In this document: positions 1 through 64,000 of the stretch, piece after piece | How the letters are laid out: each line of letters opens with the position of its first letter | Position numbering within the stretch: position 1 is the stretch's first letter | NCBI RefSeq assembly: GCF_009931435.1 | Contig: NZ_CP043414.1 | Origin: Escherichia coli | GTDB lineage: Bacteria > Pseudomonadota > Gammaproteobacteria > Enterobacterales > Enterobacteriaceae | Reading direction: 5' to 3' (one strand) | Length of the DNA stretch: 64,000 bases | Made by a program: the position numbers and the translations under genes | The notes under the pieces: generated by a model | The model's input: the letters and a program-made list of their open reading frames with translations, nothing else | Told to the model about the DNA's origin: nothing | Databases searched by the model: none

Positions 1-2166
1 CTTTAACAAGCACCACCGTATCGTTTAACGGCTGCCCCAGCGTTACGCCATTGGCATGAGCCAATACCCCACCGCTGATTCCGTAATAGAGCTGCTTAAT
101 ATCATCGCTATGGCTGTAACCAATGTTGGCATTGCCGTAGCCACCGCGATAATTCAGCGCGGCGTAGCCTGTACTTCCGCTATTACCATCGCCTCCCCCG
201 GCATAGCCGGTTTGCACGCTATAGCTGAGGTTATTGTCTTCCAGCAACGTACCGTATACGCCCGCAAGGTTGGTCATCCGACCGTTGAGATCGTGTGACA
301 TGCTGTAGCTGGCACTGGCATGTCGCCACTGAGATTTACTGTCAGAACGCAGCCAGTGGCTGAAAGGAATATTGACGTTAAGAGCCAACATCTGATCCCG
401 TCCTTTTTGCCACGCGTTTTTCGTCAGGCTATAGCTGAGCGTCCAGTTGATATCTTCGAAAGCAGTATTTAATCCAGCCTGGAATTGCTCATCGACATTA
501 CTCGTTCCCCAATAAGTTTGATGGCTACCACTCAAATACAGTGTTGATGTGCGTCCGAGTTGCTGAGTAACAGTGAGCTGTAATTTCCCGCGTTTGTTAT
601 AAGCGAGATTGTAATAGTCGGTAAATTTCGGCTTAACCTGAATAACACCATCCTGTGTTTCGATGTTGTAGCCACTCATTCGGCTGTATGTTGTATCAGC
701 AAAATTAAAATACCCGCTGGTCGAGTAACGGTAACCCACTAACTGAAAATTCGTACCTGACTCATTGAGCGATTTGTTATAGAGAAAACGCACCGATTGC
801 CCGTCATGCTGACTGTCATCAGGAAGTGTGGAATTAGCCTGCGTCATATCCACAGACAGAGCGCCCAGTGCCCCCATGTTTTTCCCGATACCGAAATTAA
901 AAGCGCGATAACGATCCGCCAGTTGCGTTCCACCATATATTGTCCAGCCAGCCGGAAGGCCGTGGAGTAATGTACTCTGGAAAAAACGGGGTTTATCCTG
1001 TTGCGCATTTCCACTACGGTATTCTCCTGCCGTAATGGAATAACGTGTATGCCCTTCACGTTGCAAAAGCGGGACTGACGAATAGGGTACGGTAAAAATC
1101 TGCGTGCTGCCGTCAGCCTCTTTAATCGTTACCTGCAAGTCACCACTATTACCTGCGGCATAGATATCGTTGATGGTAAAAGGCCCCGGTGGCACCGTAC
1201 TATTATAAATGTCATACCCATTTTGTTTAATAGTGACCTGTGCAGTACCACGAGCAATACCGTGGATCACCGGGGCAAATCCTCTTTGGCTATCGGGTAA
1301 CATATTGTCATCTGAGGCCAATTGTGCGCCGCGGAAGTTAATACCATCAAAAATATCGCCCTGAGTATAACTATCACCCAGCGTCAGCCGGGAACGCAAC
1401 GGTATTATGTCTCGCTCAAGCCAGGTATTGATATGTTGCCATTTATTTTTGCTACCTGATGAACTGTCGCTACTGTTATAACTCCAGGTGGTATTGTCGC
1501 GTAAACGCCATGCACCAATATTTAACCCACTCTGTAGGTTTAAATATGCATAATGGCTGTTACCACCAATCCGATTCTGTACACTATTTCCGCTGAAATT
1601 ATAATTGAGCAATCCGGCATTAATACCGGGGTCCCATAACTCTGGAGGAATATAACCACGCGCGCGATTACTCATAAATGCCTGAGGGATCGTCAGGTTG
1701 AGTCGCTGCTGACCAACATCTAAATGCGCAGTAGCGTCATGGATCATTGTAGTTAATGGCACGCAGGCATCATCCGCCAGCAAATTCATACCGGAGACAG
1801 AAGCCGTATTCAGCCCCATACTGGCAAGTTGAGCGCGCGTCAGGCAGGGAACAATCCCTTGTTCACTGTCGCCCGTATTAAAGGTGACATCACGCGTTGC
1901 CATATAACCATTATTCAAATAGATATCGACGCGATACGTCCCAGGTGGTAATTCTTGACCATTCTCAAAACGCGATAAATCAGCCACAGCCTGGGGATCA
2001 TCCGCTAAAAAACGCGGGTTAAAATAGAGTTCGGCAGATGACAAAGGTGCCTGTGTGGCAAAAACACAGGCAACAGAGAGCCGAACAAAAAAACCAGCCA
2101 GACGAGGCTTACGAATATGCAAGCATTGTGTGTTTCGCTGGTAAAGTCTTAAATTCAGATATGACA
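1..2166 (-). CDS. fimD: Type 1 fimbrial outer-membrane usher FimD (3' end cut by window edge)
   Basis: Minus-strand translation from the ATG at 2166 reads MSYLNLRLYQRNTQCLHIRK..., matching the FimD N-terminus as I recall it; the reading frame runs out of the window at position 1 (last residues ...NDTVVLVK). Sits immediately downstream of fimC in the canonical fim order. Not in the ORF track because no stop lies inside the window. Confidence 0.9.
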
Positions 2167-2233
2167 TTATTCCTCCGGTTTAAAATTACCCGGCAGTCAA
2201 TTCTTTTTATTCAGGCGAAAAATTCCCCCTGCG

Positions 2234-2959
2234 TTATTCCATTACGCCCGTCATTTTTGGGGTAAGTGCGCCATAATCATTTATTGTTCGGTAAGTAATA
2301 TTGCTTCCTGCATCAGAAGGCAATTTAACCGTGCTTTCGCCCATTGGAGGCACCAAGGCATTTTCAAGAACCCGGGCTCCGGCATTCAACTCTGTTACCG
2401 TCAGGTAATAGGGTGTCGGGTTAATCAGCGTCAGAGAATTCGCGCTACGACGAAATCTTAACTTTTCTGCGGCCTGATCGGGTGGCAACGCTAATTTAGC
2501 CGGGCGATAGTACAATTTAATGCGGCTGATAATTGCGAGCTGTAGCGTATTCTCAGTCAATTTTGATTTATCCATTGACGGAATCGCTTTAACGTTCATC
2601 CAGAATAAACTTTCCCGATCCTGTGGCAATTGGTTATTTGTGGCATCAAGAATACGCAAGGTATTCTCTTTTTTTCCCTTCATCGCAAACAGAGGAGGCG
2701 TCACGATAAAACGACCATCCTTTACACCATCGGCATTTTCTACCCATGATTGAATTAAATAGGTGCTATTTTCATCATTATTTGTCACGGCAAGTTGTAC
2801 TTGTTTTTGCCCTGCCGGATAAATAACGCGAGTCGCACCTAAGGCCACTCCTGCTTCCGCGCGTCCGGCAGCCATCATTGCCATGATCATCAGGATACCT
2901 GCCAGCAAGCAGAATGTTATTTCCTGCAATTTCCTTACATTGACGTTTTTATTACTCAC
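2234..2959 (-). CDS. fimC: Periplasmic pilus chaperone FimC
   Basis: 241-aa ORF, the length expected for FimC, with a signal peptide and PapD-like chaperone sequence, located between fimI and fimD. Confidence 0.92.
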   Translation of the reverse strand: MSNKNVNVRKLQEITFCLLAGILMIMAMMAAGRAEAGVALGATRVIYPAGQKQVQLAVTNNDENSTYLIQSWVENADGVKDGRFIVTPPLFAMKGKKENTLRILDATNNQLPQDRESLFWMNVKAIPSMDKSKLTENTLQLAIISRIKLYYRPAKLALPPDQAAEKLRFRRSANSLTLINPTPYYLTVTELNAGARVLENALVPPMGESTVKLPSDAGSNITYRTINDYGALTPKMTGVME

Positions 2960-2995
2960 TGTCCTGTTCCTGTTATCACATTATCTGCTGAACAA

Positions 2996-3535
2996 TTACT
3001 GATAGGTTAAAGAGAACCAGGCCTGAGCATTGGCGATGCCGCCAGTAACCCGACGCCCGGTAGCACGATATTTGGCGATGAAATGTAACGACGTAGAGCC
3101 TGAGTAAAGTCGTTTCCAGTTTGCTGGAGGACGATTAATCGGTACAAGGTTTCCTTCATCATCAAACAACGCTACGCCAATATTGGTGGCAATCCCTGGC
3201 CCCTCTCCCACGGAAAGCACATCCGGATTTTTACCATCCGCGACACCGTGAAACGCCACACCCACACGTTCACTCACCACCGTGCTACATTCCCGTAAAT
3301 GAATAACAAAAGGCACCGGTGCGCTATCTTCCCCAACCGCATGAAACCGGTTACTGCTGATTTGCCCCATATTGACCGTCATTTGTTTATCACCAGCTTC
3401 AATCCGGCAAGCTTCTGCAATAATGACGCCCTGAAATTGCATATTTCCGCCGGGCAACGTGGTGTTCCATTTATTTCCGGCCAGAGCAAACATTGGCAGC
3501 AACGACGCTAATAGAAATAATCTCTTCCTTTTCAT
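2996..3535 (-). CDS. fimI: Fimbrin-like protein FimI
   Basis: The track ORF 2996..3667 contains an internal start [20 protein letters not shown] (ATG at 3535) that gives a 179-aa product with a signal peptide and fimbrial-subunit C-terminus; lies between fimA and fimC. Confidence 0.85.
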
Positions 3536-3599
3536 CGTTATTTTTATCGCACAAGGGTGGGCATCCCTGCCCGTAATGACGTCCCTGAACCTGGGTAGG

Positions 3600-4148
3600 T
3601 TATTGATACTGAACCTTGAAGGTCGCATCCGCATTAGCAGCACCTGGGGTTGCGGCACCGGTTGCAAAGTAACGCGCCTGGAACGGAATGGTGTTAGTAC
3701 CGTTATTCAGGGTTGATTCTGCACTAAATGTCGCACCGTCCAGCGCCAGCGCAGCACCGGTTCTGTCCAGAATTTGCACACCAACGTTTGTTGCGCTACC
3801 TGCAGCAGAACTCTGCAGAGCCAGTACATCAGTATGCGTAGCATCAATTGCCGTACCTAAGAAGGCAACAGCGGCTTTTGTAGCAACAGTGGTATCGCAA
3901 TCATTCAGCTGAATGTTAAAACCAACGGCAGAGCTGGTTGCTCCAGTCTGCTTCAGGCTAGCGGTACGAACCTGTCCTAACTGAACGGTTTGATCAGCAG
4001 AGCCTGCATCAACTGCGCAAGCGGCGTTAACAACTTCCCCTTTGAAGTGAACGGTCCCACCATTTACCGTCGTAGTATCGGCCAGAGCCGCTGCGGAACT
4101 GAGGGACAGAGCCGACAGAACAACGATCGCCAAAGTTTTAATTTTCAT
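3600..4148 (-). CDS. fimA: Type 1 fimbrial major subunit FimA
   Basis: Internal start [17 protein letters not shown] (ATG at 4148) gives 182 aa ending ...[10 protein letters not shown], the typical FimA pilin signature. Several internal residues differ from the K-12 sequence as I recall it, consistent with known fimA allelic variation. Confidence 0.92.
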
Positions 4149-4266
4149 GCTGCTTTCCTTTAAAAAAACTGTTTCTAAATCGACATGGGCAGTCGTTCTG
4201 TACACTTTGTTTTGAAACGAATTGGACTGCCAACACTGCACAGTTTTCCCCCAAAAGATGAAACAT

Positions 4267-4580
4267 TTGGGGCCATTTTGACTCATAGAGGAAAGCATTA
4301 CGCACGAACTTTCTTAGTTTATTATTTGGATTTATATTCTATTAATACATTATTTTATAGATTTTTATATTGAACACGGTGGTTTTTGGAGAGATGAATG
4401 AGGAAGTTGCTTCGAGACACAGAAACGTTAGCTTTACCTATAGCGGAGGTGATGTGAAATTAATTTATAAGAGAAACAATTTACATATCAAACAGTTAGT
4501 TGCTTTATGTCGTTTTTTTATATTTTTATGCTTGAGAACAAATACAAAACTTTTTTATGATATGGACAGTTTGGCCCCAA
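4267..4580. promoter_or_regulatory. fimS: fimS invertible phase-variation switch (314 bp, 9-bp inverted repeats), apparently in phase-ON orientation
   Basis: TTGGGGCCA at 4267..4275 and its reverse complement TGGCCCCAA at 4572..4580 bound a 314-bp element between fimE and fimA. The promoter-like strand inside it (minus-strand reading ...TTTCACATCACCTCCGCTATAGGTAAAGCTAACG...) points toward fimA. Confidence 0.8.
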
Positions 4581-4627
4581 TTGTCTTATATTTCCTTATC
4601 TTTTCATATTATTATCAATAAGTTACA

Positions 4628-5224
4628 TCAGGCATCTTCTCTTTTTAATTTTTCGTTTATGAGATTATTTCTTTCCCATAATCCGGCAAAACGTGCAGCA
4701 TTACTGGCGGTATAACGCACAGTATGGCGAATATTTCGATGCCCGAGATAATCCTGAATTAAACGGGTATCTGCACCACGCTCCGCCAGTTCATAACCGC
4801 AAGCATGCCTTAACATATGAGGATGAGTCTGCGTCACGGTTCCAGCTTCAATACCGGCATCGCGAATAATGCGATAGGCCTGCTGGCGAGAAAGTCGACT
4901 CCCGCGGCGAGAAATAAATATGGCGTCGGTCTGGTCAGCGCCTTTCCAGTTAATACGTTCCTGGGTCCAGCGCTCCACAGCTTCACGCTCATCAAAACGT
5001 AACGGGTGAACGGTAGAAAATCCGTTCTTCAGTCGGCGAATATTTATTCGACCTTCGTTAAGGTCAAGATCCTGATAATGCAGATCAAGCAGTTCACTAA
5101 TACGCATCCCATGCCGATATGCCAACAAAATTAGGCAATAATCTCTGGCTCCCGTTGCCCCGTAACAAACCGCCTGCATCATGTCCTGAACTTCTTTACC
5201 GGTAAGATAACGACGTTTACTCAC
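4628..5224 (-). CDS. fimE: Tyrosine recombinase FimE (fim switch ON-to-OFF recombinase)
   Basis: 198-aa ORF with tyrosine-recombinase motifs (HxLRH, C-terminal RHT..Y) located immediately next to fimS. Confidence 0.92.
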   Translation of the reverse strand: MSKRRYLTGKEVQDMMQAVCYGATGARDYCLILLAYRHGMRISELLDLHYQDLDLNEGRINIRRLKNGFSTVHPLRFDEREAVERWTQERINWKGADQTDAIFISRRGSRLSRQQAYRIIRDAGIEAGTVTQTHPHMLRHACGYELAERGADTRLIQDYLGHRNIRHTVRYTASNAARFAGLWERNNLINEKLKREDA

Positions 5225-5701
5225 AATAGTAGTACTCCTGACTGAGATATATTTGAATGAATACCTATAGGAAACCTCGATCGGTTAAAATTAGCCCAAT
5301 AGATAAAAAGATAACCGCACAGGAAGTTATGTGGCTATCAGTCAATTACATTAAATATCATACAAAAATAAAATATCACTGATGTGACAACATCTATTTT
5401 CATTGATTTGATTCAATATAACAATAGATTGCAGCGGATTAACTTCCAGTTGCTTAAAAAATAAAGAAAAAAGTGCAGAAACAGGAGAGCTTGAGTGATG
5501 TGTAAATTTATGAATGATTTTGTTTATTTATTTTGAAGAACATAAACCATTGTATTTTGTATGGATATGGTTAACTTAATGTTTATTATGATAATTAAGA
5601 ATCACACTTACAATAACATCAATTAATAAATAGTTAATCATTTTTGATATATCGTAAGAATAATGTATTTTTTAACACCATCCCTGGTATCTCATCTATC
5701 T

Positions 5702-6304
5702 CTATAAAACAGCGTGATGCTGTCGTCCTCTGGCTCTATCCCAGATGCCGTAAAAACGCCCTGCATTGCTGGCGGTATACCAGACAGTATGACGAATATT
5801 GCGATGCCCAAGATAATCCTGGATAAGTCGTGTATCTATTCCCATATTCGCCAAAGCAAAACCACACGAATGGCGTAACATATGCGGATGAATCTCCAGT
5901 GATAACCCAGCATTACCACCAGAAGTCGAGATAATATGGTAAAACTGTTGCCGAGAAAGCGGGTTCCCCTTACGTGATAAAAATACCCACTCGCTCTCAG
6001 CATGCGGATAAGAAGTACGTATACTCAACCAGTTTTTTAAAGCCTGAACTTCTTTGTTCAATAGCGGGTGCGTTGTTGAAAAGCCTTTTTTTAATCGATG
6101 GATATAGATACACTTTGCCTTAAGATCAATATCCGAAATCCTCAATCGGCAAATTTCACTCGCCCGGAAACCATGAATAAAACAAAGCAAAGTCAGACAA
6201 TAATTACGTGCTGCATGAGGCCCGGTATTTGCTGCTTTAAGGAGTGACTCGATTTCACTATGGGTCAGGAAGTTCCTTTTTTTGTTATCAGCCTTATTCT
6301 TCAT
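5702..6304 (-). CDS. fimB: Tyrosine recombinase FimB (fim switch recombinase)
   Basis: 200-aa ORF paralogous to FimE (HPHMLRHSCG, RHTVWYTASN), located upstream of fimE. Confidence 0.92.
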   Translation of the reverse strand: MKNKADNKKRNFLTHSEIESLLKAANTGPHAARNYCLTLLCFIHGFRASEICRLRISDIDLKAKCIYIHRLKKGFSTTHPLLNKEVQALKNWLSIRTSYPHAESEWVFLSRKGNPLSRQQFYHIISTSGGNAGLSLEIHPHMLRHSCGFALANMGIDTRLIQDYLGHRNIRHTVWYTASNAGRFYGIWDRARGRQHHAVL

Positions 6305-7731
6305 CGTTTTCCCTTATAATTACAGACGCGCACTAGCTGTGCTGGGTTAGCAATAATCCAACATTTTAATCCTGATTATGTTTATAAAAGCGAACGTTTG
6401 CTTAATAACTAACGTAAGTGGACCAGTTCTTCTGAGTGAACTTAAATGGAGTAGCGATAGTTACTTATAATAACTTTGCCATACAAACGCCATGCTCTTG
6501 CATGCTATGTACCTTTATATATTTATCAATCTGATACGAATCTAATAATAACCCTCATCATTAATGCAACTAATCTTATCTATATATCATGTGATATGTT
6601 CTGTAACAAGTAAAATCAACATAAAAAATTCAGCAAAATTTAATATTCGTTCAACTAGCCGTCTCACATATGACATTATTAGTCAACTGCATTTGCCACA
6701 AAATGGCTATTTCATGGAACGCAGTAATTTCTTAGCGTCTATTATCATGCTAATTCTTAGGTCCCTAGCGATTATTCCTGCCTGGTTCGTCAGCTTACGC
6801 CATGAGATTGCTACATTCCTTTTTATCCTGGAGATATGGGGGAACGCAGGCGACGCTTTTTCATCTACATTCATTGGTAAATATGGCTTTGGTCACTACG
6901 TCTTAAACCTTCTTCAATCACAGCTATTCGCCGGGCGATACGGCAAACAAACTAAGTGAAGCATCATCCTGAAAACACCAATGCGTACTGAACATCAACA
7001 AGCCTCTCCTGATCGACTTCAGAAGTGACCAGTTACAAGCCACAAACCTAGAAACATATTTCATGATGAGAATTATGCTCAGCCTGATGGCGGGTAAACG
7101 CTTATTTTCACCACGCTCACTGAGTTAGCCAGCAAAGCGCCCCTTGTTTAGAGCGCAAATAAATAACATATAAAACAAATAGTTAATCAAATATCTTTGA
7201 TTTGTGAAGGCCATCATAAGTGTTCGTCTGACTTCACATGGCATCTTCTTCATAGAAAAATATAGACATATTTTGTGACACGAATTGCAAATCTGGTTTT
7301 GTTATATGGATTGTGTGATTTTTGATCTGGTATAACAGGTATAAAGGTGTACCGCAGTAGTCAATGAGACTGAGCATCTCGCAATCTATGACAAACATCA
7401 CTTCAGTCTGAAAGGAATATGAAAATGAGATCAACAGACACTCTATTTTATGACTCAGGATAAAATGGATTGAGTAAGTGATATAGCTTACGAACATTCA
7501 AATCAATTAAACATCAGAAGAGATTTTATACTCAGGTATTTAATCTGGTTCTCTGTTTATTTAAATAATGTGGAAGAGAATTTTCACAGGAGACCTTATA
7601 CAAAAAATATAAAATACAGCTACCCGTTACCAAAGACACTATAAGCCTGGCAAAAATATTACACAACATAAATGCTAATTGTTTATGCGGGCTTTGTATT
7701 GCTTTCTGTATCCTACAAATGAGTGAAATTT
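6305..7731. promoter_or_regulatory. Long AT-rich fimB-nanC divergent intergenic regulatory region
   Basis: About 1.4 kb of AT-rich non-coding sequence between divergently oriented fimB and nanC. In K-12 this region carries the NanR, NagC and IHF sites that control fimB. The two ORFs in the track here have no recognisable product. Confidence 0.6.
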
Positions 7732-8448
7732 ATGAAAAAGGCTAAAATACTTTCTGGCGTATTATTACTGTGCTTTTCGTCACCATTAATTTCTCAAGCT
7801 GCGACACTGGACATACGTGGTGGATATCGTAGTGGAAGCCACGCCTATGAGACTCGACTCAAAGTCAGTGAGGGATGGCAAAATGGATGGTGGGCAAGCA
7901 TGGAAAGTAATACCTGGAATACCATTCATGATAATAAAAAGGAAAATGCCGCACTCAATGATGTTCAGGTTGAAGTTAATTACGCGATTAAACTTGATGA
8001 TCAATGGACGGTGCGCCCGGGAATGTTAACGCATTTTAGCAGCAACGGCACACGCTACGGACCCTACGTAAAACTGTCCTGGGACGCGACAAAAGATCTT
8101 AATTTTGGCATTCGCTATCGTTACGACTGGAAAGCTTACCGACAACAAGACTTATCCGGTGATATGTCTCGTGATAACGTTCATCGTTGGGATGGATATG
8201 TCACTTACCATATTAATAGTGATTTCACCTTCGCATGGCAAACGACGCTATACAGCAAACAAAACGATTATCGCTATGCAAACCATAAGAAATGGGCGAC
8301 GGAAAATGCATTTGTTCTACAATACCATATGACGCCTGATATTACGCCATACATAGAATATGACTACCTTGACCGTCAGGGTGTTTATAACGGCAGAGAT
8401 AATTTATCAGAAAACAGTTATCGCATTGGTGTGTCATTTAAACTGTAG
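7732..8448 (+). CDS. nanC: N-acetylneuraminic-acid-inducible outer-membrane channel NanC
   Basis: 238-aa product from the ATG at 7732 (MKKAKILSGVLLLCFSSPLISQA...), a KdgM-family porin ending in F-K-L. Confidence 0.9.
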   Translation: MKKAKILSGVLLLCFSSPLISQAATLDIRGGYRSGSHAYETRLKVSEGWQNGWWASMESNTWNTIHDNKKENAALNDVQVEVNYAIKLDDQWTVRPGMLTHFSSNGTRYGPYVKLSWDATKDLNFGIRYRYDWKAYRQQDLSGDMSRDNVHRWDGYVTYHINSDFTFAWQTTLYSKQNDYRYANHKKWATENAFVLQYHMTPDITPYIEYDYLDRQGVYNGRDNLSENSYRIGVSFKL

Positions 8449-8467
8449 TAGACAGGAGACAGTCACA

Positions 8468-9574
8468 ATGAATAAAACAATAACGGCGCTTGCTATCATG
8501 ATGGCTTCATTTGCCGCAAACGCGTCTGTATTACCGCAAACTCCGGTGCCTTTTAAAAGTGGTACCGGAGCAATTGATAACGACACTGTCTACATTGGTT
8601 TAGGTAGCGCAGGTACAGCATGGTACAAGCTGGATACACAGGCCAAAGATAAAAAATGGATAGCGTTAGCTGCATTCCCTGGTGGACCGAGAGATCAAGC
8701 AACCTCTGCATTTATTGATGGCAATCTGTATGTGTTTGGCGGCATTGGCAAAAACAGCGAGGGCTTGACTCAGGTATTTAATGACGTACACAAATACAAC
8801 CCCAAAACCAATAGCTGGGTTAAATTGATGTCGCACGCACCGATGGGCATGGCGGGCCATGTGACTTTTGTACACAACGGCAAGGCTTATGTTACTGGCG
8901 GTGTTAACCAGAATATCTTCAATGGCTATTTTGAAGATCTCAACGAAGCTGGAAAAGATCCAACCGCTATAGAGAAAATCAACGCCCACTATTTTGACAA
9001 ACAAGCAGAAGATTATTTCTTCAATAAGTTTCTGTTGTCTTTTGATCCCTCAACACAGCAATGGAGTTACGCTGGCGAATCTCCCTGGTACGGGACGGCT
9101 GGTGCAGCGGTTGTGAATAAAGGCGATAAAACCTGGCTTATTAATGGTGAAGCCAAACCAGGACTACGAACGGATGCCGTATTTGAACTTGATTTCACCG
9201 GTAATAATTTAAAATGGAATAAACTTGCTCCCGTCTCATCACCAGATGGCGTCGCTGGCGGTTTTGCGGGGATAAGCAATGACTCACTTATATTTGCCGG
9301 GGGGGCCGGATTCAAGGGGTCGCGGGAAAATTATCAGAACGGTAAGAACTATGCGCATGAAGGCCTGAAAAAATCATATAGCGCTGATATTCATCTTTGG
9401 CATAACGGGAAATGGGATAAATCGGGCGAATTATCGCAAGGTCGGGCCTACGGAGTATCATTGCCCTGGAATAATAGTCTATTGATTATTGGCGGTGAAA
9501 CTGCAGGCGGCAAAGCGGTGACGGATTCAGTTTTGATCTCTGTGAAGGATAATAAAGTCACAGTACAAAACTAA
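8468..9574 (+). CDS. nanM: N-acetylneuraminate mutarotase NanM (Kelch-repeat protein)
   Basis: Internal start MNKTITALAIMMASFAANA (ATG at 8468) gives a signal peptide followed by Kelch beta-propeller repeats; lies directly downstream of nanC. Confidence 0.9.
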   Translation: MNKTITALAIMMASFAANASVLPQTPVPFKSGTGAIDNDTVYIGLGSAGTAWYKLDTQAKDKKWIALAAFPGGPRDQATSAFIDGNLYVFGGIGKNSEGLTQVFNDVHKYNPKTNSWVKLMSHAPMGMAGHVTFVHNGKAYVTGGVNQNIFNGYFEDLNEAGKDPTAIEKINAHYFDKQAEDYFFNKFLLSFDPSTQQWSYAGESPWYGTAGAAVVNKGDKTWLINGEAKPGLRTDAVFELDFTGNNLKWNKLAPVSSPDGVAGGFAGISNDSLIFAGGAGFKGSRENYQNGKNYAHEGLKKSYSADIHLWHNGKWDKSGELSQGRAYGVSLPWNNSLLIIGGETAGGKAVTDSVLISVKDNKVTVQN

Positions 9575-9638
9575 TGCTTCAGGGCCCCAGTAAAGGGGCT
9601 CTGCTATCAATTTGCCATTTCAATTACGCGAAAATTAT

Positions 9639-10619
9639 ATGAACGCAATAATATCGCCCGATTATTACTATGTTCTTACCGTTGCCGGTCAGTCTAATGC
9701 CATGGCGTATGGCGAAGGACTGCCATTACCGGACAGGGAAGATGCGCCTCATCCCAGGATTAAACAATTAGCGAGATTCGCGCATACGCATCCCGGAGGC
9801 CCCTCATGTCACTTTAACGACATTATTCCACTGACTCACTGCCCACACGATGTTCAGGATATGCAGGGTTATCACCATCCTCTGGCAACGAATCATCAAA
9901 CACAGTACGGCACCGTTGGCCAGGCACTGCATATTGCACGGAAATTACTGCCCTTTATTCCTGATAATGCAGGGGTTCTCATCGTTCCGTGTTGCCGTGG
10001 CGGATCGGCTTTTACCGCGGGCAGCGAAGGGACATATTCAGAACGGCACGGAGCCAGCCATGATGCTTGTCGTTGGGGAACGGATACTCCGCTATACCAG
10101 GATTTAGTCAGCAGAACGCGAGCCGCACTGGCAAAAAATCCGCAGAACAAATTCCTCGGCGTATGCTGGATGCAAGGCGAATTTGACCTAATGACCAGTG
10201 ACTACGCGTCACACCCTCAACACTTTAATCATATGGTTAAAGCCTTTCGTAGGGATCTAAAACAATACCATTCTCAGCTTAATAAAATTACTGACGCGCC
10301 GTGGTTTTGCGGCGATACCACCTGGTACTGGAAAGAAAATTTCCCTCATGCGTATGAAGCTATTTATGGCAATTATCAAAATAATGTTTTAGCCAATATT
10401 ATTTTCGTCGACTTCCAGCAACAAGGTGCAAGAGGACTGACGAACGCGCCTGATGAAGATCCAGACGATTTAAGCACGGGATATTTCGGTTCAGCGTACC
10501 GGTCAGCGGAGAACTGGACGACGTCACTGCGAAGCAGTCATTTCAGCTCAGCAGCCCGTCGGGGGATTATTTCTGACAGATTTGTAGAAGCAATTTTGCA
10601 GTTTTGGCGCGAAAGGTGA
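9639..10619 (+). CDS. nanS: 9-O-acetyl-N-acetylneuraminate esterase NanS
   Basis: 326-aa product from the ATG at 9639 (MNAIISPDYYYVLTVAGQSNAMAYGEG...), an SGNH-type esterase; completes the nanCMS operon. Confidence 0.88.
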   Translation: MNAIISPDYYYVLTVAGQSNAMAYGEGLPLPDREDAPHPRIKQLARFAHTHPGGPSCHFNDIIPLTHCPHDVQDMQGYHHPLATNHQTQYGTVGQALHIARKLLPFIPDNAGVLIVPCCRGGSAFTAGSEGTYSERHGASHDACRWGTDTPLYQDLVSRTRAALAKNPQNKFLGVCWMQGEFDLMTSDYASHPQHFNHMVKAFRRDLKQYHSQLNKITDAPWFCGDTTWYWKENFPHAYEAIYGNYQNNVLANIIFVDFQQQGARGLTNAPDEDPDDLSTGYFGSAYRSAENWTTSLRSSHFSSAARRGIISDRFVEAILQFWRER

Positions 10620-10689
10620 GCGTTCATTAATTTGATTTATTTGCATCCATCAACGCTTTTAACTGCTCCGGCGTGCGGCACTATAATGG

Positions 10690-11440
10690 TTTTCACAACA
10701 AGGAGCCATTTTCTTATACCACTTTCAGAGACCATCCGCTTATGCCACCGCCCTCTACGCAACTGTTTGCAGAGCACCTTCCCACCGAGTGGATACAGCA
10801 CCTCCTGACGCTTTCTGCTCATGCGACTATTTGTCGTCTTAACCTGAGCGCGGATGGCGAAGCGGGGATTAGCCTGCTGGCCCGCAGCGCTGTCACCCAG
10901 GAGCGCCAGCGCGTGGGGGCCCCCTGGTGGAATGGCTCTTCCGCCAGACCGCACAGACATGGGGCGCGGAACGTTACCTGAAGGATGACTGGCACGGCCT
11001 GCAACTTTTTGCCATTGATGGCGCACAGTTCAGGACACCTATGAACCTGAGTTGCGTGAATATTATGGCTCTGCCAACACATCCACTGAGCGGCAGAGCG
11101 CCTACCCGGTCATGCGTCTGGTGGCGTTAATGAATCTGGGAATCACATTCTGCTGAATGCCATGACCGCGGCCTACCGGCGGAGCGATACAGCGTGAGGC
11201 AACTAAAGCGGCGTCAGAAATCAGCTTTAAGTTCGCATTCCAGTTTATCGTGACAGAAATGATAGTGCAGGGAAATACGGCGTCACCAGGAACCATCCCG
11301 AAACGGCTGGAGCATCTGCGGGGTGCTCTGGAAGCGGTGTTCCCACGACTATCAAGGCCGAGGGCTGTTAAGGTATCAAAAACCCGTTATCCGGTGAAAC
11401 ACAGTGCTGCCCCGCTTAAGTGACGGCATTGTGTTTCTGA
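10690..11440 (+). mobile_element. IS4-family transposase remnant (frameshifted and internally deleted pseudogene)
   Basis: Three consecutive reading frames carry pieces resembling IS4 transposase (InsG-like): ...VTQERQRVGAPW, FRQTAQTWG...LQLFAIDGAQFRTP, AYPVMRLVALMNLGITFC, and a C-terminal ...RAVKVSKTRYPVKHSAAPLK. Frames are broken and no intact transposase or clear terminal inverted repeats were seen. Boundaries approximate. Confidence 0.55.
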
Positions 11441-11593
11441 CTGGCCTTAACTTTCCCTGAATCTCTGACGATCCTCACCATTGATATTTTCTTCATTCCT
11501 CACCAGAGAAATAAAAAATCACTATACTCATCAAAATATGATGATCACCTTTATTCAGGTGATCACCTTACTATTTTATACGGAAAATAAATC

Positions 11594-12244
11594 ATGAATA
11601 TCCGTCAATCATTACATGACCGAATCTATGCAGAATACCCTCAACAGGCTAAAGATATATTACTGTATTTCCCCACTTATGAAATTATGCCATCGACCAT
11701 AAAAATGGTTATGATTAATGAGGTGGTAGCTATAACACCGCAAGAAGATTTTTATACACCAGAGTCTGGTTATTTTACGACTGTCGCCCGACAGTTAGCG
11801 CTGGCTGGATTATCGGCAAGTAGTGGCGAAGTCTTACTCAACCATGGTATCTACCTGACCTCCGCACTGAAACTACCTAAAACACAGATCACAGCCACAC
11901 CCGCGGAGATCATTCTCTGGTCACCTATTGTAGAATGGGAGCTCGAACTCTTTGCCAATATAAAAGTTATTTTCGTTGGCGGCGATATCGCGCGAAAATG
12001 CCTTAACATCATCGCGAAAAAGCAAACACGTAAACATGCCATCCCTTCAACTCCGACGTACAAACTGATGAATAGCGAATTAGTCTGGAAAGGAATAAGC
12101 ATACTTCCTGGATATATTCTTACCGGAAAAAACCTGCTCATTGAAAAGTCAAAAATCGAAATGAATGTCGAGCAATTAAGAAAAGGAATTGCGATTTATC
12201 GCAATAGTAACAGTAACCATACGAATAATTCAGTTCATGAATAA
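11594..12244 (+). CDS. Hypothetical protein, low GC; possible uracil-DNA-glycosylase-superfamily fold
   Basis: 216-aa ORF in AT-rich DNA. Four short motifs occur in the order typical of UDG-like folds (VMINEVVAITPQED; GIYLTSALKLP; KVIFVGGDIARK; IPSTPTY). The match is weak and based on pattern only. Confidence 0.4.
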   Translation: MNIRQSLHDRIYAEYPQQAKDILLYFPTYEIMPSTIKMVMINEVVAITPQEDFYTPESGYFTTVARQLALAGLSASSGEVLLNHGIYLTSALKLPKTQITATPAEIILWSPIVEWELELFANIKVIFVGGDIARKCLNIIAKKQTRKHAIPSTPTYKLMNSELVWKGISILPGYILTGKNLLIEKSKIEMNVEQLRKGIAIYRNSNSNHTNNSVHE

Positions 12245-12715
12245 GAGATGAATCATTAATAACAAGAAATCACTGACAAACCACCTGTAAAAGGTCAATC
12301 ATTTTAGTTCAATTTCCTTTGTCATGATTATATTTTTATCGTCCTGACGATACTATTAACAATTACAATATTTATACCCTCCCCTGAACAAACAGAAAAG
12401 AACTCATACATTCGTTTATAATTCTGGTAATCCTGGCATCATACGTTTAAAATTTAAGGTGTTTGTTTTATAATCATGGTTCCAAAGACTATTGGTCACC
12501 AGAAAATGCCAGCCTTTTCGTGCCAGCTATATTTGTCCAGTGTGTTACCCCATCCAAAAATCATCCACATCCTGATGTTATGTTAGATATAGAGAAAACA
12601 GGTTGTACTGTGCAATATGCTAACCGCATAAGCGAATATAATTTCTAAGCTGATATTGTCTGGCTGTTGGGAGCTAAACAATATAAATATCGCCAGTTGC
12701 CAGAACGGTTATATA

Positions 12716-12741
12716 GACCAGGAGCGTTTCGGCTCCTGGTC
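12716..12741. terminator. 10-bp-stem hairpin between convergent genes (putative bidirectional terminator)
   Basis: GACCAGGAGC-gtttcg-GCTCCTGGTC perfect inverted repeat located 17 bp beyond the stop of the UvrD-like gene and between convergent ORFs; flanking T-runs are short. Confidence 0.4.
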
Positions 12742-12757
12742 TGTTTCGGACATATTA

Positions 12758-14872
12758 TTAATCAGCCACTAATAGCGGACTAGGGATACCAGATGATGAA
12801 ACAAACAGCCCTTTTACGGCACGGGTTGCAGCCACATGCAGTAACGCGCGCTCATTAAATAATGCATCACGCTGTTCAACGGGATCATCGGATGCTAATG
12901 CTTTTATTTCCGGCACAACGCCTTCGTTAATCCCCACCAGGAACACATACTGGAACTCAAGCCCTTTAATACGGTGCATCGTTGCAACTCGCACGCCTGG
13001 GCGTGCATCGCTGTCACCGCTATCATTGCCTAAATTAAATGTCTCAATTCCGGCGTCATTGAGTGCTGATGCGTAGCGGTCACAAGCATGTTTAGTACGC
13101 GCAGTAATGCAGATATCCTGAGAACGAACCTGATTCGCCAGCAATGCCTGAATTTGCTTGACGAGTGTTGCAGCCTCTTCTTTGAAATCTGCCGCATGCG
13201 TAATCATGGGCTTTTCCCCGTGCAGTAATGACAAATAATCATTACTGGTATCCGCTTCGCCATCGAGGTTATCAACCTTCACACCAGTTAACAGCCCAAC
13301 AGCAAATTGACGCGTCTCTTCTGTGGTCCGATAGTTAATCTTCAATTTTTTACTGCGACGACCACGGACGTTAATACCACACTGACCAAGAACGACCTTA
13401 TTGCGATAAATACGCTGATGCCCATCCCCGACAATAAACAGATCGTTGGGCGACTCGGGAACCAGGCTGCGAATAAGAGTAAATGCCGGGGCACCGATAT
13501 CTTGAGCTTCATCGACGACAATACTGCTATAAGGTAGTTGGACCTGCTTTTCTTTAAACAGAACAATAGCCTCATGCATGGCATCGCCCATTTCGCGCAG
13601 TTTGGCACGCGCCATTTGTGCTCTGAATTCTTCGAAAACTGGCCAGATTTTCGCCCGTTGAATACGGGATAACGCTGTACCACGTCCAACCCGGCTGACT
13701 TTGAGGTATTCCTCCCGGGTGTAAACCGCATTTGGCTGGACAACGCGTTGCCACTCTTCAGCATAGAAATTGTCAGGTAGCCCCAGTTCGGCAGGTGCCT
13801 GCTGCAAGGCATAGTTCCAGCATTTACGTCGCCCTTCATCGCTGTCGTATACCACGCGGAAATCATAACCGTGGCGTTTTAGTTGGTCGCTCATCCAGGC
13901 ATCAATGTTAACGACGTCAATACGCGCCATCTCTTCTCGCGTACACAACCGCTGGAGATTAGCGCGAATATCTGCCGCCAGGTTACGCGTAAAGGTCGTG
14001 AAAAGTACCTTCTTACCGGGTTTATCTACCAGACGCTGAGATAACCACCGCGCACGGTGCATTGCAACAACCGTTTTCCCTGTACCTGCACCGCCCAGTA
14101 CTCGTACCGGACCATTAGCGGGCGACTCCACCAGTTTTCGCTGGCTCGGGTGCAGAAATACACGCCATTTTTCTAAAGGCGCATTAAGCATCTGCAATAG
14201 TTCCTGTTCATTTTCAACGACATGGAAGCGACGTTTACTTCGTTCAATCGCCTCCATAAAGTCGTTGGTATCAACAGGCTCATCACGATGATCGTTAAAC
14301 TCTTCCAGCACTTCCTGGTAATCCAGCCCTTCTGCCAGCCAGTGCAGAGGTTCCCAGGCTTCTGCTGGCATTATGCTTTCAAGTTGATTAAGCCCGGCTT
14401 CATCGGTAAGCGCCATCACCTGATCAATAAAGACAGGCGGCACACCCAGGGCCAGAATCTGTTCCGCGCTGTAAGCTGCGAAGAGTTTCGGTTTATCAAC
14501 CACCGTTTCCGCTGCCGGTTTGATATAGCTAATATCAATGACCTGAATCGCGCCAGTAACCGGGTGAATCGAACAATCATGCCGCCGCGCCCAGTCATAT
14601 GCTTCGTCGTGTTTATCCACCCACATCAGCATATACAGAGCACCCTGTTCAGGTTTCAGAACAATGCCGCGATAAGTTTGATCGATTCGCACCGAATGGA
14701 CATTTTTACTGCGCGCATCGTGGATCTTTTCATAGTTAAGTCCATTACTGGTCGGGTCCTGACGGAATTTGGAGATGAATTCCTGCACCTTTTTTTGCTG
14801 TGCTTTTGGGATCCGCGCGAATGCGCCCAGAAAACCATCAGAAAGTGCCACCTTGGGCGTTTGCACCGTCAT
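12758..14872 (-). CDS. UvrD/Rep-like superfamily-1 helicase with an extra N-terminal domain of about 200 aa (last gene of the DISARM-like operon)
   Basis: SF1 helicase motifs in order: Walker A GGAGTGKTVVAMHRA, VVDEAQDIG (motif II), FIVGDGHQRIY (motif III), KINYRTTEE (motif IV), ATMHRIKGLEFQYVFLV (motifs V/VI). The N-terminal region (...NVHSVRIDQTYRGIVL...) is not helicase-like. Its start overlaps the stop of the upstream giant gene by 4 bp (ATGA-type coupling). Confidence 0.7.
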   Translation of the reverse strand: MTVQTPKVALSDGFLGAFARIPKAQQKKVQEFISKFRQDPTSNGLNYEKIHDARSKNVHSVRIDQTYRGIVLKPEQGALYMLMWVDKHDEAYDWARRHDCSIHPVTGAIQVIDISYIKPAAETVVDKPKLFAAYSAEQILALGVPPVFIDQVMALTDEAGLNQLESIMPAEAWEPLHWLAEGLDYQEVLEEFNDHRDEPVDTNDFMEAIERSKRRFHVVENEQELLQMLNAPLEKWRVFLHPSQRKLVESPANGPVRVLGGAGTGKTVVAMHRARWLSQRLVDKPGKKVLFTTFTRNLAADIRANLQRLCTREEMARIDVVNIDAWMSDQLKRHGYDFRVVYDSDEGRRKCWNYALQQAPAELGLPDNFYAEEWQRVVQPNAVYTREEYLKVSRVGRGTALSRIQRAKIWPVFEEFRAQMARAKLREMGDAMHEAIVLFKEKQVQLPYSSIVVDEAQDIGAPAFTLIRSLVPESPNDLFIVGDGHQRIYRNKVVLGQCGINVRGRRSKKLKINYRTTEETRQFAVGLLTGVKVDNLDGEADTSNDYLSLLHGEKPMITHAADFKEEAATLVKQIQALLANQVRSQDICITARTKHACDRYASALNDAGIETFNLGNDSGDSDARPGVRVATMHRIKGLEFQYVFLVGINEGVVPEIKALASDDPVEQRDALFNERALLHVAATRAVKGLFVSSSGIPSPLLVAD

Positions 14873-17800
14873 TTGTCACCTCCGGACAGATGTTGCAATG
14901 TATTTTCGTCAATTGGCCCGAATGCAACGTGCCAACCCCTGGTTGTGAATAATGGAATAAATTCTTGATTATCAATAATCAATGCCCATTTTTGTGATGG
15001 CCAGGCGAGATCGGCTTCCGCAATAATTTCACCTTCATCATTTTGCAATTCGTAGCCGAGAGTCGGCGCAGAGAGAGAATGAGACTGAAGCAACGCGATC
15101 TCTTCAGCGCTTAATAAGCCAAACTCAATAATCTCAGCCCAACTTTCATCAGTCTCTGGTACTGCCTCTGGCGTTGCCGTAACTTTAACGTCAACGCTTT
15201 CCTGCGGTAAATGTACGGCTTTACGGCTGGTAAAGGTCATATCCGGCAGGAACTGTAACAGGTTTACCAGTCGCCAGAAGCCATTGAGTCCCGCTTCATA
15301 ACCGTCATCCTGCGTATAGCGATCGTCAAAACAGATATGCAAACGCAGCCAGCTGCGCATTTGTGCGACACTGGTCGTCGGTTTAATGGCTTGTTGTGGC
15401 AACACCGAAGCCAGCTCAATAAATTGCTGCGATGAGTTACAGCTATCGAGTAAACCACCAAAGACAAACGGTTCGTCTGGCAAAAGCTCTGCTAGCCGCC
15501 AGTCTGGCGCGTTTTCCTGCATTTCATAGGCATACTTTTGTTTCGTTCCCGCGTCCTGTGACTTCTTCACATCCAACCACACCCAGGCATGTGCAGCAGC
15601 CATTTTCTGCCATAACTGCGTTCTTCCTCCCGGCTCGGCGAGATAATCCAGCAGCAGTGCAAAACTGTTGCGTTCCCGGAACGACGCTTCAAGGGCCGCA
15701 AAGTTGGTATCGTGAAACAGGTTATAAAACTTAGGCTGTTTCATATCCGGGTTATGCCCAAGCCCCAGGACATCCTGAACATGTTTAAGCCCAGGCTCTT
15801 TGAGATCGGCCCACGTGACTGTCCACACCCAGAAATTACCGCTATCCCGAATCGCCTGGCGTTTTTGCACATCCTCTGCGACGCTATTTTTGTGAAACGC
15901 AAAGCCATCAAGGAAAATAGCTACCGGTTTAATGGCATCAGACTGCATAAGCGGATATAGCACGTAATCCGGGCGACAAGGGATCCCCACAGCCTCTTTA
16001 GCGCCTAAATCCACCTGAGCTTTAAGATGCCAGCTCATCATCGGTTCGCTGCGGGTGTTAATAATCCACCCAGCGCCCTGATGCGCGTAACTGCGACTGA
16101 CAATCAGGTTTTTATTTTCTTGCAGGCAGCTAATAAACCGTTTTTCCAGCTCACTGCCCATCATGGCTTCGAGGGAAATGTTTTTGATGGAATCAATTAC
16201 CCGTATCGAATCTCTTGCCTGCAAAATTTTCGCCAGCAAGAGACGCGCCTGATCGCGGGAGACATACTTCATGCGCCCACGGTCACGGTAAGCGTAAACG
16301 CAACGATAACAACCATCTTTATGCGTATCATGGTTGCAACTGCATTCCACTATCGCCTGATAGGCCAGTTCAAGTAATTTCAGCAAATTGTCGGGAGTGC
16401 GCATCAGCTCTTTAAGAGAACCAGTCCCCCCCGGGACGGTATCGTAAATCACCAGATACTGCCGCCAGGATTCGCCTTCATTTTCCGGCTCGCGGTACAC
16501 AACGCCTTTCAGGTGATCGACATTCCCCTTGAAGTAATGTTTAAGGCCGAGCTGGATCGCCGCCCCAAGAGAAGCCTCCACGACACGGTCATTACTGTAA
16601 CTGCTTACCGGGAGCAGAATTCGCAACGCTTCTGACTCCAGCTGGCGATAGAGATAGAGATAATCTTCGAACTTCGCCTTTTCCGGTTCCGTGCGATATT
16701 TGCAGCTCAAATCATGACGTGGTTCATGATCGCGAGGACGCTGTACCATGCCGCACCCCAGGCAAACTTTAAACCCGGTTCGCTTCTTCGCTTCTCCGGC
16801 AATCATCAACTCATTGGCATCATCCGCCATTTTGCCGAAGTTGATATCCCGCAGGGTGACTTTGCTTAAAAATTCAAAACCAAACGGAACTTCGCCTTCC
16901 TCAATCGCGTATGCCGCCGATACATCTTCTTTTTCGAAACTAACCAATAGCTGACGCTGGAAGAAAGCAGGTTCACGGCTGTCGCTCTCGTCGCTGATCT
17001 GGCTATCACGTGCGCTGGCGCGGGCATACACCTGGCGAAGTTTCAGCAGCGTGGTTTTTTGTCCGGCGTCGGCCCACCCCGGTGTGCCACATTTCGGGCA
17101 ATATTTATGCTGGTCGCCCGTCTGGTCGATATTTTCGCTGTAGTTACAGTGGCTACAGATACGCCAGTTCTCCGGCTCAGAGACCTTCAGGTCTATCTGC
17201 TCAATTTCAACTTTATGCCCACCGGCATAGAAATTATTCAGCGGAGCCAGCTCAGCCAGCGCCGTTGATGCCGGGCGTTCATATTCGAAAGTGGTGTTTT
17301 GATATTCACGCGCTTCCCCGCCTTCTTTACGCCGCCAGAGCACAGAACGTAACGTAATACCGGCTTCCGGGAAGGCGTAGTTAGGCAGCAGACCTTCATC
17401 CGTGAGGAAATTCAGCGTCTGCTTATTGTTGATTTGATTGACTAGCGCCATCAGCGCCTGCCGTTCTGAAGTTAACTCGCGCATATCGCTGTCAAAGTTT
17501 TGATCGCGCGGCGCGTTCTCCAGCTTATCGATACTGCGCTTGAGTTTATCGATGCGTGAACGCAGAGATTTGCGATCTTCCACCAGCAGTTTTAACGCCT
17601 CTTCGATACGCTGCACCAGAGAGCGTTGTCCTGGCGCGCCCTGAAGATAAGACAACAACTGTTGGCGAGTTTCTGCGGCAAGATCGGGGAAGATCGCCGT
17701 AAATTGTGCAGCAATCTCCGCATGATGCTGTTCGATATATCTCAGTAAGTTATACGGAAAACCCGATTTACGCCCGAACTCCAGCTCATCCAGCATCTGT

Positions 17801-20800
17801 TTGACGTTTTTACAGATAGCGGATTCTGGTACACCGGTTTTCACCCAGTTATCCATACAAAAAGCTGCCAGCTGGCGTTCGAGAATAGCCGTTGCATTGA
17901 GGAAGACGCCAGGAGCCTGCACCTGGCCCTGCATCATCTCCAGCGGTTCTTCAAAGAAAAACTGATCGTGCGGGTTCCCTTCTGCCACGGTAATGTTTAA
18001 CGCGTTACCATCTTTACGACCGGCGCGACCAATACGCTGCAAGTAGTTGGCCTGAGCAGGTGGGACAGAACAGAGTAAAACGGTGGAAAGATCCCCAACG
18101 TCAATACCCATCTCCAGCGTCGGTGTTGCCGACAACAGGTTGATATTCCACGGTTGGTTGCCACGGTAGAACGATTTTTCGGTGGCTTCGCGATCTTCAC
18201 GGCTAAGCAGCCCCGTGTGTTCTGCGCCCTGCACGCGCGCGATGTCCATGTTCTCCCAACGCCAGGTCGCCATATTGTCGACTTCCTGGTAACGACCTTC
18301 ACAACGTAAAGAGAGACAAGGCGCATTACGCCACTGCCAGCCTTGATCGGCCGGAGCCCGGACAACCTCACGGCAACATGAGCAATTAAGCTGAACGACG
18401 TCACGGCTCACCACCAGCGCCGAAGGCACCAGTCCCCAGGCTTCACGCCCTTTGGTGTCAAAATCTTTTACTACTCCGGCTATTTTCAACGCCGTAAACA
18501 GGCGTCGTAACACTGTTTCCGCAACGCTACTGATAAACAGATTATTGCCGTTACTCAGCGTGCGATTGATCCAATGCTGATACCAACTGGGGTTAGACTT
18601 CGCGCCAATCAGGCGATGGAAACCATTAATTTTTTCAAACGACGCATAAGCCGGTTTACGCGTTTTCGGACCGATAGAAGGCATATAGCGCGATGTACGC
18701 TCTTTTTGCGTCATCATAAAGGTCGTGCCATCACGGCGATAACTTTCGAACGCCGGATGCATAACGGCCCCGGCCTGGCGTTGATACCAGATAACCCCCA
18801 GCGCCAGGTGCGCTACCTGCTCGACGCTCACACCGGACATCTCATCACCCAGCTCTTCACAAAGCTGTTGATGCAGGGCGGTAATTGCCGGATTAAAGCG
18901 TTCTTTATCCACTCCGGCAACGGCATAACCGGTGGCTTCCAGCGTACGTCCGATACGCGCGCGCAGGGTAAATTCGCTGTACACCTCCCAGTCGAGGCGC
19001 AGGGAAACCAGCTCCGGCAGATCGGAGTTCTCCGCCAGTTTGCCTTCATTTTTCAGTGTCTGATAATCATTCAGCCACTGCATATTTGGTGCGATGAAGT
19101 TCGCTGCAAAATGAGCATCGTCCGGTGAACGTTCACGCGTTTGTTGGCAAACACGCGCCGCGAACGCATCCAGCGGTAATGTCTCTTTTTCGCCAAGAAC
19201 ACTGGCGATTTGCCCACGAATCATCAGCGGCCAGGTTCGGGCAGTAAAAAAGCTGGCACGATGCGCGGCGTCTTGTACCGAGTCAGAAAACGTAATCAGC
19301 TTTTTATGTTCGTTGAACTGGCTGCCATAAAGCTGGTGAATCATCACCGCCGACAAACTGGCAGCCCGTGACCCCAGAATCGAAATCCCCTGTTTGCTGT
19401 TGCAGTACGGGCATTCATTAGCAAACTCCAGCTCGTCCTTACGCTCTTTGAGCATATCCGGGATCAGTACCTGCAACAGTTCCGTATGACCGCAATGTCC
19501 ACACTGGACGCTGGACTGTCGGTTCAGTTTCAGACAGGTAGGGCACAGTTTCTGGTGTGCGCCACTGACCGCTTTTTCGTTGTTATCCGGGAAAGCAAGG
19601 ACGATGGAGCGCCCTTTTTCAAAGAACTGGCGATAAATGCCGTCGAGGTCTGTTTCCAGCTGAACGCTTTGCCCATGACGCAGGCTGGCCCAGCCAGTTG
19701 CGTGGCAGTCACGGCAGTGGATAACCGGCAAATAGTGTTCGCGGTCTTCCACCGCCACATCATCGGCAAACACCAGTCTCGGCGTTTTCGCCACGCTGGC
19801 GACCAGACGACGCATCTCACGAAGCCACAACTGGGAGCGCAGTTGCACAAACGGCAGCACCGGGCGCGCTTTCTTCGCCTGGAGACGTTTTTGCCGATCG
19901 TGTTCCATTTCCGGTACTTCGAGACGTGCCTGTGCGATCAGCGCCAGAATGCTTTGCAGCACGCGTCGGGCATGGTCGGCGCTTTCTGCCAGCATAACCT
20001 GGAGATTTTCCAGACACTCTCGTTCAGAGAGGATCCCGCCTTGCAGATCATGGAGTAAGACATGCATCACGCTGTGGCGGCGTAACAGTGACCCCAGCGC
20101 AATACGCTTTTCACGCCCGTCGTCGCTCTCCAGATCGTCCGGGAGTTGCAAGTCGCTGTCGGGGAACCACAAAGGGATTTGCCCGTTAAGATACGCTACC
20201 GGGGTAGCGTAACTCTGCGGGTCCAGGGCCGAAGCGACCTCCTGCCCCGGATACTGACTGTACGCAATGGCGTAATCCTGCAAGTACTCCGCTGCCGTGT
20301 AGCGATCTTCGCGAATAACGGCGTCATCGGTAAACGGCTGGTCAAAGATTGTTTTTGCGTAATCGAGCAGTTGCCCCAGTTCGTCGCCGACGGTCGCTGA
20401 TGTCCCGACACAGGCGAATCGTTGGTTATCCACACCTATGTGATGCTTCAGACGTCGCACCAGACAGGCCAGATCCGACCCTTGCGCGCCATCAAACGTA
20501 TGCAATTCATCCACGACCAGGTAGCGCAATGAACCGGGCTGGTTGTAACGCCAGAGCGGCTGATCGCCAGGGCGCATCAGCAGGTAGTCGAGCATTTTGT
20601 AGTTGGTCAACAGGATGTCCGGCGGGCTTTCGCGCAGCGTGTGCTTGCAGGTAATGACCTTTTCTGCCGACATTTTTTTGCTGGGTTCGATTTCGCTGTC
20701 GCCGACAAACAGGCCGACGGTCACCTTGCCATGCAGTTGTGGATCGCTGGCGATGGTTTTGGCGAAACGGCTGGCCTGATCGGTTGCCAGGGCGTTCATC

Positions 20801-21210
20801 GGGTAGATGATAATCGCTTTAACCCCGGCTTGTGACGCGCCCGCGCAGTGGTTGAGCAGCGGGAACATAAAACATTCTGTTTTACCGGAGCCGGTACCGG
20901 TAGCGACCAGTGTCGGCTGTGGCGCGTCGCTTCCCAGACGCTGAAATGCCCGGGCCTGATGCGCGTGCGGCGGGAACGGCAGCGTCAGATTAGGGAAAAA
21001 ATTCAGCGGTAAGTCACTTTTACGAAACGGCAACTGGGCGGAAAGGTATGGTCCTTTCAGCAGCGTTTCCGGCTGGGCCAGAAATTGCTCCAGCATTGAG
21101 ACATTATCGTTATTCTCACCGTTAAACAGCGGGCTGTTTAGCGGGAACGCCGCCCGTAAAAAGGCGGCAACGCTGTCGGCGACCTGCCGACTGACAACGG
21201 ACGGCAACAT
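14869..21210 (-). CDS. Giant 2113-aa fusion protein: N-terminal DEAH-box SF2 helicase, DUF1998-type zinc ribbon, and a C-terminal restriction-endonuclease-like (Vsr/DUF559-like) module (DrmA+DrmB-like or DruE-like)
   Basis: Helicase motifs GTGSGKTECFMFPLL (I), VVDELHTFDGAQG (II), VGTSATV (III), QRIGRAGRKDG (VI). Cys clusters CSHCNYSE...YCPKCG and ECSCNHDTHKDGCYRCVYAY are typical of DUF1998. C-terminal segment RPDYVLYP...VAIFLDGFAFH...D..KRQAIRDSGNFWVW resembles a PD-(D/E)xK Vsr-like nuclease. Start overlaps the methyltransferase stop. Confidence 0.7.
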   Translation of the reverse strand: MLPSVVSRQVADSVAAFLRAAFPLNSPLFNGENNDNVSMLEQFLAQPETLLKGPYLSAQLPFRKSDLPLNFFPNLTLPFPPHAHQARAFQRLGSDAPQPTLVATGTGSGKTECFMFPLLNHCAGASQAGVKAIIIYPMNALATDQASRFAKTIASDPQLHGKVTVGLFVGDSEIEPSKKMSAEKVITCKHTLRESPPDILLTNYKMLDYLLMRPGDQPLWRYNQPGSLRYLVVDELHTFDGAQGSDLACLVRRLKHHIGVDNQRFACVGTSATVGDELGQLLDYAKTIFDQPFTDDAVIREDRYTAAEYLQDYAIAYSQYPGQEVASALDPQSYATPVAYLNGQIPLWFPDSDLQLPDDLESDDGREKRIALGSLLRRHSVMHVLLHDLQGGILSERECLENLQVMLAESADHARRVLQSILALIAQARLEVPEMEHDRQKRLQAKKARPVLPFVQLRSQLWLREMRRLVASVAKTPRLVFADDVAVEDREHYLPVIHCRDCHATGWASLRHGQSVQLETDLDGIYRQFFEKGRSIVLAFPDNNEKAVSGAHQKLCPTCLKLNRQSSVQCGHCGHTELLQVLIPDMLKERKDELEFANECPYCNSKQGISILGSRAASLSAVMIHQLYGSQFNEHKKLITFSDSVQDAAHRASFFTARTWPLMIRGQIASVLGEKETLPLDAFAARVCQQTRERSPDDAHFAANFIAPNMQWLNDYQTLKNEGKLAENSDLPELVSLRLDWEVYSEFTLRARIGRTLEATGYAVAGVDKERFNPAITALHQQLCEELGDEMSGVSVEQVAHLALGVIWYQRQAGAVMHPAFESYRRDGTTFMMTQKERTSRYMPSIGPKTRKPAYASFEKINGFHRLIGAKSNPSWYQHWINRTLSNGNNLFISSVAETVLRRLFTALKIAGVVKDFDTKGREAWGLVPSALVVSRDVVQLNCSCCREVVRAPADQGWQWRNAPCLSLRCEGRYQEVDNMATWRWENMDIARVQGAEHTGLLSREDREATEKSFYRGNQPWNINLLSATPTLEMGIDVGDLSTVLLCSVPPAQANYLQRIGRAGRKDGNALNITVAEGNPHDQFFFEEPLEMMQGQVQAPGVFLNATAILERQLAAFCMDNWVKTGVPESAICKNVKQMLDELEFGRKSGFPYNLLRYIEQHHAEIAAQFTAIFPDLAAETRQQLLSYLQGAPGQRSLVQRIEEALKLLVEDRKSLRSRIDKLKRSIDKLENAPRDQNFDSDMRELTSERQALMALVNQINNKQTLNFLTDEGLLPNYAFPEAGITLRSVLWRRKEGGEAREYQNTTFEYERPASTALAELAPLNNFYAGGHKVEIEQIDLKVSEPENWRICSHCNYSENIDQTGDQHKYCPKCGTPGWADAGQKTTLLKLRQVYARASARDSQISDESDSREPAFFQRQLLVSFEKEDVSAAYAIEEGEVPFGFEFLSKVTLRDINFGKMADDANELMIAGEAKKRTGFKVCLGCGMVQRPRDHEPRHDLSCKYRTEPEKAKFEDYLYLYRQLESEALRILLPVSSYSNDRVVEASLGAAIQLGLKHYFKGNVDHLKGVVYREPENEGESWRQYLVIYDTVPGGTGSLKELMRTPDNLLKLLELAYQAIVECSCNHDTHKDGCYRCVYAYRDRGRMKYVSRDQARLLLAKILQARDSIRVIDSIKNISLEAMMGSELEKRFISCLQENKNLIVSRSYAHQGAGWIINTRSEPMMSWHLKAQVDLGAKEAVGIPCRPDYVLYPLMQSDAIKPVAIFLDGFAFHKNSVAEDVQKRQAIRDSGNFWVWTVTWADLKEPGLKHVQDVLGLGHNPDMKQPKFYNLFHDTNFAALEASFRERNSFALLLDYLAEPGGRTQLWQKMAAAHAWVWLDVKKSQDAGTKQKYAYEMQENAPDWRLAELLPDEPFVFGGLLDSCNSSQQFIELASVLPQQAIKPTTSVAQMRSWLRLHICFDDRYTQDDGYEAGLNGFWRLVNLLQFLPDMTFTSRKAVHLPQESVDVKVTATPEAVPETDESWAEIIEFGLLSAEEIALLQSHSLSAPTLGYELQNDEGEIIAEADLAWPSQKWALIIDNQEFIPLFTTRGWHVAFGPIDENTLQHLSGGDK

Positions 21211-24200
21211 CAGGCGCTCTCCTTATCTTGTGCAAAGAACGCCCAGGCCACTTTGTAGTCGTCTTCGCGATCCGGCTTGATAAACGGTGCCTGCCAGGTG
21301 ACGGTACGGCGCTCGCCTTCGTCGCTGCGGGTATAGTCATCAAAGGTGACGCTGACGGTACCGGTTTGCAAATGTTTGACATCATCCCAACCGATGGCTT
21401 GATCGGTGCAGTCACCGCCGGTCCACTCCGGGCTGTCGACGTTAAAGACAAAGCCGTTTTTCAGGTCAGCTTTACGCGCGGTGCGAGGCAAGCCAACGCC
21501 CACCAACCCTTTGCTTGGGGTAAAGATGATGCGGCCGTTTTGGTCGTACCAGGTGTCCGCTTCGTACTGACGCATCACCGGGAACTGTACACGGTAAATG
21601 GTAAGCAGCTCTTCGAGGGTTAACCCCAGCGCCTGTGCCACCAGAACGTCGATTTCCACCAGCGCCTGACGACGACTGTAGTCGGAGCGTAAGGCACAGT
21701 TACGCTGCCACTCTGGGGTCAGATTGGCGAAGAAATCTTGTGGGAGCTGCGGGAGATCGCGGCTCCAGCGTTGGGTATTGAAGTCTGGGGTGTAGCAGGA
21801 TTGCCAAAGGCCAGCATATACATCATTTACAGAATTTAATGATAATACTAAGCAGTATAATAATGCCTTTTGTCTCGGATTGAATAATACGTATGAGAAA
21901 CCATCAAGCATCTGATGTAAGTTTGCCTTGCCAGTAGATTTACAAATAAAATCAAAAGGTAAAGAAAAACACATACCTGAATGTTCGAGTAACTGATTCT
22001 GTGAGCTATAGCAGTAAGAACGTACTGCGTTCATGTGACTTATTTCTGGCGGATAAATAGCACTAATTAGTGTACGTTCCCCCGATTGAGCCAACATGGC
22101 TCTGATAGCTAAGCGATAATAATCTGTTACCTTCTTCGGTTCATCTTCAGCCAGTTCAGTCCATGTAACGCATGGAGTACGTTTGGCATACTCCTGTGCA
22201 TCACAGGCTGGAATATAGTTAGTGCGCGGCAAATAGTCGTCGGGCAGAGTTAGCAAGTCTAGGTTATCGTATGCTTTATTCGTGTCACAAACCGCTCTAG
22301 GCGTATTGTAGAAAGGATTGCCAACAAAAAAATGAGGGCCAGACAAAACCCATTGTGATGCTTCTTCCGGGAACTGTGTATGTCGCTCAATTGTACCATC
22401 GCTTTGCTGATTAGTTTCATGCCACATTTCTAGAGAATAATATTGCCCCTGCAAATCACCTAATCGCCTAGGTTGTTTCGCAAACTTTTCAAGTACTGTA
22501 ACTAATTGTGTAGCATGCAACGCAGGAAGACGGGCTTCCTGGGCAGGAGTTCCGACAACATCATAAAGACGCGCAAAAAGACCCAACTGTTTTAAATTTA
22601 TAGGCACGACTCGATCGAAATGTCCCTGGAAATTCCATTTAACTTTTACTTTGCCATCGATTTCAGTTTCTTCTTTTATCCCCGGGACAATGCCTTCCCC
22701 TTTATGTTCAAAACACGCGTCAATAGTTTGAGGAATAAATAAATTTGCTATATTTGAGAATGCCACTATCTGAGAATAGGGGCCATATACATTGATGCTA
22801 AATCTAGTGTGATTATCTACTTCAGCAAATATTTTAACTTCATTGGCAAATTGAAAATGCGCCCTCAACCTCGGGTACACTGCCGCACGCAACTGCCCAC
22901 CTTTCGGGTCATCATAAATCCCTTCCGGGTGCAGGAAGCCTGCCACGCCTTTCTCTGCCCCTAAGCGCCATGCCTGCGGCAGGAAGCATTTATACAAGTT
23001 GGTCTGCACCCCGCGCAGTACCGGGTAGTTTTGCTGCGCATTGAGGAAGTTTTGCATCCCTTCACAGCCTTCATACTCGCTGCGCCAGGCCGCTTCCAGC
23101 GCTGGGATCTGGTTAAAGGTATCAACACGCAACGTTGCCAGCTTCGATGCACTCAGCTTACGCAGCACAAATTCCGGCTCGTAATCACCCAGCACGCCCG
23201 CTTCCTGCCATTCCACTTTTAGCCACGGCGGGTTTCCGAGCATCAGGTCAAAACCGCCGCGCTCGGCAAACAAGTCGCAGAACTCCAGATCCCAGTGGAA
23301 GAAACGGTGCTGCTTTCTCAGGGCATCGACAATCGCCAGACGCGGCAAATGGCGGAACAGCACATCGGTTTTCAGACGACCAGCAACGGAAAACAGCGAA
23401 GACTCTTCTCGCAGCAGGCCTTCTTCGGCAAACAGATCGCCAGTGGTGTGATCCGCAACTTCAGTGACTTTTTCCGTGATTACAATCCCGTCGAGCAGGG
23501 TTTCAATCTCAAACAACCAGGTACCGCGATCCGGTAGCTCATCAGCTTTGTCGATCGGCCAGAACCACAGCGCGCACCAGTAGTCCATCACCCAACGCAG
23601 CTTCTGGTAGGCGCTGTTATCTTCAAGACGACCGCTAAAGGTTTCATCTTTACTGCTCAGCGAAGAACGTGTCTGCTCGCTGTTTTCTGCCGGCCACACC
23701 GGGTAGCTGTCGGCGGTTTTCAGACGTTCTGCTTTAAGTTGCTGGCGATAGGTGTTCCACAGTGCTTCCACCTTTTCGCTGATACGCTGCACATCAGCAA
23801 TCTCATGCCCGGCAAAGCTTTTAATAAACTCTTTGCGCCAGCTGTCCAGCGCTTTGAAGTCATCCGGATAACGCTGCTTAACAGTTTTATCGCTGTAATT
23901 AGCCATACCGCCGTCGGGCAGCAGGAAGTGGAAAATCTGCGTCTCTTCACGCGGCGTGTTCATCGCCAGTTCGACCGGCTCGCTGTTAAGCCAGCTCGGA
24001 TCTTTGACTTTTTTGTAGGTCAGTTCGCTCTTGTTGAACACCTGACGGCGCGCGCCCACCAGCGAGTTACCGCAGTGCAGCTGGTAACCAAACCACGGTA
24101 CAAAGGCATCGCCACTGATGGCGTTCAGCCACAGTGACACTTCCGCCAGCTCCACCGCCACCGGGTTTAAGTCCACGCCGAAAACGTTGTTGTCGGCAAT

Positions 24201-26144
24201 GTACATTTTCACCCGCTGTAACTCCTGGGTGTAACGATCCTGCGGAATACGTCGACCTTCCGCCTGCTGTTTGTGGAACAGATACGCTTCCGCCAGCTGG
24301 TTGATGGCTTCGTTAAGGAACGCCGCGCTGCCCATCGCCGGTTCGCACACGGTGAGGTTTAAGATGGCATCAGCTTTGGCGTGCGGATCGCTAATGGGAT
24401 CAATCTGCTCCTTAAACAACTCTTTCAGGGCATATTTAACCAGTGAGCGGGTCAGCACTTCCGGGGTGTAATAAGAGGCAGATTTCTCACGGTCGCGTCC
24501 GGCCATACGGTAGATAAAACTGCCTTTGCGGTGAATGCGCAGGCTGCCGTCTTTCTCGTAGACCTTCTCGTCTTCGTGGTATTTGCCAATCTCATCCTTA
24601 CTGACGAAGTAACCCGTCTCCAGCTCGTTAAACTCTTCTCCGGCTTTCTTCACCTCGTAGAGATCTTCGCTGGCGAAGAATCCGCGATAGGAGAGCAGTG
24701 CCTCATACACCGCACCCAACTGGTTGATACCCAACTGGCGATAAGAAATACGTCCGCGGCGGTTAAAGCGCTCTTTGCCCGGGCGGCTTAACGACATCGC
24801 CTGGATAATCTGTTGCAGGGTTTCGTTACGGAATACCACGCGGTTAAGAATGCGCGTGTTGTTGGCATCAAACAGATGACTTTCCAGACGCGGGACGCTG
24901 AACTGATGACTATGGATGGTGATCCGGTCGCCGCTCTCCAGGTCACTCTGCATTTTCACGCCGCCGTTGTAGCCTTCGCGCACCAGTTTAAACAGCATAT
25001 TCAGGCTGTCGTGGAAGTAGCGCCCGTTGCGATCTTCTTCGCTGGTCAGCGGGATCATCTCCAGATCGCGCAACGTTTCCAGGCTGTAACCTTGCAGATA
25101 GGTTTTGGCGGTCATCGGCGCATAACCCAGCTCCGGGCGCGCTTCAATGTAGAACAGGAACAGCAGGCGGTACATGTAACGCAGACATTCGCGGCTCAGT
25201 TCATCCGGGTCCACCGCACGGTTACCGGTATAGTTTGCCAGGCCACGGTCGATCAGGTAATGCATCGCTTCGTTGCCCAGCAGCTCAATGCTTTCGCGCA
25301 GGGCATATTTCAGATCTTCCGACACGCCAAACGCATGTTTGTGCGAATTGTCATCCAGCGAGTCAAGATAAGGTGCCCCACTGCCCGGCAGCAGAGAATC
25401 TTTATGTAGCAACACCGCCGTCGCTTTCAGCGTATCCGTTTCACGACGACTTAAAATCTCTTCAAAATCAAAACGCAGCAGACGGTTTTGCGCCCACTTA
25501 GTACGGTCCAGCAGCAATAGCTGACGGTTACCGAGCAATAGCACAAAACGCGGAGGTTCATTTTGGGTGAAGACCGCCGTAGAGAGCAGATCTTGCCAGC
25601 TGCGATATTCACCGTTGGCTTTTTTGCGCAGGCTGTCGCGCTTATGTTTGTCGGTATCCGCCGGGAATTGCGCGGTCAGTAAAGAGAGCGCCAGCGGATC
25701 CAGCGTTCCCTCTTCCTGATCGTGTGCTTCGACAATCCACAGCCACGGGCTACCGTCAGTGCTGTTGTAACGCGCCAGTACCGGCAGCGGTGTATCGTCA
25801 TCCAGCATTTGGATCTGCGGCGTAATTTCGTAACCCAGCGCCTTTAACAATGGCTGCCAGCGATTACGTTGATCGGCCAGACGTTGCGGGATCTGACGCT
25901 GTTTTTCGTGCTCGGCAAGTTTGCGGAAAAACTCAGTCGCCAGACTGTTAAACTGGTTCCACGGAGCGCGGTATCCCGGCTCTACGTCTTTGCCCTGTTC
26001 ACGAGCGGCACGCTCCGCTTCACGCGCTGCATTTTCCTGGGCTATCCAGGGTTCCAGCACATCGCGGATATCACTGGTGAAAACCTCACCCAAATAGTGG
26101 TTAGAGTAAAATTCGTTTTCGTTATTAATACCGACCAGCGCCAT
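21210..26144 (-). CDS. Very large (1644 aa) gamma-class N6-adenine DNA methyltransferase (DrmMI/PglX-like)
   Basis: AdoMet-binding motif I (...LNLTVCEPAMGSAAFLNEAINQ) followed later by the catalytic motif IV LMLGNPPWLKVEW (NPPW), which is the gamma-class order. It has long N- and C-terminal extensions and sits 2 bp downstream of the SNF2 gene. Confidence 0.75.
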   Translation of the reverse strand: MALVGINNENEFYSNHYLGEVFTSDIRDVLEPWIAQENAAREAERAAREQGKDVEPGYRAPWNQFNSLATEFFRKLAEHEKQRQIPQRLADQRNRWQPLLKALGYEITPQIQMLDDDTPLPVLARYNSTDGSPWLWIVEAHDQEEGTLDPLALSLLTAQFPADTDKHKRDSLRKKANGEYRSWQDLLSTAVFTQNEPPRFVLLLGNRQLLLLDRTKWAQNRLLRFDFEEILSRRETDTLKATAVLLHKDSLLPGSGAPYLDSLDDNSHKHAFGVSEDLKYALRESIELLGNEAMHYLIDRGLANYTGNRAVDPDELSRECLRYMYRLLFLFYIEARPELGYAPMTAKTYLQGYSLETLRDLEMIPLTSEEDRNGRYFHDSLNMLFKLVREGYNGGVKMQSDLESGDRITIHSHQFSVPRLESHLFDANNTRILNRVVFRNETLQQIIQAMSLSRPGKERFNRRGRISYRQLGINQLGAVYEALLSYRGFFASEDLYEVKKAGEEFNELETGYFVSKDEIGKYHEDEKVYEKDGSLRIHRKGSFIYRMAGRDREKSASYYTPEVLTRSLVKYALKELFKEQIDPISDPHAKADAILNLTVCEPAMGSAAFLNEAINQLAEAYLFHKQQAEGRRIPQDRYTQELQRVKMYIADNNVFGVDLNPVAVELAEVSLWLNAISGDAFVPWFGYQLHCGNSLVGARRQVFNKSELTYKKVKDPSWLNSEPVELAMNTPREETQIFHFLLPDGGMANYSDKTVKQRYPDDFKALDSWRKEFIKSFAGHEIADVQRISEKVEALWNTYRQQLKAERLKTADSYPVWPAENSEQTRSSLSSKDETFSGRLEDNSAYQKLRWVMDYWCALWFWPIDKADELPDRGTWLFEIETLLDGIVITEKVTEVADHTTGDLFAEEGLLREESSLFSVAGRLKTDVLFRHLPRLAIVDALRKQHRFFHWDLEFCDLFAERGGFDLMLGNPPWLKVEWQEAGVLGDYEPEFVLRKLSASKLATLRVDTFNQIPALEAAWRSEYEGCEGMQNFLNAQQNYPVLRGVQTNLYKCFLPQAWRLGAEKGVAGFLHPEGIYDDPKGGQLRAAVYPRLRAHFQFANEVKIFAEVDNHTRFSINVYGPYSQIVAFSNIANLFIPQTIDACFEHKGEGIVPGIKEETEIDGKVKVKWNFQGHFDRVVPINLKQLGLFARLYDVVGTPAQEARLPALHATQLVTVLEKFAKQPRRLGDLQGQYYSLEMWHETNQQSDGTIERHTQFPEEASQWVLSGPHFFVGNPFYNTPRAVCDTNKAYDNLDLLTLPDDYLPRTNYIPACDAQEYAKRTPCVTWTELAEDEPKKVTDYYRLAIRAMLAQSGERTLISAIYPPEISHMNAVRSYCYSSQNQLLEHSGMCFSLPFDFICKSTGKANLHQMLDGFSYVLFNPRQKALLYCLVLSLNSVNDVYAGLWQSCYTPDFNTQRWSRDLPQLPQDFFANLTPEWQRNCALRSDYSRRQALVEIDVLVAQALGLTLEELLTIYRVQFPVMRQYEADTWYDQNGRIIFTPSKGLVGVGLPRTARKADLKNGFVFNVDSPEWTGGDCTDQAIGWDDVKHLQTGTVSVTFDDYTRSDEGERRTVTWQAPFIKPDREDDYKVAWAFFAQDKESA

Positions 26145-26146
26145 GA

Positions 26147-29005
26147 TTAACCCTCCGCTCCGGTGATAACAGCAATTACCTGAATGTAGGGTTCTTTTTC
26201 AGTCGTCATGGTGTCCTCAATCCATTCAATATAGCTGTCAAAATTGTGTTCGATTTCGCGTTGTCTCTGCTCTTTACGGCTCTGCTTAACTGACAATTGC
26301 TGTTTGTTATCGGCAAAATCCAGCTCAAGTTGGCTCAACTGCCGCCCACGCAAAACGTCCAGCTTTTGCAGATGCTCATTCAGTTGCTGGTTAATGTGCG
26401 TTTCAAACGCATTCCGATCATGGATGAATACCTCCCGGGCATGAGCAATAGCCGCTTCCAGTAAATCCTGCTGGCGCTGGTGATTACGATCTTTACCGCC
26501 GCTGTTAGTCAGCTTGTTACTCAACTGCGGATGACGTTGTAAAAACTCAGCAAATGGCTGACTGCCGATTAGCGATTCACGGTTAAAGCTCACCACTATC
26601 CACGGGTTCACCATCGGATGTGATTTACGGTTCGGGAATAACCCGGAAAGAATGAAGTGATCTTCATCGGGTTCAAGCAGGTATGGCAGACGGATAACCG
26701 GTGCCTGATGACGACCAAAAGCCGAAGAGATTTTATCGTCCAGCCACTGCACTACCGGGTTGATTTGCCAGAGATACTGCACATCGGGCCAGGCATGTTG
26801 CTCACCGCGAGCGCGTGCAATCGCGTCGGTGATGACGGTTTTATCCTGACTTAAATAGAGCTGCCAGTTCTCCGGGGCGATTTCAGGCGGTAGCTGGTTG
26901 AAGCGGCGGCGTAACTCCTCCGGTGCCACCAGCGACAAGGTATTATCAGGCAAGGTTTCATACTGGATAGTTTGACCACTGGCTTTCAGGTAACCCAATG
27001 CTCTTTCGCAGTACGCCTGTTCGCTGGCAAACAAGCTGGTGTCTGTTTCGGTAACCATTGAGGCATCGCTGGAAACCGCACTGCATATTTCGCCAAACAG
27101 ATCATGTTCGGCGCTTTCCGAGACGTTGCTGTTCAGCAGTTGATCAAACAGGCTGGCACCATCATCCTGCATCATGAACTCTGCAACCTGCTCTTCTTCC
27201 TCTTCCTGGGTAAATTTGCCGGTAAACTCCGAACTGTCCCCAATGTTCTTCTGCGCCTGTTCGTCTTTGTTGATCAACACTTCCAGTACGCGCATATCGC
27301 CATTGATCTGCGGTTCGCTGGCCTCGGTAAGCAGATAGCGGATTTGAGGCTGATGTTTTTGCCCATAGCGGTCAATACGCCCGTTACGTTGCTGGAATAC
27401 CATCAACGACCACGGAATATCAAAGTGAATCATTTTGTGGCTAAGGTGATGCAGGTTGATCCCTTCAGATGCCACATCCGAACAAACCAGAAGACGCAAC
27501 GGCGACTGCGTTTTACCAAAGGCTTCTACGGTTTCCATCAACACCGTATCGCCCTGATCGCCGCGCAGCGTGGCGATCTGATCATCTTTCAATTTCAGAT
27601 CCGCTCGCAGTTGCTGTTCGAGGAACTCCAGCGTTTTAATGCTTTCGGTGAAGATCACCAGGCGATCTTCCGTGTTATTGGCTTTCCAGGCGAGGTCTTT
27701 TCGGATGGTGTCGAGCAGCAACTGGTATTTGCTAAACTGGCTGGCATCAATGTTATTCAGCGCCAACAGCAATGACTCCAGTTCGTTGATCTGGCTCTGG
27801 CTATTATGATCTTTACGGCTCTCAAGACGCTTCAGACGATTAGCCACTACGCTGGCACACGCCATCGGGCTGGAAAATAGCGCTTTTTCGAGGGTTATCT
27901 TGAACAGACGACCTTTGTTAGACTGGGCCTGTTCATCGTCATCATCACGGAACTGACTCTCAACCAGGCGACGGTATGCTTCTTCTTCGGCACCGGATGC
28001 CAGGCGAGTCAGTTTGACAATATTGCGCTCGGGGAACTCGCCAGACATCTGATCTTTCACGTCTTTTTTGAAGCGACGGACAACCAGATTTTTATCGGCA
28101 AAGTCGGCGTATTCATACTCTTTCGGGTTGGCGATCGCCGTCGGGTCAAGCATGTTCATCAGGCTGGCAAAACTTTCAGCTTTACCATCATGCGGCGTTG
28201 CTGAAAGCATAATCAGCGTATCGCTGCGCCCGGCGAGCAGTTTTGCCAGTTTACTGCGTAACGAACTGGTTCCACGTTCTGCGACGTTATGGGCCTCATC
28301 AATGACAATAATATCCCACCAGGCATTTTCCAGATGGTGACGATATTCAATATCTTGTTTCAGCGTATCGATGGAGATAATGGTCTTGTCAAAATAGTGG
28401 AACGGGTTGTGGTTGGTAGGGATGCGGTTACGCACTTTTTGTAAACCAGCAGAATCCAGGCGGGTCAATGGGATCGCAAAACGGCTCCAGAACTCCTTCT
28501 GGAATTGTGTCAGCATCGATTTAACCGCCAGAACCAGAATACGTTTTCCGCGCCCACGACGGATCAGTTCCGAAACCAGAATACCCGCTTCCAGCGTTTT
28601 ACCCAGACCGACAGCGTCGGCAATGAGTATCCGCTGACGCGGTTGTGCCAGCGCCATCCGCGTAGGATCGAGCTGAAACGGCATGGAATCCATCGCCGCC
28701 AGATGTCCAAAATGGACTTTACTGTCTGTCGGTACGCGTTGGCGTAACTGACTTTCAATATACAACTGTGCCGCCTGATAATTGGCGGATTCATCTTCCA
28801 CCAAATGCGTTTTTGCGGGATCAAGGATCTCTACTTTTTGTTCCAGTTTGGTCAGAAATAACCCTTCTTTACCGCGCACCAGCTCTGAAATACCATCGCA
28901 GGTCAGCAAATACCCACCATCACCACTGTCATCCGCCCGGCGAATACGCCATTCGGCATCACGAATAACCACCCGCATACCAGGTGCATAATTTTGCTTA
29001 TTCAT
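26147..29005 (-). CDS. SNF2/RAD54-family helicase (DrmD-like), first gene of the DISARM-like operon
   Basis: ADAVGLGKTLEAG (motif I), IVIDEAHNV (DEAH), LMLSATPHDG (motif III), C-terminal QQRNGRIDRYGQK (motif VI). Preceded by a 223-bp intergenic region containing inverted repeats. Confidence 0.75.
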   Translation of the reverse strand: MNKQNYAPGMRVVIRDAEWRIRRADDSGDGGYLLTCDGISELVRGKEGLFLTKLEQKVEILDPAKTHLVEDESANYQAAQLYIESQLRQRVPTDSKVHFGHLAAMDSMPFQLDPTRMALAQPRQRILIADAVGLGKTLEAGILVSELIRRGRGKRILVLAVKSMLTQFQKEFWSRFAIPLTRLDSAGLQKVRNRIPTNHNPFHYFDKTIISIDTLKQDIEYRHHLENAWWDIIVIDEAHNVAERGTSSLRSKLAKLLAGRSDTLIMLSATPHDGKAESFASLMNMLDPTAIANPKEYEYADFADKNLVVRRFKKDVKDQMSGEFPERNIVKLTRLASGAEEEAYRRLVESQFRDDDDEQAQSNKGRLFKITLEKALFSSPMACASVVANRLKRLESRKDHNSQSQINELESLLLALNNIDASQFSKYQLLLDTIRKDLAWKANNTEDRLVIFTESIKTLEFLEQQLRADLKLKDDQIATLRGDQGDTVLMETVEAFGKTQSPLRLLVCSDVASEGINLHHLSHKMIHFDIPWSLMVFQQRNGRIDRYGQKHQPQIRYLLTEASEPQINGDMRVLEVLINKDEQAQKNIGDSSEFTGKFTQEEEEEQVAEFMMQDDGASLFDQLLNSNVSESAEHDLFGEICSAVSSDASMVTETDTSLFASEQAYCERALGYLKASGQTIQYETLPDNTLSLVAPEELRRRFNQLPPEIAPENWQLYLSQDKTVITDAIARARGEQHAWPDVQYLWQINPVVQWLDDKISSAFGRHQAPVIRLPYLLEPDEDHFILSGLFPNRKSHPMVNPWIVVSFNRESLIGSQPFAEFLQRHPQLSNKLTNSGGKDRNHQRQQDLLEAAIAHAREVFIHDRNAFETHINQQLNEHLQKLDVLRGRQLSQLELDFADNKQQLSVKQSRKEQRQREIEHNFDSYIEWIEDTMTTEKEPYIQVIAVITGAEG

Positions 29006-29228
29006 CGGTTTTTCTGTCTATTTGGGGCAGTGGCGGTAACGTCATCCTGAAAAATGTGGCGCGGCACACTGCGATAAAAAAGAGGGCCTTAAAGATATCA
29101 TGAAGGCCCCCGGCAAAGTGACAAAATGGGAGGGAATGCGCATAAATTGCGCATGATTTTCAAACAAAAATTATTAAAAAGTGAGCTGGGTCAACTCCCC
29201 TGGAAGATATCCCCAGGGGAGCAATTAT
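29006..29228. promoter_or_regulatory. Intergenic region between druE-like and the SNF2 gene with two perfect inverted repeats (putative terminator and operator/promoter)
   Basis: CTCCCCTGG-aagatatc-CCAGGGGAG at 29195..29221 lies 8 bp beyond the druE-like stop. ATGCGCA-taaat-TGCGCAT at 29136..29154 is a second palindrome. AT-rich sequence follows toward the SNF2 start. Confidence 0.45.
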
Positions 29229-32200
29229 TTATCCAGCGATAACATAACTCCTAAGGTCATTACCCGGGGCAACAGCTCGCGCTCGCGTGTTTGCCAGCCG
29301 TTCAACTTGCTGCGGTACTCGCAGAGCAAAATCAAAGAAGGTGTCTTCAATACAGCGCCAGTAGCTAAGCCCCATGTCGAGCAGGACATAATGCTGACTG
29401 CCATCGCTGAAGGTGACTGTCAGTTCTCGTCCATGCTCCGTACTCTGGTTATCCCCCGTTAACCAGCTAATTGCTCCCGGCCACGCAGGCCCCAGATATC
29501 CTTCTTCAAGTAAAGTGGTCACAACCTGCTGACGATCTTCCTCATTAAGCCACGCGTTATAGAGAGCGTCGTGTTGGCGAGAGTTGTAATCCAATTTTTT
29601 GACGCAAACAGTGAGGCTGGCACGTTCCGCCATTCCCTGTTCAACCAGCTCAGTTAAGATTTCACCTAACAAACGCGCCGTGAATGGGCTATTAAGATAA
29701 CGATCGCTGTACTCAACATGCGTTATCTCTTTGTGGCGGGTAAATGCCTGCTTCCAGCCAGCGTGCTGTTGCGTGACTAACGACCAGAAACGCGAACCAA
29801 ACCCTTCCAGCGGCCCGTCCAGTTGCTCGCAGAGGTTGATGCGCACCGCCCCGGTGGGTAAGGCGGGCAGTAAATCTTCTGCACTTAAGGTCTGACCCGA
29901 GAAGGTTTTTCCGGACGTTCCTTTAAGTGTCACTACTGGTGAGGACGCACTTTGTCCCCATAATTCACCAGGTGCAACGGTAGCGCTGTCGTCTGCGGCC
30001 CACTGTTGGCTTTGCCCTTCGCGAGTCACCTGCGCAAGCCAGCGCCCCTTTCCTTGCATGAGTTGCGCAGTGGCAATGGATTTCACTTGTAAGCGCCCTC
30101 CCGGCATCGCCGCCAACGCGGAAAGCTGATGTCTGGAGCTATCAGTTAAGTTTGCCAACGGCGTGGCCACCAGCAACTCAACATGCCCACCGGAGGAGGC
30201 AAACTGGAGCAACTCTTTAAATAATGGCCATTGGGCAAAATCCCACTGTTCCTGCGGCCCCGCAAGAACCAGCGAGCAGGAGTCATAAATCTCGCTGTTC
30301 AGGCATTGCGCAATACGTAAACTCAGCGGGTTAGTTTCAACCCGGCTACCATCGCCGAAGTACTGATATTCTGGCGCGAGGTTAAGTCGCTGCAACCGTA
30401 CATTGGTAAGCAGGGTTAATGCATGGTGACGATCTAATCTGTTGACATAATGCTGACTGTCGTAGCTGAGCAAGCAGTGGTGACAGAATTTATCGCAACT
30501 GCAATCGAGCAATTTTCTGGCGTAATTAAAGACATCAGCCCAATGGTCGATCAATTGCACTGCATAACCTGCACCACCCGCATTATTGTCGTAAATGAAG
30601 ATGGAATATCCGGTATAGCCATTGATATCGCGCGCTTGCTGCGTCGTCACGCCCAGCTCAGTATTTTCGATACCCAATTTATGCGCTAACCCTTCACGCA
30701 AAGCGACCGCAAGGGATCGCGCGGCAACCTCATCACGGATCAACAGGCCATTATCATCATTGAGTTGCAGCTCAACCATATCTGTACGACTGCTATACCC
30801 CAACCACAGATCTTTATGCACATGACCGTGGCACAATTTATTGCTCCCCTGACGATCGTTACTGCCCCCTCGCAACAGGTAATGCGTATTTTCCCGCTCT
30901 GGGTTCTTTAGATTTTCAGGGGTACGCTGGGGTTGAGTTTGAGATTCTGCCCGACCACATGAGAGGCAAATTGCGTAGCCGTGCCCAAATTCCCCTTCAC
31001 TGAAGTGGAACAATTCCCCACTATGGCTAAAACGGTAACGTCCTAGCCCAGCATCGGGTAAAGAAACCCACACCGAAGACGGTACAAGAACACGTGGATC
31101 TTTCCAGGGAAGTTGTGCAGGCATGGATACATCATTATGTGCCTGATAACGAATATCTGTCGCAAAACCAACAGGCTGTAAATAACGCTTCACATCAAGT
31201 TGCTGTATATCCGCTTTGCAGTGACTACATTCGACAGGATGGGTAGCACTGGTTGCCCCCGCACCACATTTACGGCAATGCCAGAACCACGGAATATGAT
31301 GATCGCCTGACAGCTCCTGCCCGCTGGCAAGTACCTTGCCAAGCATAATGCCCGAGGAACGATATACTTTTCCGCCCAATACCACATCTGCACCAGGCGC
31401 ATACTCGCGTAATGCTGTAGGTAGATCACGGCTGGGCAATTTTTCAATACGACGAGAAAAGCTTTCTCCCCCTTCATTAGGGTCAGCCTGAGTAGCTTTT
31501 ATTGCGCGACGTTTTTCCAGCTCATCTGCCGTCAGATAATTGAAATTGACGACACCAACCGGGAAACCATGCCCCGGCAGGAACGCTTCACTAATGAGTT
31601 TAGAAAACAGATATGCACCGCGATAATCACGAAGCTGATAAGCGATGGCTTTACCTGCTGGCGTTTCTTCCCACGCGCTGTTATCCGCTTTCAACGCTTC
31701 GATATTTTCCAACAGTATCGCAAGTTGGCTTCTCCAGCGGATATCAACCTGCTGCATCATTGCTTGTGTGCGGGTCAAGAGCTGGGTTGCCGTCAATGAC
31801 ATCAGGACGGTTCCCTGAGTAAGGCGTTTAAGTTTATCCGCTAGCTGATCGGCCTGGTTATTTAACCAATGGAGAAAACGAAGACACTGGCTCTCATCAC
31901 CTTCAAAGAACCATTTGCAACTCAGTTTTGTCGCATCAGGAACTTCAGCTCGTAAAAACAGACCTAAAACCAGGGCATTAACATGTCGTTGAACAATACT
32001 GCTGCTCCCAAAACGAACCCGTGGCGCACTGGCAGTAGTGTTGAACGCCCAGAGGGGGTCTTTGAATACCTCCATTCCATGCGCCGTGTTTTTACATAAC
32101 GTAATGGCAGCAGATGCACTCTCTCCACGTCGACCCGCGCGGCCTGCACGCTGCAAATAATTTGCCGGAGCTGGAGGAACGTTGTTCATTGCCACCAAAC

Positions 32201-35200
32201 TCATACCACCAATGTCCACCCCCATCTCCATGGTCGTGGAGCAGTTCAGCACATTAACTTTGCCTGACTTAAATTGTTTTTCATTAAACTGGTTCTGCTC
32301 AGGCGTTCTCTGCGCAGAGTGTTCCTCCAGACGATACCAGCTATCTTTCAGGGCCAGTCGGTCGCTGCGAGTAGACCATAATCCTTCCTCGCGGGCATGT
32401 TGAATCAGCGCATTACTTTCCAGCCACTCCAGACGTTCTTCTCGGGCGATTTCTCCACCACCAGACAAACGCCAGTGACGTACAGGAAGCTCAGGCATTT
32501 CAATCAACACTGCTTTTTCAGGTGCAATTTCTTTGCTACCCGGCAAATACGGAGAGTATCCCAGTAACGTGACGTCTAACGCACGTCGAGTATAGGGGCA
32601 ACGCCACACTTGCTTTGGACTGTAAAATTCAGCTTGTTGTTTAATATCCAGCTGATAACCCGACTCAAACTGACGTAAGCAGGGTCGAATTGCATCCCAG
32701 ACCTCAATCATTAAGTGGTTAACTAACGATTTCCAGTGAGCCTGCTCAGGTTGTATTGCCGGAAAGACTGCAATTAATAGCTTAATGACCCGGTTATAAT
32801 GGCGATCGCGTATTTGTGGCCAAAGTTGATCACGTTTCTGCCCTTTGTTTTTTTTATCTGGACCCTGCAGCATTTTTACCGGGAAACGAGCCCCCATCCA
32901 GCGAGGGTATTGCTCGTTTTCGTAAAAAACGGCACTGTTTTCACGTATAAAGAAATCAAGAGTAATCTTCAATAAATTACGCCATTCCGCTAATTGCTTA
33001 TCGGGATCGGGTAATAATGTCTTCCAGTCCTGCGGGCAGGTTGTAACTTTATCAATAAATGGATAGTGAATGGCTACCAGACCCAGACTTTCGAGGGTCC
33101 AGGCATTTTTAGGGCGGCGACCAAACTCACTGTATAAACAAAAATCTGCAAACTGTTGTTTAGTAAGATCAAGCCCAGACAATTCTTTAAAACTGCCTCT
33201 CATTCTATCGGCAAGGTCCACACTGCCAACCAGCTGTTCAGACAGTGTTTGCCATGACATGGTTTTCTTCTGCTGATTGCCAGAGTTAGCCTGGAGTATT
33301 TGCATCGCTTCAGCATGATCCGGGCTTAAGGAACTCACCATCGGCTCGATAATTTTAAGTGCCTGAATGTCCGCCGGGCTAAGCTCTTCATTAGCAACCA
33401 TCGCTTTTTTCAGCGCGTCAATAGAGTTTTTTAAAGGAAGGATAGAAAACTGGGCAATAAAACTCTCTAACAATGCGCAGTGTGCCGGGCTGAGCTTTGC
33501 TGATGGCTCATTAATATTGGCCAGCTCCTGGTAGCAAAGAGCTCGCAACGTCGCTTTATCGGCATCCTGCTGTAAGCGGGCAGAAATGCGGGCAGTGCCC
33601 TGACGTGAATCCGTAAAGGTGAGCAGACGTCGACCATTAAACGGTCCTAACTGCTCTTCTCTTGTCTGCGGTAATGGTGAAAACTCCAGCAGAGTAGGAA
33701 TAATTTCATTTAAAAAAAAGGGCGCGCCAAGTCGAAGCGGACGGAATAAAGGATTATTTTTTCGTTGGGTGTCACCACAGCAAACACAAGCAAAGGAATT
33801 ATTACGTCCCTCACCTCGAGATTCCGGTCTTAACAGGTTTATTTCATAGTGCTTTTGCGCTTCACTATCAATTTTCCCCGCCGTCGTTTCTTCCAGTGAA
33901 ATGATATATTTTTCACCATCGCTCGCAATCAGACGATCAAATTGAGAGTTATTGTCTAATTCGTCGTTGTCTTCATCTTCAGAATAAACATCTACATCAA
34001 GAGCAAACTCATCCACTTCGGCAGCGGCGGGTTGCGCTACCAACCAGTTCGTTCCATCACCGCGCATCTCCTCTTTGGCAGACAAATAAGCTGAACCACA
34101 CCCGGAGCAACGTAAAACTTCAAATACCGGCGCACCACAGTCACAATATTGGCGCTGCTCAAACCATACCTGACCAAATGGCCAGTCACTCTGATTTAAT
34201 TCATGTGCTTTATGTGAGCATTGTTTGTTTGAACATGCCCATAGACCCGCCAGTGTTCTGATAAATCCATGCATACGTAATGGCGTAAAAGCCAGTTCAC
34301 CTTCTCGCGATCTTGCCATTAGATCGAGGAGTTGCAGTAGCTCACGGTGATTAATATCTGGCCAGGTTCTTCTGGCAACATTGAGCAACTCACTCAAACG
34401 TACTGCCTGCCGTCCGGGATGAGTTAACGCCTGACGCAATTGCTGGGCCACACGGTAATGACAAAGCTGTTGGTAAAGATCCTGAGGGCTCAGAGATTTA
34501 AGAGAAGTTAAAGATGTGGGGTATTCATGACGAATCAGCGACTCCGATACCCGCGGTATTTGTCGATAACCGCGAACCACTTTGACATCACGTTCTGTAA
34601 CGCCCGCGAGATCAGCGACAAATTTAGCAAGCTCCTTATTACCTTCAGGAGAGTCTTCACCAATAGTGGCAGAGGTCGCGATAATCTGCACAGGTTTATC
34701 TGTGCCGGGTCCAACATTGAAAGCCTGCATAACACGACGTAAAAGCAGCGCTAACTCAGCAGCCTGAGAACCAATATAACTATGGGCTTCATCCAGGACG
34801 ATATACTTTAACATCCCCTGAGACTTTTCGATGATTGGGGCATCTTTACGACGAATCAGCATATATTCCAGCATGGTGGTATTCGTCACCATGATGGAAG
34901 GTGGTGCTTCGTAAATGGCTTCCCGACTCAAAGCTTGTTCAGGTACTTTCAACTGATCTTCCTGAATTTCGTATTTGGTATGCCGGGTTTCGCCATTATA
35001 TAGCGCGAAGCGTATTTTCCCCTTAAATCCGCGCGTCCATTCGCGAAGCCGCTCCTGTTGACTGTTAATTAATGCATTTAACGGATACAAGAAAATAGCT
35101 TGTGTCCCTGTTAGTGACTGGCGGGTCGATTTTTGCTGACGAATAAGATCTTCCAGAACCGGTACCATAAAGCATTCTGTTTTCCCGGATCCCGTACCGC

Positions 35201-35552
35201 TGCTCACTAACAAGGATTTTTTGTCTTCCAGAATTGTTCGCCACGCAGTGAGTTGATGACGAAATGGCACTGGCGCTTTGCTCAATGCATCAACCAGCGG
35301 GCTGGAGATCAGCTTGTCCCGCAAATCCTCCATTGTTTCATCCGCAGGCATCCAGCCGAATGTACTTTCGAATACCGGGTCTGCAAGCAGTGACCCCTCC
35401 TGACCGGGAGGCTGAAAATATTGTGATTCCAGATAATGAGTCAACGACTTGCTCCGCAATGCCAACTGACTTACCACCGACCTCACCGCACGCTGATGAA
35501 GCTGATTTAGAAGTGGCGCATAATGCAGTTGCTGAACGTCCATCAATGACAT
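29229..35552 (-). CDS. druE: Giant 2107-aa DEAH helicase/DUF1998 protein, DruE-like (Druantia signature protein)
   Basis: SGTGSGKTECFMVPVL (I), VLDEAHSYIGSQ (II), ATSATI (III), QRAGRAGRRGES (VI), then Cys/His clusters CLSCGRAE...CHGHVHKD and DCSCDKFCHHCLLSY (DUF1998-like). Same architecture as the 2113-aa protein. Start overlaps the stop of the upstream 1119-aa gene by 10 bp. Confidence 0.6.
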   Translation of the reverse strand: MSLMDVQQLHYAPLLNQLHQRAVRSVVSQLALRSKSLTHYLESQYFQPPGQEGSLLADPVFESTFGWMPADETMEDLRDKLISSPLVDALSKAPVPFRHQLTAWRTILEDKKSLLVSSGTGSGKTECFMVPVLEDLIRQQKSTRQSLTGTQAIFLYPLNALINSQQERLREWTRGFKGKIRFALYNGETRHTKYEIQEDQLKVPEQALSREAIYEAPPSIMVTNTTMLEYMLIRRKDAPIIEKSQGMLKYIVLDEAHSYIGSQAAELALLLRRVMQAFNVGPGTDKPVQIIATSATIGEDSPEGNKELAKFVADLAGVTERDVKVVRGYRQIPRVSESLIRHEYPTSLTSLKSLSPQDLYQQLCHYRVAQQLRQALTHPGRQAVRLSELLNVARRTWPDINHRELLQLLDLMARSREGELAFTPLRMHGFIRTLAGLWACSNKQCSHKAHELNQSDWPFGQVWFEQRQYCDCGAPVFEVLRCSGCGSAYLSAKEEMRGDGTNWLVAQPAAAEVDEFALDVDVYSEDEDNDELDNNSQFDRLIASDGEKYIISLEETTAGKIDSEAQKHYEINLLRPESRGEGRNNSFACVCCGDTQRKNNPLFRPLRLGAPFFLNEIIPTLLEFSPLPQTREEQLGPFNGRRLLTFTDSRQGTARISARLQQDADKATLRALCYQELANINEPSAKLSPAHCALLESFIAQFSILPLKNSIDALKKAMVANEELSPADIQALKIIEPMVSSLSPDHAEAMQILQANSGNQQKKTMSWQTLSEQLVGSVDLADRMRGSFKELSGLDLTKQQFADFCLYSEFGRRPKNAWTLESLGLVAIHYPFIDKVTTCPQDWKTLLPDPDKQLAEWRNLLKITLDFFIRENSAVFYENEQYPRWMGARFPVKMLQGPDKKNKGQKRDQLWPQIRDRHYNRVIKLLIAVFPAIQPEQAHWKSLVNHLMIEVWDAIRPCLRQFESGYQLDIKQQAEFYSPKQVWRCPYTRRALDVTLLGYSPYLPGSKEIAPEKAVLIEMPELPVRHWRLSGGGEIAREERLEWLESNALIQHAREEGLWSTRSDRLALKDSWYRLEEHSAQRTPEQNQFNEKQFKSGKVNVLNCSTTMEMGVDIGGMSLVAMNNVPPAPANYLQRAGRAGRRGESASAAITLCKNTAHGMEVFKDPLWAFNTTASAPRVRFGSSSIVQRHVNALVLGLFLRAEVPDATKLSCKWFFEGDESQCLRFLHWLNNQADQLADKLKRLTQGTVLMSLTATQLLTRTQAMMQQVDIRWRSQLAILLENIEALKADNSAWEETPAGKAIAYQLRDYRGAYLFSKLISEAFLPGHGFPVGVVNFNYLTADELEKRRAIKATQADPNEGGESFSRRIEKLPSRDLPTALREYAPGADVVLGGKVYRSSGIMLGKVLASGQELSGDHHIPWFWHCRKCGAGATSATHPVECSHCKADIQQLDVKRYLQPVGFATDIRYQAHNDVSMPAQLPWKDPRVLVPSSVWVSLPDAGLGRYRFSHSGELFHFSEGEFGHGYAICLSCGRAESQTQPQRTPENLKNPERENTHYLLRGGSNDRQGSNKLCHGHVHKDLWLGYSSRTDMVELQLNDDNGLLIRDEVAARSLAVALREGLAHKLGIENTELGVTTQQARDINGYTGYSIFIYDNNAGGAGYAVQLIDHWADVFNYARKLLDCSCDKFCHHCLLSYDSQHYVNRLDRHHALTLLTNVRLQRLNLAPEYQYFGDGSRVETNPLSLRIAQCLNSEIYDSCSLVLAGPQEQWDFAQWPLFKELLQFASSGGHVELLVATPLANLTDSSRHQLSALAAMPGGRLQVKSIATAQLMQGKGRWLAQVTREGQSQQWAADDSATVAPGELWGQSASSPVVTLKGTSGKTFSGQTLSAEDLLPALPTGAVRINLCEQLDGPLEGFGSRFWSLVTQQHAGWKQAFTRHKEITHVEYSDRYLNSPFTARLLGEILTELVEQGMAERASLTVCVKKLDYNSRQHDALYNAWLNEEDRQQVVTTLLEEGYLGPAWPGAISWLTGDNQSTEHGRELTVTFSDGSQHYVLLDMGLSYWRCIEDTFFDFALRVPQQVERLANTRARAVAPGNDLRSYVIAG

Positions 35553-38500
35553 ACTCCTGCTTGTTCAAAATAATATTGATAGATTACCCCTAATTGCTGT
35601 GGGGCTTGCTGATAGTGAAATTCAAAAAGCGCAGACAGTTGATGTATCAGGTTATTATCTTTTTGGGTTAACAGCGCTGCGACTAACATCAAATTAAAAC
35701 GTTTTTCAAGCCGTGAGTGATATTTATCTTCAATCCAAAGCTTATTAAAAACAGATTTTAACTCTGGAGTAATAGCACTAGACCAAAGTTCTTTAGGGAA
35801 GATACTGATACGCCCAAAGCTGTCGGGGTTCCTTAATAGCATCTGTTTAGCTTCATTAAACTGCTCACGACTAACAGTTGGCAATACATCACAACCGGTT
35901 GGTAGGCTCTCACTATATGTAAGTAACATATTCGCAATGGGAGCCAGCCGACGATCGATATGTGCACGATGGTTCATAAAAGCAATAAAGGGTTGCAATA
36001 TATGTAATGCTAATGTTTTATCGTTAATCTGTTTTTCCAGATAAGTCCAACATTTTTGGAAAACATCTTTCCAGATTGAAACGGGAATCCATCCCCATGA
36101 AAAGGGTAATTCTTCCTGTATATCATAAATCGTATCGCTATCACCAGAAAGACATGATGATATTAACAATTGAACAACCACGCGGTAATTACTCGAAATA
36201 CCTCTGAACAAGTCCAGATCCAGCAAGGATAAGCCATTATTCATTTTGTACTTCTTAATATACTCTGTTAATAAACAGCAATAATTTTGCAATGGGTTGT
36301 TATCTATTTCAAAAATTAGCTCATTAAAATTTTTTTTGCGCTGTTCTGGGTCTGCTTCGCATAGAGCATTTAGTAATAAATCATTTGTCTGCAATACAGG
36401 TAGCATCCATTTAATTACTGGTGCAATGCGAGCTGTACCATCAAGTTTTCCCACAATTAACCATGGACTATCCTGAACATTCAGAGCTGAAAGATCATAA
36501 GCAAATTCATCTTTTTTTAGCAATGATTTGTGTAAGCCAGGATCCTTAAGAGAAATAGCATCAACAACCAGTTCGTCTATTCTATTTGCAGGAAAAACAA
36601 CAGAATTTTTTATATCAACCAGCAACCCTTGATCGTGTTCAATAAAACTACCATCGTAGCGTTTAATATTGAGTGTTGCTTTATCCTTTCCAAATCTGTC
36701 AGAGTAAAAATCAACACATAATGTACTATTGCTGTTCCATGCACATGCCAGCATAGCATTTAGCAAATTATAGTTCTCATAAAGTGAAATTTGTTGTAAT
36801 TTGTCATTGCGTCCTGATAAAAGAGGAAGGTCGGCATGTAAATAACGGAATTTTTCAGCTACTGGATTTTCATCCAATAACTCGATATTAAGATATCCTC
36901 TTCCAGCACATGATATGGTTAATAACTCAGCATCTATTCCATGCAAATGTGCTATAGATGCCACACCATCAAAATGAACAGAACCATCATTAGTTACAAA
37001 TCGGCCACCGCTAACCGGCTTAGGTAATAATAGTTTAAGATTAGAACCATCTTTCCAGGAGACCCGTAAATCAACGGTATTTTCCAGCATCTGCGATGAA
37101 TTATAATAAATAGCACACTCGTTTTGTGAATAATCGGACTTAAGTGTTACTTTTTCATTGTTTGAATATTTATCAATTCTAGTATCCGTTATACCAGAAA
37201 GCATAATAATGCCTTGCTGAGCACTCTCAGGTATAATATTAATATCGAAGTCTGCTGGTAAAACTACAACTTTACCGCTAAATAAAACCTCATCATTAAC
37301 TATTCGCCGGACTTCTATCTGTCCTTTTGGCATTTCTGATGCGACAGAATACCAGGCATTGTTACCTGAACGAATGGAACGCCAAAAAAGTTCTTTCTCC
37401 GGTACAATGCCATATTGCAGATCCTTTTTCCAACCGATCTTCGGCCAGGCTCGATGGACAGGATAATCCGATTTAACCAGTTCAACTTCTGTCGATTTAA
37501 TATAATATTCAATCGCAGAATCATAAAGTTGCTGGGTGCGAATTGTACAAACAGCACCATCATGTAAAACAACGCTAAATACTCCACTTATTTTAGTTAA
37601 GCTGCGTTCACTGTTTTTCAGCAACCTTGGGATATCAAACTCACCTTCTCCACTAATATCTAAATGGCTATTTTTCGGTAGCGAAATAAACAGAGCATTT
37701 AGCCTGGAACTCACAGACCCCATACCGACAAGTTTTAGCTGCGATTCACTCTCATTCATCGCTTCAAAAACCCAGGGGAGTTCTTCAGTAAGTTCATAAC
37801 CGCCTTTTGGAATTGTGTGGCCTAACAGAATTGGACCTTCATGAAGCGACAACGAGATTTCGGCCATTGCATCTGCACCAGAGAGCTTTTGCATCGCAAT
37901 AGGTAATAACTCGACCCGCCAATCTTGCTGCTCATAACGGCTTAGCATTGCCAACCTTGCCCCGCCATTTCTCCATTTTCCTGAAATGATGAGTCGGGTC
38001 TGCTCCGGCTGAATATGGCATTCAAACAAAGAGGTTAACTGTTCTGTACGCATTGTGGCCGGGAATCGGAACCGGGCATCACAATACCAACTGTCATCAA
38101 CATCGACCCAGATTCTTTCAACCTGAAGACTACTTGCACTGCGTATTTCAGAAGATTGAGAAAGTAATCGCCTTACAATCTCTGCAGCATTCGCTTCGGG
38201 GAGAACGAGTGGAAGTTGAAGATGCCAGTCTGGAGAGAGCTTACGTAATGCAGAAACGGGATCACTGCTTTGAGGTGGATGCTCACTAAGTAATCGGCAG
38301 AGAGTCTCGCAGAATTCACCGGCTATTTCATAGACCAGTTCGTTTTGCATTGTGACAGGAATCGTATCGCCTAATTCTTGTGCAATTTTAGCGGCAGGAT
38401 ATTGAGATGCTTGCCCACGAAGCGCCTGATATATCCTTCTGAAATAGGTAATCAAATAACCGCTCTCATTTTCAATCATGCGGATAGGTAAACCACCTTC

Positions 38501-38902
38501 ACAAGCCAGTGTATGCAGATAACCCGAAGCTTGCCCCAGGTTTCTTATCTTTCTTTTCCAGTAGCGAATGCCATCATTAACCAGCTTCTGTCGATGAACA
38601 TACGGAACTTTCCAGTCAATAGAATCTAAAATTGTGTCCCATTTAGGGTGTCCGACCGTATGAGTCCGGCGGATAAACTCTGCGGCATATATGCTAAATA
38701 GAACATCGCTATAGGAAATGAATATCGTTCTTGGATAACTACGAGGGGCATATGTACGCAGTAGTTCTGCCAAACTTTCGTACTCTGTATCAGTACAACG
38801 GTAAGCATATAACGCCCGTCCATCAGCTCCGGATAATGAACGGCGACTAAAAAACATGTTAAGCCATTGCAAAAGTGGGTTAACTGGAGTTTTCACAAGC
38901 AA
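35543..38902 (-). CDS. druH: 1119-aa protein of unknown function, DruH-like partner of DruE
   Basis: Large low-GC ORF with no recognisable catalytic motif, translationally coupled to the DruE-like gene. The pairing and size agree with the two-gene Druantia type III layout as I recall it; assignment is by context only. Confidence 0.5.
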   Translation of the reverse strand: MLVKTPVNPLLQWLNMFFSRRSLSGADGRALYAYRCTDTEYESLAELLRTYAPRSYPRTIFISYSDVLFSIYAAEFIRRTHTVGHPKWDTILDSIDWKVPYVHRQKLVNDGIRYWKRKIRNLGQASGYLHTLACEGGLPIRMIENESGYLITYFRRIYQALRGQASQYPAAKIAQELGDTIPVTMQNELVYEIAGEFCETLCRLLSEHPPQSSDPVSALRKLSPDWHLQLPLVLPEANAAEIVRRLLSQSSEIRSASSLQVERIWVDVDDSWYCDARFRFPATMRTEQLTSLFECHIQPEQTRLIISGKWRNGGARLAMLSRYEQQDWRVELLPIAMQKLSGADAMAEISLSLHEGPILLGHTIPKGGYELTEELPWVFEAMNESESQLKLVGMGSVSSRLNALFISLPKNSHLDISGEGEFDIPRLLKNSERSLTKISGVFSVVLHDGAVCTIRTQQLYDSAIEYYIKSTEVELVKSDYPVHRAWPKIGWKKDLQYGIVPEKELFWRSIRSGNNAWYSVASEMPKGQIEVRRIVNDEVLFSGKVVVLPADFDINIIPESAQQGIIMLSGITDTRIDKYSNNEKVTLKSDYSQNECAIYYNSSQMLENTVDLRVSWKDGSNLKLLLPKPVSGGRFVTNDGSVHFDGVASIAHLHGIDAELLTISCAGRGYLNIELLDENPVAEKFRYLHADLPLLSGRNDKLQQISLYENYNLLNAMLACAWNSNSTLCVDFYSDRFGKDKATLNIKRYDGSFIEHDQGLLVDIKNSVVFPANRIDELVVDAISLKDPGLHKSLLKKDEFAYDLSALNVQDSPWLIVGKLDGTARIAPVIKWMLPVLQTNDLLLNALCEADPEQRKKNFNELIFEIDNNPLQNYCCLLTEYIKKYKMNNGLSLLDLDLFRGISSNYRVVVQLLISSCLSGDSDTIYDIQEELPFSWGWIPVSIWKDVFQKCWTYLEKQINDKTLALHILQPFIAFMNHRAHIDRRLAPIANMLLTYSESLPTGCDVLPTVSREQFNEAKQMLLRNPDSFGRISIFPKELWSSAITPELKSVFNKLWIEDKYHSRLEKRFNLMLVAALLTQKDNNLIHQLSALFEFHYQQAPQQLGVIYQYYFEQAGVCH

Positions 38903-39113
38903 CCTGCCTTCCTTTGATACAATTCGTAACAGGTTACTATCATCATAAAAAAGCTCAACCCGATGAACTCGCTAAAAATGAGACAAATCATTTATATCTC
39001 GAAAAAACTTGTTACAATCATGAGCGCTACACCGAACTTAACCATATAAATTATGTGCGTTTTGTTTATTTTTTAAACAATTACAACTATCCATTATTTA
39101 CACAGGTATCAAA

Positions 39114-40766
39114 ATGTTAGCGCAGCTTTTTGAGCAGTTGTTTCAATCGATAGACTCTACACTGATCACCAATATTTTCATCTGGGCTGTTATATTCGTA
39201 TTTTTATCAGCGTGGTGGTGTGACAAAAAAAATATACATAGTAAGTTTAGAGAATATGCTCCAACCTTAATGGGGGCATTAGGTATTCTGGGTACTTTCA
39301 TTGGTATTATTATTGGGTTACTCAATTTTAATACTGAAAGTATTGATACCAGCATCCCCGTATTATTAGGCGGCCTAAAAACAGCATTCATTACAAGCAT
39401 TGTAGGTATGTTTTTTGCCATTTTATTTAATGGAATGGATGCTTTCTTTTTTGCCAATAAACGAAGTGCGTTAGCAGAAAATAACCCTGAATCTGTTACA
39501 CCTGAACATATCTATCATGAATTAAAAGAGCAGAACCAGACTCTGACTAAATTAGTCTTGGGTATTAACGGTGATAGTGAAGGTTCTCTTATTGCTCAAA
39601 TAAAATTACTACGTACTGAGATTAGCGATTCCTCGCAGGCACAATTAGCTAATCACACTCATTTCAGTAATAAGCTTTGGGAACAACTTGAACAATTTGC
39701 AGATCTAATGGCAAAAGGTGCTACAGAACAAATTATTGATGCTTTACGACAAGTCATTATTGATTTTAATGAAAATTTAACTGAACAGTTTGGTGAAAAC
39801 TTTAAAGCACTTGATGCCTCTGTAAAAAAACTTGTTGAGTGGCAGGAAAATTATAAAACGCAAGTTGAGCTGATGTCAGAACAATATCAACAAAGTGTCG
39901 AGTCTCTGGTTGAAACAAAAACTGCGGTTGCCGGGATTTGGGAAGAATGTAAAGAAATTCCTCTGGCTATGTCTGAACTGCGTGAAGTGCTTCAGGTGAA
40001 CCAACATCAAATCAGCGAACTCTCCCGCCATTTAGAAACCTTTGTCGCTATCCGCGATAAAGCTACAACCGTATTACCTGAAATACAGAACAAAATGGCT
40101 GAAGTGGGTGAACTGCTGAAATCCGGAGCTGCAAATGTTAGTGCATCTCTTGAGCAAACCAGCCAGCAAATACTTCTTAATGCAGATTCAATGCGCGTGG
40201 CCCTGGATGAAGGTACCGAAGGATTCAGACAATCGGTTACCCAAACACAACAAGCATTTGCCTCGATGGCACATGATGTCAGCAATTCCTCCGAAACTCT
40301 AACCAGCACGTTAGGTGAAACAATTACTGAAATGAAACAAAGTGGTGAAGAATTCCTGAAGTCACTAGAGTCGCACTCGAAAGAATTGCATAGAAATATG
40401 GAACAAAATACGACTAATGTAATTGATATGTTCAGTAAGACTGGTGAAAAGATTAACCATCAACTATCCAGTAATGCCGATAATATGTTTGATTCAATCC
40501 AGACATCATTTGATAAGGCAAGTGCAGGGCTGACTTCTCAAGTCAGAGAATCAATTGAAAAATTTGCTCTATCCATCAACGAGCAGTTACATGCTTTTGA
40601 GCAAGCAACTGAACGTGAGATGAACCGTGAAATGCAATCATTAGGTAATGCTCTGCTTTCAATCAGCAAAGGTTTTGTCGGTAACTATGAAAAACTTATT
40701 AAAGATTACCAAATAATTATGGGACAGTTACAAGCATTAATTTCTGCTAATAAACATCGAGGGTAA
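39114..40766 (+). CDS. zorA: ZorA-like MotA/ExbB/TolQ-family membrane protein with a long coiled-coil tail (Zorya)
   Basis: N-terminal hydrophobic helices (IFIWAVIFVFLSAWW; MGALGILGTFIGIIIGLL; FITSIVGMFFAILFNG) followed by about 400 aa of polar, heptad-like low-complexity sequence. Immediately followed by a MotB/OmpA-like gene and an HNH gene. Confidence 0.65.
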   Translation: MLAQLFEQLFQSIDSTLITNIFIWAVIFVFLSAWWCDKKNIHSKFREYAPTLMGALGILGTFIGIIIGLLNFNTESIDTSIPVLLGGLKTAFITSIVGMFFAILFNGMDAFFFANKRSALAENNPESVTPEHIYHELKEQNQTLTKLVLGINGDSEGSLIAQIKLLRTEISDSSQAQLANHTHFSNKLWEQLEQFADLMAKGATEQIIDALRQVIIDFNENLTEQFGENFKALDASVKKLVEWQENYKTQVELMSEQYQQSVESLVETKTAVAGIWEECKEIPLAMSELREVLQVNQHQISELSRHLETFVAIRDKATTVLPEIQNKMAEVGELLKSGAANVSASLEQTSQQILLNADSMRVALDEGTEGFRQSVTQTQQAFASMAHDVSNSSETLTSTLGETITEMKQSGEEFLKSLESHSKELHRNMEQNTTNVIDMFSKTGEKINHQLSSNADNMFDSIQTSFDKASAGLTSQVRESIEKFALSINEQLHAFEQATEREMNREMQSLGNALLSISKGFVGNYEKLIKDYQIIMGQLQALISANKHRG

Positions 40767-40772
40767 TCGATC

Positions 40773-41480
40773 ATGGATAAGATTATAGGGAAACAATTAC
40801 CTAAAAAAGATCAAGATAATGAACACTGGGTATCCATGTCAGACCTAATGGCAGGGCTGATGATGGTTTTTATGTTCATATCTATTGCTTATATGCACTA
40901 CGTACGTATTGAAAAAGAAAAAATTAAAGAAGTTGCCGTAGCCTACGAGAATGCTCAGTTACAGCTTTATAATGCTCTGGATATTGAGTTTGCAAAGGAT
41001 TTACAAGACTGGGATGCAGAGATCGATAAACAGACTCTGGAGGTTCGATTTAAATCACCGGATGTTTTATTTGGCTTAGGAAGCACAGAGCTAAAACCAA
41101 AGTTTAAACTCATTCTTGACGACTTCTTTCCTCGCTACCTAAAAGTTCTAGATAATTATCAGGACCATATTACTGAAGTCCGCATTGAAGGTCACACAAG
41201 TACTGACTGGACAGGAACAACGAATCCTGATATTGCTTATTTTAATAATATGGCACTATCACAAGGTCGTACACGTGCAGTATTACAATACGTTTATGAC
41301 ATAAAAAATATCGCGACACACCAACAATGGGTTAAAAGTAAATTTGCCGCAGTAGGTTATTCATCTGCACATCCCATTCTTGATAAAACCGGCAAGGAGG
41401 ATCCTAATCGCTCTCGTCGTGTCACCTTCAAAGTTGTAACAAATGCCGAATTGCAGATTAGAAAGATTATTCAGGAGTAA
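40773..41480 (+). CDS. zorB: ZorB-like MotB/OmpA-family peptidoglycan-binding protein (Zorya)
   Basis: Single N-terminal transmembrane helix carrying an Asp (SMSDLMAGLMMVFMFISIAY), with a C-terminal OmpA-like motif (NMALSQGRTRAVLQYV...SRRVTF). Separated from zorA by 6 bp. Confidence 0.65.
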   Translation: MDKIIGKQLPKKDQDNEHWVSMSDLMAGLMMVFMFISIAYMHYVRIEKEKIKEVAVAYENAQLQLYNALDIEFAKDLQDWDAEIDKQTLEVRFKSPDVLFGLGSTELKPKFKLILDDFFPRYLKVLDNYQDHITEVRIEGHTSTDWTGTTNPDIAYFNNMALSQGRTRAVLQYVYDIKNIATHQQWVKSKFAAVGYSSAHPILDKTGKEDPNRSRRVTFKVVTNAELQIRKIIQE

Positions 41481-41483
41481 GAG

Positions 41484-42587
41484 ATGAAATTATCTATCGA
41501 CATTTCAGAACTTATTCAATTAGGGAAGAAAATGTTACCAGAAGGAGTCGATTTTTTTCTGGATGAATCCCCTATTGACTTTGATCCTATAGATATTGAG
41601 TTATCCACGGGTAAAGAAGTTAGTATCGAAGATCTTGACCCTGGTAGCGGGCTTATCTCTTATCATGGCCGCCAGGTTCTTTTATATATTCGGGACCATT
41701 CAGGGCGTTATGATGCGGCTATCGTAGATGGCGAAAAAGGAAAACGTTTTCATATTGCCTGGTGCAGAACTCTTGATGAAATGCGCCATAAAAATCGATT
41801 TGAAAGGTATCATGCAACTAACCGCATAGATGGTTTATTCGAAATTGATGATGGTTCAGGTCGGAGCCAGGATGTTGATTTACGGGTATGTATGAATTGC
41901 CTCGAACGACTTAATTATAAAGGAAGTATTGATAAACAACGAAAAAGAGAGATTTTTAAATCATTCTCATTAAATGAGTTTTTTTCAGATTATAGTACCT
42001 GTTTTCGTCATATGCCTAAGGGTATCTATGACAAAACAAATAGTGGGTATGTCGAAAACTGGAAAGATATATCTAAATCAATACGAGAAAAGGCAAATTA
42101 TGTTTGTAATGATTGTGGCGTGAATTTATCAACCGCCAAAAACTTGTGCCATGTCCATCATAAAAATGGCATCAAATATGATAATCACCATGAAAACCTT
42201 CTTGTTCTGTGCAAGGATTGCCATCGAAAACAGCCCCTCCACGAAGGTATATTCGTTACCCAAGCTGAGATGGCTATCATTCAACGTTTACGTTCCCAAC
42301 AAGGGTTATTAAAAGCAGAATCCTGGAATGAAATATATGACCTGACTGATCCATCAGTGCATGGTGATATTAATATGATGCAACATAAAGGCTTTCAACC
42401 TCCTGTTCCTGGGTTAGATCTTCAAAACTCAGAACATGAAATTATTGCAACCGTAGAAGCTGCATGGCCAGGCCTTAAAATTGCAGTTAACCTTACTCCC
42501 GCCGAAGTCGAAGGATGGAGAATATATACCGTGGGTGAGCTGGTTAAAGAAATACAAACAGGAGCCTTTACGTCAGCAACGTTGTAA
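41484..42587 (+). CDS. zorE: ZorE-like HNH endonuclease (Zorya type II effector)
   Basis: HNH motif CNDCGVNLSTAKNLCHVHHKNGIKYDNHHENLLVLCKDCH. Lies 3 bp downstream of zorB, completing a ZorA-ZorB-HNH trio. Confidence 0.6.
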   Translation: MKLSIDISELIQLGKKMLPEGVDFFLDESPIDFDPIDIELSTGKEVSIEDLDPGSGLISYHGRQVLLYIRDHSGRYDAAIVDGEKGKRFHIAWCRTLDEMRHKNRFERYHATNRIDGLFEIDDGSGRSQDVDLRVCMNCLERLNYKGSIDKQRKREIFKSFSLNEFFSDYSTCFRHMPKGIYDKTNSGYVENWKDISKSIREKANYVCNDCGVNLSTAKNLCHVHHKNGIKYDNHHENLLVLCKDCHRKQPLHEGIFVTQAEMAIIQRLRSQQGLLKAESWNEIYDLTDPSVHGDINMMQHKGFQPPVPGLDLQNSEHEIIATVEAAWPGLKIAVNLTPAEVEGWRIYTVGELVKEIQTGAFTSATL

Positions 42588-42796
42588 ATTCCGAAACTCC
42601 GTGAAAGTTAAGACTTTCACGGAAGATAAATAAAATTCTCCTGATTTGTGACTCAAATTATAAAAGTCGTTTATGGCATAACTTGTCTGTTTTTTTGGTG
42701 TAATAGGTATAAAGGCATATGCTATGGTTAGCCTTATATTTAAAACTTTCCTCATACGGGTGAAGGTTAAAGCTTGGTAGATAGGTTACAGTCACA

Positions 42797-43406
42797 ATGA
42801 ATAAAGCAATAACGGTGCTTGCTATAATGATGGCTTCATTTTCCGTAAATGCGTATGTATTACCGGAAACGCCTGTGCCATTTAAAAGTGGTACCGGAGC
42901 AATTGATAACAACACTGTCTACATTGGTTTAGGTAGCGCAGGTACGGCATGGTACAAGCTGGAGAAACAGACCAAAGATAAAAAAATGGACAGCGTTAGC
43001 TGCATTTCCTGGTGGACCGAGAGATCAAGCAACTTCTGCATTTATTGATGGCAATCTGTATGTGTTTGACGGCATTGGCAAAAACAGTGAGGGCTTGACT
43101 CAGGTATTTAATGACGTTCACAAATACAACCTCAAAACCAATAGCTGGGTTAAATTGATGTCGCACGCGCCGATGGGCATGGCGGGTCATGTGACATTTG
43201 TACACAACGGCAAGGCTTATGTTACTGGCGGTGTTAACCAGAATATCTTCAATGGCTATTTTGAAGATCTTAACGAAGCTGGAAAAGATTCAGCGTACCG
43301 GTCACCGGAGAACTGGATGACGGTACTGCGAAGCAGTCATTTCAGTCGGGGGATGATTGTAGACAAATTTGTTGACGCTATTTTGCGGTTTTGGCGTGAA
43401 GGGTGA
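42797..43406 (+). pseudogene. Degenerate nanM'-nanS' fusion remnant: diverged second copy of the nanM 5' part joined to the nanS 3' end, with a frameshift
   Basis: MNKAITVLAIMMASFSVNAYVLPETPVPFKSGTGAIDNN... parallels the NanM N-terminus and frameshifts after ...QTKDKK. The second frame continues NanM-like (...GKNSEGLTQVFNDVHKYN...EDLNEAGKD) and then jumps directly into the NanS C-terminus (SAYRSPENWMTVLRSSHFS...FWREG). The following roughly 55 bp are near-identical to 10620..10677 after the intact nanS. Confidence 0.8.
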
Positions 43407-43413
43407 GCGTTCA

Positions 43414-44064
43414 TTAATTTGATTTATTTGCATCCATCAACGCTTTTAACTGCTCCGGCGAAAACGGTGGTTTGCGTCGGTGCAACATCGCATGGCAATT
43501 AGGGCACACAGGAAGCAAATCATTAACTGGATCCAGCTGGTAATTCTCTTTAATGGCTGAAAGCGGCACCAGGTGATGCACATGGATAAAGCCTTCAGCG
43601 ATATCACCATAGATCTTCACCAGATCAACGCCGCATACGTTGCACTGGCATCCATGATGTTCGACCGCTTTATCTCGGGCCTTTTTATCGCGTTCATAGC
43701 GGTTTACTGTCACCTTTATCGCCGCACCTTCAACGTATGTCTCCTGCGACGGCAACTCATCCGGGAACAGAACGTCGGCTATGGGAGCCGCAGCGGCTTT
43801 ATCCTGATGAATATGAAATCCCTGCTCTATGAGTAGTTTGACGCATTTAGATTTTATTCCGCCGGTGAAATCCGCAGGGGTAAATTGCGTCCCCGTCATC
43901 AATGTCGCTGCGATGCCAGCAATCGCCTTCGAGGGGTAACGTCGGCCATGATATTCAATCTCATACAACCGCGCAGGCTGGAACTGATGAGTTTCTCCCG
44001 CATCCCATAAATGGATAGCTTCGATGATATACCGCCGCGGAAGATGATCAGGGAGTTTATTCAT
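43414..44064 (-). CDS. HNH endonuclease family protein (McrA-like C-terminus)
   Basis: C-terminal CQCNVCGVDLVKIYGDIAEGFIHVHHLVPLSAIKENYQLDPVNDLLPVCPNCHAMLH is an HNH/zinc motif; the N-terminal domain is of unknown function. Confidence 0.6.
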   Translation of the reverse strand: MNKLPDHLPRRYIIEAIHLWDAGETHQFQPARLYEIEYHGRRYPSKAIAGIAATLMTGTQFTPADFTGGIKSKCVKLLIEQGFHIHQDKAAAAPIADVLFPDELPSQETYVEGAAIKVTVNRYERDKKARDKAVEHHGCQCNVCGVDLVKIYGDIAEGFIHVHHLVPLSAIKENYQLDPVNDLLPVCPNCHAMLHRRKPPFSPEQLKALMDANKSN

Positions 44065-44143
44065 GGAGAATGTCCTTATACGTTCTCAGAACAGGCAGCA
44101 AAAAAACAAATGAGATCAAGGTAATATATCTTCACTTGCAGGC

Positions 44144-45073
44144 TTGAACAGCAGAAAATTTGCGAGCATGATCGCAATTATTTCACTGCCAGGGATATCA
44201 ATGGCTTCCAGTAAATCGCTACAGCAGGCAATTGCCAATATAAAAATCTGGCACAAGGGTGAACAGCGCGCGCCGCATAAGCCATTGTTATTGCTATACG
44301 TATTAGCGGGATACCTGAATGGACATCCGCGCCTTTTCGATTATGGCTCGGAAATCTACGAACCTCTGCACAGTTTACTGGAACGTTTTGGGCCACAGCG
44401 TTCACAGTACCGACCTGATATGCCGTTCTGGCGATTACAAGGCGACGGATTCTGGCAATTACACAATGCCGAACTTTGCTCAACAGCAGGGAGTAGCCGA
44501 CAACCGCCAGTGAAGGAACTGACCGAACACCGCGTTGCAGGCGGTTTCGATGAACAGCACTATGCCCTGGTAATCGGCAATAAAAAACTCATCAATACCC
44601 TGGCGCAACAGATACTCGAAGCGCACTTCACCGAGAGCATTCAGGAAGAAATTGCTGACGAGCTGGGTTTTGATCTCCAGCAAATCCGTAAACAGCGCGA
44701 CCCGTTATTTCGCAAACTTGTATTGCGCGCATATAACTACCAGTGCGCGATATGTGGCTTTAATATGCGCCACGATGACACCACCGTCGCACTGGAAGCA
44801 GCGCATATAAAATGGAAACAGCACGGCGGTCCTTGTGAAATTCCTAATGGCCTGGCGCTTTGTGCAATACACCATAAAGCCTTTGATAAAGGATCGATTG
44901 GCCTGGATGAAAATATGCGGGTACTGGTCTCGGATGCGGTAAACGGCGGAGGGATCGTTGAGAAACTATTCTGGGATTTTGACGGGAAAACTATTGCGTT
45001 ACCACAGGTGCGTAAAAATTACCCTTTTGAGGGGTTTGTGGAGTGGCATCGAAAAGAGGTTTTTAGGGGGTGA
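44144..45073 (+). CDS. HNH-motif nuclease-like protein, divergent from the preceding HNH gene
   Basis: C-terminal CAICGFNMRHDDTTVALEAAHIKWKQHGGPCEIPNGLALCAIHHKAFDKG (HNH-like). Shares a 79-bp divergent intergenic region with the 43414..44064 gene. The true start may be an internal Met. Confidence 0.55.
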   Translation: MNSRKFASMIAIISLPGISMASSKSLQQAIANIKIWHKGEQRAPHKPLLLLYVLAGYLNGHPRLFDYGSEIYEPLHSLLERFGPQRSQYRPDMPFWRLQGDGFWQLHNAELCSTAGSSRQPPVKELTEHRVAGGFDEQHYALVIGNKKLINTLAQQILEAHFTESIQEEIADELGFDLQQIRKQRDPLFRKLVLRAYNYQCAICGFNMRHDDTTVALEAAHIKWKQHGGPCEIPNGLALCAIHHKAFDKGSIGLDENMRVLVSDAVNGGGIVEKLFWDFDGKTIALPQVRKNYPFEGFVEWHRKEVFRG

Positions 45074-45695
45074 GGTTGATAACTATCGCAGTATGTTCAA
45101 TATTGCTGACATAATCAGTGCAGGATCTTGCCGCTAGTTTACAACTCGCCTTCGATAGCGGCGCAAAACGAGTTCTGTTGCCGATATCCTCGGCTATGGA
45201 TATTCCAACAGTTCCGGCAGAGTTGTTTACCAAGTTTCAGGTAAGTTTTTACTCAGAACCGGTTGATGCGGTTTATAAGGCGCTGGATGTGAATTAACAC
45301 ATTCCTCAGCTTATTTACAAAAGGATTATTCCCATTTGATATAATATCAGTGCCAATTTACTTTTTTCAATGGAATATATCTCGGCTAAATAACAATAAA
45401 ACTTATCGCTAATGGATTAAATAAACAATTTTCTAATTTATTTCACCACCTTTGATATAGAAATTGATGGTGTTGTCGCTGCCATTGCTTATGGTGATGA
45501 TAAAATCCACGTTTCTGGATCGGTGCGTAGAAAATCATCACTTCCTTGATATTTTGATGCGATATGATCATACCGTTCCGTAGTACCAATTTCAACTTCA
45601 GGCTAAACCCCAACATTAAAAAAATTAGAGTTATTCACTGATTATATTATCAATAATATAATCAGTGAATAACATGGACTATATAATAAATTGCT

Positions 45696-47744
45696 CTAAT
45701 CATTTCCCTTACGAATATATGGGCCAAAAGCCCAAGAATCATAATAAGGGTGATGGACTAATTTTTCATTAAATCGAACACTATAAGTTAATTTTTTTAT
45801 ATTTTTACGTACAGCATTAATACTGGGCAAAGAGGAAAGATAATCTATAAACTTATCGATAGTGATTTTCCCTTCGCAACACTCAAACCCATCAATGATA
45901 TTTTTCGCCATTTTTCCATTTTCATTTGTTTGATATATCACTCCAGGTATTCGTTGAAAAAAACTAGATAATGCATATTTGTCCGCTACATATGTATCAT
46001 CCACATGATATTTCCCACCGAGCATAGTTGTAGTAACAATAAGCTTATACACACCTTTGGGTTGCCATGTTGATGGTAGTTCGAATTCTTTAATGATCAC
46101 ATCAAGATGATTAAGATAATGTTCAGAAATTCGATTTATTTGTTGAAAATAAGAACGCATAAATTTATTATTATGATCATGTATTAATGAGCTATCTCCA
46201 ACGATGTTACACACTTGCTGATAGTACTTACCATAATATATTGGTTGACCATTTGATTTTAGTTCTGTAAAAATCAAACAATCATCCAGGAGAATCACGC
46301 AATCGCACTGATAATTAGCATGAGCATCAATTGGAGAAGCTTTAATCCCCGCATCACGAACTTGTTTTATAAATTGTTGCTCATGAAATCGCCCTTTACT
46401 TGCTTGAGAAATTTTTTTGGAACCAAATAATGACATTAGAGAGCGAGTCACTGAGCTATTTGCTATTAATGCAGGCATTAAGCATAAACCGTCCATACAG
46501 GGAATAAATGGGCAATCATTAAGATCATGTGATTTTGAATTGAAGGTAAAATAATCTATCAGTTTTTTTGCTGCATCTGCTGCAATCCCCTTACGTTGAA
46601 AGAATGATAACCAACTCTCACGGCTTTTTATGACCAGCCAGCGATCCAACTGTAGGGGTATAGGTTTTGTCGATGAAAATCTTTTGCTCATTTCTTCTTT
46701 AGATAACTCGACTAAACATTGATAAGCGTGCACCCAATTAAATAATGATATATTCCCATATTCTTCATGAAGGTCATCAGGAGACATATTTTCCAACTCG
46801 CTTAAATGAAATGAGCTAAAAACGCCATCAGAATTTAAGTAAGATGGCATATGATCCTTTACCCAACTATTTAGATGAAAATGTTTGTTACTAAATTCAT
46901 GAACTTCGCTATATAGATGTGACGCTCTCATCATTAGTCTATTTCTTGCAATCTCATAATCTCGGTATAAACAAAAACTATCAACCTCAAGAGAGTAAAT
47001 GTTATTATCCAATTTTGTAAATACTGCACTACTTAGTCTGAAAAAGTCTCTTACTCTGCTTAATGAGTCAAAAACATTCCACTCATTAAGGTACCCTCCC
47101 ATTGAAAGCAAGGTTTGTTTATTCACACAAGAAGTTAGTTTCAATGGCCCATGAGTCCGTAAATAAGAAAATATTCTTCCGGTGTAATTGGCTACCTCAT
47201 CAAATGCCCTATCGATAACTCGAAAATATTCGATATCAGGTTCAGCATGAATATTAATATTTTCAGAAACGATAAATAATGGAAAAATCCTCTTCATTTT
47301 TTTAGGATCATTGACCACAACCAAGGATGATAATGATGATAAAAACATCTCACAAAACATGATGAGATTAAGTATTAATGCATGTGATTTTTTTGTATTT
47401 TTACGCCAAATACCAGCACATTTTGCAGCCCCAAAGAAAGAATTATTTATATCATGCATAATTTTACATTGACTCTCGAACTCAGAGATTAGTTCAATGT
47501 TATCAGGAAATGAGTTTACTAGCTCATTAATACATTTTTTGAATGTATTGTTATACTCAACTTCAGTCTGAACTGAAAATCTATTATAATAGATGGAAGA
47601 TATTCTCAGCACATCCAAGGCGATATCTATACTAATATCATCTCTTTTTATGTACTCACAAAAAAAAGAACAAAACTGTTTCGGGTCGTTAGCAAGATTA
47701 CTAATTCTAGTGGTATCATAAACTTTTTCCATTTTTCCATACAT
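45696..47744 (-). CDS. Hypothetical 682-aa protein, very low GC, adjacent to leuX
   Basis: Long uninterrupted ORF in strongly AT-rich DNA with no recognisable motif by eye. Its position next to the tRNA and its composition suggest horizontal acquisition. Confidence 0.5.
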   Translation of the reverse strand: MYGKMEKVYDTTRISNLANDPKQFCSFFCEYIKRDDISIDIALDVLRISSIYYNRFSVQTEVEYNNTFKKCINELVNSFPDNIELISEFESQCKIMHDINNSFFGAAKCAGIWRKNTKKSHALILNLIMFCEMFLSSLSSLVVVNDPKKMKRIFPLFIVSENINIHAEPDIEYFRVIDRAFDEVANYTGRIFSYLRTHGPLKLTSCVNKQTLLSMGGYLNEWNVFDSLSRVRDFFRLSSAVFTKLDNNIYSLEVDSFCLYRDYEIARNRLMMRASHLYSEVHEFSNKHFHLNSWVKDHMPSYLNSDGVFSSFHLSELENMSPDDLHEEYGNISLFNWVHAYQCLVELSKEEMSKRFSSTKPIPLQLDRWLVIKSRESWLSFFQRKGIAADAAKKLIDYFTFNSKSHDLNDCPFIPCMDGLCLMPALIANSSVTRSLMSLFGSKKISQASKGRFHEQQFIKQVRDAGIKASPIDAHANYQCDCVILLDDCLIFTELKSNGQPIYYGKYYQQVCNIVGDSSLIHDHNNKFMRSYFQQINRISEHYLNHLDVIIKEFELPSTWQPKGVYKLIVTTTMLGGKYHVDDTYVADKYALSSFFQRIPGVIYQTNENGKMAKNIIDGFECCEGKITIDKFIDYLSSLPSINAVRKNIKKLTYSVRFNEKLVHHPYYDSWAFGPYIRKGND

Positions 47745-48421
47745 CCTATTGTCTAAATTACTATAAAATTAGCCACTTAACTAATAATTATAAATTTCAT
47801 CTTTTGCACCTTGCATTTTTATAACCAATGAAATCTACAACAAGCAACTGATGGATAATCCGATATTGGTCGCATTTAATGGCATGGTAGCAAAGTTTTC
47901 ATCACATACCTCCTTTGCACCAGAATAAACGCCAGAGACCTGAAATTGCGAGTACACTACAGAAATTGTACTGCCGGTCCCATCAGCATAAAACCATAGT
48001 TACACAGGTAATCATCATTATTCACCAAGATAATAAATATTATTCGGTAGAATAGCGTTCTCAGGTGGTCAGTAAAATTGTCTTCAACAAGATGTCTGCG
48101 CATCTCGTCTGCTAGCCCTACATAACTGCTCTCGACCGAAACTATTTATTGAATGTTCACCAAGGTGGGCGTGGAGACAAAATGACGTCTTTTGATATTA
48201 GCTACCTGAGCCACATGGTCAAAACGTTCAAGTAGCATAGCGAAACCACCCTGCCCACGTAATGTGGACGATGCAGCTTCCAGCCAGAGCAAACTTGGGA
48301 CCATCGACTACCAAATGAAGAATACTGAACTGCTTTTCTGGCAGGCCTATATACTGCACGGATATGGGTGATTTCAGACACAAAAAAAGCCGCTCTTGAG
48401 CGACTCGATTTGCATACGGTG

Positions 48422-48506
48422 TGGTGCCGAAGGCCGGACTCGAACCGGCACGTATTTCTACGGTTGATTTTGAATCAACTGCGTCTACCGATTTCGCCAC
48501 TTCGGC
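48422..48506 (-). tRNA. leuX: tRNA-Leu (anticodon CAA), leuX
   Basis: The minus-strand sequence GCCGAAGTGGCGAAATCGGTAGACGCAGTTGATTCAAAATCAACCGTAGAAATACGTGCCGGTTCGAGTCCGGCCTTCGGCACCA forms the acceptor stem, carries a CAA anticodon in a TTCAAAA loop, has a long variable arm and ends in CCA. Confidence 0.95.
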
Positions 48507-48701
48507 ACTGAAGAGGTATGCGGAAAACGTTGTGGATTATACCTGTCACGCGCCACCATGCAAGCGCCAGCTTGCTCGCACCTCGCTAAGTGCTGAAATT
48601 TTCAGCATTGCATTCCGCGATGTGTAACCTTTGTCACACTCCAGGCACCCCGCCCTACCATGCTCTACACTTCCCAGACAACACCAGAGAAGGACAAAAA
48701 T

Positions 48702-49721
48702 ATGTCGATGATAAAAAGCTATGCCGCAAAAGAGGCTGGCGGCAAACTGGAAGTTTATGAGTACGATCCCGGTGAACTGAAACCACAAGATGTCGAAGTG
48801 CAGGTGGATTACTGCGGGATCTGCCATTCCGATCTGTCGATGATCGACAACGAATGGGGATTTTCACAGTATCCGCTGGTTGCCGGGCATGAGGTGATTG
48901 GGCGCGTGGTGGCGCTCGGGAGCGCCGCGCAGGATAAAGGTTTGCAGGTCGGTCAGCGTGTCGGGATTGGCTGGACGGCGCGTAGCTGTGGTCACTGCGA
49001 CGCCTGTATTAGCGGTAATCAGATCAACTGTGAGCAAGGTGCGGTGCCGACGATTATGAATCGTGGCGGCTTTGCTGAGAAGTTGCGTGCGGACTGGCAA
49101 TGGGTGATTCCACTGCCAGAAAATATCGACATTGAATCTGCCGGGCCACTGTTGTGCGGCGGTATCACGGTCTTTAAACCACTGTTGATGCACCATATCA
49201 CTGCCACCAGCCGCGTTGGGGTAATTGGTATTGGCGGGCTGGGGCATATCGCTATAAAACTTCTGCACGCAATGGGATGCGAGGTGACGGCCTTTAGTTC
49301 GAATCCGGCGAAAGAGCAGGAGGTGCTGGCGATGGGTGCCGATAAAGTGGTGAATAGCCGCGATCCGCAGGCACTGAAAGCACTGGTGGGGCAGTTTGAT
49401 CTCATTATCAACACCGTCAACGTCAGCCTCGACTGGCAGCCTTATTTTGAGGCGCTGACGTATGGCGGTAATTTCCATACAGTCGGCGCGGTCCTCACGC
49501 CGCTGTCTGTTCCGGCCTTTACGTTAATTGCGGGCGACCGCAGCGTCTCTGGTTCAGCAACAGGTACACCTTATGAGCTGCGTAAGCTGATGCGCTTTGC
49601 CGCCCGCAGCAAGGTTGCACCGACTACCGAACTGTTCCCAATGTCGAAAATTAACGACGCCATTCAGCATGTACGCGATGGTAAAGCGCGCTACCGAGTG
49701 GTCCTGAAAGCAGATTTTTGA
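48702..49721 (+). CDS. ahr: NADPH-dependent aldehyde reductase Ahr (YjgB), zinc alcohol-dehydrogenase family
   Basis: 339-aa product from the ATG at 48702 ([14 protein letters not shown]...) with the zinc-ADH motif GHEVIGRV and the catalytic-zinc region CGICHSDL. Confidence 0.9.
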
Positions 49722-49724
49722 AAA

Positions 49725-50288
49725 TCATTCGCAGCGCTGATCTGAGGCGCTGCCCTCTTTCGCACATATTCTGTTTTGTCTTATCGCCAGCACAGCCTGC
49801 CGACATTGTTCGGTGACATTGGCAATATCATGGTTGATATCAATGCGCACAATATCCTGTTCATCTGCTTGTGGACGCTCCAGCGCCTCAAACTGACTTT
49901 TTAGTAACGCTACCGGCATAAAATGCCCAGCCCGACGCTGCATTCTCGCGAGAATAGTTTCATAATCGCCATCTAACCAGAGGAAATGAACATGGGGGCT
50001 ACCCTTGCGTAAAATATCACGATACTGTTTTTTTAATGATGAACAGACAATAAATCCTGTTTCATTCTTTTTATAAAGACTGTATGAAGCATCATTTAAG
50101 CGTTCCAGCCAGGGAAGTCGATCTTCATCAGATAATGGAATGCCTTGCGACATTTTATCTATATTTTTGGCTGGATGAAGATCGTCACCATCAATAAATT
50201 TCGCAGACAATAACGCGGCAACCTTGCTACCAATTAATGTTTTACCACTCCCTGATACGCCCATCAAAATAAAGCTTTCACCCGCCAT
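49725..50288 (-). CDS. idnK: Thermosensitive gluconokinase IdnK
   Basis: 187-aa ORF with a P-loop (GVSGSGKT) of gluconate-kinase type, divergent from idnD. Confidence 0.9.
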   Translation of the reverse strand: MAGESFILMGVSGSGKTLIGSKVAALLSAKFIDGDDLHPAKNIDKMSQGIPLSDEDRLPWLERLNDASYSLYKKNETGFIVCSSLKKQYRDILRKGSPHVHFLWLDGDYETILARMQRRAGHFMPVALLKSQFEALERPQADEQDIVRIDINHDIANVTEQCRQAVLAIRQNRICAKEGSASDQRCE

Positions 50289-50504
50289 TTAAAATCTCCT
50301 GAATCATCTTACCTGCGGCGATACTACGCCTGGCGGCATAATAATTTCACGTTTTTTTATTTCTGTTGATAAGAATTACAAGGCACATCACGTTATGCGT
50401 AACATAGTAATGTAACAATTTTCTGACGTGATCTTCATCACAAATAATGACAATTAAAACCGCTTAAATGCTTCCGAGGTGTCTACCTGACCAGTGAGGA
50501 ATTT

Positions 50505-51536
50505 ATGCAAGTGAAAACACAGTCCTGCGTTGTTGCGGGCAAGAAAACTGTTGCCGTTACCGAGCAGACGATAGATTGGAATAATAATGGAACATTAGTA
50601 CAAATAACCCGAGGTGGAATTTGCGGTTCCGATTTACATTATTATCAGGAAGGAAAAGTAGGTAATTTCATGATAAAGGCACCGATGGTGTTAGGTCATG
50701 AAGTTATCGGTAAAGTTATTCATAGCGACTCATCAGAATTACATGAAGGGCAAACGGTAGCCATTAATCCGTCTAAACCTTGCGGTCACTGCAAATACTG
50801 CATTGAACATAACGAGAATCAGTGTACAGAGATGCGTTTTTTTGGCAGTGCCATGTATTTCCCTCATGTTGATGGTGGCTTTACCCGTTATAAAATGGTC
50901 GAAACGTCGCAATGTGTCCCTTATCCGGCCAAAGCTGACGAAAAGGTTATGGCTTTTGCCGAACCTTTAGCCGTCGCGATTCATGCCGCACATCAGGCCG
51001 GCGAGTTACAGGGCAAGCGAGTATTTATTTCCGGTGTTGGGCCCATTGGCTGCCTGATTGTCAGTGCTGTGAAAACACTGGGGGCCTCGGAAATTGTCTG
51101 TGCCGATGTGAGTCCCCGTTCCCTTTTGCTGGCCAAAGAGATGGGGGCGGATGTGCTCGTAAACCCACAAAACGACGACATGGATCACTGGAAAGCGGAA
51201 AAAGGCTATTTCGATGTCAGCTTTGAAGTGTCCGGTCATCCTTCATCAGTGAATACCTGTCTGGAGGTCACTCGTGCACGCGGCGTAATGGTGCAGGTAG
51301 GTATGGGAGGCGCGATGGCAGAATTCCCAATGATGACGTTGATTGGTAAGGAGATTTCACTCAAAGGCTCTTTCCGTTTTACCAGCGAATTTAATACCGC
51401 AGTGTCATGGCTGGCGAATGGCGTTATCAATCCACTGCCTTTACTGAGTGCTGAATATCCCTTCACTGACCTGGAAGAGGCGCTACGTTTCGCCGGTGAT
51501 AAAACCCAGGCAGCAAAAGTCCAGCTTGTTTTCTAA
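50505..51536 (+). CDS. idnD: L-idonate 5-dehydrogenase IdnD
   Basis: 343-aa zinc-dependent MDR dehydrogenase (GICGSDLHY, GHEVIG), first gene of idnDOTR. Confidence 0.9.
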   Translation: MQVKTQSCVVAGKKTVAVTEQTIDWNNNGTLVQITRGGICGSDLHYYQEGKVGNFMIKAPMVLGHEVIGKVIHSDSSELHEGQTVAINPSKPCGHCKYCIEHNENQCTEMRFFGSAMYFPHVDGGFTRYKMVETSQCVPYPAKADEKVMAFAEPLAVAIHAAHQAGELQGKRVFISGVGPIGCLIVSAVKTLGASEIVCADVSPRSLLLAKEMGADVLVNPQNDDMDHWKAEKGYFDVSFEVSGHPSSVNTCLEVTRARGVMVQVGMGGAMAEFPMMTLIGKEISLKGSFRFTSEFNTAVSWLANGVINPLPLLSAEYPFTDLEEALRFAGDKTQAAKVQLVF

Positions 51537-51559
51537 GAGATAAATAAAGGAATAATACA

Positions 51560-52324
51560 ATGAACGATCTATTTTCACTGGCAGGAAAAAATATCTTGAT
51601 TACCGGTTCAGCACAGGGCATTGGCTTTTTACTGGCAACCGGCCTGGGTAAATATGGCGCACAAATAATTATTAATGATATTACTGCCGAACGCGCAGAA
51701 CTTGCTGTAAAAAAACTCCACCAGGAGGGTATTCAGGCCGTTGCCGCACCTTTTAATGTTACTCATAAACATGAAATTGATGCCGCCGTTGAACATATCG
51801 AAAAGGACATCGGCCCCATTGATGTGCTGGTGAATAACGCCGGTATCCAGCGCCGTCATCCTTTTACTGAGTTCCCTGAACAAGAGTGGAATGATGTGAT
51901 CGCAGTAAACCAGACCGCCGTGTTCCTGGTGTCGCAAGCGGTAACTCGTCACATGGTTGAACGCAAGGCAGGTAAAGTTATTAATATTTGCTCGATGCAA
52001 AGCGAACTGGGACGTGACACCATCACCCCTTATGCCGCATCGAAAGGGGCGGTAAAAATGCTCACCCGCGGCATGTGCGTCGAGCTGGCGCGCCACAATA
52101 TTCAGGTCAACGGTATTGCGCCGGGCTATTTCAAAACAGAAATGACTAAAGCACTGGTTGAGGACGAAGCCTTCACCGCCTGGTTGTGCAAACGGACCCC
52201 CGCCGCACGCTGGGGAGATCCGCAGGAACTGATTGGTGCTGCGGTGTTCCTTTCTTCAAAAGCCTCTGATTTCGTAAACGGCCACCTGTTGTTTGTTGAT
52301 GGCGGCATGTTAGTGGCTGTTTAA
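51560..52324 (+). CDS. idnO: 5-keto-D-gluconate 5-reductase IdnO (short-chain dehydrogenase)
   Basis: 254-aa SDR with TGSAQGIG Rossmann motif and catalytic Y-x3-K (YAASKGAVK). Confidence 0.9.
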   Translation: MNDLFSLAGKNILITGSAQGIGFLLATGLGKYGAQIIINDITAERAELAVKKLHQEGIQAVAAPFNVTHKHEIDAAVEHIEKDIGPIDVLVNNAGIQRRHPFTEFPEQEWNDVIAVNQTAVFLVSQAVTRHMVERKAGKVINICSMQSELGRDTITPYAASKGAVKMLTRGMCVELARHNIQVNGIAPGYFKTEMTKALVEDEAFTAWLCKRTPAARWGDPQELIGAAVFLSSKASDFVNGHLLFVDGGMLVAV

Positions 52325-52388
52325 CACCTACTACCCTACGTGCAGCGCGAAAGCGCTGCTTTTCTGGCACTAATAAGAGATAAAGACT

Positions 52389-53708
52389 ATGCCATTAATC
52401 ATTATTGCGGCAGGCGTCGCGCTGCTTCTTATCCTGATGATCGGCTTTAAAGTTAACGGCTTTATTGCCCTCGTTCTGGTAGCTGCCGTCGTCGGATTTG
52501 CCGAAGGGATGGATGCACAGGCCGTCCTGCACTCTATACAAAATGGTATCGGCAGCACGCTCGGCGGGCTGGCAATGATCCTCGGTTTCGGGGCCATGTT
52601 AGGCAAGCTGATTTCTGATACGGGTGCGGCACAACGTATCGCCACTACGCTGATTGCTACTTTTGGTAAAAAACGCGTGCAATGGGCGCTAGTGATCACC
52701 GGTCTGGTTGTGGGCCTCGCCATGTTTTTTGAAGTGGGTTTTGTCCTGCTGTTGCCGTTGGTATTTACCATCGTAGCATCATCAGGATTACCCCTGTTGT
52801 ATGTTGGCGTACCAATGGTAGCAGCGCTCTCTGTAACCCACTGTTTTCTGCCGCCACATCCAGGGCCTACTGCCATCGCGACTATCTTTGAGGCTAATCT
52901 CGGAACGACTTTACTGTATGGATTTATCATTACCATTCCGACAGTTATTGTCGCAGGACCGCTGTTTTCTAAACTGCTAACTCGCTTTGAGAAAGCACCA
53001 CCGGAAGGCTTATTTAATCCTCATCTGTTTAGCGAAGAGGAGATGCCCTCCTTCTGGAACAGTATTTTCGCTGCCGTGATCCCGGTCATCCTGATGGCTA
53101 TCGCCGCCGTTTGTGAAATTACGTTACCGAAAACTAACACCGCGCGCCTCTTCTTTGAATTTGTCGGTAACCCTGCCGTTGCGCTGTTTATTGCCATTGT
53201 TATTGCGATTTTCACACTGGGCCGACGTAATGGACGCACCATCGAGCAAATCATGGATATCATTGGGGATTCTATAGGCGCTATCGCGATGATTGTGTTT
53301 ATTATCGCTGGCGGCGGCGCGTTTAAGCAGGTATTAGTAGATAGCGGTGTCGGGCAGTATATTTCACACTTAATGACCGGAACTACACTTTCGCCGTTAT
53401 TGATGTGCTGGACTGTTGCGGCGCTGTTGCGTATCGCTCTGGGCTCTGCCACCGTCGCGGCCATTACCACCGCGGGTGTGGTGTTGCCGATTATCAACGT
53501 TACCCATGCCGATCCCGCTTTAATGGTACTGGCAACCGGTGCGGGCAGCGTGATCGCGTCACACGTAAACGACCCTGGCTTCTGGCTATTTAAAGGGTAT
53601 TTTAATCTGACGGTTGGTGAAACGTTGCGTGCCTGGACGGTGATGGAAACCCTTATTTCTATTATGGGTTTGCTGGGCGTGTTAGCCATTAACGCCGTAT
53701 TGCACTGA
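52389..53708 (+). CDS. idnT: L-idonate/5-ketogluconate/gluconate transporter IdnT (GntP family)
   Basis: 439-aa polytopic membrane protein of the GntP permease family, in the idn operon. Confidence 0.9.
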   Translation: MPLIIIAAGVALLLILMIGFKVNGFIALVLVAAVVGFAEGMDAQAVLHSIQNGIGSTLGGLAMILGFGAMLGKLISDTGAAQRIATTLIATFGKKRVQWALVITGLVVGLAMFFEVGFVLLLPLVFTIVASSGLPLLYVGVPMVAALSVTHCFLPPHPGPTAIATIFEANLGTTLLYGFIITIPTVIVAGPLFSKLLTRFEKAPPEGLFNPHLFSEEEMPSFWNSIFAAVIPVILMAIAAVCEITLPKTNTARLFFEFVGNPAVALFIAIVIAIFTLGRRNGRTIEQIMDIIGDSIGAIAMIVFIIAGGGAFKQVLVDSGVGQYISHLMTGTTLSPLLMCWTVAALLRIALGSATVAAITTAGVVLPIINVTHADPALMVLATGAGSVIASHVNDPGFWLFKGYFNLTVGETLRAWTVMETLISIMGLLGVLAINAVLH

Positions 53709-53774
53709 AAGAATAAAATATTGTGATGTAGTTTCGGGGGAAGATTGAAGATTCCCCCGACGTTGGGAGAAGTT

Positions 53775-54773
53775 ATGCGCAATCACAGAATTTCTTTACA
53801 GGATATCGCTACGCTGGCTGGCGTAACAAAAATGACCGTGAGTCGTTATATCCGCTCGCCGAAAAAGGTGGCAAAGGAAACAGGCGAGCGCATCGCCAAA
53901 ATTATGGAAGAGATCAATTATATCCCTAATCGCGCTCCCGGCATGTTGTTGAATGCACAAAGTTATACCCTCGGTATCTTGATTCCGTCATTTCAAAATC
54001 AACTCTTCGCTGACATTCTCGCGGGAATAGAATCCGTCACCTCTGAGCATAATTATCAGACCCTTATTGCTAATTACAATTACGATCGCGATTCCGAAGA
54101 AGAGTCGGTGATTAACCTGCTCTCTTATAACATTGACGGGATTATTCTTTCGGAAAAATATCACACCATCAGGACGGTGAAATTTCTGCGTTCAGCCACC
54201 ATTCCGGTCGTGGAATTGATGGATGTACAGGGAGAACGGCTGGATATGGAGGTCGGTTTTGATAATCGGCAGGCCGCTTTTGACATGGTGTGTACCATGC
54301 TGGATAAGCGAGTCAGGCGCAAAATTCTGTATCTCGGTTCCAAAGATGACACCCGCGATGAACAGCGTTATCAGGGGTATTGCGATGCGATGATGCTGCA
54401 TAATCTTTCCCCGTTACGCATGAATCCACGCGCCATCTCATCCATTCATTTAGGAATGCAATTAATGCGTGATGCCCTTAGCGCAACCCCGGATTTAGAC
54501 GGTGTATTTTGCACCAATGACGATATTGCGATGGGTGCGCTTCTGCTGTGCCGCGAGCGAAACCTCGCCGTGCCAGAACAAATTTCCATTGCGGGTTTTC
54601 ATGGGCTGGAGATTGGCAGGCAAATGATCCCAAGCCTCGCCAGCGTAATTACTCCCCGTTTTGATATTGGTCGGATGGCCGCCCAAATGTTGCTGAGCAA
54701 AATTAAAAATAACGATCACAACCACAACACTGTTGACCTCGGGTATCAGATTTATCACGGTAACACGCTTTAG
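53775..54773 (+). CDS. idnR: LacI-family transcriptional regulator IdnR
   Basis: 332-aa product from the ATG at 53775 ([26 protein letters not shown]...) with an N-terminal HTH and a periplasmic-binding-protein-like sugar-binding domain. Confidence 0.9.
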
Positions 54774-54850
54774 GTTATTTTCTCTTCATTACACGTATTC
54801 TCTTTGCCGGACGTTGCCTATACTCCAGGCAGGAAACTGGAGGATATCTC

Positions 54851-56353
54851 ATGAGCGAACCCCTGTTAATTGCCCGCACGCCGGACACAGAACTGTTTTT
54901 ACTGCCGGGAATGGCTAACCGTCACGGGCTGATTACTGGCGCAACGGGGACGGGTAAAACCGTTACGCTGCAAAAACTGGCAGAGTCATTGTCGGAAATC
55001 GGTGTTCCGGTGTTTATGGCCGATGTGAAAGGTGATTTAACGGGAGTAGCGGAGGAAGGTACATCTTCGGAAAAACTGCTCGCAAGGCTTAAAAATATCG
55101 GCGTCAATGACTGGCAACCACATGCTAATCCGGTGGTGGTGTGGGATATCTTTGGCGAGAAAGGCCATCCGGTGCGGGCGACGGTTTCAGACCTGGGGCC
55201 GCTGTTGCTGGCGCGACTGTTGAATCTCAACGATGTGCAATCTGGCGTGCTGAATATTATCTTCCGCATTGCTGACGATCAGGGGCTGTTGCTGCTCGAC
55301 TTTAAAGATTTGCGGGCGATTACCCAGTACATCGGCGATAACGCCAAATCCTTCCAGAATCAGTACGGTAATATCAGTAGCGCATCGGTTGGTGCCATCC
55401 AGCGCGGGCTGTTATCGCTGGAACAGCAAGGCGCAGCACACTTCTTTGGTGAGCCGATGCTGGATATCAAAGACTGGATGCGTAGCGATACCAACGGTAA
55501 AGGCGTTATCAATATCCTCAGCGCCGAGAAGCTTTATCAGATGCCGAAACTGTACTCCGCCAGCCTGCTGTGGATGCTTTCAGAGTTATATGAACAATTG
55601 CCTGAAGCGGGCGATCTGGAGAAACCAAAACTGGTGTTTTTCTTCGACGAAGCACATCTGCTGTTTAACGATGCACCGCAGGTACTGCTGGATAAGATTG
55701 AGCAGGTGATAAGGCTTATTCGCTCAAAAGGCGTGGGCGTCTGGTTCGTTTCGCAAAACCCGTCAGATATTCCGGATAATGTGCTCGGGCAGCTCGGTAA
55801 TCGCGTTCAACACGCTTTGCGGGCTTTTACGCCCAAAGATCAGAAAGCAGTAAAAGCTGCGGCGCAAACCATGCGGGCCAATCCGGCGTTTGATACCGAA
55901 AAGGCGATTCAGGAACTGGGGACCGGCGAGGCGTTAATCTCGTTTCTCGATGCGAAAGGAAGCCCTTCAGTGGTGGAACGGGCGATGGTGATTGCCCCCT
56001 GTTCACGAATGGGGCCGGTGACGGAAGATGAGCGTAACGGCCTGATTAATCACTCCCCGGTGTATGGCAAGTACGAGGATGACGTGGACCGGGAATCCGC
56101 CTATGAAATGTTGCAAAAAGGCTTTCAGGCCAGTACCGAGCAGCAAAATAATCCTCCCGCGAAAGGGAAAGAGGTGGCGGTGGATGACGGTATTCTTGGT
56201 GGATTGAAGGATATTTTGTTTGGCACTACCGGACCACGCGGCGGGAAGAAAGATGGTGTGGTGCAAACAATGGCGAAAAGCGCCGCCCGCCAGGTGACGA
56301 ATCAGATTGTGCGTGGTGTGCTGGGGAGTTTGCTGGGGGGGAGAAGAAGGTAA
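54851..56353 (+). CDS. yjgR: DUF853-family NTPase YjgR (HerA-like ATPase)
   Basis: 500-aa ORF with Walker A GATGTGKT and a Walker B region (VFFFDEAH). Confidence 0.88.
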
Positions 56354-56371
56354 GTCAGGTGCGATTTGTCT

Positions 56372-56410
56372 TTGCCTGATGCGACGCTGGCGCGCCTTAT
56401 CATGCCTACA
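56372..56410. repeat. REP (repetitive extragenic palindromic) element
   Basis: TGCCTGATGCGACGCTGGCGCGCCTTATCATGCCTAC-type palindromic unit in the yjgR/lptG convergent intergenic region. Confidence 0.6.
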
Positions 56411-56513
56411 CTACTGCAATATATTGAATTTTCATGATTTTTCAGGCATGAACGAAGCACACTTTGCTAACAATAATAAAGGGAGCTTTCGCTCCCTTTA
56501 TTCGTTCATCAGG

Positions 56514-57596
56514 TTACGATTTTCTCATTAACAGCCACAGGCTGATTAAGAAGAAGCTGGCGCTTGGCAGCAACGCGCCGATAATCGGCGGGATGCCGTA
56601 AACCAACGTCAGCGGGCCGAAGATCTGGTCCAGTACGTAGAAGACAAAACCGAAGCTGATACCGGTGACCACACGCACGCCCATCGGTACGCTACGCAGT
56701 GGGCCAAAGATAAACGACAGCGCCATCAGCATCATCACCGCCACGGATAGCGGCTGGAAGATTTTGCTCCACATGTTGAGCTGATAACGTCCGGCATCCT
56801 GACCGCTCGACTTCAGATACTTCACATAGTTGTGCAAACCACTGATGGAGAGGGCATCCGGGTCCAGTGCCACCACGCCCAGTTTGTCCGGCGTGAGGTT
56901 GGTTTTCCAGGTACCGCTCACCGTCTGTGAACCAGTGATCTGTTTCGGATTGGTCAGATCAGATTCATCAACCTGCGACAGACGCCAGACTTTATGTTCC
57001 GGGTCAAACTTCGCGGTAGCGGCATAGCGTACAGATTGCAGACGACGATTCTCATTAAAGGCATAGATACTGATGCCACCTAACTCTTCGTCACCTTTAA
57101 CCCGCTCAATGTAGACGAAGTTGTTGCCATCTTTTGCCCATAAGCCTTGCTGGGTAGAGAGCAACGAGCCACCGTACATCGCCTGCGCACGGTAGTTACG
57201 CGCCATCTGCTCGCCCTGCGGTGCGACCCATTCGCCAATCGCCATCGTCAACAAGACCAGCGGAATGGCGGTTTTCATCACCGACAGCGCCACCTGCATA
57301 CGGGTAAAACCAGAAGCCTGCATGACCACCAGTTCGCTGCGCTGTGCCAGCATCCCCAACCCAAGTAATGCACCCAGCAGGGCCGCCATCGGGAAGAAGA
57401 TTTGCACATCTTTCGGCACGCTCAGCAAGGTATACATTCCTGCGCCTAACGCGTCGTAACTCCCCTGCCCGGCTTTTTTCAGCTGATCGACAAACTTGAT
57501 AATGCCCGACAGCGACACCAGCATGAACAGCGTCATCATGATGGTGGTGAAAATAGTTTTACCGATATAGCGGTCAAGTACGCCAAAAGGTTGCAT
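56514..57596 (-). CDS. lptG: LPS export ABC transporter permease LptG
   Basis: 360-aa product from the ATG at 57596 (MQPFGVLDRYIGKTIF...), a YjgP/YjgQ-family permease. The track ORF starts one codon earlier at a GTG. Confidence 0.9.
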   Translation of the reverse strand: MQPFGVLDRYIGKTIFTTIMMTLFMLVSLSGIIKFVDQLKKAGQGSYDALGAGMYTLLSVPKDVQIFFPMAALLGALLGLGMLAQRSELVVMQASGFTRMQVALSVMKTAIPLVLLTMAIGEWVAPQGEQMARNYRAQAMYGGSLLSTQQGLWAKDGNNFVYIERVKGDEELGGISIYAFNENRRLQSVRYAATAKFDPEHKVWRLSQVDESDLTNPKQITGSQTVSGTWKTNLTPDKLGVVALDPDALSISGLHNYVKYLKSSGQDAGRYQLNMWSKIFQPLSVAVMMLMALSFIFGPLRSVPMGVRVVTGISFGFVFYVLDQIFGPLTLVYGIPPIIGALLPSASFFLISLWLLMRKS

Positions 57597-58696
57597 CACA
57601 CCGCTCCTTTACGCGAAAAACTGGCGCGCAGGCGGCGGACCGGCACGGTGTCCCAAAGGTTGAGAACAATCGCCAAAGCCAGATAAATCAGGTTTACGGT
57701 CCACATCCACAGCGTCGGGTCCAGCTTACCTTTACCGCCGTTCGATTTCAGGGAGGTCTGGATCAGGAAGAACAACAGATACAGCAGCATGGCTGGCAGC
57801 ATCGACAGTACGCGCCCCTGACGCGGGTTAACCACGCTCAGCGGAACGACCATAAGCGCCATCATAAACACGGTGAATACCAACGTGATACGCCAGTTCA
57901 GTTCTGCGCGGGCACGATCGGTGTCAGTGTTCCACAATGTGCGCATGTCCATCTGGTCGGTATCGTTCGGGTCGAGCGCCACCGCCTGGTGACCAATGAT
58001 CGCCTGATAATCCTGGAAGTCCGTAATGCGGAAATCGCGTAACAGTGCAGTGCCTTCGAAGCGCGTTCCCTGGTTGAGAGTGACGACCTGGGAGCCGTCG
58101 CGCAGCTGGGTTAAATGTCCGGAATCGGCCACCACCACAGAAGGACGTGCATTACCTTTTGGTCGAATTTGCGCGAGGAACACATCTTTGAAATCGCTGC
58201 CGTCAACGCTTTCGATGAACAGCACCGAGCTGCCATTAGTCGCTTGCTGGAATTGCCCTTGCGCCAGCGCCGCCATGCCAGGGTTCGCTTTCGCTTCTGC
58301 TAACACTTCATCCTGATGTCGCGATGACCACGGTCCCGCCCACATCACGTTAACCGCCGCGACGATTGCCGTGAATACCGCAAGGATCATTGCCGCTTTC
58401 ACCAGAACCGCTTTGCTCAAGCCGCAGGCATGCATTACCGTAATTTCACTTTCGGTATACAGTTTGCCCAGCGTCATCAGCAGCCCGAGGAACAGGCTTA
58501 ATGGCAGGATAAGCTGCGCCATTTCCGGCACGCCCAACCCGAGAAGGGAGAGCACCAGATTCGCCGGAATATCGCCGTCAACCGCTGCGCCGAGGATCCT
58601 CACTAACTTTTGACAGAAGAAGATCAAAAGCAAGATGAAGAGTATCGCCAGCTGGCTTTTGAGCGTCTCCCGCACCAGATATCTTATGATTATCAC
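57596..58696 (-). CDS. lptF: LPS export ABC transporter permease LptF
   Basis: 366-aa ORF (MIIIRYLVRETLKSQ...); its TGA stop overlaps the lptG ATG (ATGA). Confidence 0.9.
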   Translation of the reverse strand: MIIIRYLVRETLKSQLAILFILLLIFFCQKLVRILGAAVDGDIPANLVLSLLGLGVPEMAQLILPLSLFLGLLMTLGKLYTESEITVMHACGLSKAVLVKAAMILAVFTAIVAAVNVMWAGPWSSRHQDEVLAEAKANPGMAALAQGQFQQATNGSSVLFIESVDGSDFKDVFLAQIRPKGNARPSVVVADSGHLTQLRDGSQVVTLNQGTRFEGTALLRDFRITDFQDYQAIIGHQAVALDPNDTDQMDMRTLWNTDTDRARAELNWRITLVFTVFMMALMVVPLSVVNPRQGRVLSMLPAMLLYLLFFLIQTSLKSNGGKGKLDPTLWMWTVNLIYLALAIVLNLWDTVPVRRLRASFSRKGAV

Positions 58697-58959
58697 TTTA
58701 AATACGCCCGTAAAAACTCGTCTTTTGCAGGATTTTAGCTTGTTTCATGGCTTAAACGTCATTTATTCTCTTGAGTCGTCGAAATCGTCGCTAAGATAAT
58801 TATACTCAACGGATTCACCTCTCAGATTTTGTTCTGACGTGCCAATGCCGTAATAACGTTAAGATTAACACGAAGTCATCGCAACAGCGGACATGAGTTA
58901 CGAAAGCTTGCAATTCTATCTGTAGCCACCGCCGTTGTCTTTAAGATTCAGGAGCGTAG

Positions 58960-60474
<1,515 letters not shown>

Positions 60475-60480
60475 TTGCAT

Positions 60481-60600
60481 CAGGCTGTGTTGTTATTGTC
60501 GGATGCGGCGTGAATGCCTTATCCGACCTACACAGAGTACCGGACCCGTAGGCCTGATAAGACGCGACAGCGTCGCATCAGGCAATTCGGCGTTTATCTG
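60481..60600. repeat. REP element cluster between pepA and holC
   Basis: Tandem palindromic units (...GTCGGATGCGGCGTGAATGCCTTATCCGACCTAC... and ...GGCCTGATAAGACGCGACAGCGTCGCATCAGGC...) typical of enterobacterial REP/BIME sequences. Confidence 0.6.
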
Positions 60601-60635
60601 ATGTGTATTTAAATCCACCACAAGAAGCCCCATTT

Positions 60636-61079
60636 ATGAAAAACGCGACGTTCTATCTTCTGGACAATGACACCACCGTCGATGGCTTAAGCGCCGTTGA
60701 GCAACTGGTGTGTGAAATTGCCGCAGAACGTTGGCGCAGCGGTAAGCGCGTGCTCATCGCTTGTGAAGATGAAAAGCAGGCTTACCGACTGGATGAAGCC
60801 CTGTGGGCGCGTCCGGCAGAAAGCTTTGTTCCGCATAATTTAGCGGGAGAAGGACCGCGCGGCGGTGCGCCGGTGGAGATCGCCTGGCCACAAAAGCGTA
60901 GCAGCAGCCCGCGCGATATATTGATTAGTCTGCGAACAAGCTTTGCAGATTTTGCCACCGCTTTCACAGAAGTGGTAGACTTCGTTCCTTATGAAGATTC
61001 TCTGAAACAACTGGCGCGCGAACGCTATAAAGCCTACCGCGTGGCTGGTTTCAACCTGAATACGGCAACCTGGAAATAA
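60636..61079 (+). CDS. holC: DNA polymerase III chi subunit HolC
   Basis: 147-aa product from the ATG at 60636 ([24 protein letters not shown]...); its stop overlaps the valS start. Confidence 0.92.
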
Positions 61080-63934
61080 TGGAAAAGACATACAACCCAC
61101 AAGATATCGAACAGCCGCTTTACGAGCACTGGGAAAAGCAGGGCTACTTTAAGCCTAATGGCGATGAAAGCCAGGAAAGTTTCTGCATCATGATCCCGCC
61201 GCCGAACGTCACCGGCAGTTTGCATATGGGTCACGCCTTCCAGCAAACCATCATGGATACCATGATCCGCTATCAGCGTATGCAGGGTAAAAATACCCTG
61301 TGGCAGGTCGGTACTGACCACGCCGGGATCGCTACCCAGATGGTAGTTGAGCGCAAGATTGCCGCAGAAGAAGGTAAAACCCGTCACGACTACGGCCGCG
61401 AAGCTTTCATCGACAAAATCTGGGAATGGAAAGCGGAATCCGGCGGCACCATTACCCGTCAGATGCGTCGTCTCGGTAACTCCGTCGACTGGGAGCGCGA
61501 ACGCTTCACGATGGACGAAGGCCTGTCCAATGCGGTGAAAGAAGTTTTCGTTCGTCTGTATAAAGAAGACCTGATTTACCGTGGTAAACGCCTGGTAAAC
61601 TGGGACCCGAAACTGCGTACCGCAATCTCTGACCTGGAAGTGGAAAACCGCGAATCGAAAGGTTCGATGTGGCACATCCGCTATCCGCTGGCTGACGGCG
61701 CGAAAACCGCAGACGGTAAAGATTATCTGGTGGTTGCGACTACCCGTCCGGAAACCCTGCTGGGCGATACCGGCGTGGCCGTTAACCCGGAAGATCCGCG
61801 TTACAAAGATCTGATTGGCAAATATGTCATTCTGCCGCTGGTTAACCGTCGTATTCCGATTGTTGGCGACGAACACGCCGATATGGAAAAAGGCACTGGC
61901 TGCGTGAAGATCACCCCGGCGCACGACTTTAACGACTATGAAGTCGGTAAACGTCACGCCCTGCCGATGATCAACATCCTGACCTTTGACGGTGATATCC
62001 GTGAAAGCGCCCAGGTGTTCGATACCAAAGGTAACGAATCTGACGTTTATTCCAGCGAAATCCCGGCAGAGTTCCAGAAACTCGAGCGTTTTGCTGCGCG
62101 TAAAGCGGTCGTTGCCGCGGTTGACGCACTCGGCCTGCTGGAAGAAATTAAACCGCACGACCTGACCGTTCCTTACGGCGACCGTGGCGGCGTGGTTATC
62201 GAACCGATGCTGACCGACCAGTGGTACGTACGTGCCGACGTGCTGGCGAAACCGGCGGTTGAAGCGGTTGAGAACGGCGACATTCAGTTCGTACCGAAGC
62301 AGTACGAAAACATGTACTTCTCCTGGATGCGCGATATTCAGGACTGGTGTATCTCTCGTCAGCTGTGGTGGGGTCACCGTATCCCGGCATGGTACGACGA
62401 CGCGGGTAACGTTTATGTTGGCCGCAACGAAGACGAAGTGCGTAAAGAAAATAACCTCGGTGCTGATGTTGCCCTGCGTCAGGACGAAGACGTTCTCGAC
62501 ACCTGGTTCTCCTCCGCACTGTGGACCTTCTCTACCCTTGGCTGGCCGGAAAACACCGACGCACTGCGCCAGTTCCACCCAACCAGCGTGATGGTATCTG
62601 GTTTCGACATCATCTTCTTCTGGATTGCCCGCATGATCATGATGACCATGCACTTCATCAAAGATGAAAATGGCAAACCGCAGGTGCCGTTCCACACCGT
62701 TTACATGACCGGCCTGATTCGTGATGACGAAGGCCAGAAGATGTCCAAATCCAAGGGTAACGTGATTGACCCGCTGGATATGGTTGACGGTATTTCGCTG
62801 CCGGAACTGCTGGAAAAACGTACCGGCAATATGATGCAGCCGCAGCTGGCGGACAAAATCCGTAAGCGCACCGAGAAGCAGTTCCCGAACGGCATTGAGC
62901 CGCACGGTACTGACGCGCTGCGCTTCACCCTGGCGGCGCTGGCTTCTACCGGTCGTGACATCAACTGGGATATGAAGCGTCTGGAAGGCTACCGTAACTT
63001 CTGTAACAAGCTGTGGAACGCCAGCCGCTTTGTGCTGATGAACACAGAAGGTCAGGATTGCGGCTTCAACGGCGGCGAAATGACGCTGTCGCTGGCGGAC
63101 CGCTGGATTCTGGCGGAGTTCAACCAGACTATCAAAGCGTACCGCGAAGCGCTGGACAGCTTCCGCTTCGATATCGCCGCCGGCATTCTGTATGAATTCA
63201 CCTGGAACCAGTTCTGTGACTGGTATCTGGAGCTGACCAAGCCGGTAATGAACGGTGGAACAGAAGCCGAACTGCGCGGTACTCGCCATACGCTGGTGAC
63301 TGTACTGGAAGGTCTGCTGCGCCTCGCGCATCCGATCATTCCGTTCATCACCGAAACCATCTGGCAGCGTGTGAAAGTACTTTGCGGAATCACTGCCGAC
63401 ACCATCATGCTGCAGCCGTTCCCGCAGTACGATGCGTCTCAGGTCGATGAAGCCGCACTGGCCGACACCGAGTGGCTGAAGCAGGCGATCGTTGCGGTAC
63501 GTAACATCCGTGCAGAAATGAACATCGCACCGGGTAAACCGCTGGAGCTGCTGCTGCGTGGTTGCAGCGCGGATGCAGAACGTCGCGTAAATGAAAACCG
63601 TGGCTTCCTGCAAACGCTGGCGCGTCTGGAAAGCATCACCGTGCTGCCTGCCGATGACAAAGGTCCGGTTTCTGTTACTAAGATCGTCGATGGTGCAGAA
63701 CTGCTGATCCCGATGGCAGGCCTCATTAACAAAGAAGATGAGCTGGCGCGTCTGGCAAAAGAAGTGGCGAAGATCGAAGGCGAAATTAGCCGTATCGAGA
63801 ACAAACTGGCGAATGAAGGCTTTGTAGCGCGCGCACCAGAAGCGGTCATCGCGAAAGAGCGTGAGAAGCTGGAAGGTTATGCGGAAGCGAAAGCGAAACT
63901 GATTGAACAGCAGGCTGTTATCGCCGCGCTGTAA
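61079..63934 (+). CDS. valS: Valine--tRNA ligase ValS
   Basis: 951-aa class I aminoacyl-tRNA synthetase with HIGH-type motif ([14 protein letters not shown]) and KMSKS; C-terminal coiled coil. Confidence 0.95.
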
Positions 63935-63955
63935 TCAACACCGTGATGAAAACGA

Positions 63956-63984
63956 AGGCCGGAGCATGCTCCGGCCTTTTTTAT
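63956..63984 (+). terminator. Rho-independent terminator downstream of valS
   Basis: GGCCGGAGC-atg-CTCCGGCC hairpin immediately followed by TTTTTTAT, 22 bp after the valS stop. Confidence 0.8.
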
Positions 63985-64000
63985 CTCTTACAGAAATGGT

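What the first reader, a model, noticed from the sequence alone, without database searches (positions are those of the whole stretch)
8455..43460. Defense island bracketed by diverged direct repeats of the nanM-nanS segment
The intact nanM-nanS plus about 58 bp of downstream sequence (8468..10677) recurs in degenerate form at 42783..43458: the nanM 5' part with a frameshift is fused to the nanS 3' end (internal deletion of about 1.5 kb), followed by the same roughly 55-bp tail. In the right-hand copy that tail is the 3' end of the intact HNH gene at 43414..44064; in the left-hand copy only that short tail remains before the sequence diverges into the IS4-like remnant. About 32 kb carrying the three defense systems therefore lies between homologous repeats, which could mediate excision, inversion or cassette exchange. 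The copies are clearly diverged, so the duplication is not recent.
Basis: seen in the sequence. Interest (0 to 1): 0.6.

Follow-up and report, generated by a model that had tools for sequence, protein, structure and literature searches.

The report
Duplicated nan genes flanking defence island
The 32-kb phage-defence island in this E. coli window does lie between two diverged copies of the sialic-acid (nan) genes, but the second copy is most likely a decaying scar of how the island was joined to the chromosome, not a working excision device.

Summary
Window 8448-8962 matches 42777-43292 (93.8%, one 1-bp indel) and 10490-10673 matches 43289-43460 (12-bp indel). The right copy lacks 1,527 bp.

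The DNA between them is the known O-island-172 array: ARMADA II, Druantia III and Zorya II.

The right copy is not a duplicate of its neighbour. It is a remnant of a structurally different nan locus: a nanC-type promoter with a NanR-operator-like motif, only the last ~35 bp of nanC, then nanM. That form is the sole nan locus in genomes lacking fim. In E. coli GF4-3 and Escherichia sp. E1V33 it directly follows zorE. The window therefore looks like a tandem fusion of two alternative haplotypes of the uxuA-nanM interval: fim-nanC, or the defence island.

The left joint fuses the last 47 bp of the HNH gene to an IS4-family element that has lost its first 41 bp. That is a deletion joint, not a transposon end.

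The island-free nanS-HNH site occurs in 1,140 of 5,426 complete E. coli genomes. No recognisable recombinant excision product was found. The nan scar travels with IS1-moved copies at tRNA-Phe sites.

Overall this is an ordinary kind of feature, apparently undescribed in detail.

The parts
7272..7347 (+). Left unit: nanC upstream regulatory region with the NanR-operator-like motif GGTATAACAGGTATAAAGG (7329-7347)
   Evidence: Homologous to R 42645-42715 (70% over 76 columns, E = 1e-4) and to the E. whittamii nanM upstream region. The motif occurs only twice in the window, with 0 expected. The NanR assignment comes from my own knowledge of GGTATA repeats, not from a test here.
7732..8448 (+). nanC, intact (left unit only)
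   Evidence: Annotated as nanC in the near-identical record L001; ORF list.
8468..9574 (+). nanM, intact (left copy). Repeat segment 1 is 8448-8962.
   Evidence: It is 98.8% identical to the nanM of an island-free genome.
9612..10619 (+). nanS ORF, left copy (the exact start codon is uncertain). Repeat segment 2 starts at 10490.
10627..10673 (-). Orphan 3' end of the HNH gene (stop codon plus 14 full codons, 47 bp). This is the end of the left repeat.
   Evidence: It lies in a 59-bp run (10615-10673) identical to R 43402-43460. The intact gene is at 43414-44064.
10674..11432 (+). IS4-family transposase remnant. It is frameshifted, internally deleted and lacks the first 41 bp, including the left inverted repeat.
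   Evidence: Aligned to an intact IS4-family element on plasmid NZ_CP075717.1. Window 10674 corresponds to base 42 of the element, whose end begins CAATGCCGATCAGTTAAGG. The same joint is present in O55:H7.
11594..12244 (+). Gene annotated as uracil-DNA glycosylase family; variable accessory gene at the island's left edge
   Evidence: Annotation in L001. No PADLOC or NCBIfam hit. Absent in O55:H7, degenerate in GF4-3, and cut by IS1 in ATCC 8739.
12758..29005 (-). ARMADA type II: ArmD (12758-14872), ArmC (14869-21210), ArmB (21210-26144), ArmA (26147-29005)
   Evidence: PADLOC gives GajB-like UvrD, DruE-like helicase, type IIG/DrmMI-like methyltransferase and DrmD-like SNF2. The ARMADA II name is from 10.1101/2025.09.22.677730 and PMC12458937.
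29229..38902 (-). Druantia type III: DruE (29229-35552), DruH (35543-38902)
   Evidence: PADLOC DruE3 scores 2182 bits and DruH3 2551 bits, both full length.
39114..42587 (+). Zorya type II: ZorA2, ZorB2, ZorE
   Evidence: RefSeq annotation of near-identical records; ORFs.
42645..42776 (+). Right unit: nanC-type promoter remnant (42645-42715, motif at 42697-42715) followed by a diverged nanC 3' end (42742-42776)
   Evidence: The same structure precedes the sole nanM of E. whittamii, strain SCPM-O-B-8794, GF4-3 and E1V33.
42797..43292 (+). nanM' pseudogene: codons 1-165, with a +1 frameshift in the A7 run at 42980-42986
   Evidence: It is 92-96% identical to every E. coli nanM allele examined.
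43293..43460 (+). nanS' 3' end (to 43406) plus the intergenic tail and the HNH 3' end. It carries a 12-bp in-frame deletion relative to the left copy.
   Evidence: It aligns without that 12-bp gap to the E. whittamii and E1V33 tails, at 93.8% and 89%.
43414..44064 (-). Intact HNH endonuclease gene
   Evidence: 216-aa ORF. The stretch 43461-45076 is 99.0% identical to the island-free genome L003.
44144..45073 (+). Phosphorothioated-DNA-binding restriction endonuclease; shared right flank
   Evidence: NCBIfam NF045808, 436 bits against a cut-off of 180.
48422..48506 (-). tRNA-Leu(CAA), leuX; outer limit of the variable region
   Evidence: ARAGORN. No copy of its 3' end exists elsewhere in the window.

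Best explanation
The two nan copies are the scar of a single old recombination. It placed two alternative haplotypes of the uxuA-nanM interval in tandem.

Haplotype A is typical E. coli: uxuA-gntP-fim-nanC-nanM-nanS-HNH. Haplotype B is fim-less: uxuA, a remnant of a diverged gntP-like gene, the ARMADA II, Druantia III and Zorya II array, a nanC-type promoter, a nanC 3' stub, then nanM-nanS-HNH. Both haplotypes share nanM-nanS-HNH as their right flank. A chromosome that keeps fim and also gains the island therefore carries that flank twice.

Shown:
- both parental configurations and a 'null' configuration exist;
- the right copy has the B/null structure;
- the left copy is ordinary E. coli sequence;
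- the left joint fuses the HNH 3' end to an IS4-family element missing its first 41 bp, so it is a deletion joint.

Inferred:
- the original join lay further right (in or beyond HNH) and involved the IS4 element or an illegitimate end;
- a later deletion trimmed it to 10673|10674;
- the redundant right copy then decayed under relaxed selection by point mutations, a frameshift and lineage-specific deletions.

On this reading the repeats have no function. RecA-dependent deletion between them is mechanistically possible but is not seen. The island probably spreads within E. coli mainly by homologous replacement using the shared flanks, and occasionally by IS1.
For: 1. Left copy versus right copy. 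The left copy is 98-99% identical to an island-free genome. The right copy is 92-94% identical to it, while HNH and the genes beyond are 99% identical.
2. Haplotype A. The island-free site is found as one colinear piece in 1,140 of 5,426 genomes.
3. Haplotype B. In E. coli GF4-3 the order is uxuA, ~1.2 kb, ArmD through ZorE, spacer, intact nanM, nanS, HNH. gntP, fim and nanC are absent. In Escherichia sp. E1V33 the order is DruE-DruH-ZorA2-ZorB2-ZorE, spacer, a full 368-aa nanM.
4. Null haplotype. In E. whittamii and strain SCPM-O-B-8794, uxuA lies about 190 bp from nanM.
5. Shared structure. The spacer of R, GF4-3 and E1V33 aligns with the null spacer (promoter motif plus nanC 3' stub). GF4-3 and E. 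whittamii share the same non-A gntP-like stub.
6. Tail. The right tail lacks the 12 bp, like E. whittamii (93.8%) and E1V33.
7. Single origin. The tail|IS4' joint is shared by the window type and the O55:H7/O157:H7 type.
8. Independent erosion. O55:H7 and ATCC 8739 keep nanM positions 8821-9065, which the window's right copy has partly lost, but have lost the tail and HNH.
9. Decay. The right copy has 18 private substitutions against 2-4 per functional allele. Half are at codon positions 1 and 2, and 11 of 18 are C-to-T or G-to-A. Overall 14 changes are synonymous and 14 are not.
10. Left joint. The IS4 element is truncated 41 bp inside its end.
11. No mobile-element features. There is no leuX direct repeat and no integrase homologue in the window.
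Against: - The left end of the island in E1V33 could not be reached. GF4-3 is therefore the only fully documented B haplotype among 5,426 E. coli genomes.
- GF4-3's nanM-nanS is an ordinary E. coli allele with the left-type tail. It does not match the window's right copy base for base.
- B could in principle be derived from the fused type by deletion. The null-like gntP stub argues against that, but the stub is short.
- No intermediate was found that retains a complete IS4 and the HNH 5' part at the left joint.
- The direction of the event is not resolved: B segment into an A chromosome, or the reverse.
- A crossover within the 59-bp identical run at the end of the tail would leave no trace, so past excisions cannot be excluded.
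Confidence: 0.6

Rival explanations
1. One reading: the repeats are working recombination substrates, and the island is gained, lost or exchanged through them.
For: Perfectly identical runs of 74 bp (8867-8940) and 59 bp (10615-10673) are present. From established knowledge, these exceed the roughly 25-30 bp minimum for RecA-dependent exchange in E. coli. The island-free nanS-HNH site exists in 1,140 genomes. A crossover in the 59-bp run would give exactly that product.
Against: The product of a crossover in nanM is absent from all 5,426 genomes. No island-free genome has the right-type tail. The two-copy arrangement has persisted long enough for island variants to diverge by 2% in the core and 7% in the IS4 remnant. 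In the commonest variant (O55/O157) the right tail and HNH are gone, so only 36 bp and 245 bp of nanM' remain. Inversion is impossible for direct repeats.
Confidence: 0.13
2. An in-place tandem duplication of nanM-nanS created the copies around an island already at that position, and one copy then diverged slowly.
For: The copies are direct and colinear and share the same right boundary. The right copy's excess substitutions look like pseudogene decay.
Against: The right unit differs structurally from the left: promoter fused to a nanC stub, no nanC, and a 12-bp in-frame indel. These features are shared with fim-less Escherichia genomes. In GF4-3 and E1V33 the same zorE-spacer-nanM junction exists, with no second nanM found in either. 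A local duplication does not explain the truncated IS4 at the joint.
Confidence: 0.07
3. The island arrived as a circular or integrative element that had captured a nan locus. Either a circle [IS4-UDG-island-nan'-tail'] integrated Campbell-style by a single crossover in the tail, or a leuX-targeting satellite-like element delivered it.
For: A single crossover in the identical 59 bp would produce exactly the present order. It would also explain why both copies end at the same base. A published model has Zorya-Druantia-ARMADA arrays delivered by tRNA-targeting elements with 16-20-nt repeats (PMC12458937). Integrase remnants lie next to leuX in related genomes.
Against: The IS4 at the joint is truncated internally, so the joint is not an IS end or a circle junction made by transposase. 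There is no copy of the leuX 3' end and no integrase homologue in the window. The integrase remnants in other genomes lie outside the repeats, to the right of the restriction gene. At pheU in ATCC 8739 the array is bounded by two IS1 copies and still carries the nanM' scar. That points to secondary movement from the nan locus, not independent delivery.
Confidence: 0.17

Closest known systems
[quoted passage not shown]
   Same: Same nine defence genes in the same order and orientation. The O55:H7 version is 97.8% identical over window 12248-42812. It lies between nanS and leuX, with the same nanS-tail-IS4' left joint. The systems are experimentally shown to defend against phages, with synergy (10.1101/2025.09.22.677730; PMC12458937).
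   Different: The window type keeps the UDG-family gene, a longer nanM'-nanS' remnant and the intact HNH gene. O55/O157 have a 249-bp nanM' fragment fused to the region upstream of the restriction gene. The three papers I checked do not mention nanM, nanS or flanking repeats.
Zorya-Druantia-ARMADA array of E. coli ATCC 8739 at tRNA-Phe
   Same: Same array at 98% identity, with the same zorE-spacer-nanM' scar of the O55 type.
   Different: It lies between two IS1 copies inside a pheU island with an integrase, far from nan and leuX. It starts inside the UDG gene (window-equivalent 12080). I read it as a secondary IS1-mediated translocation; this is an inference.
Islands acquired by flank-homology recombination, homology-facilitated illegitimate recombination or Campbell-type single crossover
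   Same: The repeat consists of ordinary chromosomal flank. One copy is contiguous with the incoming DNA. One joint is homologous and the other illegitimate. No integrase or attachment site is involved.
   Different: The event was not observed here. The present left joint is a secondary deletion endpoint, so the original mechanism cannot be read directly.
tRNA-associated integrative islands (P4-type integrase, short direct repeats from the tRNA 3' end)
   Same: The location is next to leuX, and neighbouring segments in other strains carry integrase remnants.
   Different: The repeats here are 0.2-0.5-kb pieces of nan genes, not 16-20-nt tRNA ends. There is no integrase in the window and no leuX repeat.

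Membership tests
[quoted passage not shown] | ZorA2-ZorB2-ZorE, DruH-DruE and ArmA-ArmB-ArmC-ArmD present, in the conserved order | tested here: met
   PADLOC gives full-length DruE3 and DruH3 hits, and DrmD-like, IIG/DrmMI-like, DruE-like and GajB-like hits for the four Arm genes. Near-identical records annotate the Zor genes. The region is colinear with O55:H7 at 97.8%. Naming follows.
[quoted passage not shown] | Anti-phage activity | not testable with these tools
   Shown experimentally for EDL933, NCTC 12900 and ATCC 8739 homologues in the cited preprints; not tested for this sequence.
tRNA-targeting integrative element (genomic island with attL/attR) | Short direct repeat of the tRNA 3' end at the far boundary | tested here: not met
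   No 16-20-mer from the leuX 3' region recurs in the window, allowing one mismatch.
tRNA-targeting integrative element (genomic island with attL/attR) | Tyrosine integrase next to the tRNA | tested here: not met
   tblastn with the tyrosine integrase encoded next to tRNA-Phe in ATCC 8739 finds nothing in the window. The 682-aa ORF next to leuX has no NCBIfam match.
Composite transposon / IS-bounded segment | Two IS copies with intact ends flanking the segment | tested here: not met
   The window has only one IS4-family remnant, at the left, lacking its first 41 bp and inverted repeat. No IS lies at the right. The ATCC 8739 copy is flanked by two IS1 elements.
Recombination-generated flank duplication (haplotype fusion) | The repeat is chromosomal flank sequence, and each parental single-copy configuration exists | tested here: met
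   Haplotype A in 1,140 genomes. Haplotype B in GF4-3 and, for the right side, E1V33. Null haplotype in E. whittamii and SCPM-O-B-8794.
Recombination-generated flank duplication (haplotype fusion) | The copy adjacent to the insert carries the donor haplotype's structure | tested here: met
   Promoter plus nanC stub plus nanM, and a tail without the 12 bp, are shared with B and null genomes.
Recombination-generated flank duplication (haplotype fusion) | The original joints are identifiable | tested here: inconclusive
   The left joint is a secondary deletion endpoint. The right crossover cannot be placed because HNH is 99% conserved and no intact B-type HNH is available for comparison.
Active excision by recombination between the repeats | Recombinant deletion products present in natural genomes | tested here: not met
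   The nanC + nanM' chimera is found in 0 of 5,426 genomes. Intact nanS with a right-type tail is not found. Crossovers within the last 59 identical bp would be undetectable.

The most novel reading that the evidence does not exclude
[quoted passage not shown] The copies at tRNA-Phe sites, taken as evidence for delivery by separate mobile elements, would be included. On this reading the array first sat in a fim-less Escherichia haplotype, where it occupies the place of gntP-fim-nanC. The nan promoter and nanM' scar after zorE would then be a provenance barcode. Spread within E. coli would be by flank recombination and IS1, not by satellite-like integrative elements. About 569 of the 587 genomes matching zorE extend at least a few bases into the spacer, and 57 of 60 sampled rows cover it fully.
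Probability: 0.35. Interest if true: 0.5.

Novelty: new member of a known kind. Interest (0 to 1): 0.33.

Why it matters
The island is one of the best-studied multi-system defence arrays in E. coli. It accounts for most phage resistance in EDL933, according to 10.1101/2025.09.22.677730. How it is bounded and how it moves affects two things: predictions of its stability in EHEC, and the general model that large defence islands are delivered by tRNA-targeting elements.

The analysis points to a different route for this locus. The array and the fim-nanC cluster are alternative occupants of one chromosomal interval. The common E. coli arrangement looks like a fusion that duplicated the shared flank.

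The scar gives a simple marker for tracing the array's movements, for example to pheU and pheV through IS1. It also shows that the array has not been lost through its own repeats in any way that leaves a recognisable junction in sequenced genomes. This is a useful piece of comparative genomics, not a new mechanism.

Tried and rejected
1. Foreign-species origin of nanM'. An exact 22-mer spanning the right-type indel found nothing in 100,044 species genomes. A NanM' peptide scan returned only four loci, none closer than E. coli's own alleles. A search of 5.8 billion proteins found only ordinary E. coli NanM fragments at 93-94%. Per-segment identities showed that nanM' is not the E1V33 or GF4-3 allele, although BLAST alignments ran through it. 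I therefore dropped 'imported from another species'. The preferred reading is an old pseudogene with a long private branch.

2. Walking leftward in E1V33 with exact-protein look-ups. DruH worked. The next protein, ArmA, is shared by thousands of assemblies, so the walk left that genome. The left end in E1V33 remains unseen.

3. IS4 end as a transposition junction. Rejected, because the remnant starts 41 bp inside the element.

4. leuX attachment-site repeats and an integrase in the window. None were found.

5. Recombinant excision products. Two chimeric queries were both negative.

6. The literature held in the library. OI-172 and the array are described, but no text was found on nanM or nanS duplication.


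Full report
**Observation.** A self-comparison of the window shows two colinear direct matches. L 8448-8962 matches R 42777-43292 (93.8%, one 1-bp gap). L 10490-10673 matches R 43289-43460 (12-bp indel). Apart from the fimB/fimE paralogy and one 38-bp inverted repeat, no other extended self-similarity exists. The right copy lacks L 8963-10489 (1,527 bp). It has a frameshift in an A7 run (42980-42986) and ends inside the intact HNH gene at 43414-44064. The left copy keeps only the last 47 bp of that gene before an IS4-family remnant.

**Context.** The window is the E. coli fim-nanCMS to leuX-ahr region. The DNA between the repeats is:
- a UDG-family gene;
- ARMADA II (ArmD, ArmC, ArmB, ArmA);
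- Druantia III (DruE, DruH);
- Zorya II (ZorA2, ZorB2, ZorE).

These identifications rest on PADLOC and RefSeq annotation of near-identical records. This is the array described on O-island 172 of EDL933 and in ATCC 8739. Those papers do not mention nanM, nanS or flanking repeats.

**The two copies are not equivalent.** I compared both with an island-free genome, NZ_CM177019.1.

| Segment | Identity to the island-free genome |
|---|---|
| Left copy | 98-99% |
| Right nanM' | 94.4% |
| Right tail | 92.4%, plus the 12-bp indel |
| HNH and beyond (43461-45076) | 99.0% |

No intact nanM in 5,426 complete E. coli genomes is closer than about 94-96% to nanM'. Searches of species genomes and of 5.8 billion proteins also found no closer intact allele. 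The divergence is mostly a long private branch. nanM' has 18 private substitutions in 495 bp, against 2-4 for each functional allele. Half fall at codon positions 1 and 2, and 11 are C-to-T or G-to-A. Overall the changes are 14 synonymous and 14 non-synonymous. This fits an old pseudogene rather than a foreign gene.

**The empty site and other haplotypes.** A chimeric query, L 9673-10673 joined to R 43461-44460, matches as one colinear piece in 1,140 of 5,426 genomes. So nanS-HNH without the island is common. The left joint (nanS-tail-IS4') occurs in about 446 genomes. The window-type right joint occurs in 92.

Three further configurations were decisive.
- **Null.** In E. whittamii and 'E. coli' SCPM-O-B-8794, uxuA lies about 190 bp from nanM. 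gntP, fim and nanC are all absent.
- **B, fully seen.** In E. coli GF4-3 the same interval holds the whole array: uxuA, a gntP-like stub, a UDG remnant, ArmD through ZorE, a spacer, then an intact nanM-nanS-HNH.
- **B, right side only.** Escherichia sp. E1V33 has DruE-DruH-ZorA2-ZorB2-ZorE, the spacer and a full-length nanM. No second nanM was detected.

The spacer after zorE aligns with the null-type nanM upstream region in the window, GF4-3 and E1V33. It contains a promoter segment homologous to the fimB-nanC intergenic region at 7272-7347, with a GGTATA-repeat motif found only at those two places in the window. It also contains a diverged stub of the nanC 3' end. GF4-3 and E. whittamii share the same short non-A sequence after the uxuA-gntP breakpoint. 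The right tail lacks the 12 bp, as in E. whittamii (93.8%) and E1V33.

**Interpretation.** The uxuA-nanM interval has alternative occupants: gntP-fim-nanC (A), the defence array (B), or nothing (null). The window carries A followed by B, so the shared right flank is present twice. The right copy is B's native flank, made redundant and decaying.

The fusion appears to have happened once. O55:H7 and O157:H7 share the same tail|IS4' joint, although the IS4 remnant differs by 7% and the island core by 2%.

The right copy was once longer. O55:H7 and ATCC 8739 retain nanM positions 8821-9065, which the window's copy has partly lost. They have in turn lost the tail and HNH.

**The left joint.** Alignment to an intact IS4-family element shows that the remnant starts at base 42 of the element and lacks the inverted repeat. 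The 10673|10674 boundary is therefore a deletion endpoint. It is not a transposition junction or an attachment site. The original join probably lay further right; this is an inference.

**Do the repeats act?** They are direct, so only deletion is possible. Identical runs of 74 and 59 bp would allow RecA-dependent exchange. However:
- the nanC + nanM' deletion product is absent from all 5,426 genomes;
- no island-free genome has the right-type tail.

A crossover in the terminal 59 identical bases would be invisible, so rare excision cannot be excluded.

There is no leuX-derived repeat and no integrase homologue in the window.

**Travel of the scar.** zorE is followed by spacer sequence in about 569 genomes; 57 of 60 sampled rows cover the spacer fully. 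In ATCC 8739 an IS1-flanked copy sits in a tRNA-Phe island. It runs from the UDG 3' 165 bp through ZorE, the spacer and the 249-bp nanM', followed by ISKpn26. In HH194M only an IS1-truncated zorE, the spacer and nanM' remain, at another tRNA-Phe. This suggests that the tRNA-Phe copies derive from the nan locus.

**Verdict.** The 'not recent' reading is supported. The 'excision, inversion or cassette exchange' reading is largely unsupported. The feature is a flank duplication produced by haplotype fusion. That is a known kind of event, though its detail is apparently undescribed for this well-known island.

Noticed in passing
window 21775-22847 (inside armB, 21210-26144, minus strand): About 1 kb of the ARMADA methyltransferase gene is hypervariable. 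The window matches GF4-3 at 98.5% on both sides but only 77.8% or not at all across 21819-22847. The match to ATCC 8739 breaks at 21775-22056. O55:H7 is like the window. This may be a swapped target-recognition segment.
   Followed up: partly
window 11594-12244: A gene annotated as uracil-DNA glycosylase family sits at the island's left edge and has no PADLOC or NCBIfam match. It is present in window-type islands, missing almost exactly as an ORF-sized indel in O55:H7, degenerate (72%) in GF4-3, and cut by IS1 in ATCC 8739. Whether it belongs to the defence array is unknown.
   Followed up: partly
L018 (ATCC 8739, NZ_CP022959.1 4238826-4272940) and L019 (HH194M): The array with its nanM' scar lies between two IS1 copies inside tRNA-Phe islands. 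In HH194M only a truncated zorE, the spacer and nanM' are left between IS1 copies. This looks like composite-transposon movement followed by IS1 deletion. Target-site duplications were not checked.
   Followed up: partly
window 45076-48421 and the equivalent stretch in L003, L004, L005: The segment between the phosphorothioate-dependent restriction gene and leuX differs in every genome examined. Here it is a 682-aa ORF with no family match. RMDEC465 has McrBC plus a type I R-M system. Strain e1-39 has PDDEXK and JetD-like genes plus BrxR. O55:H7 has Kiwa and other genes. This is a second, independent defence hot spot next to leuX.
   Followed up: no
window 14869-21210 (ArmC), residues 2021-2096: The C-terminus of ArmC matches the PADLOC ZorE2 HNH profile (E = 6e-9). 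The same HNH type therefore occurs in two of the three co-located systems.
   Followed up: no
L002 (NZ_CP144928.1) locus 16882-19267: In strain SCPM-O-B-12142 an IS1 joins a truncated fimD directly to a truncated zorA2. The deletion removes fimD 5' through fimB, nanCMS, ARMADA and Druantia, but leaves zorB2-zorE-nanM'-HNH.
   Followed up: no
L008 9118-9273 and L009 9118-9273: In Escherichia sp. E1V33 and E. whittamii, nanM is followed after about 96 bp by only the last ~190 bp of nanS. These species therefore lack most of nanS through a deletion different from the one in the window's right copy.
   Followed up: partly
window 56372-56409 and 60548-60585: A 38-bp inverted repeat (92%) about 4 kb apart in the core region right of leuX. 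Its nature is unknown.
   Followed up: no
window 43062-43406: The nanM'-nanS' deletion joint is in frame. It creates a 114-aa ORF that fuses NanM residues to the NanS C-terminus. This is probably coincidental, because the upstream frameshift disrupts the gene.
   Followed up: no

What the first reader, a model, noticed from the sequence alone, without database searches (positions are those of the whole stretch)
10620..48421. Integrase-less accessory island at the leuX tRNA hotspot replacing the prophage found here in K-12
The core synteny valS-holC-pepA-lptFG-yjgR-idnRTOD-idnK-ahr-leuX and nanSMC-fimBEAICD matches K-12, but between leuX and nanS this window carries defense genes, HNH nucleases and a low-GC orphan ORF with no P4-like integrase and no recognisable phage structural genes. 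The only mobility footprint I can see is an IS4-like remnant. leuX-adjacent regions are well-known integration hotspots. Island ends are not precisely defined by a recognisable att repeat in my reading.
Basis: partly seen in the sequence, partly recalled or inferred. Interest (0 to 1): 0.5.

Follow-up and report, generated by a model that had tools for sequence, protein, structure and literature searches.

The report
Known E. coli leuX anti-phage defence island

Summary
Window 10674-48370 is accessory DNA between nanS and leuX. It has no integrase, no phage structural genes and no repeat of the leuX 3' end.

It is not new. It is E. coli defence hotspot #37 (nanS to ahr, tRNA-Leu-CAA). It carries the published nine-gene array ARMADA II (armABCD), Druantia III (druHE) and Zorya II (zorABE), as in O-island 172 of EDL933. 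All nine genes are intact.

It is also not one island. It has three independently varying slots:
- **Slot A, 10674-43460 (32.8 kb):** the array. Diverged direct copies of nanM-nanS plus the HNH gene's 3' end flank it. The array-less junction, nanS next to HNH, is contiguous in 1137 of 5426 complete genomes.
- **Resident pair:** an HNH nuclease and a phosphorothioate-DNA restriction enzyme.
- **Slot B, 45077-48370:** a BrxL relic and a 682-aa low-GC gene. K-12 holds KpLE2 in this slot.
- **Slot C:** the leuX att core, which is empty here. EDL933 and an ST131-like strain carry P4-like elements there.

The "orphan" is not an orphan. It belongs to a family of at least 360 clusters, has a PD-(D/E)xK nuclease fold and sits in defence contexts. 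It is an untested defence candidate.

The parts
10490..10673 (+). Direct-repeat copy 1: the nanS 3' end, the intergenic DNA and the last 47 bp of an HNH gene. This is the left edge of the 32.8-kb insert.
   Evidence: the repeat finder families D1/D2. Alignments to 43289-43460 give 85% identity with a 12-bp gap.
10674..11431 (+). IS4-family transposase remnant. It is 5'-truncated at the junction and frameshifted.
   Evidence: About 92% DNA identity to loci annotated 'IS4 family transposase'. Pfam Nterm_IS4 E 0.004. Broken reading frames. RefSeq annotates it 'transposase, frameshifted'.
11594..12244 (+). 216-aa protein with weak similarity to the UDG superfamily. Function unknown. Deleted in O157.
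   Evidence: Pfam UDG E 0.004. Family-5 UDG 2d3y E 0.18. No PADLOC, NCBIfam or PHROG hit. EDL933 lacks it through a microhomology deletion.
12758..14872 (-). armD: UvrD/GajB-like helicase of ARMADA type II.
   Evidence: PADLOC GajB 2.7e-36. K266 and D454 are present. Gene order matches Bell et al..
14869..21210 (-). armC: YprA/DruE-like giant helicase-nuclease of ARMADA type II (2113 aa).
   Evidence: PADLOC DruE3 4.4e-104, partial match. K110 and D234 are present.
21210..26144 (-). armB: PglX/DrmMI-like DNA methyltransferase (1644 aa). It has a variable segment at about 21806-22848.
   Evidence: PADLOC REase_MTase_IIG 4.5e-287 and DrmMI 3.4e-57. NPPW at residue 971 and G605 are present. The variable segment shows.
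26147..29005 (-). armA: SNF2/DrmD/BrxHII-like helicase of ARMADA type II.
   Evidence: PADLOC DrmD 1.4e-99. K136 and D236 are present.
29229..35552 (-). druE: Druantia type III helicase-nuclease (2107 aa).
   Evidence: PADLOC DruE3 E 0, 2182 bits, full length.
35543..38902 (-). druH: Druantia type III partner protein (STY4851/ECs_5259 family).
   Evidence: PADLOC DruH3 E 0, 2551 bits, full length.
39114..42587 (+). zorA (39114-40766), zorB (40773-41480) and zorE (41484-42587): Zorya type II.
   Evidence: PADLOC ZorA2 1.3e-301, ZorB2 1.5e-104, ZorE2 9.2e-177, all full length.
42588..42776 (+). Spacer between zorE and nanM', containing a NanR-box-like sequence (TGGTGTAATAGGTATAAAGG).
   Evidence: 71% similar to the region upstream of nanC, 7272-7347. 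565 of 582 Zorya-bearing genomes keep the zorE-spacer-nanM' junction.
42777..43460 (+). Decayed second copy of nanM (5' 516 bp) fused to the nanS 3' end and the HNH 3' end. This is direct-repeat copy 2 and the right edge of the insert.
   Evidence: 94% identical to the window's own nanM at 8448-8962. NCBIfam nanM fragment. AT-biased decay. The second copy is intact in TW14425.
43414..44064 (-). Stand-alone HNH endonuclease (216 aa). It is resident flank and lies next to nanS in array-less genomes.
   Evidence: Pfam HNH 1.2e-4. Weak PADLOC mREase_IV hit. The empty-site junction is contiguous in 1137 genomes.
44201..45073 (+). Phosphorothioated-DNA-binding restriction endonuclease. The longest ORF starts at 44144.
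   Evidence: NCBIfam NF045808, 436 bits against a cutoff of 180. K-12 keeps a remnant next to nanS.
45106..45285 (+). BrxL (BREX) C-terminal relic.
   Evidence: PADLOC BrxL, profile positions 622-680 of 680, E 8e-20.
45696..47744 (-). 682-aa protein at 33% GC: a helical N-terminal half plus a C-terminal PD-(D/E)xK nuclease fold. Untested single-gene defence candidate.
48370..48506 (-). leuX (48422-48506), its unoccupied att core (48422-48444) and 52 bp of conserved 3' flank (48370-48421).
   Evidence: ARAGORN and Rfam. The flank is shared with K-12, RMDEC465 and the sequence after the EDL933 repeat. EDL933 has a perfect second 23-mer and THO-008 a degenerate one.

Best explanation
**What it is.** The interval is E. 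coli defence-island hotspot #37 (nanS to ahr, tRNA-Leu-CAA) in a state with no active mobile element. It is a mosaic of three slots plus one resident gene pair.

**Slot A, 10674-43460.** This slot holds the published, experimentally validated nine-gene array of the O-island 172 type.
- *ARMADA II (armABCD):* three helicases and a methyltransferase. Defence is direct and non-abortive.
- *Druantia III (druHE):* DruH is the likely sensor. DruE is a 3'-to-5' helicase-nuclease that acts on ssDNA-containing replication intermediates.
- *Zorya II (zorABE):* a MotAB-like membrane motor with the HNH nuclease ZorE as effector.
- A decayed IS4-family element and a UDG-like gene sit at its left end.

**How slot A is bounded.** The block is not bounded by att sites. 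A second copy of nanM-nanS plus the HNH 3' end bounds it, so the flanks are homologous DNA. Inferred: recombination at the nan locus placed the block there, and an exchange between the copies can remove it. No site-specific recombinase is needed. In this window the second copy has decayed to about 700 bp at 85-94% identity, so the block is effectively fixed.

**Resident pair.** The HNH nuclease and the PT-DNA restriction enzyme are resident flank. They are modification-dependent (type IV-like) nucleases.

**Slot B, 45077-48370.** This is the slot where leuX-proximal cargo turns over. Here it holds a BREX relic and a 682-aa predicted PD-(D/E)xK nuclease.

**Slot C.** The leuX att core is empty.

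**Shown versus inferred.** Shown: gene identities, intactness, junctions, the empty-site haplotype and the occupancy of other genomes. Taken from the literature: the anti-phage activity and synergy of the three systems. Inferred: the route of acquisition, and any role of the 682-aa and UDG-like genes.
For: **System identity.**
- Full-length PADLOC matches for DruE3, DruH3, ZorA2, ZorB2 and ZorE2.
- The ARMADA components match DrmD, REase_MTase_IIG/DrmMI, DruE and GajB in the strict armA-B-C-D order.
- All eight residues mutated by Bell et al. are present, and all nine ORFs are intact.

**Match to the known island.** The window is 97.8% identical to EDL933 OI-172 over 12248-42812.

**Literature.**
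- ARMADA definition and the tRNA-Leu composite with a frequently immobilised ARMADA element: 10.1101/2025.09.15.676423.
- Hotspot #37 is nanS to yjgB with tRNA_Leu_CAA.
- Druantia and Zorya mechanism.

**Slot A.**
- Direct repeats at 10490-10673 and 43289-43460, and nanM' at 42777-43292.
- The synthetic empty-site junction is contiguous in 1137 of 5426 genomes, for example RMDEC465.
- TW14425 has an intact nanM-nanS after zorE.

**Slot B.**
- K-12 shares sequence only up to 44468 and again from 48370.
- RMDEC465 has McrBC and a type I restriction-modification system in this slot. LD67-1 has a JetD-domain gene.
- The window has a BrxL relic there.

**Slot C.**
- EDL933 has an integrase and a perfect 23-bp repeat. 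THO-008 has a degenerate repeat and a CP4-like element.
- The window has neither.
Against: - The order of events at the nan locus is not resolved. TW14425's intact copy could be ancestral, or it could have been restored by gene conversion.
- The left junction lies inside a truncated IS, so the original left end of the block is lost.
- No recombination product or circular intermediate was observed.
- The defence activity of this particular allele set is inferred from near-identical published systems. It was not measured.
- A single large element that had captured nanM-nanS-HNH-PT restriction genes and then lost its integrase and far repeat would give the same map.
Confidence: 0.85

Rival explanations
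1. The whole 10.6-48.4 kb interval is one decayed P4-like element. It integrated at leuX through its own integrase and was later immobilised by losing the integrase and the far att repeat. This is the reading given for 'immobilised ARMADA elements' in Bell et al.
For: - The literature model.
- EDL933 has an integrase pseudogene just beyond the PT-restriction gene on the leuX side, after a perfect leuX repeat.
- The array, with its nanM' scar, also occurs inside islands integrated at tRNA-Phe.
- A Pectobacterium homologue of the 682-aa gene lies two genes after a P4-type integrase.
Against: - HNH and the PT-restriction gene lie next to nanS in 1137 array-less genomes. In K-12 only a remnant of the PT-restriction gene does. 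These genes therefore behave as resident flank, not cargo.
- The array lies on the far side of them from leuX.
- K-12 has an intB vestige in the same leuX-proximal slot but no array. Integrase vestiges there therefore need not belong to the array.
- The distal junction is an HNH 3' end joined to a truncated IS. It is not an att repeat, in the window or in EDL933.
- In KH_005 two direct ISKpn26 copies bracket the array at pheV, and it carries the EDL933-type nan scar. That points to IS-mediated relocation from the nan-leuX locus.
Confidence: 0.2
2. It is a degraded prophage or integrative conjugative element whose structural or transfer genes are too diverged to recognise.
For: - K-12 annotates the equivalent interval as the KpLE2 'phage-like element'.
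- HNH nucleases hit phage families in PHROGs.
Against: - Identified defence genes, the nan fragments and the IS remnant fill the interval almost completely.
- The largest unassigned gaps are 513-677 bp and contain no long ORF.
- No PHROG structural, terminase or conjugation hit was found. Rfam finds only leuX.
Confidence: 0.03
3. The region is ordinary conserved E. coli chromosome, and K-12 is the exception because of KpLE2.
For: Part of it is widespread: the nanS-HNH-PT restriction junction is contiguous in 1137 genomes.
Against: - Only 514 of 5426 genomes carry at least 80% of the array query.
- 582 genomes carry the zorE end.
- 92 genomes carry the UDG-containing left end.
- 95 genomes cover at least 80% of 34000-49000, and 7 of the listed hits cover it fully.
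- The slot contents differ between the fetched genomes.
Confidence: 0.02

Closest known systems
O-island 172 of E. coli O157:H7 EDL933 (Zorya II, Druantia III, ARMADA II defence island; Li et al. 2025, 10.1101/2025.09.22.677730; Bell et al. 2025, 10.1101/2025.09.15.676423, Fig. 5B)
   Same: [quoted passage not shown]
- The same armB allele.
- The same left junction: HNH 3' end, IS4 remnant, nanS.
- The same zorE-spacer-nanM' right junction.
- The same chromosomal site between nanS and leuX.
   Different: - EDL933 has a 10.2-kb integrase-bearing element in leuX, bounded by a perfect 23-bp repeat, plus an inner integrase pseudogene. The window has neither.
- EDL933 has lost the UDG-like gene, the HNH gene, the nanS' piece and most of nanM' (249 bp are left). 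It also lacks the 682-aa gene and the BrxL relic.
- The window therefore preserves an older, less deleted form of the scar.
E. coli defence-island hotspot #37 (Hochhauser et al., 10.1101/2022.06.09.495481)
   Same: - It is flanked by nanS and yjgB (= ahr) and associated with tRNA-Leu-CAA.
- It is reported to hold BREX, AbiEii, Wadjet and Zorya. That matches the Zorya array, the BrxL relic and the JetD-domain gene seen in LD67-1.
   Different: - That study treats the interval as one hotspot occupied by mobile elements.
- Here it resolves into at least three separately varying slots. The largest cargo has homologous nan-gene flanks rather than att sites.
KpLE2 / PR-Y cryptic element of E. coli K-12 at leuX
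   Same: It occupies the leuX-proximal part of the same interval. It starts after the same roughly 50-bp leuX flank and ends at a PT-restriction gene remnant next to nanS.
   Different: - KpLE2 keeps an intB pseudogene and carries fec, sgc, yjh and nanXY cargo with many IS elements.
- It has no array and no HNH gene.
- It corresponds only to window 45077-48370, not to the whole finding.
DISARM class 1 and Druantia, as relatives of the ARMADA component
   Same: A DrmD-like SNF2 helicase, a DrmMI-like methyltransferase and a YprA-type helicase with DruE-like regions.
   Different: - The YprA helicase is one 2113-aa fusion protein.
- A GajB-like UvrD helicase (ArmD) is added.
- No separate DrmB or DrmC gene is present. 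The published classification therefore files it as ARMADA type II, not DISARM.
Upx (single-gene defence nuclease; PDB 9wuf), as the nearest structural relative of the 682-aa protein
   Different: - Only 10% identity.
- Upx has 1212 residues against 682 here.
- No PADLOC match, so membership is not supported.
- The N-terminal helical half has no significant match.

Membership tests
ARMADA type II (Bell et al. 2025) | Strict gene order: BrxHII/SNF2-like helicase, PglX-like methyltransferase, YprA-like helicase, GajB-like UvrD helicase. | tested here: met
   armA 26147-29005, armB 21210-26144, armC 14869-21210 and armD 12758-14872 are co-directional and abutting. PADLOC matches are DrmD/BrxH, REase_MTase_IIG/DrmMI/PglX, DruE/DrmA and GajB.
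ARMADA type II (Bell et al. 2025) | The catalytic residues shown to be needed for defence are present: ArmA K136 and D236; ArmB G605 and N971 (NPPW); ArmC K110 and D234; ArmD K266 and D454. | tested here: met
   All eight residues are present at the same positions, in the expected Walker A, Walker B and NPPW contexts.
ARMADA type II (Bell et al. 2025) | [quoted passage not shown] | not tested
   - The helicase matches in ArmD start at residue 240 or so, which leaves an unassigned N-terminal region.
- The ArmC C-terminus gave only a weak ZorE-like HNH hit at 2021-2096.
- No structure prediction was run on either protein.
Druantia type III | DruH and DruE are encoded together and both are full length. 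| tested here: met
   DruE3 scores 2182 bits over 9-2105 of 2107 residues. DruH3 scores 2551 bits over 3-1119 of 1119 residues. The two genes overlap by 10 bp.
Zorya type II | ZorA and ZorB (MotAB-like) with ZorE (HNH) and without ZorC or ZorD. | tested here: met
   ZorA2, ZorB2 and ZorE2 give full-length best matches. The type I and III models score far lower. There is no ZorC or ZorD gene.
tRNA-integrated genomic island or P4-like satellite | A tyrosine integrase gene next to the tRNA gene. | tested here: not met
   - tblastx with K-12 intB gave only chance-level matches (E >= 0.01), and tblastx with the EDL933 active integrase and integrase pseudogene gave no hit at E <= 0.1.
- All ORFs of 300 aa or more are assigned to other families.
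tRNA-integrated genomic island or P4-like satellite | A direct repeat of the tRNA 3' end (16-23 nt) at the distal boundary. | tested here: not met
   The window has no second copy at up to 3 mismatches in 23 nt, or up to 2 in 14 nt. The positive control worked: EDL933 has a perfect second 23-mer and THO-008 a degenerate one.
tRNA-integrated genomic island or P4-like satellite | The element lies immediately 3' of the tRNA gene and is absent from some strains. | tested here: inconclusive
   The variable DNA starts 52 bp after leuX, and 9-10% of genomes carry the array. However, the array is separated from leuX by resident genes and by a separately varying slot.
Phosphorothioate-dependent (type IV-like) restriction endonuclease, NCBIfam NF045808 | A whole-protein score above the curated cutoff. 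| tested here: met
   435.9 bits against a cutoff of 180, covering profile positions 2-284 of 284. Activity and PT dependence were not tested.
PD-(D/E)xK nuclease superfamily (the 682-aa protein) | A restriction-endonuclease-like fold with a conserved D...(D/E)xK motif. | tested here: met
   - D480, E493 and K495 are invariant in 59 relatives that share 16-56% identity with the query.
- The model is confident, with pLDDT 91.5.
- Nuclease activity was not tested.
Known anti-phage systems in PADLOC-DB 2.0 (the 682-aa protein and the UDG-like protein) | A match to any model of a known or candidate defence protein. | tested here: not met
   Neither protein matched any family at E <= 0.001.

The most novel reading that the evidence does not exclude
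The 682-aa low-GC gene at 45696-47744 may represent an undescribed single-gene anti-phage system. It would be a helical sensor domain fused to a PD-(D/E)xK nuclease, only distantly related in fold to Upx. It would travel as stand-alone cargo in defence hotspots, integrase islands and prophage ends. Separately, the Zorya-Druantia-ARMADA array may have reached this site, and may leave it, by homologous recombination through duplicated nan genes, with IS elements moving it on to tRNA-Phe islands. In that case the integrase vestiges credited with delivering it would belong to unrelated elements in the neighbouring slot.
Probability: 0.35. Interest if true: 0.45.

Novelty: already known. Interest (0 to 1): 0.25.

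Why it matters
**Main value.** The check is a clean negative for novelty. A reader with no tools correctly spotted a real integrase-less defence island. Two 2025 preprints and the 2022-23 hotspot survey have already mapped and named that island, and the preprints tested it experimentally.

**What the work adds is modest:**
- Base-level boundaries.
- Evidence that the hotspot is three slots, not one.
- A nan-gene scar that marks where the array came from. It also travels with the array to tRNA-Phe islands between IS5 copies.
- A BREX relic.
- Two untested defence candidates beside validated systems: a PD-(D/E)xK protein family with at least 360 clusters, and a UDG-like gene.

**Practical consequence.** Genomes with this state carry the full Druantia-ARMADA-Zorya set. 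The literature links that set to broad phage resistance, which matters for phage therapy against E. coli.

Tried and rejected
- **att repeats.** I searched for leuX 3'-end repeats at several lengths and mismatch levels and found none in the window.
- **Integrase vestiges.** tblastx with three integrase sequences gave nothing but chance-level matches.
- **K-12 relics.** tblastx tested K-12 yjhR as an armD relic and K-12 IS4 (insG) as the parent of the IS remnant. Neither matched. The remnant instead resembles the insZ-type IS4-family loci.
- **Overlapping ORFs.** Eight ORFs overlapping the large genes hit no NCBIfam family.
- **First structure model.** The model of the 682-aa protein built from 7 sequences was poor (pLDDT 50) and its Foldseek hits were not usable. 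A 59-sequence alignment fixed this.
- **W444.** I examined it as a possible alternative left junction, but it is only an IS1 truncation.
- **UDG-like gene.** The glycosylase-defence literature (Brig1, Brig3) gave no link to it.
- **Active element.** I could not identify a genome in which an ARMADA-bearing element at leuX is still active. The paper gives no accession numbers.
- **Order of events.** I could not settle whether TW14425's intact nanM after zorE is ancestral or was restored by gene conversion.
- **Technical note.** Locus L002 was first missing from the script folder, so K-12 was fetched again as L003.

Full report

Yes. ARAGORN and Rfam place one tRNA gene in the window, tRNA-Leu(CAA), at 48422-48506 on the minus strand. 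The island therefore lies 3' of leuX, the usual side for tRNA-linked islands.

BLAST against K-12 MG1655 shows collinearity from fimA to the end of nanS (window 3763-10622). Collinearity resumes 52 bp past leuX (window 48370) and continues as far as the fetched K-12 locus reaches, about window 50910. Further right, EDL933 matches yjgR and lptG. In K-12 the interval between these points holds the KpLE2/PR-Y element with its intB pseudogene.

The window has no second copy of the leuX 3' end. Searches with a 23-mer at up to 3 mismatches and a 14-mer at up to 2 mismatches found nothing in the island. The same search does find a perfect second 23-mer in EDL933, and a degenerate copy is readable in strain THO-008, so the test works.

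No integrase is present:
- Every ORF of 300 aa or more in the interval is assigned to another family.
- tblastx with K-12 intB gave only chance-level matches, and tblastx with the active EDL933 integrase and its inner integrase pseudogene gave nothing at E <= 0.1.
- Eight ORFs overlapping the large genes (seven antisense, one same-strand alternative frame) hit no NCBIfam family.
- PHROGs returns only HNH nuclease families, plus two families of unknown function for the IS remnant.

The transposase remnant at 10674-11431 is frameshifted. It is about 92% identical to loci annotated as IS4-family transposase and weakly matches Pfam Nterm_IS4.

**2. What is in the interval?**

PADLOC models identify the large genes.
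- *Druantia type III:* druE at 29229-35552 and druH at 35543-38902. Both are full-length matches with E = 0.
- *Zorya type II:* zorA, zorB and zorE at 39114-42587, all full length.
- *A four-gene operon at 12758-29005:* a DrmD/BrxH-like SNF2 helicase (952 aa), a DrmMI/PglX-like methyltransferase (1644 aa), a DruE-like giant helicase (2113 aa) and a GajB-like UvrD helicase (704 aa).

The four-gene operon matches, in order and content, ARMADA type II as defined in 10.1101/2025.09.15.676423. All eight residues that paper mutated are present at the same positions, and all nine ORFs are uninterrupted.

The remaining genes are:
- a 216-aa protein with weak UDG-superfamily similarity;
- a stand-alone HNH nuclease;
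- a phosphorothioated-DNA-binding restriction endonuclease, 436 bits against a curated cutoff of 180;
- a 682-aa ORF at 33% GC.

**3. It is already described.**

The window is 97.8% identical to O-island 172 of EDL933 over 12248-42812.
- Li et al. (10.1101/2025.09.22.677730) report the three systems on OI-172 and their co-occurrence in 426 of 3792 E. coli genomes. They also report broad, partly synergistic protection in deletion mutants.
- Bell et al. define ARMADA and show direct, non-abortive defence that needs all four genes. Their Fig. 5B describes tRNA-Leu-linked composites in which the ARMADA-containing part is "frequently, but not always immobilized".
- Hochhauser et al. list hotspot #37 as nanS to yjgB (= ahr) with tRNA_Leu_CAA. 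They note that BREX, Wadjet and Zorya favour it.
- 2026 preprints give mechanism. DruH is the likely sensor. DruE is a 3'-to-5' helicase-nuclease acting on ssDNA-containing intermediates. Synergy with ZorE runs through RecBCD-linked DNA intermediates.

My own counts agree with an accessory island. 514 of 5426 complete genomes carry at least 80% of window 10000-34000, and 582 carry the zorE end.

**4. The interval is a mosaic, not one island.**

*Slot A.* A direct repeat joins 10490-10673 to 43289-43460. It comprises the nanS 3' end, the intergenic DNA and the last 47 bp of the HNH gene. Just upstream of the second copy, 42777-43292 is the first 516 bp of nanM. It starts exactly at the nanC stop codon position and is 94% identical to the window's own nanM. 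A second, internally deleted copy of nanM-nanS plus the HNH 3' end therefore flanks a 32.8-kb block holding the IS4 remnant, the UDG-like gene, ARMADA, Druantia and Zorya.

Three further observations bear on this block:
- A synthetic "empty-site" query joined the nanS 3' part directly to HNH and the PT-restriction gene. It is contiguous in 1137 of 5426 genomes. One example is RMDEC465, which reads nanS-HNH-PT restriction-McrCB-DUF4942-hsdMSR-leuX with no integrase.
- Four genomes, including TW14425, have zorE followed by an intact nanM-nanS-HNH. The second copy was therefore once complete.
- The window's copy differs from standard alleles mostly by changes towards A or T, as expected for an old pseudogene.

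*Resident pair.* HNH and the PT-restriction gene lie next to nanS in array-less genomes. K-12 keeps a 5' remnant of the PT-restriction gene directly after nanS.

*Slot B, 45077-48370.* Its edges are the PT-restriction stop codon and a point about 50 bp from leuX. These edges are shared by K-12, RMDEC465, LD67-1 and the sequence following the EDL933 repeat. Its content differs by genome:

| Genome | Content of slot B |
|---|---|
| K-12 | KpLE2 |
| RMDEC465 | McrBC and a type I restriction-modification system |
| LD67-1 | A JetD-domain gene |
| EDL933 | An integrase pseudogene |
| This window | A 60-codon BrxL C-terminal relic (E 8e-20) and the 682-aa gene |

*Slot C.* EDL933 has a 10.2-kb integrase-bearing element between leuX and a perfect 23-bp repeat. 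THO-008 has a CP4-like element and a degenerate repeat. In the window this site is empty.

**5. How the array got there and how it moves.** This part is inferred.

Diverged nan-gene copies flank the array. The distal junction is an HNH 3' end joined to the interior of an IS. No att repeat exists at that junction, in the window or in EDL933. These facts fit entry by recombination at the nan locus: either a single crossover of a circle carrying nan homology, or homology-anchored illegitimate joining. They also fit possible loss by exchange between the two copies.

The facts sit less well with delivery of the array by the integrase whose vestige lies in slot B. K-12 has such a vestige but no array, and the resident pair separates slot B from the array. 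I cannot exclude one large element that had earlier captured nanM-nanS-HNH-PT restriction genes and later lost its integrase and far repeat. I give that reading 0.2.

The nan scar is a useful provenance marker:
- In KH_005 the array lies inside a pheV island and carries the 249-bp EDL933-type nanM' scar plus 18 bp of the EDL933-type junction. Two direct ISKpn26 copies, 99.5% identical, bracket it there.
- ET151 has a truncated zorE, the spacer and the nanM' remnant at pheV.
- 565 of 582 genomes keep the zorE-spacer-nanM' junction.

This points to IS-mediated relocation from the nan-leuX locus to tRNA-Phe islands.

**6. The "orphan".**

The 682-aa protein has no Pfam, PADLOC, NCBIfam or PHROG match. 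It is not an orphan, though:
- It has close copies in thousands of E. coli sequences, a 75% relative in Salmonella, and 40-56% relatives in Izhakiella, Xenorhabdus, Pectobacterium and Pantoea.
- A profile search finds 360 clusters at E <= 1e-3.
- In 59 relatives, D480, E493 and K495 are invariant, which is a D...ExK motif.
- With that alignment AlphaFold2 gives pLDDT 91.5 and pTM 0.90.
- Foldseek finds no significant full-length match.

Relatives sit in defence or mobile-element contexts:
- beside a type I restriction-modification system and a Cap4 nuclease;
- beside an integrase, within an island that also holds Mrr, PIN and KAP NTPase genes;
- at a Bacillus prophage end next to a pPIWI gene;
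- two genes after a P4-type integrase in Pectobacterium;
- as a lone insertion in Izhakiella.

This is the usual signature of a stand-alone defence gene, but it is untested.

**7. Verdict.**

However, it is a mosaic, the array is not in the att slot, K-12's element replaces only slot B, and the orphan has a family.

Novelty is "already known". Interest is low, 0.25. The residual value lies in the slot structure, the nan scar as a provenance marker, and two untested candidate genes.

Noticed in passing
window 45106-45285 (+): A 60-codon relic of the C-terminus of BrxL, the BREX Lon-like protein, lies directly after the PT-restriction gene. It matches PADLOC BrxL profile positions 622-680 of 680 at E 8e-20. 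A BREX system therefore once occupied the leuX-proximal slot.
   Followed up: yes
[not shown]
   Followed up: partly
window 11594-12244 (+): A 216-aa gene at 40% GC has only weak UDG-superfamily similarity (Pfam E 0.004). It sits between the IS4 remnant and armD. Only about 92 genomes carry it, and O157 lost it through a microhomology deletion. Antiviral DNA glycosylases are now known, so it is a speculative defence candidate.
   Followed up: partly
L013 (KH_005) 8038-9236 and 41229-42427; L010 (ET151): At pheV, two direct ISKpn26 (IS5) copies that are 99.5% identical bracket the whole array plus the 249-bp nanM' scar. An IS1 sits at the position equivalent to window 12080. No shared 4-bp target duplication was evident at the outer ends. 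ET151 keeps only a truncated zorE-spacer-nanM' remnant at pheV.
   Followed up: partly
window about 21806-22848 (inside armB): A roughly 1-kb segment of the ARMADA methyltransferase gene is highly variable between genomes. It shows 77% identity or no match against TW14425, THO-008 and LD67-1, but it is the same allele as in EDL933. It coincides with a GC dip to 0.44. It is probably the target-recognition region, and it fits the published note that armB is the variable gene of the island.
   Followed up: partly
window 42645-42715 and 7272-7352: The spacer upstream of nanM' carries a NanR-operator-like sequence (TGGTGTAATAGGTATAAAGG) resembling the nanC upstream region. The nanC upstream region itself is 84% similar to the region upstream of nanX in K-12's KpLE2. 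Related NanR-type promoter regions therefore occur at three places around this hotspot.
   Followed up: no
window 45630-45673: A perfect 21-nt inverted repeat with a 2-nt loop lies just downstream of the stop codon of the 682-aa gene. It is probably that gene's terminator hairpin.
   Followed up: no
window 49721-54812 compared with L008 (EDL933): EDL933 lacks the idnK-idnDOTR block that the window and K-12 carry between ahr and yjgR. This is a separate deletion on the other side of leuX.
   Followed up: no
hit H118 (strain ES5, 137.8-kb record, 126848-127340): A 137.8-kb record annotated with terminase and exonuclease genes is 94.9% identical to the 3' end of armD (window 12708-13200). It may be a phage-plasmid carrying part of an ARMADA system.
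   Followed up: no
L007 (TW14425) 9121-10312: In TW14425 and three other genomes the array abuts uxuA. The whole fim operon, gntP, nanC and the first nanMS copy are missing. A fragment 72% similar to the UDG-like gene remains. This is a fim-negative lineage in which the array sits next to the only nanM-nanS copy.
   Followed up: partly

Follow-up and report, generated by a model that had tools for sequence, protein, structure and literature searches.

The window, by which we mean the whole 64,000-nucleotide stretch of Escherichia coli DNA analysed here, carries fimE and fimB, then nanC (7723-8448), nanM and nanS, followed by a block of about 32 kb and a partial copy of the nan genes. To the right of the partial copy there is an HNH gene, a second HNH-type restriction gene and then tRNA-Leu(CAA) (leuX) at 48422-48506, beyond which ahr, the idn genes, lptGF, pepA, holC and valS are found. 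The block between the two nan regions is a defence island according to its PADLOC profiles, and the PGAP names at near-identical loci agree. From these predicted products it is an anti-phage defence island with Druantia-III-like, type IIG restriction-modification and Zorya II genes, and its left edge is formed by the broken remains of an insertion sequence (IS), with which this report is mainly concerned. The island genes that the argument needs are these:

11594-12244, plus strand: UDG-like open reading frame of 216 aa, directly right of the IS remnant (PGAP, 'uracil-DNA glycosylase family protein')
12758-14872: UvrD/GajB-like helicase (PADLOC)
14869-21210: DruE3-like helicase, 2113 aa (PADLOC)
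21210-26144: type IIG restriction-methylase, 1644 aa (PADLOC)
26147-29005: DrmD-like SNF2 protein, 952 aa (PADLOC)
39114-42587: Zorya type II genes zorA, zorB and zorE (PADLOC)

The island also encodes a 2107-aa DEAD/DEAH helicase and a 1119-aa protein of the STY4851/ECs_5259 family. We found no publication that combines Zorya, Druantia and nanS or leuX.

The UDG-like protein has only sub-threshold similarity to known glycosylases (Pfam PF03167, 18.1 bits, where the cut-off is 24.3; PDB 2d3y, E 0.18). It gave no PADLOC and no NCBIfam match, and no relatives emerged from a peptide scan that covered 100,044 species by representative genomes. The gene is missing in the O55:H7/O157:H7 allele of the island, where 11601-12247 is deleted. 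Its product might be a candidate for a defence-associated glycosylase. At 11540-11567, 27 bp upstream of its start codon, there is a near-perfect inverted repeat with an 11-bp stem, GATGATCACCTTTATTCAGGTGATCACC; it received a terminator-like score on either strand and might be a candidate operator.

Further to the right, a gene of 421 aa that is intact in Escherichia sp. E1V33 (L012 10225-11490) is represented by its 3' end, 12473-12648, within a 61-aa ORF at 12463-12648; the gene shows a weak, sub-threshold similarity to the metallo-beta-lactamase fold (Lactamase_B, E 0.0023). The UvrD/DruE block is found in E1V33 too, where it adjoins uxuA-uxuB-uxuR and not nanS. A search for an 'empty site', or for an IS still intact beside the UDG-like gene, in which representative genomes were scanned with the UvrD protein, gave 14 loci; none of them has the IS or the UDG-like gene close by, save for a degenerate UDG-like trace in E1V33. 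Since the UvrD relatives of other genera have no IS remnant nearby, the IS is not an intrinsic part of the island there.

The IS remnant between nanS and the island

The plus-strand segment 10674-11431 represents 758 bp out of a 1430-bp insertion sequence of the IS4 family, IS4 subgroup. The preliminary description had reported a decayed IS4-type transposase in three frames, and this is borne out by tblastn pieces in all three plus frames; the limits it gave, 10690-11440, have to be replaced by the exact ones above. When the intact 445-aa transposase of the plasmid pCPWW7-IncF (L002 2776-4110) was compared with the region by tblastn, residues 10-195 and 357-445 were matched with a summed E of 9e-65. 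The Pfam profile Nterm_IS4 matches a 102-aa ORF at 10673-10978 (E 1.5e-5; 25.6 bits, just above the cut-off of 25), and in a genome that is 99.5% identical over 10600-11600 the equivalent of 10742-11423 is labelled 'transposase, frameshifted' by PGAP. The GC content is 0.60 within the remnant against 0.43-0.48 in its flanks. We mapped the remnant to IS positions 42-1430 by a global block alignment and a four-way MAFFT alignment, with the intact IS on pCPWW7-IncF (L002 2693-4122) as the reference, and the blastn blocks between the two are 80-95% identical. All of this makes it very probable that 10674-11431 is a dead IS4-family remnant of the IS4 subgroup, from the same lineage as insZ/ISZ' of K-12 and the intact 1430-bp element. 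The locus is already known, as a broken transposase gene annotated in hundreds of genomes, and it is not a new kind of element. The features from nanS to the right flank of the remnant are:

9612-10619, plus strand: nanS, encoding sialate O-acetylesterase; no core gene lies between it and the junction (ORF; PGAP)
10627-10673, minus strand: 3' tail of an HNH endonuclease gene, 47 nt (last 15 codons and stop), cut off at 10673
10716-10718, plus strand: former transposase start codon, ATG changed to ATA (four-way alignment), followed by a 19-bp deletion, IS 91-109
10724-11191, plus strand: transposase residues 10-195, with 45-73 deleted, in four frame segments (tblastn, alignment)
11185-11204, plus strand: position of the large deletions inside the element (IS 663-1150 and 1169-1189), with residues about 196-356 gone
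11187-11420, plus strand: transposase C-terminus, residues 357-445, with gaps of 7 and 4 residues (tblastn)
11415-11431, plus strand: right inverted repeat, kept as CTTAAGTG-ACGGCATTG with a 1-bp deletion, against CTTAAGTGAACGGCATTG in the intact right repeat
11432-11442: right flank, the would-be copy of a target-site duplication, TGTTTCTGACT, 11 bp; the left copy is absent

Almost every part of the element is damaged. IS positions 1-41 are absent, the left inverted repeat included, and in addition to the two large deletions and the loss of IS 91-109 there are deletions of about 215-302 and of 1328-1339, so that the internal loss comes to about 620 bp in total; single base pairs are deleted at IS 396, 516, 619 and 1421. 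Within 10724-11191 the frame switches at 1-bp deletions near 10921, 11040 and 11142. This segment holds part of the Nterm_IS4 domain and the region of the first catalytic D (FAIDG). The second catalytic D and the E/YREK region (Y-2-R-3-E-6-K) went with residues 196-356 or thereabouts, and with them two of the three catalytic residues. The loss of the start codon, the catalytic deletions and the frameshifts mean that the remnant is unable to encode a transposase, and with a single remaining end it is not movable by a transposase acting in trans. Judged from its sequence, the remnant is immobile and without a conserved reading frame.

The preliminary description had proposed a search for terminal repeats and target duplications at both ends. 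At the right end the repeat was found, while the left repeat (up to three mismatches) is absent anywhere in the window, and so is a duplication: with one mismatch allowed, the sole second match to TGTTTCTGACT in the window lies at 47066, which is chance level, and there is none at the left end.

The left junction, its spread and its age

From nanC through nanM and nanS up to 10622 the window is 97.6% identical to K-12. The 47-nt tail that follows is identical or nearly so to the 3' ends of the HNH genes at 43414-44064 and in strain N17, and at 10674 homology to the IS begins, at IS position 42. When the window is compared with itself, 10490-10673 aligns to 43289-43460 with 85% identity, and the alignment ends at 10673. 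Both copies share ...TTAACTGCTCCGGCG, after which the right copy continues into the body of the HNH gene and the left copy into TGCGGCACTATAA, that is, IS position 42 onward. The microhomology at the joint is 0-1 nt. It had been claimed beforehand that the remnant adjoins the sequence after nanS at the point where the homology of the right-hand copy ends, and this holds to the base, at 10673|10674. A sigma-70-like match on the plus strand (10659-10687; TTAACT, 17 nt, TATAAT, 10/12) straddles the joint of HNH tail and IS, and its -10 element reads TATAAT in the window versus TATAAC in the intact IS and in O55:H7.

An IS homology that starts exactly where the HNH homology ends is what one would expect if the IS had jumped into the HNH gene and 10673|10674 were the original insertion point. 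This is next to impossible, and we regard it as refuted by the missing left end, because the first 41 bp with the 18-bp left repeat are absent; moreover, there is no duplication of 10-13 bp, and what follows the IS on its right bears no relation to the HNH gene. With IS 1-41 and the left repeat missing, no duplication and a microhomology of 0-1 nt, the joint is a truncation and not a transposition junction. We interpret the left junction as a deletion or an illegitimate joint. The earlier suggestion that 'an IS insertion or deletion' formed the junction is thereby narrowed: deletion or illegitimate joining is favoured, and a simple transposition junction is excluded.

A probe of 200 bp centred on the junction was covered to at least 80% in 444 of the 5426 complete E. 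coli genomes, among them O157:H7 and O55:H7. The remnant is present to at least 80% in 509 of these genomes and the UvrD gene of the island in 533. The junction is absent from the plasmid collection, whose matches are all either intact copies of the IS or nan segments of chromosomes that were misassigned. In strain CUPS05 there is a further deletion of about 226 bp, from the end of nanS to 10845. The allele of O55:H7/O157:H7 is about 93% identical to the remnant of the window, and the window and O55:H7 have in common the left truncation, the deletions of IS 91-109, 215-302, 663-1150 and 1169-1189 and the 1-bp deletion at 619. A truncation and lesions that are shared in this way indicate that the joint and the main inactivating lesions arose once, before the island alleles diverged. 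Private indels occur in each of the two alleles, and no ORF is conserved between them, which argues against a domestication of the remnant.

Between the window and O55:H7 (L004 4975-5747) there are 7, 8 and 20 substitutions at the former codon positions 1, 2 and 3, for which we estimate p at about 0.01 by chi-square; 25 derived changes fall in the window allele versus 9 in that of O55:H7. The third-position excess is not explained by GC3, the GC content at positions 1-3 being 0.62, 0.48 and 0.60. Such an enrichment is not predicted by pure neutral decay after a shared inactivation, and could be due to gene conversion from active copies, or to chance. It is also one of the points that can be raised for the remnant having been domesticated, with an N-terminal fragment (ORF 10673-10981) or a promoter being kept, for example to drive the UDG-like gene; the other points are the retention of the remnant in more than 440 genomes and the promoter-like match that spans the junction. 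We nevertheless find domestication very hard to believe. The start codon is lost, and a 2-bp insertion and other private indels in O55:H7 break the ORFs of the window. O55:H7 and O157:H7 keep the remnant although they are without the UDG-like gene. Promoter and terminator scans did not rise above chance (2 promoter-like matches were found, against a shuffled expectation of 1.3), and Rfam gave no match in 10000-13000.

The duplicated nan unit and the origin of the junction

At the other end of the island the nan sequences return, followed by the HNH gene:

42777-43413, plus strand: right pseudo-copy, the 5' part of nanM fused to the 3' end of nanS (self-comparison)
43414-44064, minus strand: complete HNH endonuclease gene (Pfam HNH), with 98.6% identity to its counterpart in strain N17

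The preliminary description had called the right-hand copy nanS'-HNH. The nanS part and the HNH gene stand, but the copy is actually a nanM' (42777-43292) fused to the nanS 3' end, followed by the complete HNH gene. The segment 42777-43292 matches 8448-8962 at 93.8% and the nanS 3' part matches 10490-10626, and the homology starts directly past the stop codon of nanC (8448/42777). A 2.2-kb unit of nanM, nanS and the HNH tail, which ends at 10673, thus flanks the island exactly on both sides, as direct copies that have diverged. Against all alleles checked, the right copy has about 94% identity in nanM and about 84% in the 3' end of nanS. Its internal deletions differ between lineages: in the window it is without 8963-10489, while in O55:H7 and ATCC 8739 it is without 8484-8820 and keeps 8821-9065. 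As the latter two retain 8821-9065, the ancestral right copy was longer. The right copy is, by these comparisons, a decaying pseudo-copy of which different lineages have lost different parts.

In island-free strains, e.g. N17, the order is nanC, nanM, nanS, HNH and then a restriction endonuclease that binds phosphorothioate DNA, and a query of the nanS 3' end plus HNH was covered to at least 80% in 1234 genomes. The pair of the HNH gene and the phosphorothioated-DNA-binding restriction endonuclease, at 43414-45073 in the window, is widespread in E. coli after nanS. In K-12 the HNH gene was lost almost entirely in a separate event; what remains of the pair (L011 41269-41626) is a 5' stub of HNH and a 5' fragment of the second gene, before yjhR. 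We also considered yjhR of K-12 as a remnant of the UvrD gene of the island and rejected this, as there is no blastn similarity.

How the joint and the two nan copies came about can be accounted for in more than one way. The nan duplication may go back to an in-situ deletion, to a long target duplication at an illegitimate insertion, or to a capture of the Campbell type, and the IS4 remnant may be the cause of the island junction or a scar that was caught in it, both being compatible with the data. The in-situ deletion has a reasonable claim, if somewhat short of an even chance. A complete IS would then have stood to the right of a full HNH gene, and an adjacent deletion would have taken most of HNH, the DNA in between and IS 1-41, with the IS as a bystander that happened to hold one of the deletion endpoints. 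A truncated IS and a truncated HNH gene joined with 0-1 nt of microhomology would be the natural outcome, and similar losses have occurred at this very spot, of about 226 bp in CUPS05, of almost the whole HNH gene in K-12 and of the UDG-like gene in O55:H7. The pre-deletion state, however, was found in 0 of the 5426 E. coli genomes, and such a deletion leaves unexplained why there are two copies of the nanM-nanS-HNH-tail unit and why the segment they share ends exactly at the junction.

In a second reading, the joints 10673|10674 and 42776|42777 would be the two limits of a 2.2-kb stretch of nan sequence which came in with the island DNA, for example on a circular molecule. Homologous recombination of the Campbell type between this stretch and the nan genes already in place would have left two direct copies. 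The IS would then have arrived already truncated. We look upon this as a tentative possibility. The limits of the duplicated unit are sharp: it begins at the base following the stop codon of nanC (8448/42777) and ends at 10673, and the island fits exactly in between. The right copy is unlike all E. coli alleles examined, with an adjacent HNH gene that is 98.6% identical to that of N17, which would fit a foreign origin for one of the copies. The right copy is a pseudogene, however, and its divergence may be largely neutral; the right copies of the window and of O55:H7 differ from each other by about 3.5%. No circular or plasmid form with the joint was found, and the outcome would look identical if an illegitimate insertion had been staggered and had duplicated a long target.

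Strain ATCC 8739 has a bearing on the same question. Its island (NZ_CP022959.1, about 4.239-4.273 Mb) lies within a tRNA-Phe integrase island and has a nanM' fragment after zorE, which shows that it moved there from the nan locus; that the fragment came along agrees with a capture joint. The island is bracketed there by IS1 copies, the left of which cuts the UDG-like gene, and this looks like an IS1-mediated relocation. One could go further and propose that the whole Druantia/Zorya island entered by Campbell-type recombination through nan homology, without an integrase, so that the IS would mark the closure of the carrier. We consider this improbable. If true, the island might still be exchanged between strains through nan homology.

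Whichever of the two routes applies, a break and a joining at IS position 42 would be at the centre of it. A complete IS would once have adjoined its present right-hand neighbour, the island DNA with the UDG-like gene. IS position 42 would have become fused to the HNH tail afterwards, by breakage and rejoining other than transposition, either through a deletion with one end within the HNH gene and the other in the IS or through illegitimate joining during the capture of the island DNA. This single event would precede the split of the window-type and the O157:H7/O55:H7-type island alleles, and the remnant would have been drifting since then with no reading frame conserved. As the intermediate state (an intact IS at this place, or an IS with the full HNH gene on its left) was not found in the genomes examined, the order of events is one that we infer.

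An identical joint in 444 genomes, of lineages as distant from each other as O157:H7 and the strain of the window, shows the nan-locus island to have a single origin, in one ancient event of capture. Decayed IS copies at island edges are commonplace in themselves, and the value of this one is mainly that of a precise boundary marker; the left boundary base, 10673|10674, is usable for typing the presence or absence of the island.

The intact element and its relatives

Members of the IS4 subgroup have a single-ORF DDE transposase without programmed frameshift, with a Y-(2)-R-(3)-E-(6)-K signature and a DDE triad (PMC2266710), an inverted repeat consensus of -AATR--------WTW----, a target duplication of 10-13 bp and a size of 1400-1650 bp (PMC2266710, Table 1). 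The intact relative agrees with the IS4-subgroup row of that table in its size and ends, in the length of its duplication and in the YREK motif. Its 1430 bp are bounded by inverted repeats of 18 bp, CAATGCCGATCAGTTAAG/CTTAAGTGAACGGCATTG, and in the pCPWW7-IncF copy there is a target duplication of 11 bp, TTCAGTTCGGG; the element's ends, CAATGCCGATCAGTTAAGGA, fit the consensus, and further intact copies end at identical positions. The transposase, WP_029488891.1, has 445 aa and the YREK signature YHSRWEIEVGFRNLK. It scores 106.5 bits with Nterm_IS4 and 79.5 bits with DDE_Tnp_1 (Pfam), and 263 bits with NCBIfam NF033592, 'IS4 family transposase', for which the cut-off is 115. According to a megablast survey, intact copies, annotated as 'IS4 family transposase', occur on plasmids of E. 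coli, Salmonella and Klebsiella and in some chromosomes, that of ATCC 8739 among them. No link of the remnant's element to ISEc14 or ISEc17 was established.

Measured against the same definition, the remnant belongs with the DDE transposases by its IS4-family profile match, its own ORF in the window being broken, a pseudogene. It has 758 bp versus the 1430 bp of the intact relative. The YREK motif and a complete DDE triad are gone with the deletion of residues about 196-356; the right repeat is kept with its 1-bp deletion and the left one is absent, and as the left end is truncated no target duplication could have survived. The intact 1430-bp element has the same right end as the remnant and is 80-95% identical to it in the retained blocks, which makes it the best available model of the ancestor. 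It possesses both repeats, the duplication and a full transposase, whereas the remnant keeps 53% of the length and, as far as its remaining parts tell, no activity.

The family prototype, IS4 (insG) of K-12, is of almost the same size (1426 versus 1430 bp) and likewise belongs to the IS4 subgroup. The first 35 bp of K-12 IS4 and of the intact relative are 97% identical, but past this left tip there is no nucleotide similarity, and the transposases are 38.7% identical, which makes them different IS species. Much closer is the element of K-12 that has been named ISZ'/insZ (PMC3032704, Table 3), situated between adhE and tdk, with about 93% nucleotide identity to the remnant over 10835-11190. Like the remnant, insZ is a frameshifted and internally deleted transposase pseudogene. 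Unlike the remnant, it has both inverted repeats and a duplication of 10-11 bp, and its deletions are others (IS 263-279, 435 and 815-1232). By this comparison insZ goes back to an insertion of its own, at another locus, by a member of the same IS lineage, and shows what such an insertion normally looks like.

Follow-up and report, generated by a model that had tools for sequence, protein, structure and literature searches.

The Escherichia coli open reading frame (ORF) at 11594-12244 (+) of the window, by which we mean the whole stretch of 64,000 nucleotides that was analysed, encodes a real, divergent member of the UDG-fold superfamily that is homologous to uracil-DNA glycosylase (UDG) families 4 and 5. 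The ORF is genetically independent of the helicase/methyltransferase operon beside which it lies. We consider it probable, with some reservation, that the ORF encodes a stand-alone, operon-independent predicted DNA glycosylase with a role in either repair or defence; the substrate of such an enzyme would most likely be a non-canonical base.

The ORF lies at the border of a chromosomal defence island

The ORF runs from an ATG to a TAA and encodes a protein of 216 amino acids (ORF listing), and the first-pass annotation had placed it exactly, as a small ORF beside an IS remnant. RefSeq WP_001026378.1 is identical to this protein in sequence and is also present in strain N3; the copy in a second E. 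coli locus (L001) has only one synonymous change. Upstream of the ORF are nanC-nanM-nanS and a frameshifted IS4-family transposase remnant (about 10742-11423), which is annotated in near-identical genomes as 'transposase, frameshifted' or 'IS4 family transposase'. On its other side, the ORF faces the 3' end of a convergent helicase/methyltransferase operon (12758-29005, -), from which it is separated by a 513-bp AT-rich spacer. The GC content is 41% in the ORF, 36% in the spacer and 50-57% in the operon. The layout of the locus is the same in near-identical E. coli chromosomes and, therefore, we take the window to be an E. coli chromosomal island beside the nan/fim region.

Based on PADLOC models, the operon encodes, all on the (-) strand, a DrmD-like SNF2 helicase (26147-29005), a type IIG/DrmMI-like methyltransferase of 1644 amino acids (21210-26144), a DruE/DrmA-like giant helicase of 2113 amino acids (14869-21210) and a UvrD/GajB-like helicase (12758-14872). 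With a methyltransferase and helicases matched by these models, 'methylation-based defence operon', as it had been called from the sequence alone, is a fair description. A complete Druantia type III pair, i.e. DruH3 of 1119 amino acids and DruE3 of 2107 amino acids, was identified at 29229-38902, also with PADLOC models, so that the DISARM-like operon and Druantia type III lie back to back across 12758-38902.

The ORF encodes a divergent UDG-fold protein

Searches with the ORF protein alone gave sub-threshold results. PF03167 matched aa 81-152 with an E-value of 0.003 and 18.1 bits, which is under the gathering cutoff of 24.3 bits, and phmmer against the PDB gave a marginal match to 2d3y, the family-5 UDGb of Thermus thermophilus (E 0.18). 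Scans of the ORF against NCBIfam, PADLOC and PHROGs gave no match. A homologue search returned 111 clusters, nearly all of which carry a precomputed PF03167 match; the clusters from outside E. coli/Shigella are 36-48% identical to the query.

We built two alignments of the family. Alignment A1 contains 32 sequences with 37-42% identity to the E. coli protein over the alignment, and has 35 invariant columns; its profile matched 2d3y with an E-value of 0.0012. An exhaustive profile search of 1.84 billion representatives identified 441 clusters at E<=1e-3 and 73 clusters at E<=1e-30. For alignment A2, which contains 31 sequences and is more diverse than A1, the profile matched 2d3y with an E-value of 1.9e-9. 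Moreover, 20 of the 31 members of A2 matched PF03167 at E<=0.01 (best E 6.4e-8), and hhalign, run with reference sequences identical to the PDB chains, aligned A2 to 2d3y with 97.3% probability (E 2.7e-11) and, along nearly all of its length, to the Thermotoga family-4 UDG 1l9g with 96.1% probability (E 3.2e-9). The UDG-like order of motifs that had been noticed from the sequence alone is, accordingly, beyond chance, and a significant sequence-profile match to the superfamily is obtained with the family profiles.

The AlphaFold2 model built on A1 had a pLDDT of 85.8 and a pTM of 0.85, and displays the core alpha/beta fold with a parallel sheet and the likeness to solved UDGs that define the superfamily. 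The structural comparison suggested in the first-pass annotation gave a clear answer: in a Foldseek search of the PDB with the predicted structure, the top matches down to an E-value of 1e-3 were all proteins of the UDG superfamily, i.e. 2d3y (E 3e-6), 4zby, 1ui1, UdgX and TDG. A search of the BFVD viral structures gave generic UDG-like matches only (E of 1e-5 or higher). Based on the profile, hhalign, AlphaFold2 and Foldseek results, we conclude that the assignment of the UDG fold is secure. The assignment is not new, since the current annotation already names the protein correctly: newer PGAP versions call it a 'uracil-DNA glycosylase family protein' and older annotation a 'hypothetical protein'. 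A literature search returned nothing on the protein accession and nothing on a UDG family protein tied to a defence island. As it stands, the finding is an unsurprising one: a protein of a known superfamily that is as yet uncharacterised and has an unusual set of motifs.

The clade retains an acidic motif-1 residue and lacks the motif-2 His

The equivalent of motif 1 in the E. coli protein is I-N-E-V-V-A (aa 41-46; 11714-11731, +), at the C-terminal end of strand beta-1 as placed by hhalign to 1l9g. In this alignment N42-E43 corresponds to G-E of the family-4 motif GEGPG, i.e. E43 occupies the position of the family-4 Glu and the Gly before it is Asn here. I41, N42, E43, V44 and V45 are invariant in A1, and position 43 is Glu or Asp in 30 of the 31 members of A2. 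Compared with the family-4 signature GE(A/G)PG, N42-E43-V44-V45-A46 keeps only the Glu; most relatives have Pro46. The family-5 motif GLAPG could not be aligned to this region, which reads I-N-E-V-V-(P/A) in the clade: the hhalign and HMMER alignments to 2d3y start at residue 81 or later, and the N-terminal half with GLAP(G/A) and Asp75 is left unaligned.

Strand beta-2 and the motif-3 equivalent, GIYLTSALKLPKTQI (aa 85-99; 11846-11890, +), were identified with HMMER and hhalign, as was the motif-2 equivalent PGYILTGKN (aa 172-180; 12107-12133, +), which has PGYILT (172-177) as its core. The signature 'GxYxTxAV(K/R)' in beta-2 and 'SY' in motif 2 are shared with UDGb of family 5 (TTHA1149, 2d3y). 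In family 4, N80 of the Thermus thermophilus (Tth) enzyme makes bidentate hydrogen bonds to N3/O4 of uracil, N89 (N120 in family 5) positions the water, a role has been described for the motif-1 Glu, and N80, N89 and H155 matter most kinetically (PMC5387724). In the E. coli protein, S90 is at the site of the uracil-reading Asn (N80), I99, which is Tyr in most relatives, is at the site of the water-positioning Asn of families 4 and 5 (N89/N120), and I175 occupies the place of the catalytic His in family 4 (FHPS, H155) and family 5 (SYH, H190). Thus, neither the His/Asn pair of family 4 nor that of family 5 is present. Within the motif-2 equivalent, P172 is conserved in 29 of 31 and Y174 in 28 of 31 members of A2, and His is found at position 175 in only one of the 31. 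With Ser, Ile and Ile in place of the residues that are key to family-4 kinetics, it is not certain that the protein is active. The description of the protein in the first-pass annotation as being 'without obvious catalytic residues' therefore holds for the motif-2 His and the motif-3 Asn, which are absent, and fails for the acidic motif-1 residue, which is kept.

Additional positions are conserved. At the end of strand beta-3 and in the following helix, GDIARKCLN (aa 130-138; 11981-12007, +) contains the family-specific residues G130, which is invariant, D131 (26/31) and N138 (28/31); we infer that residues of this segment may be part of the active site. Position 53 is Phe or Tyr in 28 of the 31 A2 sequences, and K93 is present in the same number. 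Either F53 or Y60 may provide the base-stacking aromatic side chain. As read from the alignments, a set of strictly conserved residues is peculiar to the clade; the 35 invariant columns of A1 together with the conserved positions of A2 amount to a level of constraint that is typical of an enzyme.

Families 4 and 5 bind a [4Fe-4S] cluster through four Cys residues. The E. coli protein has a single Cys, which is in none of the four ligand columns. All four columns (A2 columns 91, 105, 186 and 202), which are those of UDGb, are kept by six divergent members of the 31 and by none in the E. coli clade. This pattern suggests that the Fe-S cluster may have been lost stepwise within one family. Because the acidic motif-1 residue is kept, the His and Asn are lost and the Cys residues are found only in divergent members, the clade looks like a derivative of the Fe-S UDGs without the cluster. 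It would branch near the Fe-S families 4 and 5 and UdgX and would have lost the iron-sulfur cysteines; family 4 UDGa (1l9g; Thermus 1ui0; Sulfolobus 4zby) and UdgX (6ail) are, together with UDGb of family 5, among the closest known enzymes.

The E. coli copy differs from near-invariant residues of its family at eight positions (P46A, N90S, Y99I, P121A, N148H, R159M, R169S and S173G). These departures could reflect either relaxed constraint or retuned specificity. The E. coli copies differ from one another by 0-2 substitutions, all scattered singletons, and this is too little polymorphism to measure selection. Members of the family differ widely in isoelectric point and charge counts, which are uninformative on DNA binding.

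A proposed mechanism with a water-holding motif-1 Asn/Glu pair

MUG/TDG enzymes (family 2) are active without a motif-2 His, which is absent both in these enzymes and in the protein described here. By analogy, N42 could hold the catalytic water. Motif 1 of MUG/TDG is GINPG, in which the Asn is shifted by one position compared with N42. The likeness is one of analogy, with no detected sequence relationship. In the mechanism that we propose, the protein would bind DNA and flip a non-canonical base, for which a damaged or modified pyrimidine is the likeliest candidate, into a pocket. This pocket would be made up of N42-E43 in the motif-1 loop, T89-S90 where strand beta-2 ends, D131/N138, and P172-G173-Y174-I175 in the motif-2 loop. 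The N-glycosidic bond would be hydrolysed by a water held by the motif-1 Asn/Glu pair in a MUG/TDG-like manner, leaving an abasic site as the product; stabilisation of the leaving group by His, as in families 1, 4 and 5, would not be used. An active protein would represent a further family of the UDG superfamily, with a motif-1 Asn-Glu, no motif-2 His and no Fe-S cluster as its unusual catalytic layout, and would be additional evidence that glycosylase folds are readily retuned to new bases.

Relatives of the protein are found outside defence neighbourhoods

The clade comprises approximately 440 clusters at 50% identity, and is found in gut Firmicutes, Bacteroidota, an apparently archaeal contig and Enterococcus megaplasmids. 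The E. coli cluster has members in E. coli/Shigella only, and the closest relatives beyond this cluster, in Muribaculaceae, Clostridia and on Enterococcus megaplasmids, are at most 48% identical. Such a restricted distribution speaks for one event of horizontal acquisition, on a long branch, and we conclude that the ORF was probably acquired by horizontal transfer. No relative was detected in phage genomes by tblastn, and among plasmids tblastn detected the Enterococcus megaplasmids only.

We examined nine neighbourhoods of homologues outside E. coli, and neither a DISARM-like operon nor another recognisable defence system was found in any of them (0/9). In Muribaculaceae, the homologue (UDG-like) is part of an array with HxlR, DJ-1/PfpI, YCII, tautomerase, FMN-reductase, GrpB, AraC and CAT genes. 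In Clostridia, the homologue is located directly 3' of a gene for a pyrimidine-nucleoside phosphorylase and is followed by AzlCD; in an integrative element, it is accompanied by genes for a WYL regulator and DUF3795. The apparently archaeal contig has a CYTH neighbour and, nearby, a gene for a Hef-type helicase-nuclease, and a further contig has an array of HXXEE genes together with an acetyltransferase gene. The remaining homologues are located downstream of a gene for a Cys/Met PLP enzyme in a spore-former, between ilvIH and AraC/AzlCD on an enterobacterium-like contig, with a NUDIX neighbour beside a prophage integrase, and, on an Enterococcus raffinosus megaplasmid, with ABC-transporter/TetR genes on one side and AraC/sugar genes on the other.

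Beside homologues in unrelated taxa, regulators of the AraC family recur in three contexts and AzlC/AzlD transporter pairs in two. In Muribaculaceae, the start of the homologue overlaps the end of the FMN-reductase gene inside the DJ-1/YCII/tautomerase/GrpB/CAT array. The Muribaculaceae and the AraC/AzlCD contexts give hints of a link to stress or detoxification. We also observed a recurrent association with the Cys-rich domain DUF3795, which one family member carries as an N-terminal fusion and which flanks the gene of another (L011 5480-5794, 8609-9364).

A defence role, inactivity or another substrate as less likely readings

Brig1, Brig2 and Brig3 are proven antiphage enzymes with the UDG fold, and have family-4 UDGs as their best structural neighbours; their substrates are alpha-glucosyl-5hmC for Brig1, 5-aminoethyl-dU and related bases for Brig2 and 5hmC for Brig3, and 8 of 42 Brig1 homologues are found near BREX/Pgl genes (PMC11078745; 10.1101/2025.10.29.685425; 10.64898/2026.02.25.707755). 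Like the genes for these enzymes, the E. coli ORF is a small stand-alone gene, and it is located in a defence island, at the border of which it meets the DISARM-like operon and Druantia type III. By analogy, the protein could excise a modified base from phage DNA, with the resulting abasic sites blocking replication, and could in this way complement the methylation-based systems nearby, from which hypermodified phages escape. Such a reading has the glycosylase mechanism in common with the stand-alone enzyme proposed above and departs from it in biological role only. The ORF is, moreover, AT-rich, IS-flanked and patchily distributed (92 of 5426 genomes), and two base-reading positions are changed in the E. 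coli copy (N90S and Y99I), all of which would fit such an enzyme. Against this, hhalign of A1 and Brig1 gave a probability of 0.2% (E 0.36), i.e. no sequence relationship, and motif 1 of Brig1 is GLNPG as opposed to INEVVA here; comparison by sequence was made with Brig1 only. Furthermore, the ORF has no match in PADLOC or PHROGs, it is often lost while the island persists, and the relatives are outside defence neighbourhoods, with 9/9 contexts beyond E. coli consisting of metabolic, regulatory, detoxification or unannotated mobile-element genes. Since Brig1 is unrelated at the profile level and location is the sole support, a defence role would be drawn by analogy, and we regard this kind of antiphage glycosylase as unlikely, if still the strongest of the alternatives.

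A more elaborate version of this idea, to which we assign a slightly smaller and likewise low probability, is that the ORF encodes a defence glycosylase from an undescribed His-less and Fe-S-less UDG clade, of which it would be the first example native to coliforms. Its ancestor would have been a repair-type enzyme of gut anaerobes that was retuned at base-reading positions (N90S, Y99I and S173G), and it would excise a hypermodified phage pyrimidine and cover a blind spot of the methylation-dependent DISARM-like and Druantia systems beside it. If the predicted glycosylase restricts phages in addition to being active, it would stand beside Brig1-3 as a counterpart native to E. coli, and would be a concrete case of a modified-base-directed enzyme travelling with methylation-based defence.

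Still less probable, in our assessment, is that the protein is a non-catalytic or decaying UDG-fold passenger, or an enzyme that acts on free nucleosides or nucleotides. In favour of this reading, the protein has neither the canonical His nor either Asn, the E. coli copy has the eight departures described above, E. coli has repeatedly lost the ORF, variants shortened to 161 and 177 amino acids exist, and the evidence for a promoter is weak. Similarly, the homologues located directly 3' of the pyrimidine-nucleoside phosphorylase gene or beside NUDIX and CYTH genes would be in line with a free nucleoside or nucleotide as the substrate. On the other hand, each of the 92 copies in complete genomes is an intact ORF with a CDS annotation, the E. 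coli protein keeps the 35 invariant columns, which it does by construction of the alignment, and MUG/TDG are active without the His. To our knowledge, no UDG-fold enzyme acts on free nucleotides.

The ORF is independent of the neighbouring operon

The first-pass annotation had raised the possibility that the protein senses modified bases in partnership with the operon, and had itself named absence or disruption of the ORF in most operon-bearing islands as the observation that would speak against this. We examined 5426 complete E. coli genomes using the UvrD-helicase gene of the operon as its marker. This gene was present in 525 of the genomes and at 22 plasmid places. The intact ORF was present in 92 genomes, in each case on the chromosome and in no case on a plasmid, and was annotated as a CDS and not as a pseudogene. 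In 40 further genomes the ORF is truncated by IS1, with the last 165 nt or less being kept, and in about 356 genomes, which have the flank allele of the O157:H7 type, it is cleanly absent. Thus, with 92 intact copies compared with 525 operon-bearing genomes, the ORF is absent or disrupted in most islands that carry the operon, precisely as the annotation had specified; at least 75% of the operon carriers and 22/22 plasmid places are without it.

Co-occurrence, co-transcription and a match to a system model, by which a DISARM-like component would be recognised, were not found for the ORF. In total, we conclude that the ORF is cargo at the edge of the defence island and not a component of the DISARM-like operon, and that its tie to the operon is positional only. 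It is very improbable that the operon uses the ORF product as an accessory component or as a sensor of modified bases, and this reading is largely refuted by the co-occurrence data: the ORF does adjoin the operon in every E. coli carrier of the ORF that was examined, its 3' remnant accompanies the operon at another site in the tRNA-Phe/integrase island of ATCC 8739, where the ORF is cut by IS1, and END nucleases use inactivated glycosylase domains as sensors (PMC12191111), but the ORF is convergent to the operon on the opposite strand with its own 5' region, the 513-bp spacer and a different GC content, the operon is intact in O157:H7 after a clean deletion of the ORF, and the homologues in the nine contexts elsewhere are never beside such an operon, and the ORF matches no PADLOC model.

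Sequence features flanking the UDG-fold gene

The 5' flank of the ORF (11424-11593, +) contains a weak Shine-Dalgarno sequence (GGAA at -12), and a sigma-70 scan of the region upstream of the ORF detected no convincing promoter. A sequence scan identified a perfect palindrome with 9-bp arms, TGATCACCT-N6-AGGTGATCA (11542-11565), which contains two GATC (Dam) sites and is located 29 nt upstream of the start codon of the ORF. The palindrome could be an operator or, alternatively, a terminator for the IS remnant. An Rfam scan of 10600-12800 gave chance-level matches only.

BLAST against the O157:H7 locus (L003) delimited the segment that is present in one allele and absent in the other to roughly 666 bp (11601-12266), from codon 3 of the ORF to 22 nt past its stop codon. 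In the O157:H7 locus, the flanks are 90-94% identical, the body of the ORF is missing and the operon is intact. The 5' flank is kept in this allele, with a degenerate left arm of the palindrome, and the retained 5' region, ribosome-binding site and ATGAAT start are joined to the sequence 22 nt past the stop codon of the ORF (L003 6470-6500), leaving a mini-ORF of 11 codons. The indel junction is marked by AATA microhomology only. The boundaries of the indel nearly match those of the ORF, and a deletion as well as a cassette-like gain are both conceivable.

Two further observations concern the intergenic regions. In the spacer between the ORF and the operon, TTTAAA-17-TATAAT (10/12) at 12446-12474 (+) is the best sigma-70-like match of the region, and is directly followed by a TTG-initiated ORF of 61 amino acids (12463-12648) that has no RefSeq annotation or Rfam match. 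Between the IS remnant and the ORF, the direct repeat TCCTCACCA is present twice, 25 nt apart (11472-11512), and may represent an IS end or a regulatory repeat.

Follow-up and report, generated by a model that had tools for sequence, protein, structure and literature searches.

The question raised by the locus considered here is whether four very large, tightly packed genes of an Escherichia coli genome form a novel defense system or a copy of a known one. The genes occupy the minus strand at positions 12758–29005 of the window, i.e., the whole 64,000-nucleotide stretch of contig NZ_CP043414.1 (assembly GCF_009931435.1) that was analyzed. The initial annotation described them as a DISARM-like but atypical operon whose arrangement matched no described system. 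As to the layout, it was exact: the list of open reading frames comprises four minus-strand genes of 952, 1644, 2113, and 704 aa at the very coordinates given there, namely armA (26147–29005), armB (21210–26144), armC (14869–21210), and armD (12758–14872), with 2 bp between armA and armB, an overlap of 1 nt between armB and armC, and one of 4 nt between armC and armD. As to novelty, it did not hold, since two preprints of 2025 already name and test this architecture at the same locus in E. coli. The block is very likely an intact ARMADA type II anti-phage system (armABCD), orthologous to the validated loci of E. coli O157:H7 and ATCC 8739. The system is already described, and the locus represents one more intact copy rather than a new system; the fresh lead is limited to the shuffled variable segments of the ArmB methyltransferase.

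ARMADA type II (ArmA–D) was named by Bell et al. (bioRxiv, September 2025; PMC12458937), who carried out deletion and point-mutation tests in E. coli NCTC 12900 and ATCC 8739. In strain EDL933, the locus corresponds to z5899–z5902 on O-island 172, and deletions of the genes and of the operon were tested there (10.1101/2025.09.22.677730). The strict gene order of this type (a BrxHII/RapA-like SNF2 helicase, a PglX-like methyltransferase, a YprA-like helicase, and a GajB-like helicase) is found in the window, and the four genes share their order, lengths, coupling, and residue numbering with ARMADA II of NCTC 12900, EDL933, and ATCC 8739. All eight residues mutagenized by Bell et al. are present under the same numbering and in the expected motifs. 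The identity to the O157:H7 orthologs amounts to 100% for ArmA (compared with the protein of O157:H7 F3113), 94.7% for ArmB, 99.4% for ArmC, and 99.7% for ArmD, so that the ArmB allele alone sets the window apart from the O157:H7 proteins. The armABCD block displays 97–98% DNA identity to a locus present in about 10% of complete E. coli genomes (535/5,426), O157:H7 included. The synteny extends much further: in a metagenomic locus only 51% identical (L014), which lacks an adjacent Druantia, the four genes retain their order and overlapping junctions.

Near-identical loci have been reported to protect against many dsDNA phages, the hypermodified T-even phages being exempt; the protection is direct, non-abortive, and synergistic with Druantia III. 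All four arm genes are needed for the defense, the armD deletion in EDL933 causing a weaker defect than that of armA, armB, or armC, and the deletion strains of EDL933, including that of armB, grow like the wild type when phage is absent. The residues required comprise Walker A and B of ArmA and ArmC, Walker A of ArmD, and the NPPW motif of ArmB (PMC12458937). These phenotypes were obtained from loci with 99.4–100% identical ArmA, ArmC, and ArmD but another version of the first variable region of ArmB. EHEC O157:H7 is reported to owe its phage resistance mainly to ARMADA II, a point of relevance to phage therapy.

The first protein, ArmA (Walker A K136, Walker B D236), is the SNF2 helicase expected from the initial annotation, with the Pfam domains SNF2-rel_dom and Helicase_C. 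It matched the PADLOC profiles DrmD (332.7 bits) and BrxHII (200.6 bits) as well as the NCBIfam models RapA (132.9 bits) and DISARM_DrmD (NF038317 equivalog, 349.7 bits, i.e., below the curated cutoff of 610); judged by these scores, it is a relative of DrmD and not an equivalog. DISARM class 1 (DrmD, DrmMI, DrmA, DrmB, and DrmC; Ofir et al. 2018; the system of Serratia sp. SCBI) is among the closest described systems. Both systems feature an SNF2 helicase, an NPPW N6-adenine methyltransferase, a YprA-family helicase with DUF1998/MZB, and, likely, a DNA-targeting, non-abortive mode of defense. Unlike DISARM, the locus encodes the helicase and DUF1998/MZB in a single 2113-aa ORF rather than in separate adjacent drmA and drmB genes, carries a fused Vsr-type nuclease instead of the separate PLD protein DrmC, and possesses an extra RelE-UvrD gene; the DrmA score of ArmC is 49 bits, and no PLD domain was found in Pfam scans of the four Arm proteins. 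A standard DISARM class 1 system was rejected on three counts: the absence of separate DrmA and DrmB genes, the absence of a PLD DrmC, and the DrmD score below the cutoff. In this respect, the initial annotation judged correctly that the locus is not standard DISARM, and its anatomy stands: a DISARM-related set in which a DrmA/DrmB-like fusion bears a Vsr-like tail, a PLD DrmC is missing, and an SF1 helicase comes last. It considered the block on its own, apart from the adjoining Druantia III and Zorya II.

ArmC (Walker A K110, Walker B D234) is a YprA-family DExH helicase-nuclease which had been described as a helicase fused to DUF1998 and a Vsr-like nuclease, and all of these parts were found. 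The RecA1/DEAD domain (aa 84–278; 20377–20961; Pfam DEAD, 3.8e-22) and the RecA2/Helicase_C domain (aa 993–1066; 18013–18234; Pfam, 1.1e-10) are spaced by ~700 aa with large insertions; the insertions of ARMADA II helicases were reported to include BrxA-like, beta-barrel zinc-binding, MarR-like, and coiled-coil elements, and nine CxxC motifs occur in ArmC, e.g., at residues 499, 556, 570, and 600. The MZB (former DUF1998) zinc-binding domain was recovered by Pfam PF09369 (8e-13) at aa ~1549–1638 (16297–16566). It is followed by a putative Vsr-type PD-(D/E)xK nuclease domain (aa ~1690–1805; 15796–16152; D1748, D1768, H1773, D1780, and R1784). Pfam detected no DUF559/Vsr in ArmC and the sequence search of solved structures returned no match to its C-terminus, but fold-level comparison revealed a Vsr fold with conserved D/D/H, so this domain is a predicted Vsr-type nuclease; the literature contains no report of nuclease activity for ArmC. 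The number of homologs of the C-terminus depends on the method, a word-indexed search giving 8 matches and an exhaustive search of representatives 949. The extreme C-terminal module (aa ~2021–2096; 14923–15150) is shared with the C-terminus of ZorE (PADLOC ZorE2, 5.7e-9), BLASTP aligning 57 aa of it with the window’s own ZorE at 40% identity, and is probably what Bell et al. termed an “inactivated Vsr” domain.

ArmD (K266, D454) comprises a GajB-like UvrD SF1 helicase (Pfam UvrD-helicase and UvrD_C; PADLOC GajB, 123.4 bits, with the match starting from aa 240) preceded by the N-terminal domain that had been noted as unrelated. Neither the sequence search of solved structures nor Pfam (aa 1–240) found anything in this N-terminus; fold-level comparison assigned aa ~1–115 (14528–14872) to the RelE/ParE fold. 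The core of ArmD thus resembles Gabija GajB, whose profiles are its best match, but differs from Gabija in the lack of a GajA partner and in the RelE-fold N-terminus lying outside the GajB profile coverage.

The block belongs to a known leuX-linked island. On the same strand, it adjoins Druantia type III (29229–38902), i.e., druE (29229–35552; PADLOC DruE3, 2182.5 bits, full length) and druH (35543–38902; DruH3, 2551.2 bits, full length), a block which also yields a 988-bit match to the NCBIfam family STY4851/ECs_5259. Divergently from druHE, on the plus strand, lies Zorya type II (zorA2, zorB2, and zorE; 39114–42587; PADLOC ZorA2 999, ZorB2 347, and ZorE2 586 bits). The island is bounded by tRNA-Leu(CAA) (leuX; 48422–48506, minus strand, ARAGORN), with the core genes ahr, idnK, idnD, and idnO beyond it. 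The O157:H7 locus has the same neighbors, Druantia III and Zorya II, but harbors an IS66 insertion, whereas the window locus at leuX is free of IS66. In a plasmid-borne copy, DruE again adjoins armA. The two YprA helicases of the island, DruE (2107 aa) and ArmC (2113 aa), are paralogous, both with RecA insertions and MZB, and the profile scores of ArmC (PADLOC DruE3 347.6 and DruE1 323.7 vs. DrmA 49.4 bits) show that, at this level, it resembles DruE far more than DrmA. Compared directly, they are similar in the helicase core only (34% over 211 aa and 23% over 721 aa). In the literature, DruE is described as having PLD-like domains at its end and DruH as its partner; ArmC, in contrast, terminates with a Vsr-fold nuclease and is accompanied by an SNF2 helicase, a methyltransferase, and a UvrD helicase. 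ArmC as a second DruE was also rejected, the DruE3 profile matching it in two stretches only vs. the full-length match of the true DruE; immediately upstream, armC is preceded by armB and not by druH, the druH of the window being paired with the true druE.

The druE–armA intergenic region (29006–29228, minus strand; 223 bp) contains hairpins and a weak promoter-like site (TTGTCA-16-CATGAT at 29124–29097). Over positions 12300–29400, the scans returned 14 promoter-like sites vs. 15.3 expected from shuffled sequences and 29 terminator-like sites vs. 19.6 (sd 4.5). Since these counts are at or near the shuffled expectation, the scan is no evidence for or against a single transcript. Bell et al. 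obtained defense with armABCD cloned with native promoters (PMC12458937).

Two other accounts of what the block represents can be weighed at this point. That it is an undescribed defense system, whether a novel subtype of DISARM or a separate system that depends on methylation, is scarcely credible by now. Its appeal came from genuine DrmD-like and DrmMI-like similarities and from databases: RefSeq gives the four genes only generic product names, and PADLOC-DB v2.0.0 (2023) lacks models for ARMADA, which leaves the four proteins scattered over the DrmD, REase_MTase_IIG/DrmMI, DruE, and GajB profiles. Against it stand the naming and testing of ARMADA in the two preprints, already cited in 2026 papers, the identical numbering of the catalytic residues, a gene content that does not differ from armABCD, and the departures from DISARM listed above. 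It is also improbable, if less so, that the four genes are the distal half of a single six-gene Druantia III and ARMADA II machine (druH-druE-armA-armB-armC-armD). The six genes are co-directional with a druE–armA gap of just 223 bp, both halves include a paralogous YprA helicase, the plasmid copy keeps DruE beside armA, and 426 E. coli genomes carry both systems, whose synergy is phage-specific; yet armABCD alone on a BAC protects (PMC12458937), strains without druHE are still defended by ARMADA, 17 E. coli genomes possess ARMADA II only, no Druantia lies within 10 kb of the four genes in L014, and the druE–armA gap carries the hairpins and the promoter-like site. A separate four-gene ARMADA II remains the preferred account.

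The most intricate component is ArmB, a PglX/YeeA-like methyltransferase that the initial annotation had recognized as gamma-class N6-adenine-specific by its NPPW motif. The catalytic NPPW is indeed present at aa 971–974 (23223–23234; context LGNPPWLKVE), about 365 aa from the SAM-binding GxG (aa 603–605; 24330–24338; context EPAMGSAAF). The published substitutions fall on these sites: N971A abolishes the defense, while G605A in the SAM motif causes a partial loss of activity only (PMC12458937). Partial loss in G605A sits uneasily with an essential methyl transfer. Since the defense is lost in N971A and the armB deletion is harmless without phage, ArmB should be regarded as an effector component, not just an antidote. 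The best profile for ArmB is PADLOC REase_MTase_IIG PDLC03614 (953.9 bits, near full length), the DrmMI match (192 bits) being partial; the matches to NCBIfam PglX (25–27 bits), MADS2, and Pfam Eco57I, MmeI_Mtase, and N6_Mtase are weak. Pfam recognized no domain in aa 1001–1644, the first ~540 aa received no assignment, and no solved relative was found in a sequence search or with a profile including the 51%-identical ortholog. No recognition motif or methylation by ArmB has been reported, methylation being absent from the main text of both ARMADA preprints, and a literature search by locus tags and accession found no methylome assignment for the O157 methyltransferase.

Variation in ArmB is restricted to two segments, both of which follow NPPW on its C-terminal side. 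Variable region 1 (VR1; aa ~1101–1300; 22245–22844) accounts for 74 of the 87 differences from O157:H7, and its column entropy is 0.5–1.3 bits vs. at most 0.26 elsewhere in the protein. Variable region 2 (VR2; aa ~1341–1450; 21795–22124) shows a mean pairwise identity of 0.36–0.40. Among 120 ArmB alleles, the first half of VR1 (VR1a) falls into 11 classes and VR2 into 15, which reassort independently, 30 combinations of the 11 × 15 having been seen. One VR2 class is shared, at 62% identity, with the ortholog in L014. The GC content of VR1 (0.40) and VR2 (0.37) is lower than that of the armB gene (0.516), i.e., the cassettes look foreign in base composition and are shuffled between strains and genera inside an otherwise nearly invariant operon. 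In the window, VR2 is the same as in O157:H7, whereas VR1 is about 54–72% identical to the O157:H7 version and has no match of at least 95% among the 5,426 E. coli genomes; this pairing differs from every experimentally tested allele, so the activity of the window ArmB is assumed. Neither silent VR cassettes nor repeats for phase-variable switching were found within the window; hence, the diversity of ArmB is one between strains.

Target-recognition domains of gamma-class MmeI and PglX-type methyltransferases lie C-terminal to the catalytic motif. The hypervariable segments of ArmB occupy the corresponding place, and, by analogy, ArmB may be likened to PglX of BREX and to the Type IIG MmeI family, i.e., to large gamma-class N6-adenine methyltransferases needed for both restriction and modification. 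Unlike in BREX, its match to PglX models is weak and its partners are helicases rather than BREX proteins; unlike in the MmeI family, no nuclease domain was detected in it. Judged by their position and variability, VR1 and VR2 are probably specificity modules, a subject not discussed in the main text of either preprint. The chances are about even that they make up a bipartite DNA-specificity determinant, so that ARMADA II would be a sequence-reading, methylation-guided system with an enterobacterial combinatorial library of specificities, comprising at least 11 × 15 classes. The allele analysis singles out ArmB as the component in which to seek how ARMADA tells phage from host DNA. If correct, the bipartite reading would provide a direct handle on the self/non-self rule of ARMADA and might account for the fact that, of all genes of the island, armB alone diversifies; if the cassettes set a DNA motif, the natural alleles would be a ready-made panel.

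The corresponding mechanism, as a whole scheme, is given the same even odds. ArmB would read a sequence motif via its two variable C-terminal modules, mark the host DNA by N6-adenine methylation, and, like PglX in BREX, provide the effector complex with its recognition subunit. Where phage DNA is unmodified, ArmA (the SNF2 translocase) and ArmC (the YprA helicase) would load onto it and unwind it, the Vsr-type nuclease fused to ArmC would cut, and ArmD, with its UvrD motor and RelE-fold domain, would support processing. Still, the profile match to PDLC03614 might be taken to mean that ArmB works by itself as a Type IIG restriction-modification enzyme, with the three helicases as accessory or unrelated neighbors, for which the weak MmeI_Mtase and Eco57I matches could also be cited. 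This is very unlikely: the PDLC03614 label is presumably a database prediction taking in ArmB orthologs, and a stand-alone enzyme was rejected, since Pfam, NCBIfam, and PDB sequence and profile searches found no nuclease domain in ArmB, and the defense needs all four genes; besides, a locus of 51% identity retains both the order and the translational coupling of the genes, and the sole recognizable nuclease sits on ArmC. A more serious competitor, possible but clearly less probable than sequence reading, is that ARMADA II senses DNA structures (ssDNA, free ends, or forks) without methylation-based self/non-self discrimination, ArmB being a DNA-binding scaffold; jointly with this, the variable segments might, with a similarly modest likelihood, reflect escape from phage-encoded inhibitors and not motif specificity. 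Recent literature lends it weight, as DruE binds ssDNA and is a 3′-5′ helicase and DISARM DrmAB recognizes 5′-overhang DNA, and so do the only partly defective SAM-site mutant and the lack of any reported ArmB-dependent motif. Sequence reading by ArmB is nevertheless favored by the essential NPPW asparagine, by the modular, bipartite, and reassorting variation located exactly at the target-recognition position of gamma-class methyltransferases, and by the escape of the hypermodified T-even phages, just as from sequence-reading restriction systems.

The four-gene minus-strand feature is real and intact, and it represents the already known ARMADA type II system in its usual island. It is composed of armA (26147-29005; SNF2 helicase, 952 aa), armB (21210-26144; methyltransferase, MTase, 1644 aa), armC (14869-21210; YprA-like helicase, 2113 aa) and armD (12758-14872; UvrD helicase, 704 aa). 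The ORF table agrees exactly with the initial annotation, whose label "tightly coupled" is accurate, since the junctions, read directly, are a 2-bp gap (armA/armB, TAA-TC-ATG), a 1-nt overlap (armB/armC, TGATG) and a 4-nt overlap (armC/armD, ATGA). The anatomy was described correctly there; the claim of an undescribed arrangement fell, as the full-text search found this exact locus in two preprints (PMC12458937; 10.1101/2025.09.22.677730). ARMADA type II is defined by a strict gene order, beginning with a BrxHII/RapA-like helicase (ArmA) and a PglX-like MTase (ArmB), followed by the YprA-like helicase ArmC with a Vsr-type nuclease at its C-terminus (PMC12458937). All eight residues mutagenised by Bell et al. 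occur at identical numbers and in the expected motifs in the window proteins, i.e., GKT and DEAH in ArmA, MGS and NPPW in ArmB, GKT and DELH in ArmC, and GKT and DEAQ in ArmD; the NPPW motif noticed earlier thus harbors N971. The proteins equal those of O157:H7 strain F3113 in length, with identities of 100% (ArmA), 99.7% (ArmD), 99.4% (ArmC) and 94.7% (ArmB). A metagenomic locus only 51% identical retains the SNF2-MTase-YprA-UvrD order and the overlapping junctions with no Druantia alongside; thus, the four arm genes constitute a conserved, self-contained unit.

The profile searches bear out most domain calls made from the sequence. In ArmA, Pfam confirmed SNF2-rel_dom and Helicase_C, and PADLOC placed it among DrmD/BrxHII-like SNF2 helicases (DrmD, 332.7 bits; BrxHII, 200.6 bits). 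ArmB matched the Type IIG RE-MTase profile over nearly its full length (953.9 bits) and DrmMI partially (192 bits, both PADLOC), along with weak Pfam matches to Eco57I, MmeI_Mtase and N6_Mtase. ArmC features DEAD (84-278), Helicase_C (993-1066) and MZB (~1549-1638) domains in Pfam, the latter being the renamed DUF1998 that the initial annotation had recognized; its PADLOC scores for DruE (347.6 and 323.7 bits) far exceed that for DISARM DrmA (49.4 bits). The UvrD domains of ArmD span aa 241-693 (Pfam), and PADLOC relates it to GajB-like UvrD helicases (123.4 bits), in line with the proposed SF1 helicase. The suggested DISARM affinity holds for the DrmD-like ArmA and the partial DrmMI match of ArmB, but not for class 1 membership: DISARM class 1 possesses separate DrmA and DrmB and a PLD-family DrmC, whereas here DrmA/DrmB are unsplit, a PLD domain is absent from all four proteins (Pfam), matching the noted lack of a separate DrmC, and the DrmD score stays, at 349.7 bits, under the curated cutoff (610). 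ArmC and the neighboring DruE are alike in the helicase core only, with identities of 34% over 211 aa and 23% over 721 aa.

The Vsr/DUF559-like nuclease proposed for the 2113-aa protein is right at the fold level, though Pfam is blind to it, because ArmC keeps the motif SRPDF...IAVF-DGF-YH...R...D-AKR (D1748, D1768, H1773, D1780, R1784). Further downstream, a module of ~57 aa at the extreme C-terminus of ArmC (aa ~2021-2096; window 14923-15150) recurs at 40% identity (E 2e-8) at the C-terminus of ZorE (zorE, 41484-42587), so that ARMADA II and Zorya II, two systems of the same island, have a terminal domain that is homologous between them and may be a degenerate Vsr-like module. In the RelE fold of ArmD (aa 1-115; window 14528-14872), E48, R62, R68 and H88 are invariant among 60 homologues. 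These residues resemble the YoeB-type catalytic set (Glu/Arg/His), so that, instead of being a relic, the fold may have RNase activity or form a conserved site for binding nucleic acids.

Among 5,426 complete E. coli genomes, 535 contain the 16.8-kb block at 97-98% identity, with O157:H7 prominent, and the same search returned 23 plasmid copies. In the F3113 annotation, the neighbors are as in the window: one flank bears fim/nan genes, and the opposite flank bears Druantia III, Zorya II, a phosphorothioate-dependent restriction endonuclease and a degraded integrase. Upstream of armA, two giant ORFs on the same (minus) strand, which the initial annotation did not mention, encode full-length DruE3 (druE, 29229-35552, 2107 aa, 2182.5 bits) and DruH3 (druH, 35543-38902, 1119 aa, 2551.2 bits); PADLOC, the source of both calls, also detected divergent genes for ZorA2, ZorB2 and ZorE2 (39114-42587). 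A divergent gene pair follows (43414-45073), bordered by duplicated nanM fragments, a sign that insertions happened there before. Its 309-aa product is a phosphorothioated-DNA-binding restriction endonuclease (NCBIfam NF045808, 435.9 bits), and the 216-aa one, with a weak Type IV REase profile match, carries the annotation HNH endonuclease in a RefSeq locus of 99% identity; the pair is a fourth defence module of the island. Between the phosphorothioate-dependent endonuclease and leuX, a low-GC stretch contains a 682-aa ORF (45696-47744, minus strand), a hypothetical protein in RefSeq with no PADLOC or NCBIfam match; it is a candidate for an additional gene of defence or of a mobile element. 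The tRNA-Leu(CAA) gene (48422-48506) marks the end of the island in the window and is followed by core idn genes. The 168-kb NDM-5 resistance plasmid pEC22-NDM-5 (NZ_CP060893.1, 2444-24248) likewise has a complete armABCD immediately preceded by druE, and remnants of IS1 and IS3 as well as an integrase edge the block; therefore, it also travels with carbapenem-resistance plasmids.

Orthologous loci protect directly and non-abortively, for which three ATPase motors and the catalytic asparagine of the MTase are necessary (PMC12458937). The cloned E. coli NCTC 12900 cluster protects non-abortively against 13 of 80 phages and requires all four arm genes as well as ArmA K136 and D236, ArmC K110 and D234, ArmD K266 and ArmB N971, while ArmD D454N and ArmB G605A have partial effects; ARMADA II of ATCC 8739 protects against 30 of 66 phages in synergy with Druantia III (PMC12458937). 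In EDL933, z5899-z5902 of O-island 172 were named armABCD; ARMADA II was the dominant defence, hypermodified Tevenvirinae were unaffected, deletion mutants, including that of armB, grew like the parent in the absence of phage, and the same three-system island was found in 426 E. coli genomes (10.1101/2025.09.22.677730). Papers of 2026 cite ARMADA II as a neighbor of Druantia III, adding nothing on the mechanism.

By analogy with PglX, which combines recognition and modification in one BREX subunit, ArmB would serve as both the recognition subunit and the modifier; ArmA and ArmC would translocate along and unwind unmodified DNA, to be cut by the ArmC Vsr domain, with ArmD assisting. We give this sequence-specificity model about an even chance. 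The leading alternative is that the system senses DNA structure and uses no methylation code, a mode now proposed for DruE and DrmAB; the partial phenotype of ArmB G605A (PMC12458937) is consistent with it. The remaining value of the locus lies in the mechanism and in the cassette structure of ArmB as a means to test it.

As many as 74 of the 87 differences between the window ArmB and that of O157:H7 fall within aa 1100-1300. Alignment of eleven ArmB alleles revealed two variable regions, VR1 (aa ~1101-1300; 22245-22844) and VR2 (aa ~1341-1450; 21795-22124), in a scaffold 96-100% identical. Both are C-terminal to NPPW, where gamma-class, MmeI-type and PglX-type enzymes harbor their target-recognition domains (TRDs). 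In the 5,426 E. coli genomes, the window VR1 DNA has no match of at least 95%; the best one reaches 92.3% and comes from a single genome, and all others, often partial, lie between 60 and 80%. The two regions reassort independently: the VR1 of the window ArmB is nearest to that of strain 24A16CRGN010 and its VR2 is that of O157:H7, another compared allele (L004) joins the O157 VR1 to the VR2 of L006, and that of the NDM-5 plasmid joins the VR1 of L005 to the VR2 of L008. A panel of 120 ArmB cluster representatives was drawn from Escherichia, Salmonella, Klebsiella, Serratia and Cronobacter, with a bias towards alleles related to that of the window. Its alignment columns have an entropy of no more than 0.26 bits outside the variable regions and of 0.5-2.0 bits inside, and 11 classes of the first half of VR1 and 15 VR2 classes form 30 combinations, 9 of the 11 former classes being joined to more than one VR2 class. 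The GC content is 0.40 in VR1, 0.37 in VR2 and 0.516 in the whole armB, and no silent cassettes lie within the window. VR2 of the 51%-identical metagenomic locus and one E. coli class agree at 62% of positions, exceeding the identity between most E. coli classes. The main texts of both preprints neither discuss this variation nor mention methylation or TRDs, the EHEC one stating only that armB is the variable gene (10.1101/2025.09.22.677730); the literature search returned no methylome paper citing the arm locus.

Two further loci depart from the four-gene layout. On one contig (JGI 3300076002, 10001-18613), the genes of a 2138-aa ArmC-like helicase and a 710-aa UvrD helicase stand together, lacking an upstream SNF2 or MTase gene; in front of them are a PIN/PSK toxin-antitoxin pair and unrelated genes. 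A two-gene variant and a rearranged locus cannot be told apart here because the contig ends 270 bp past the UvrD gene. A P4-like element that also encodes a primase, AlpA and an integrase carries an ARMADA II-like locus (GCA_030252245.1, CP126972.1, 5001-9989) that may be a five-gene variant, with an extra gene between those of the MTase and the YprA helicase encoding a 1662-aa protein with Pfam SACS and NOV_C domains.
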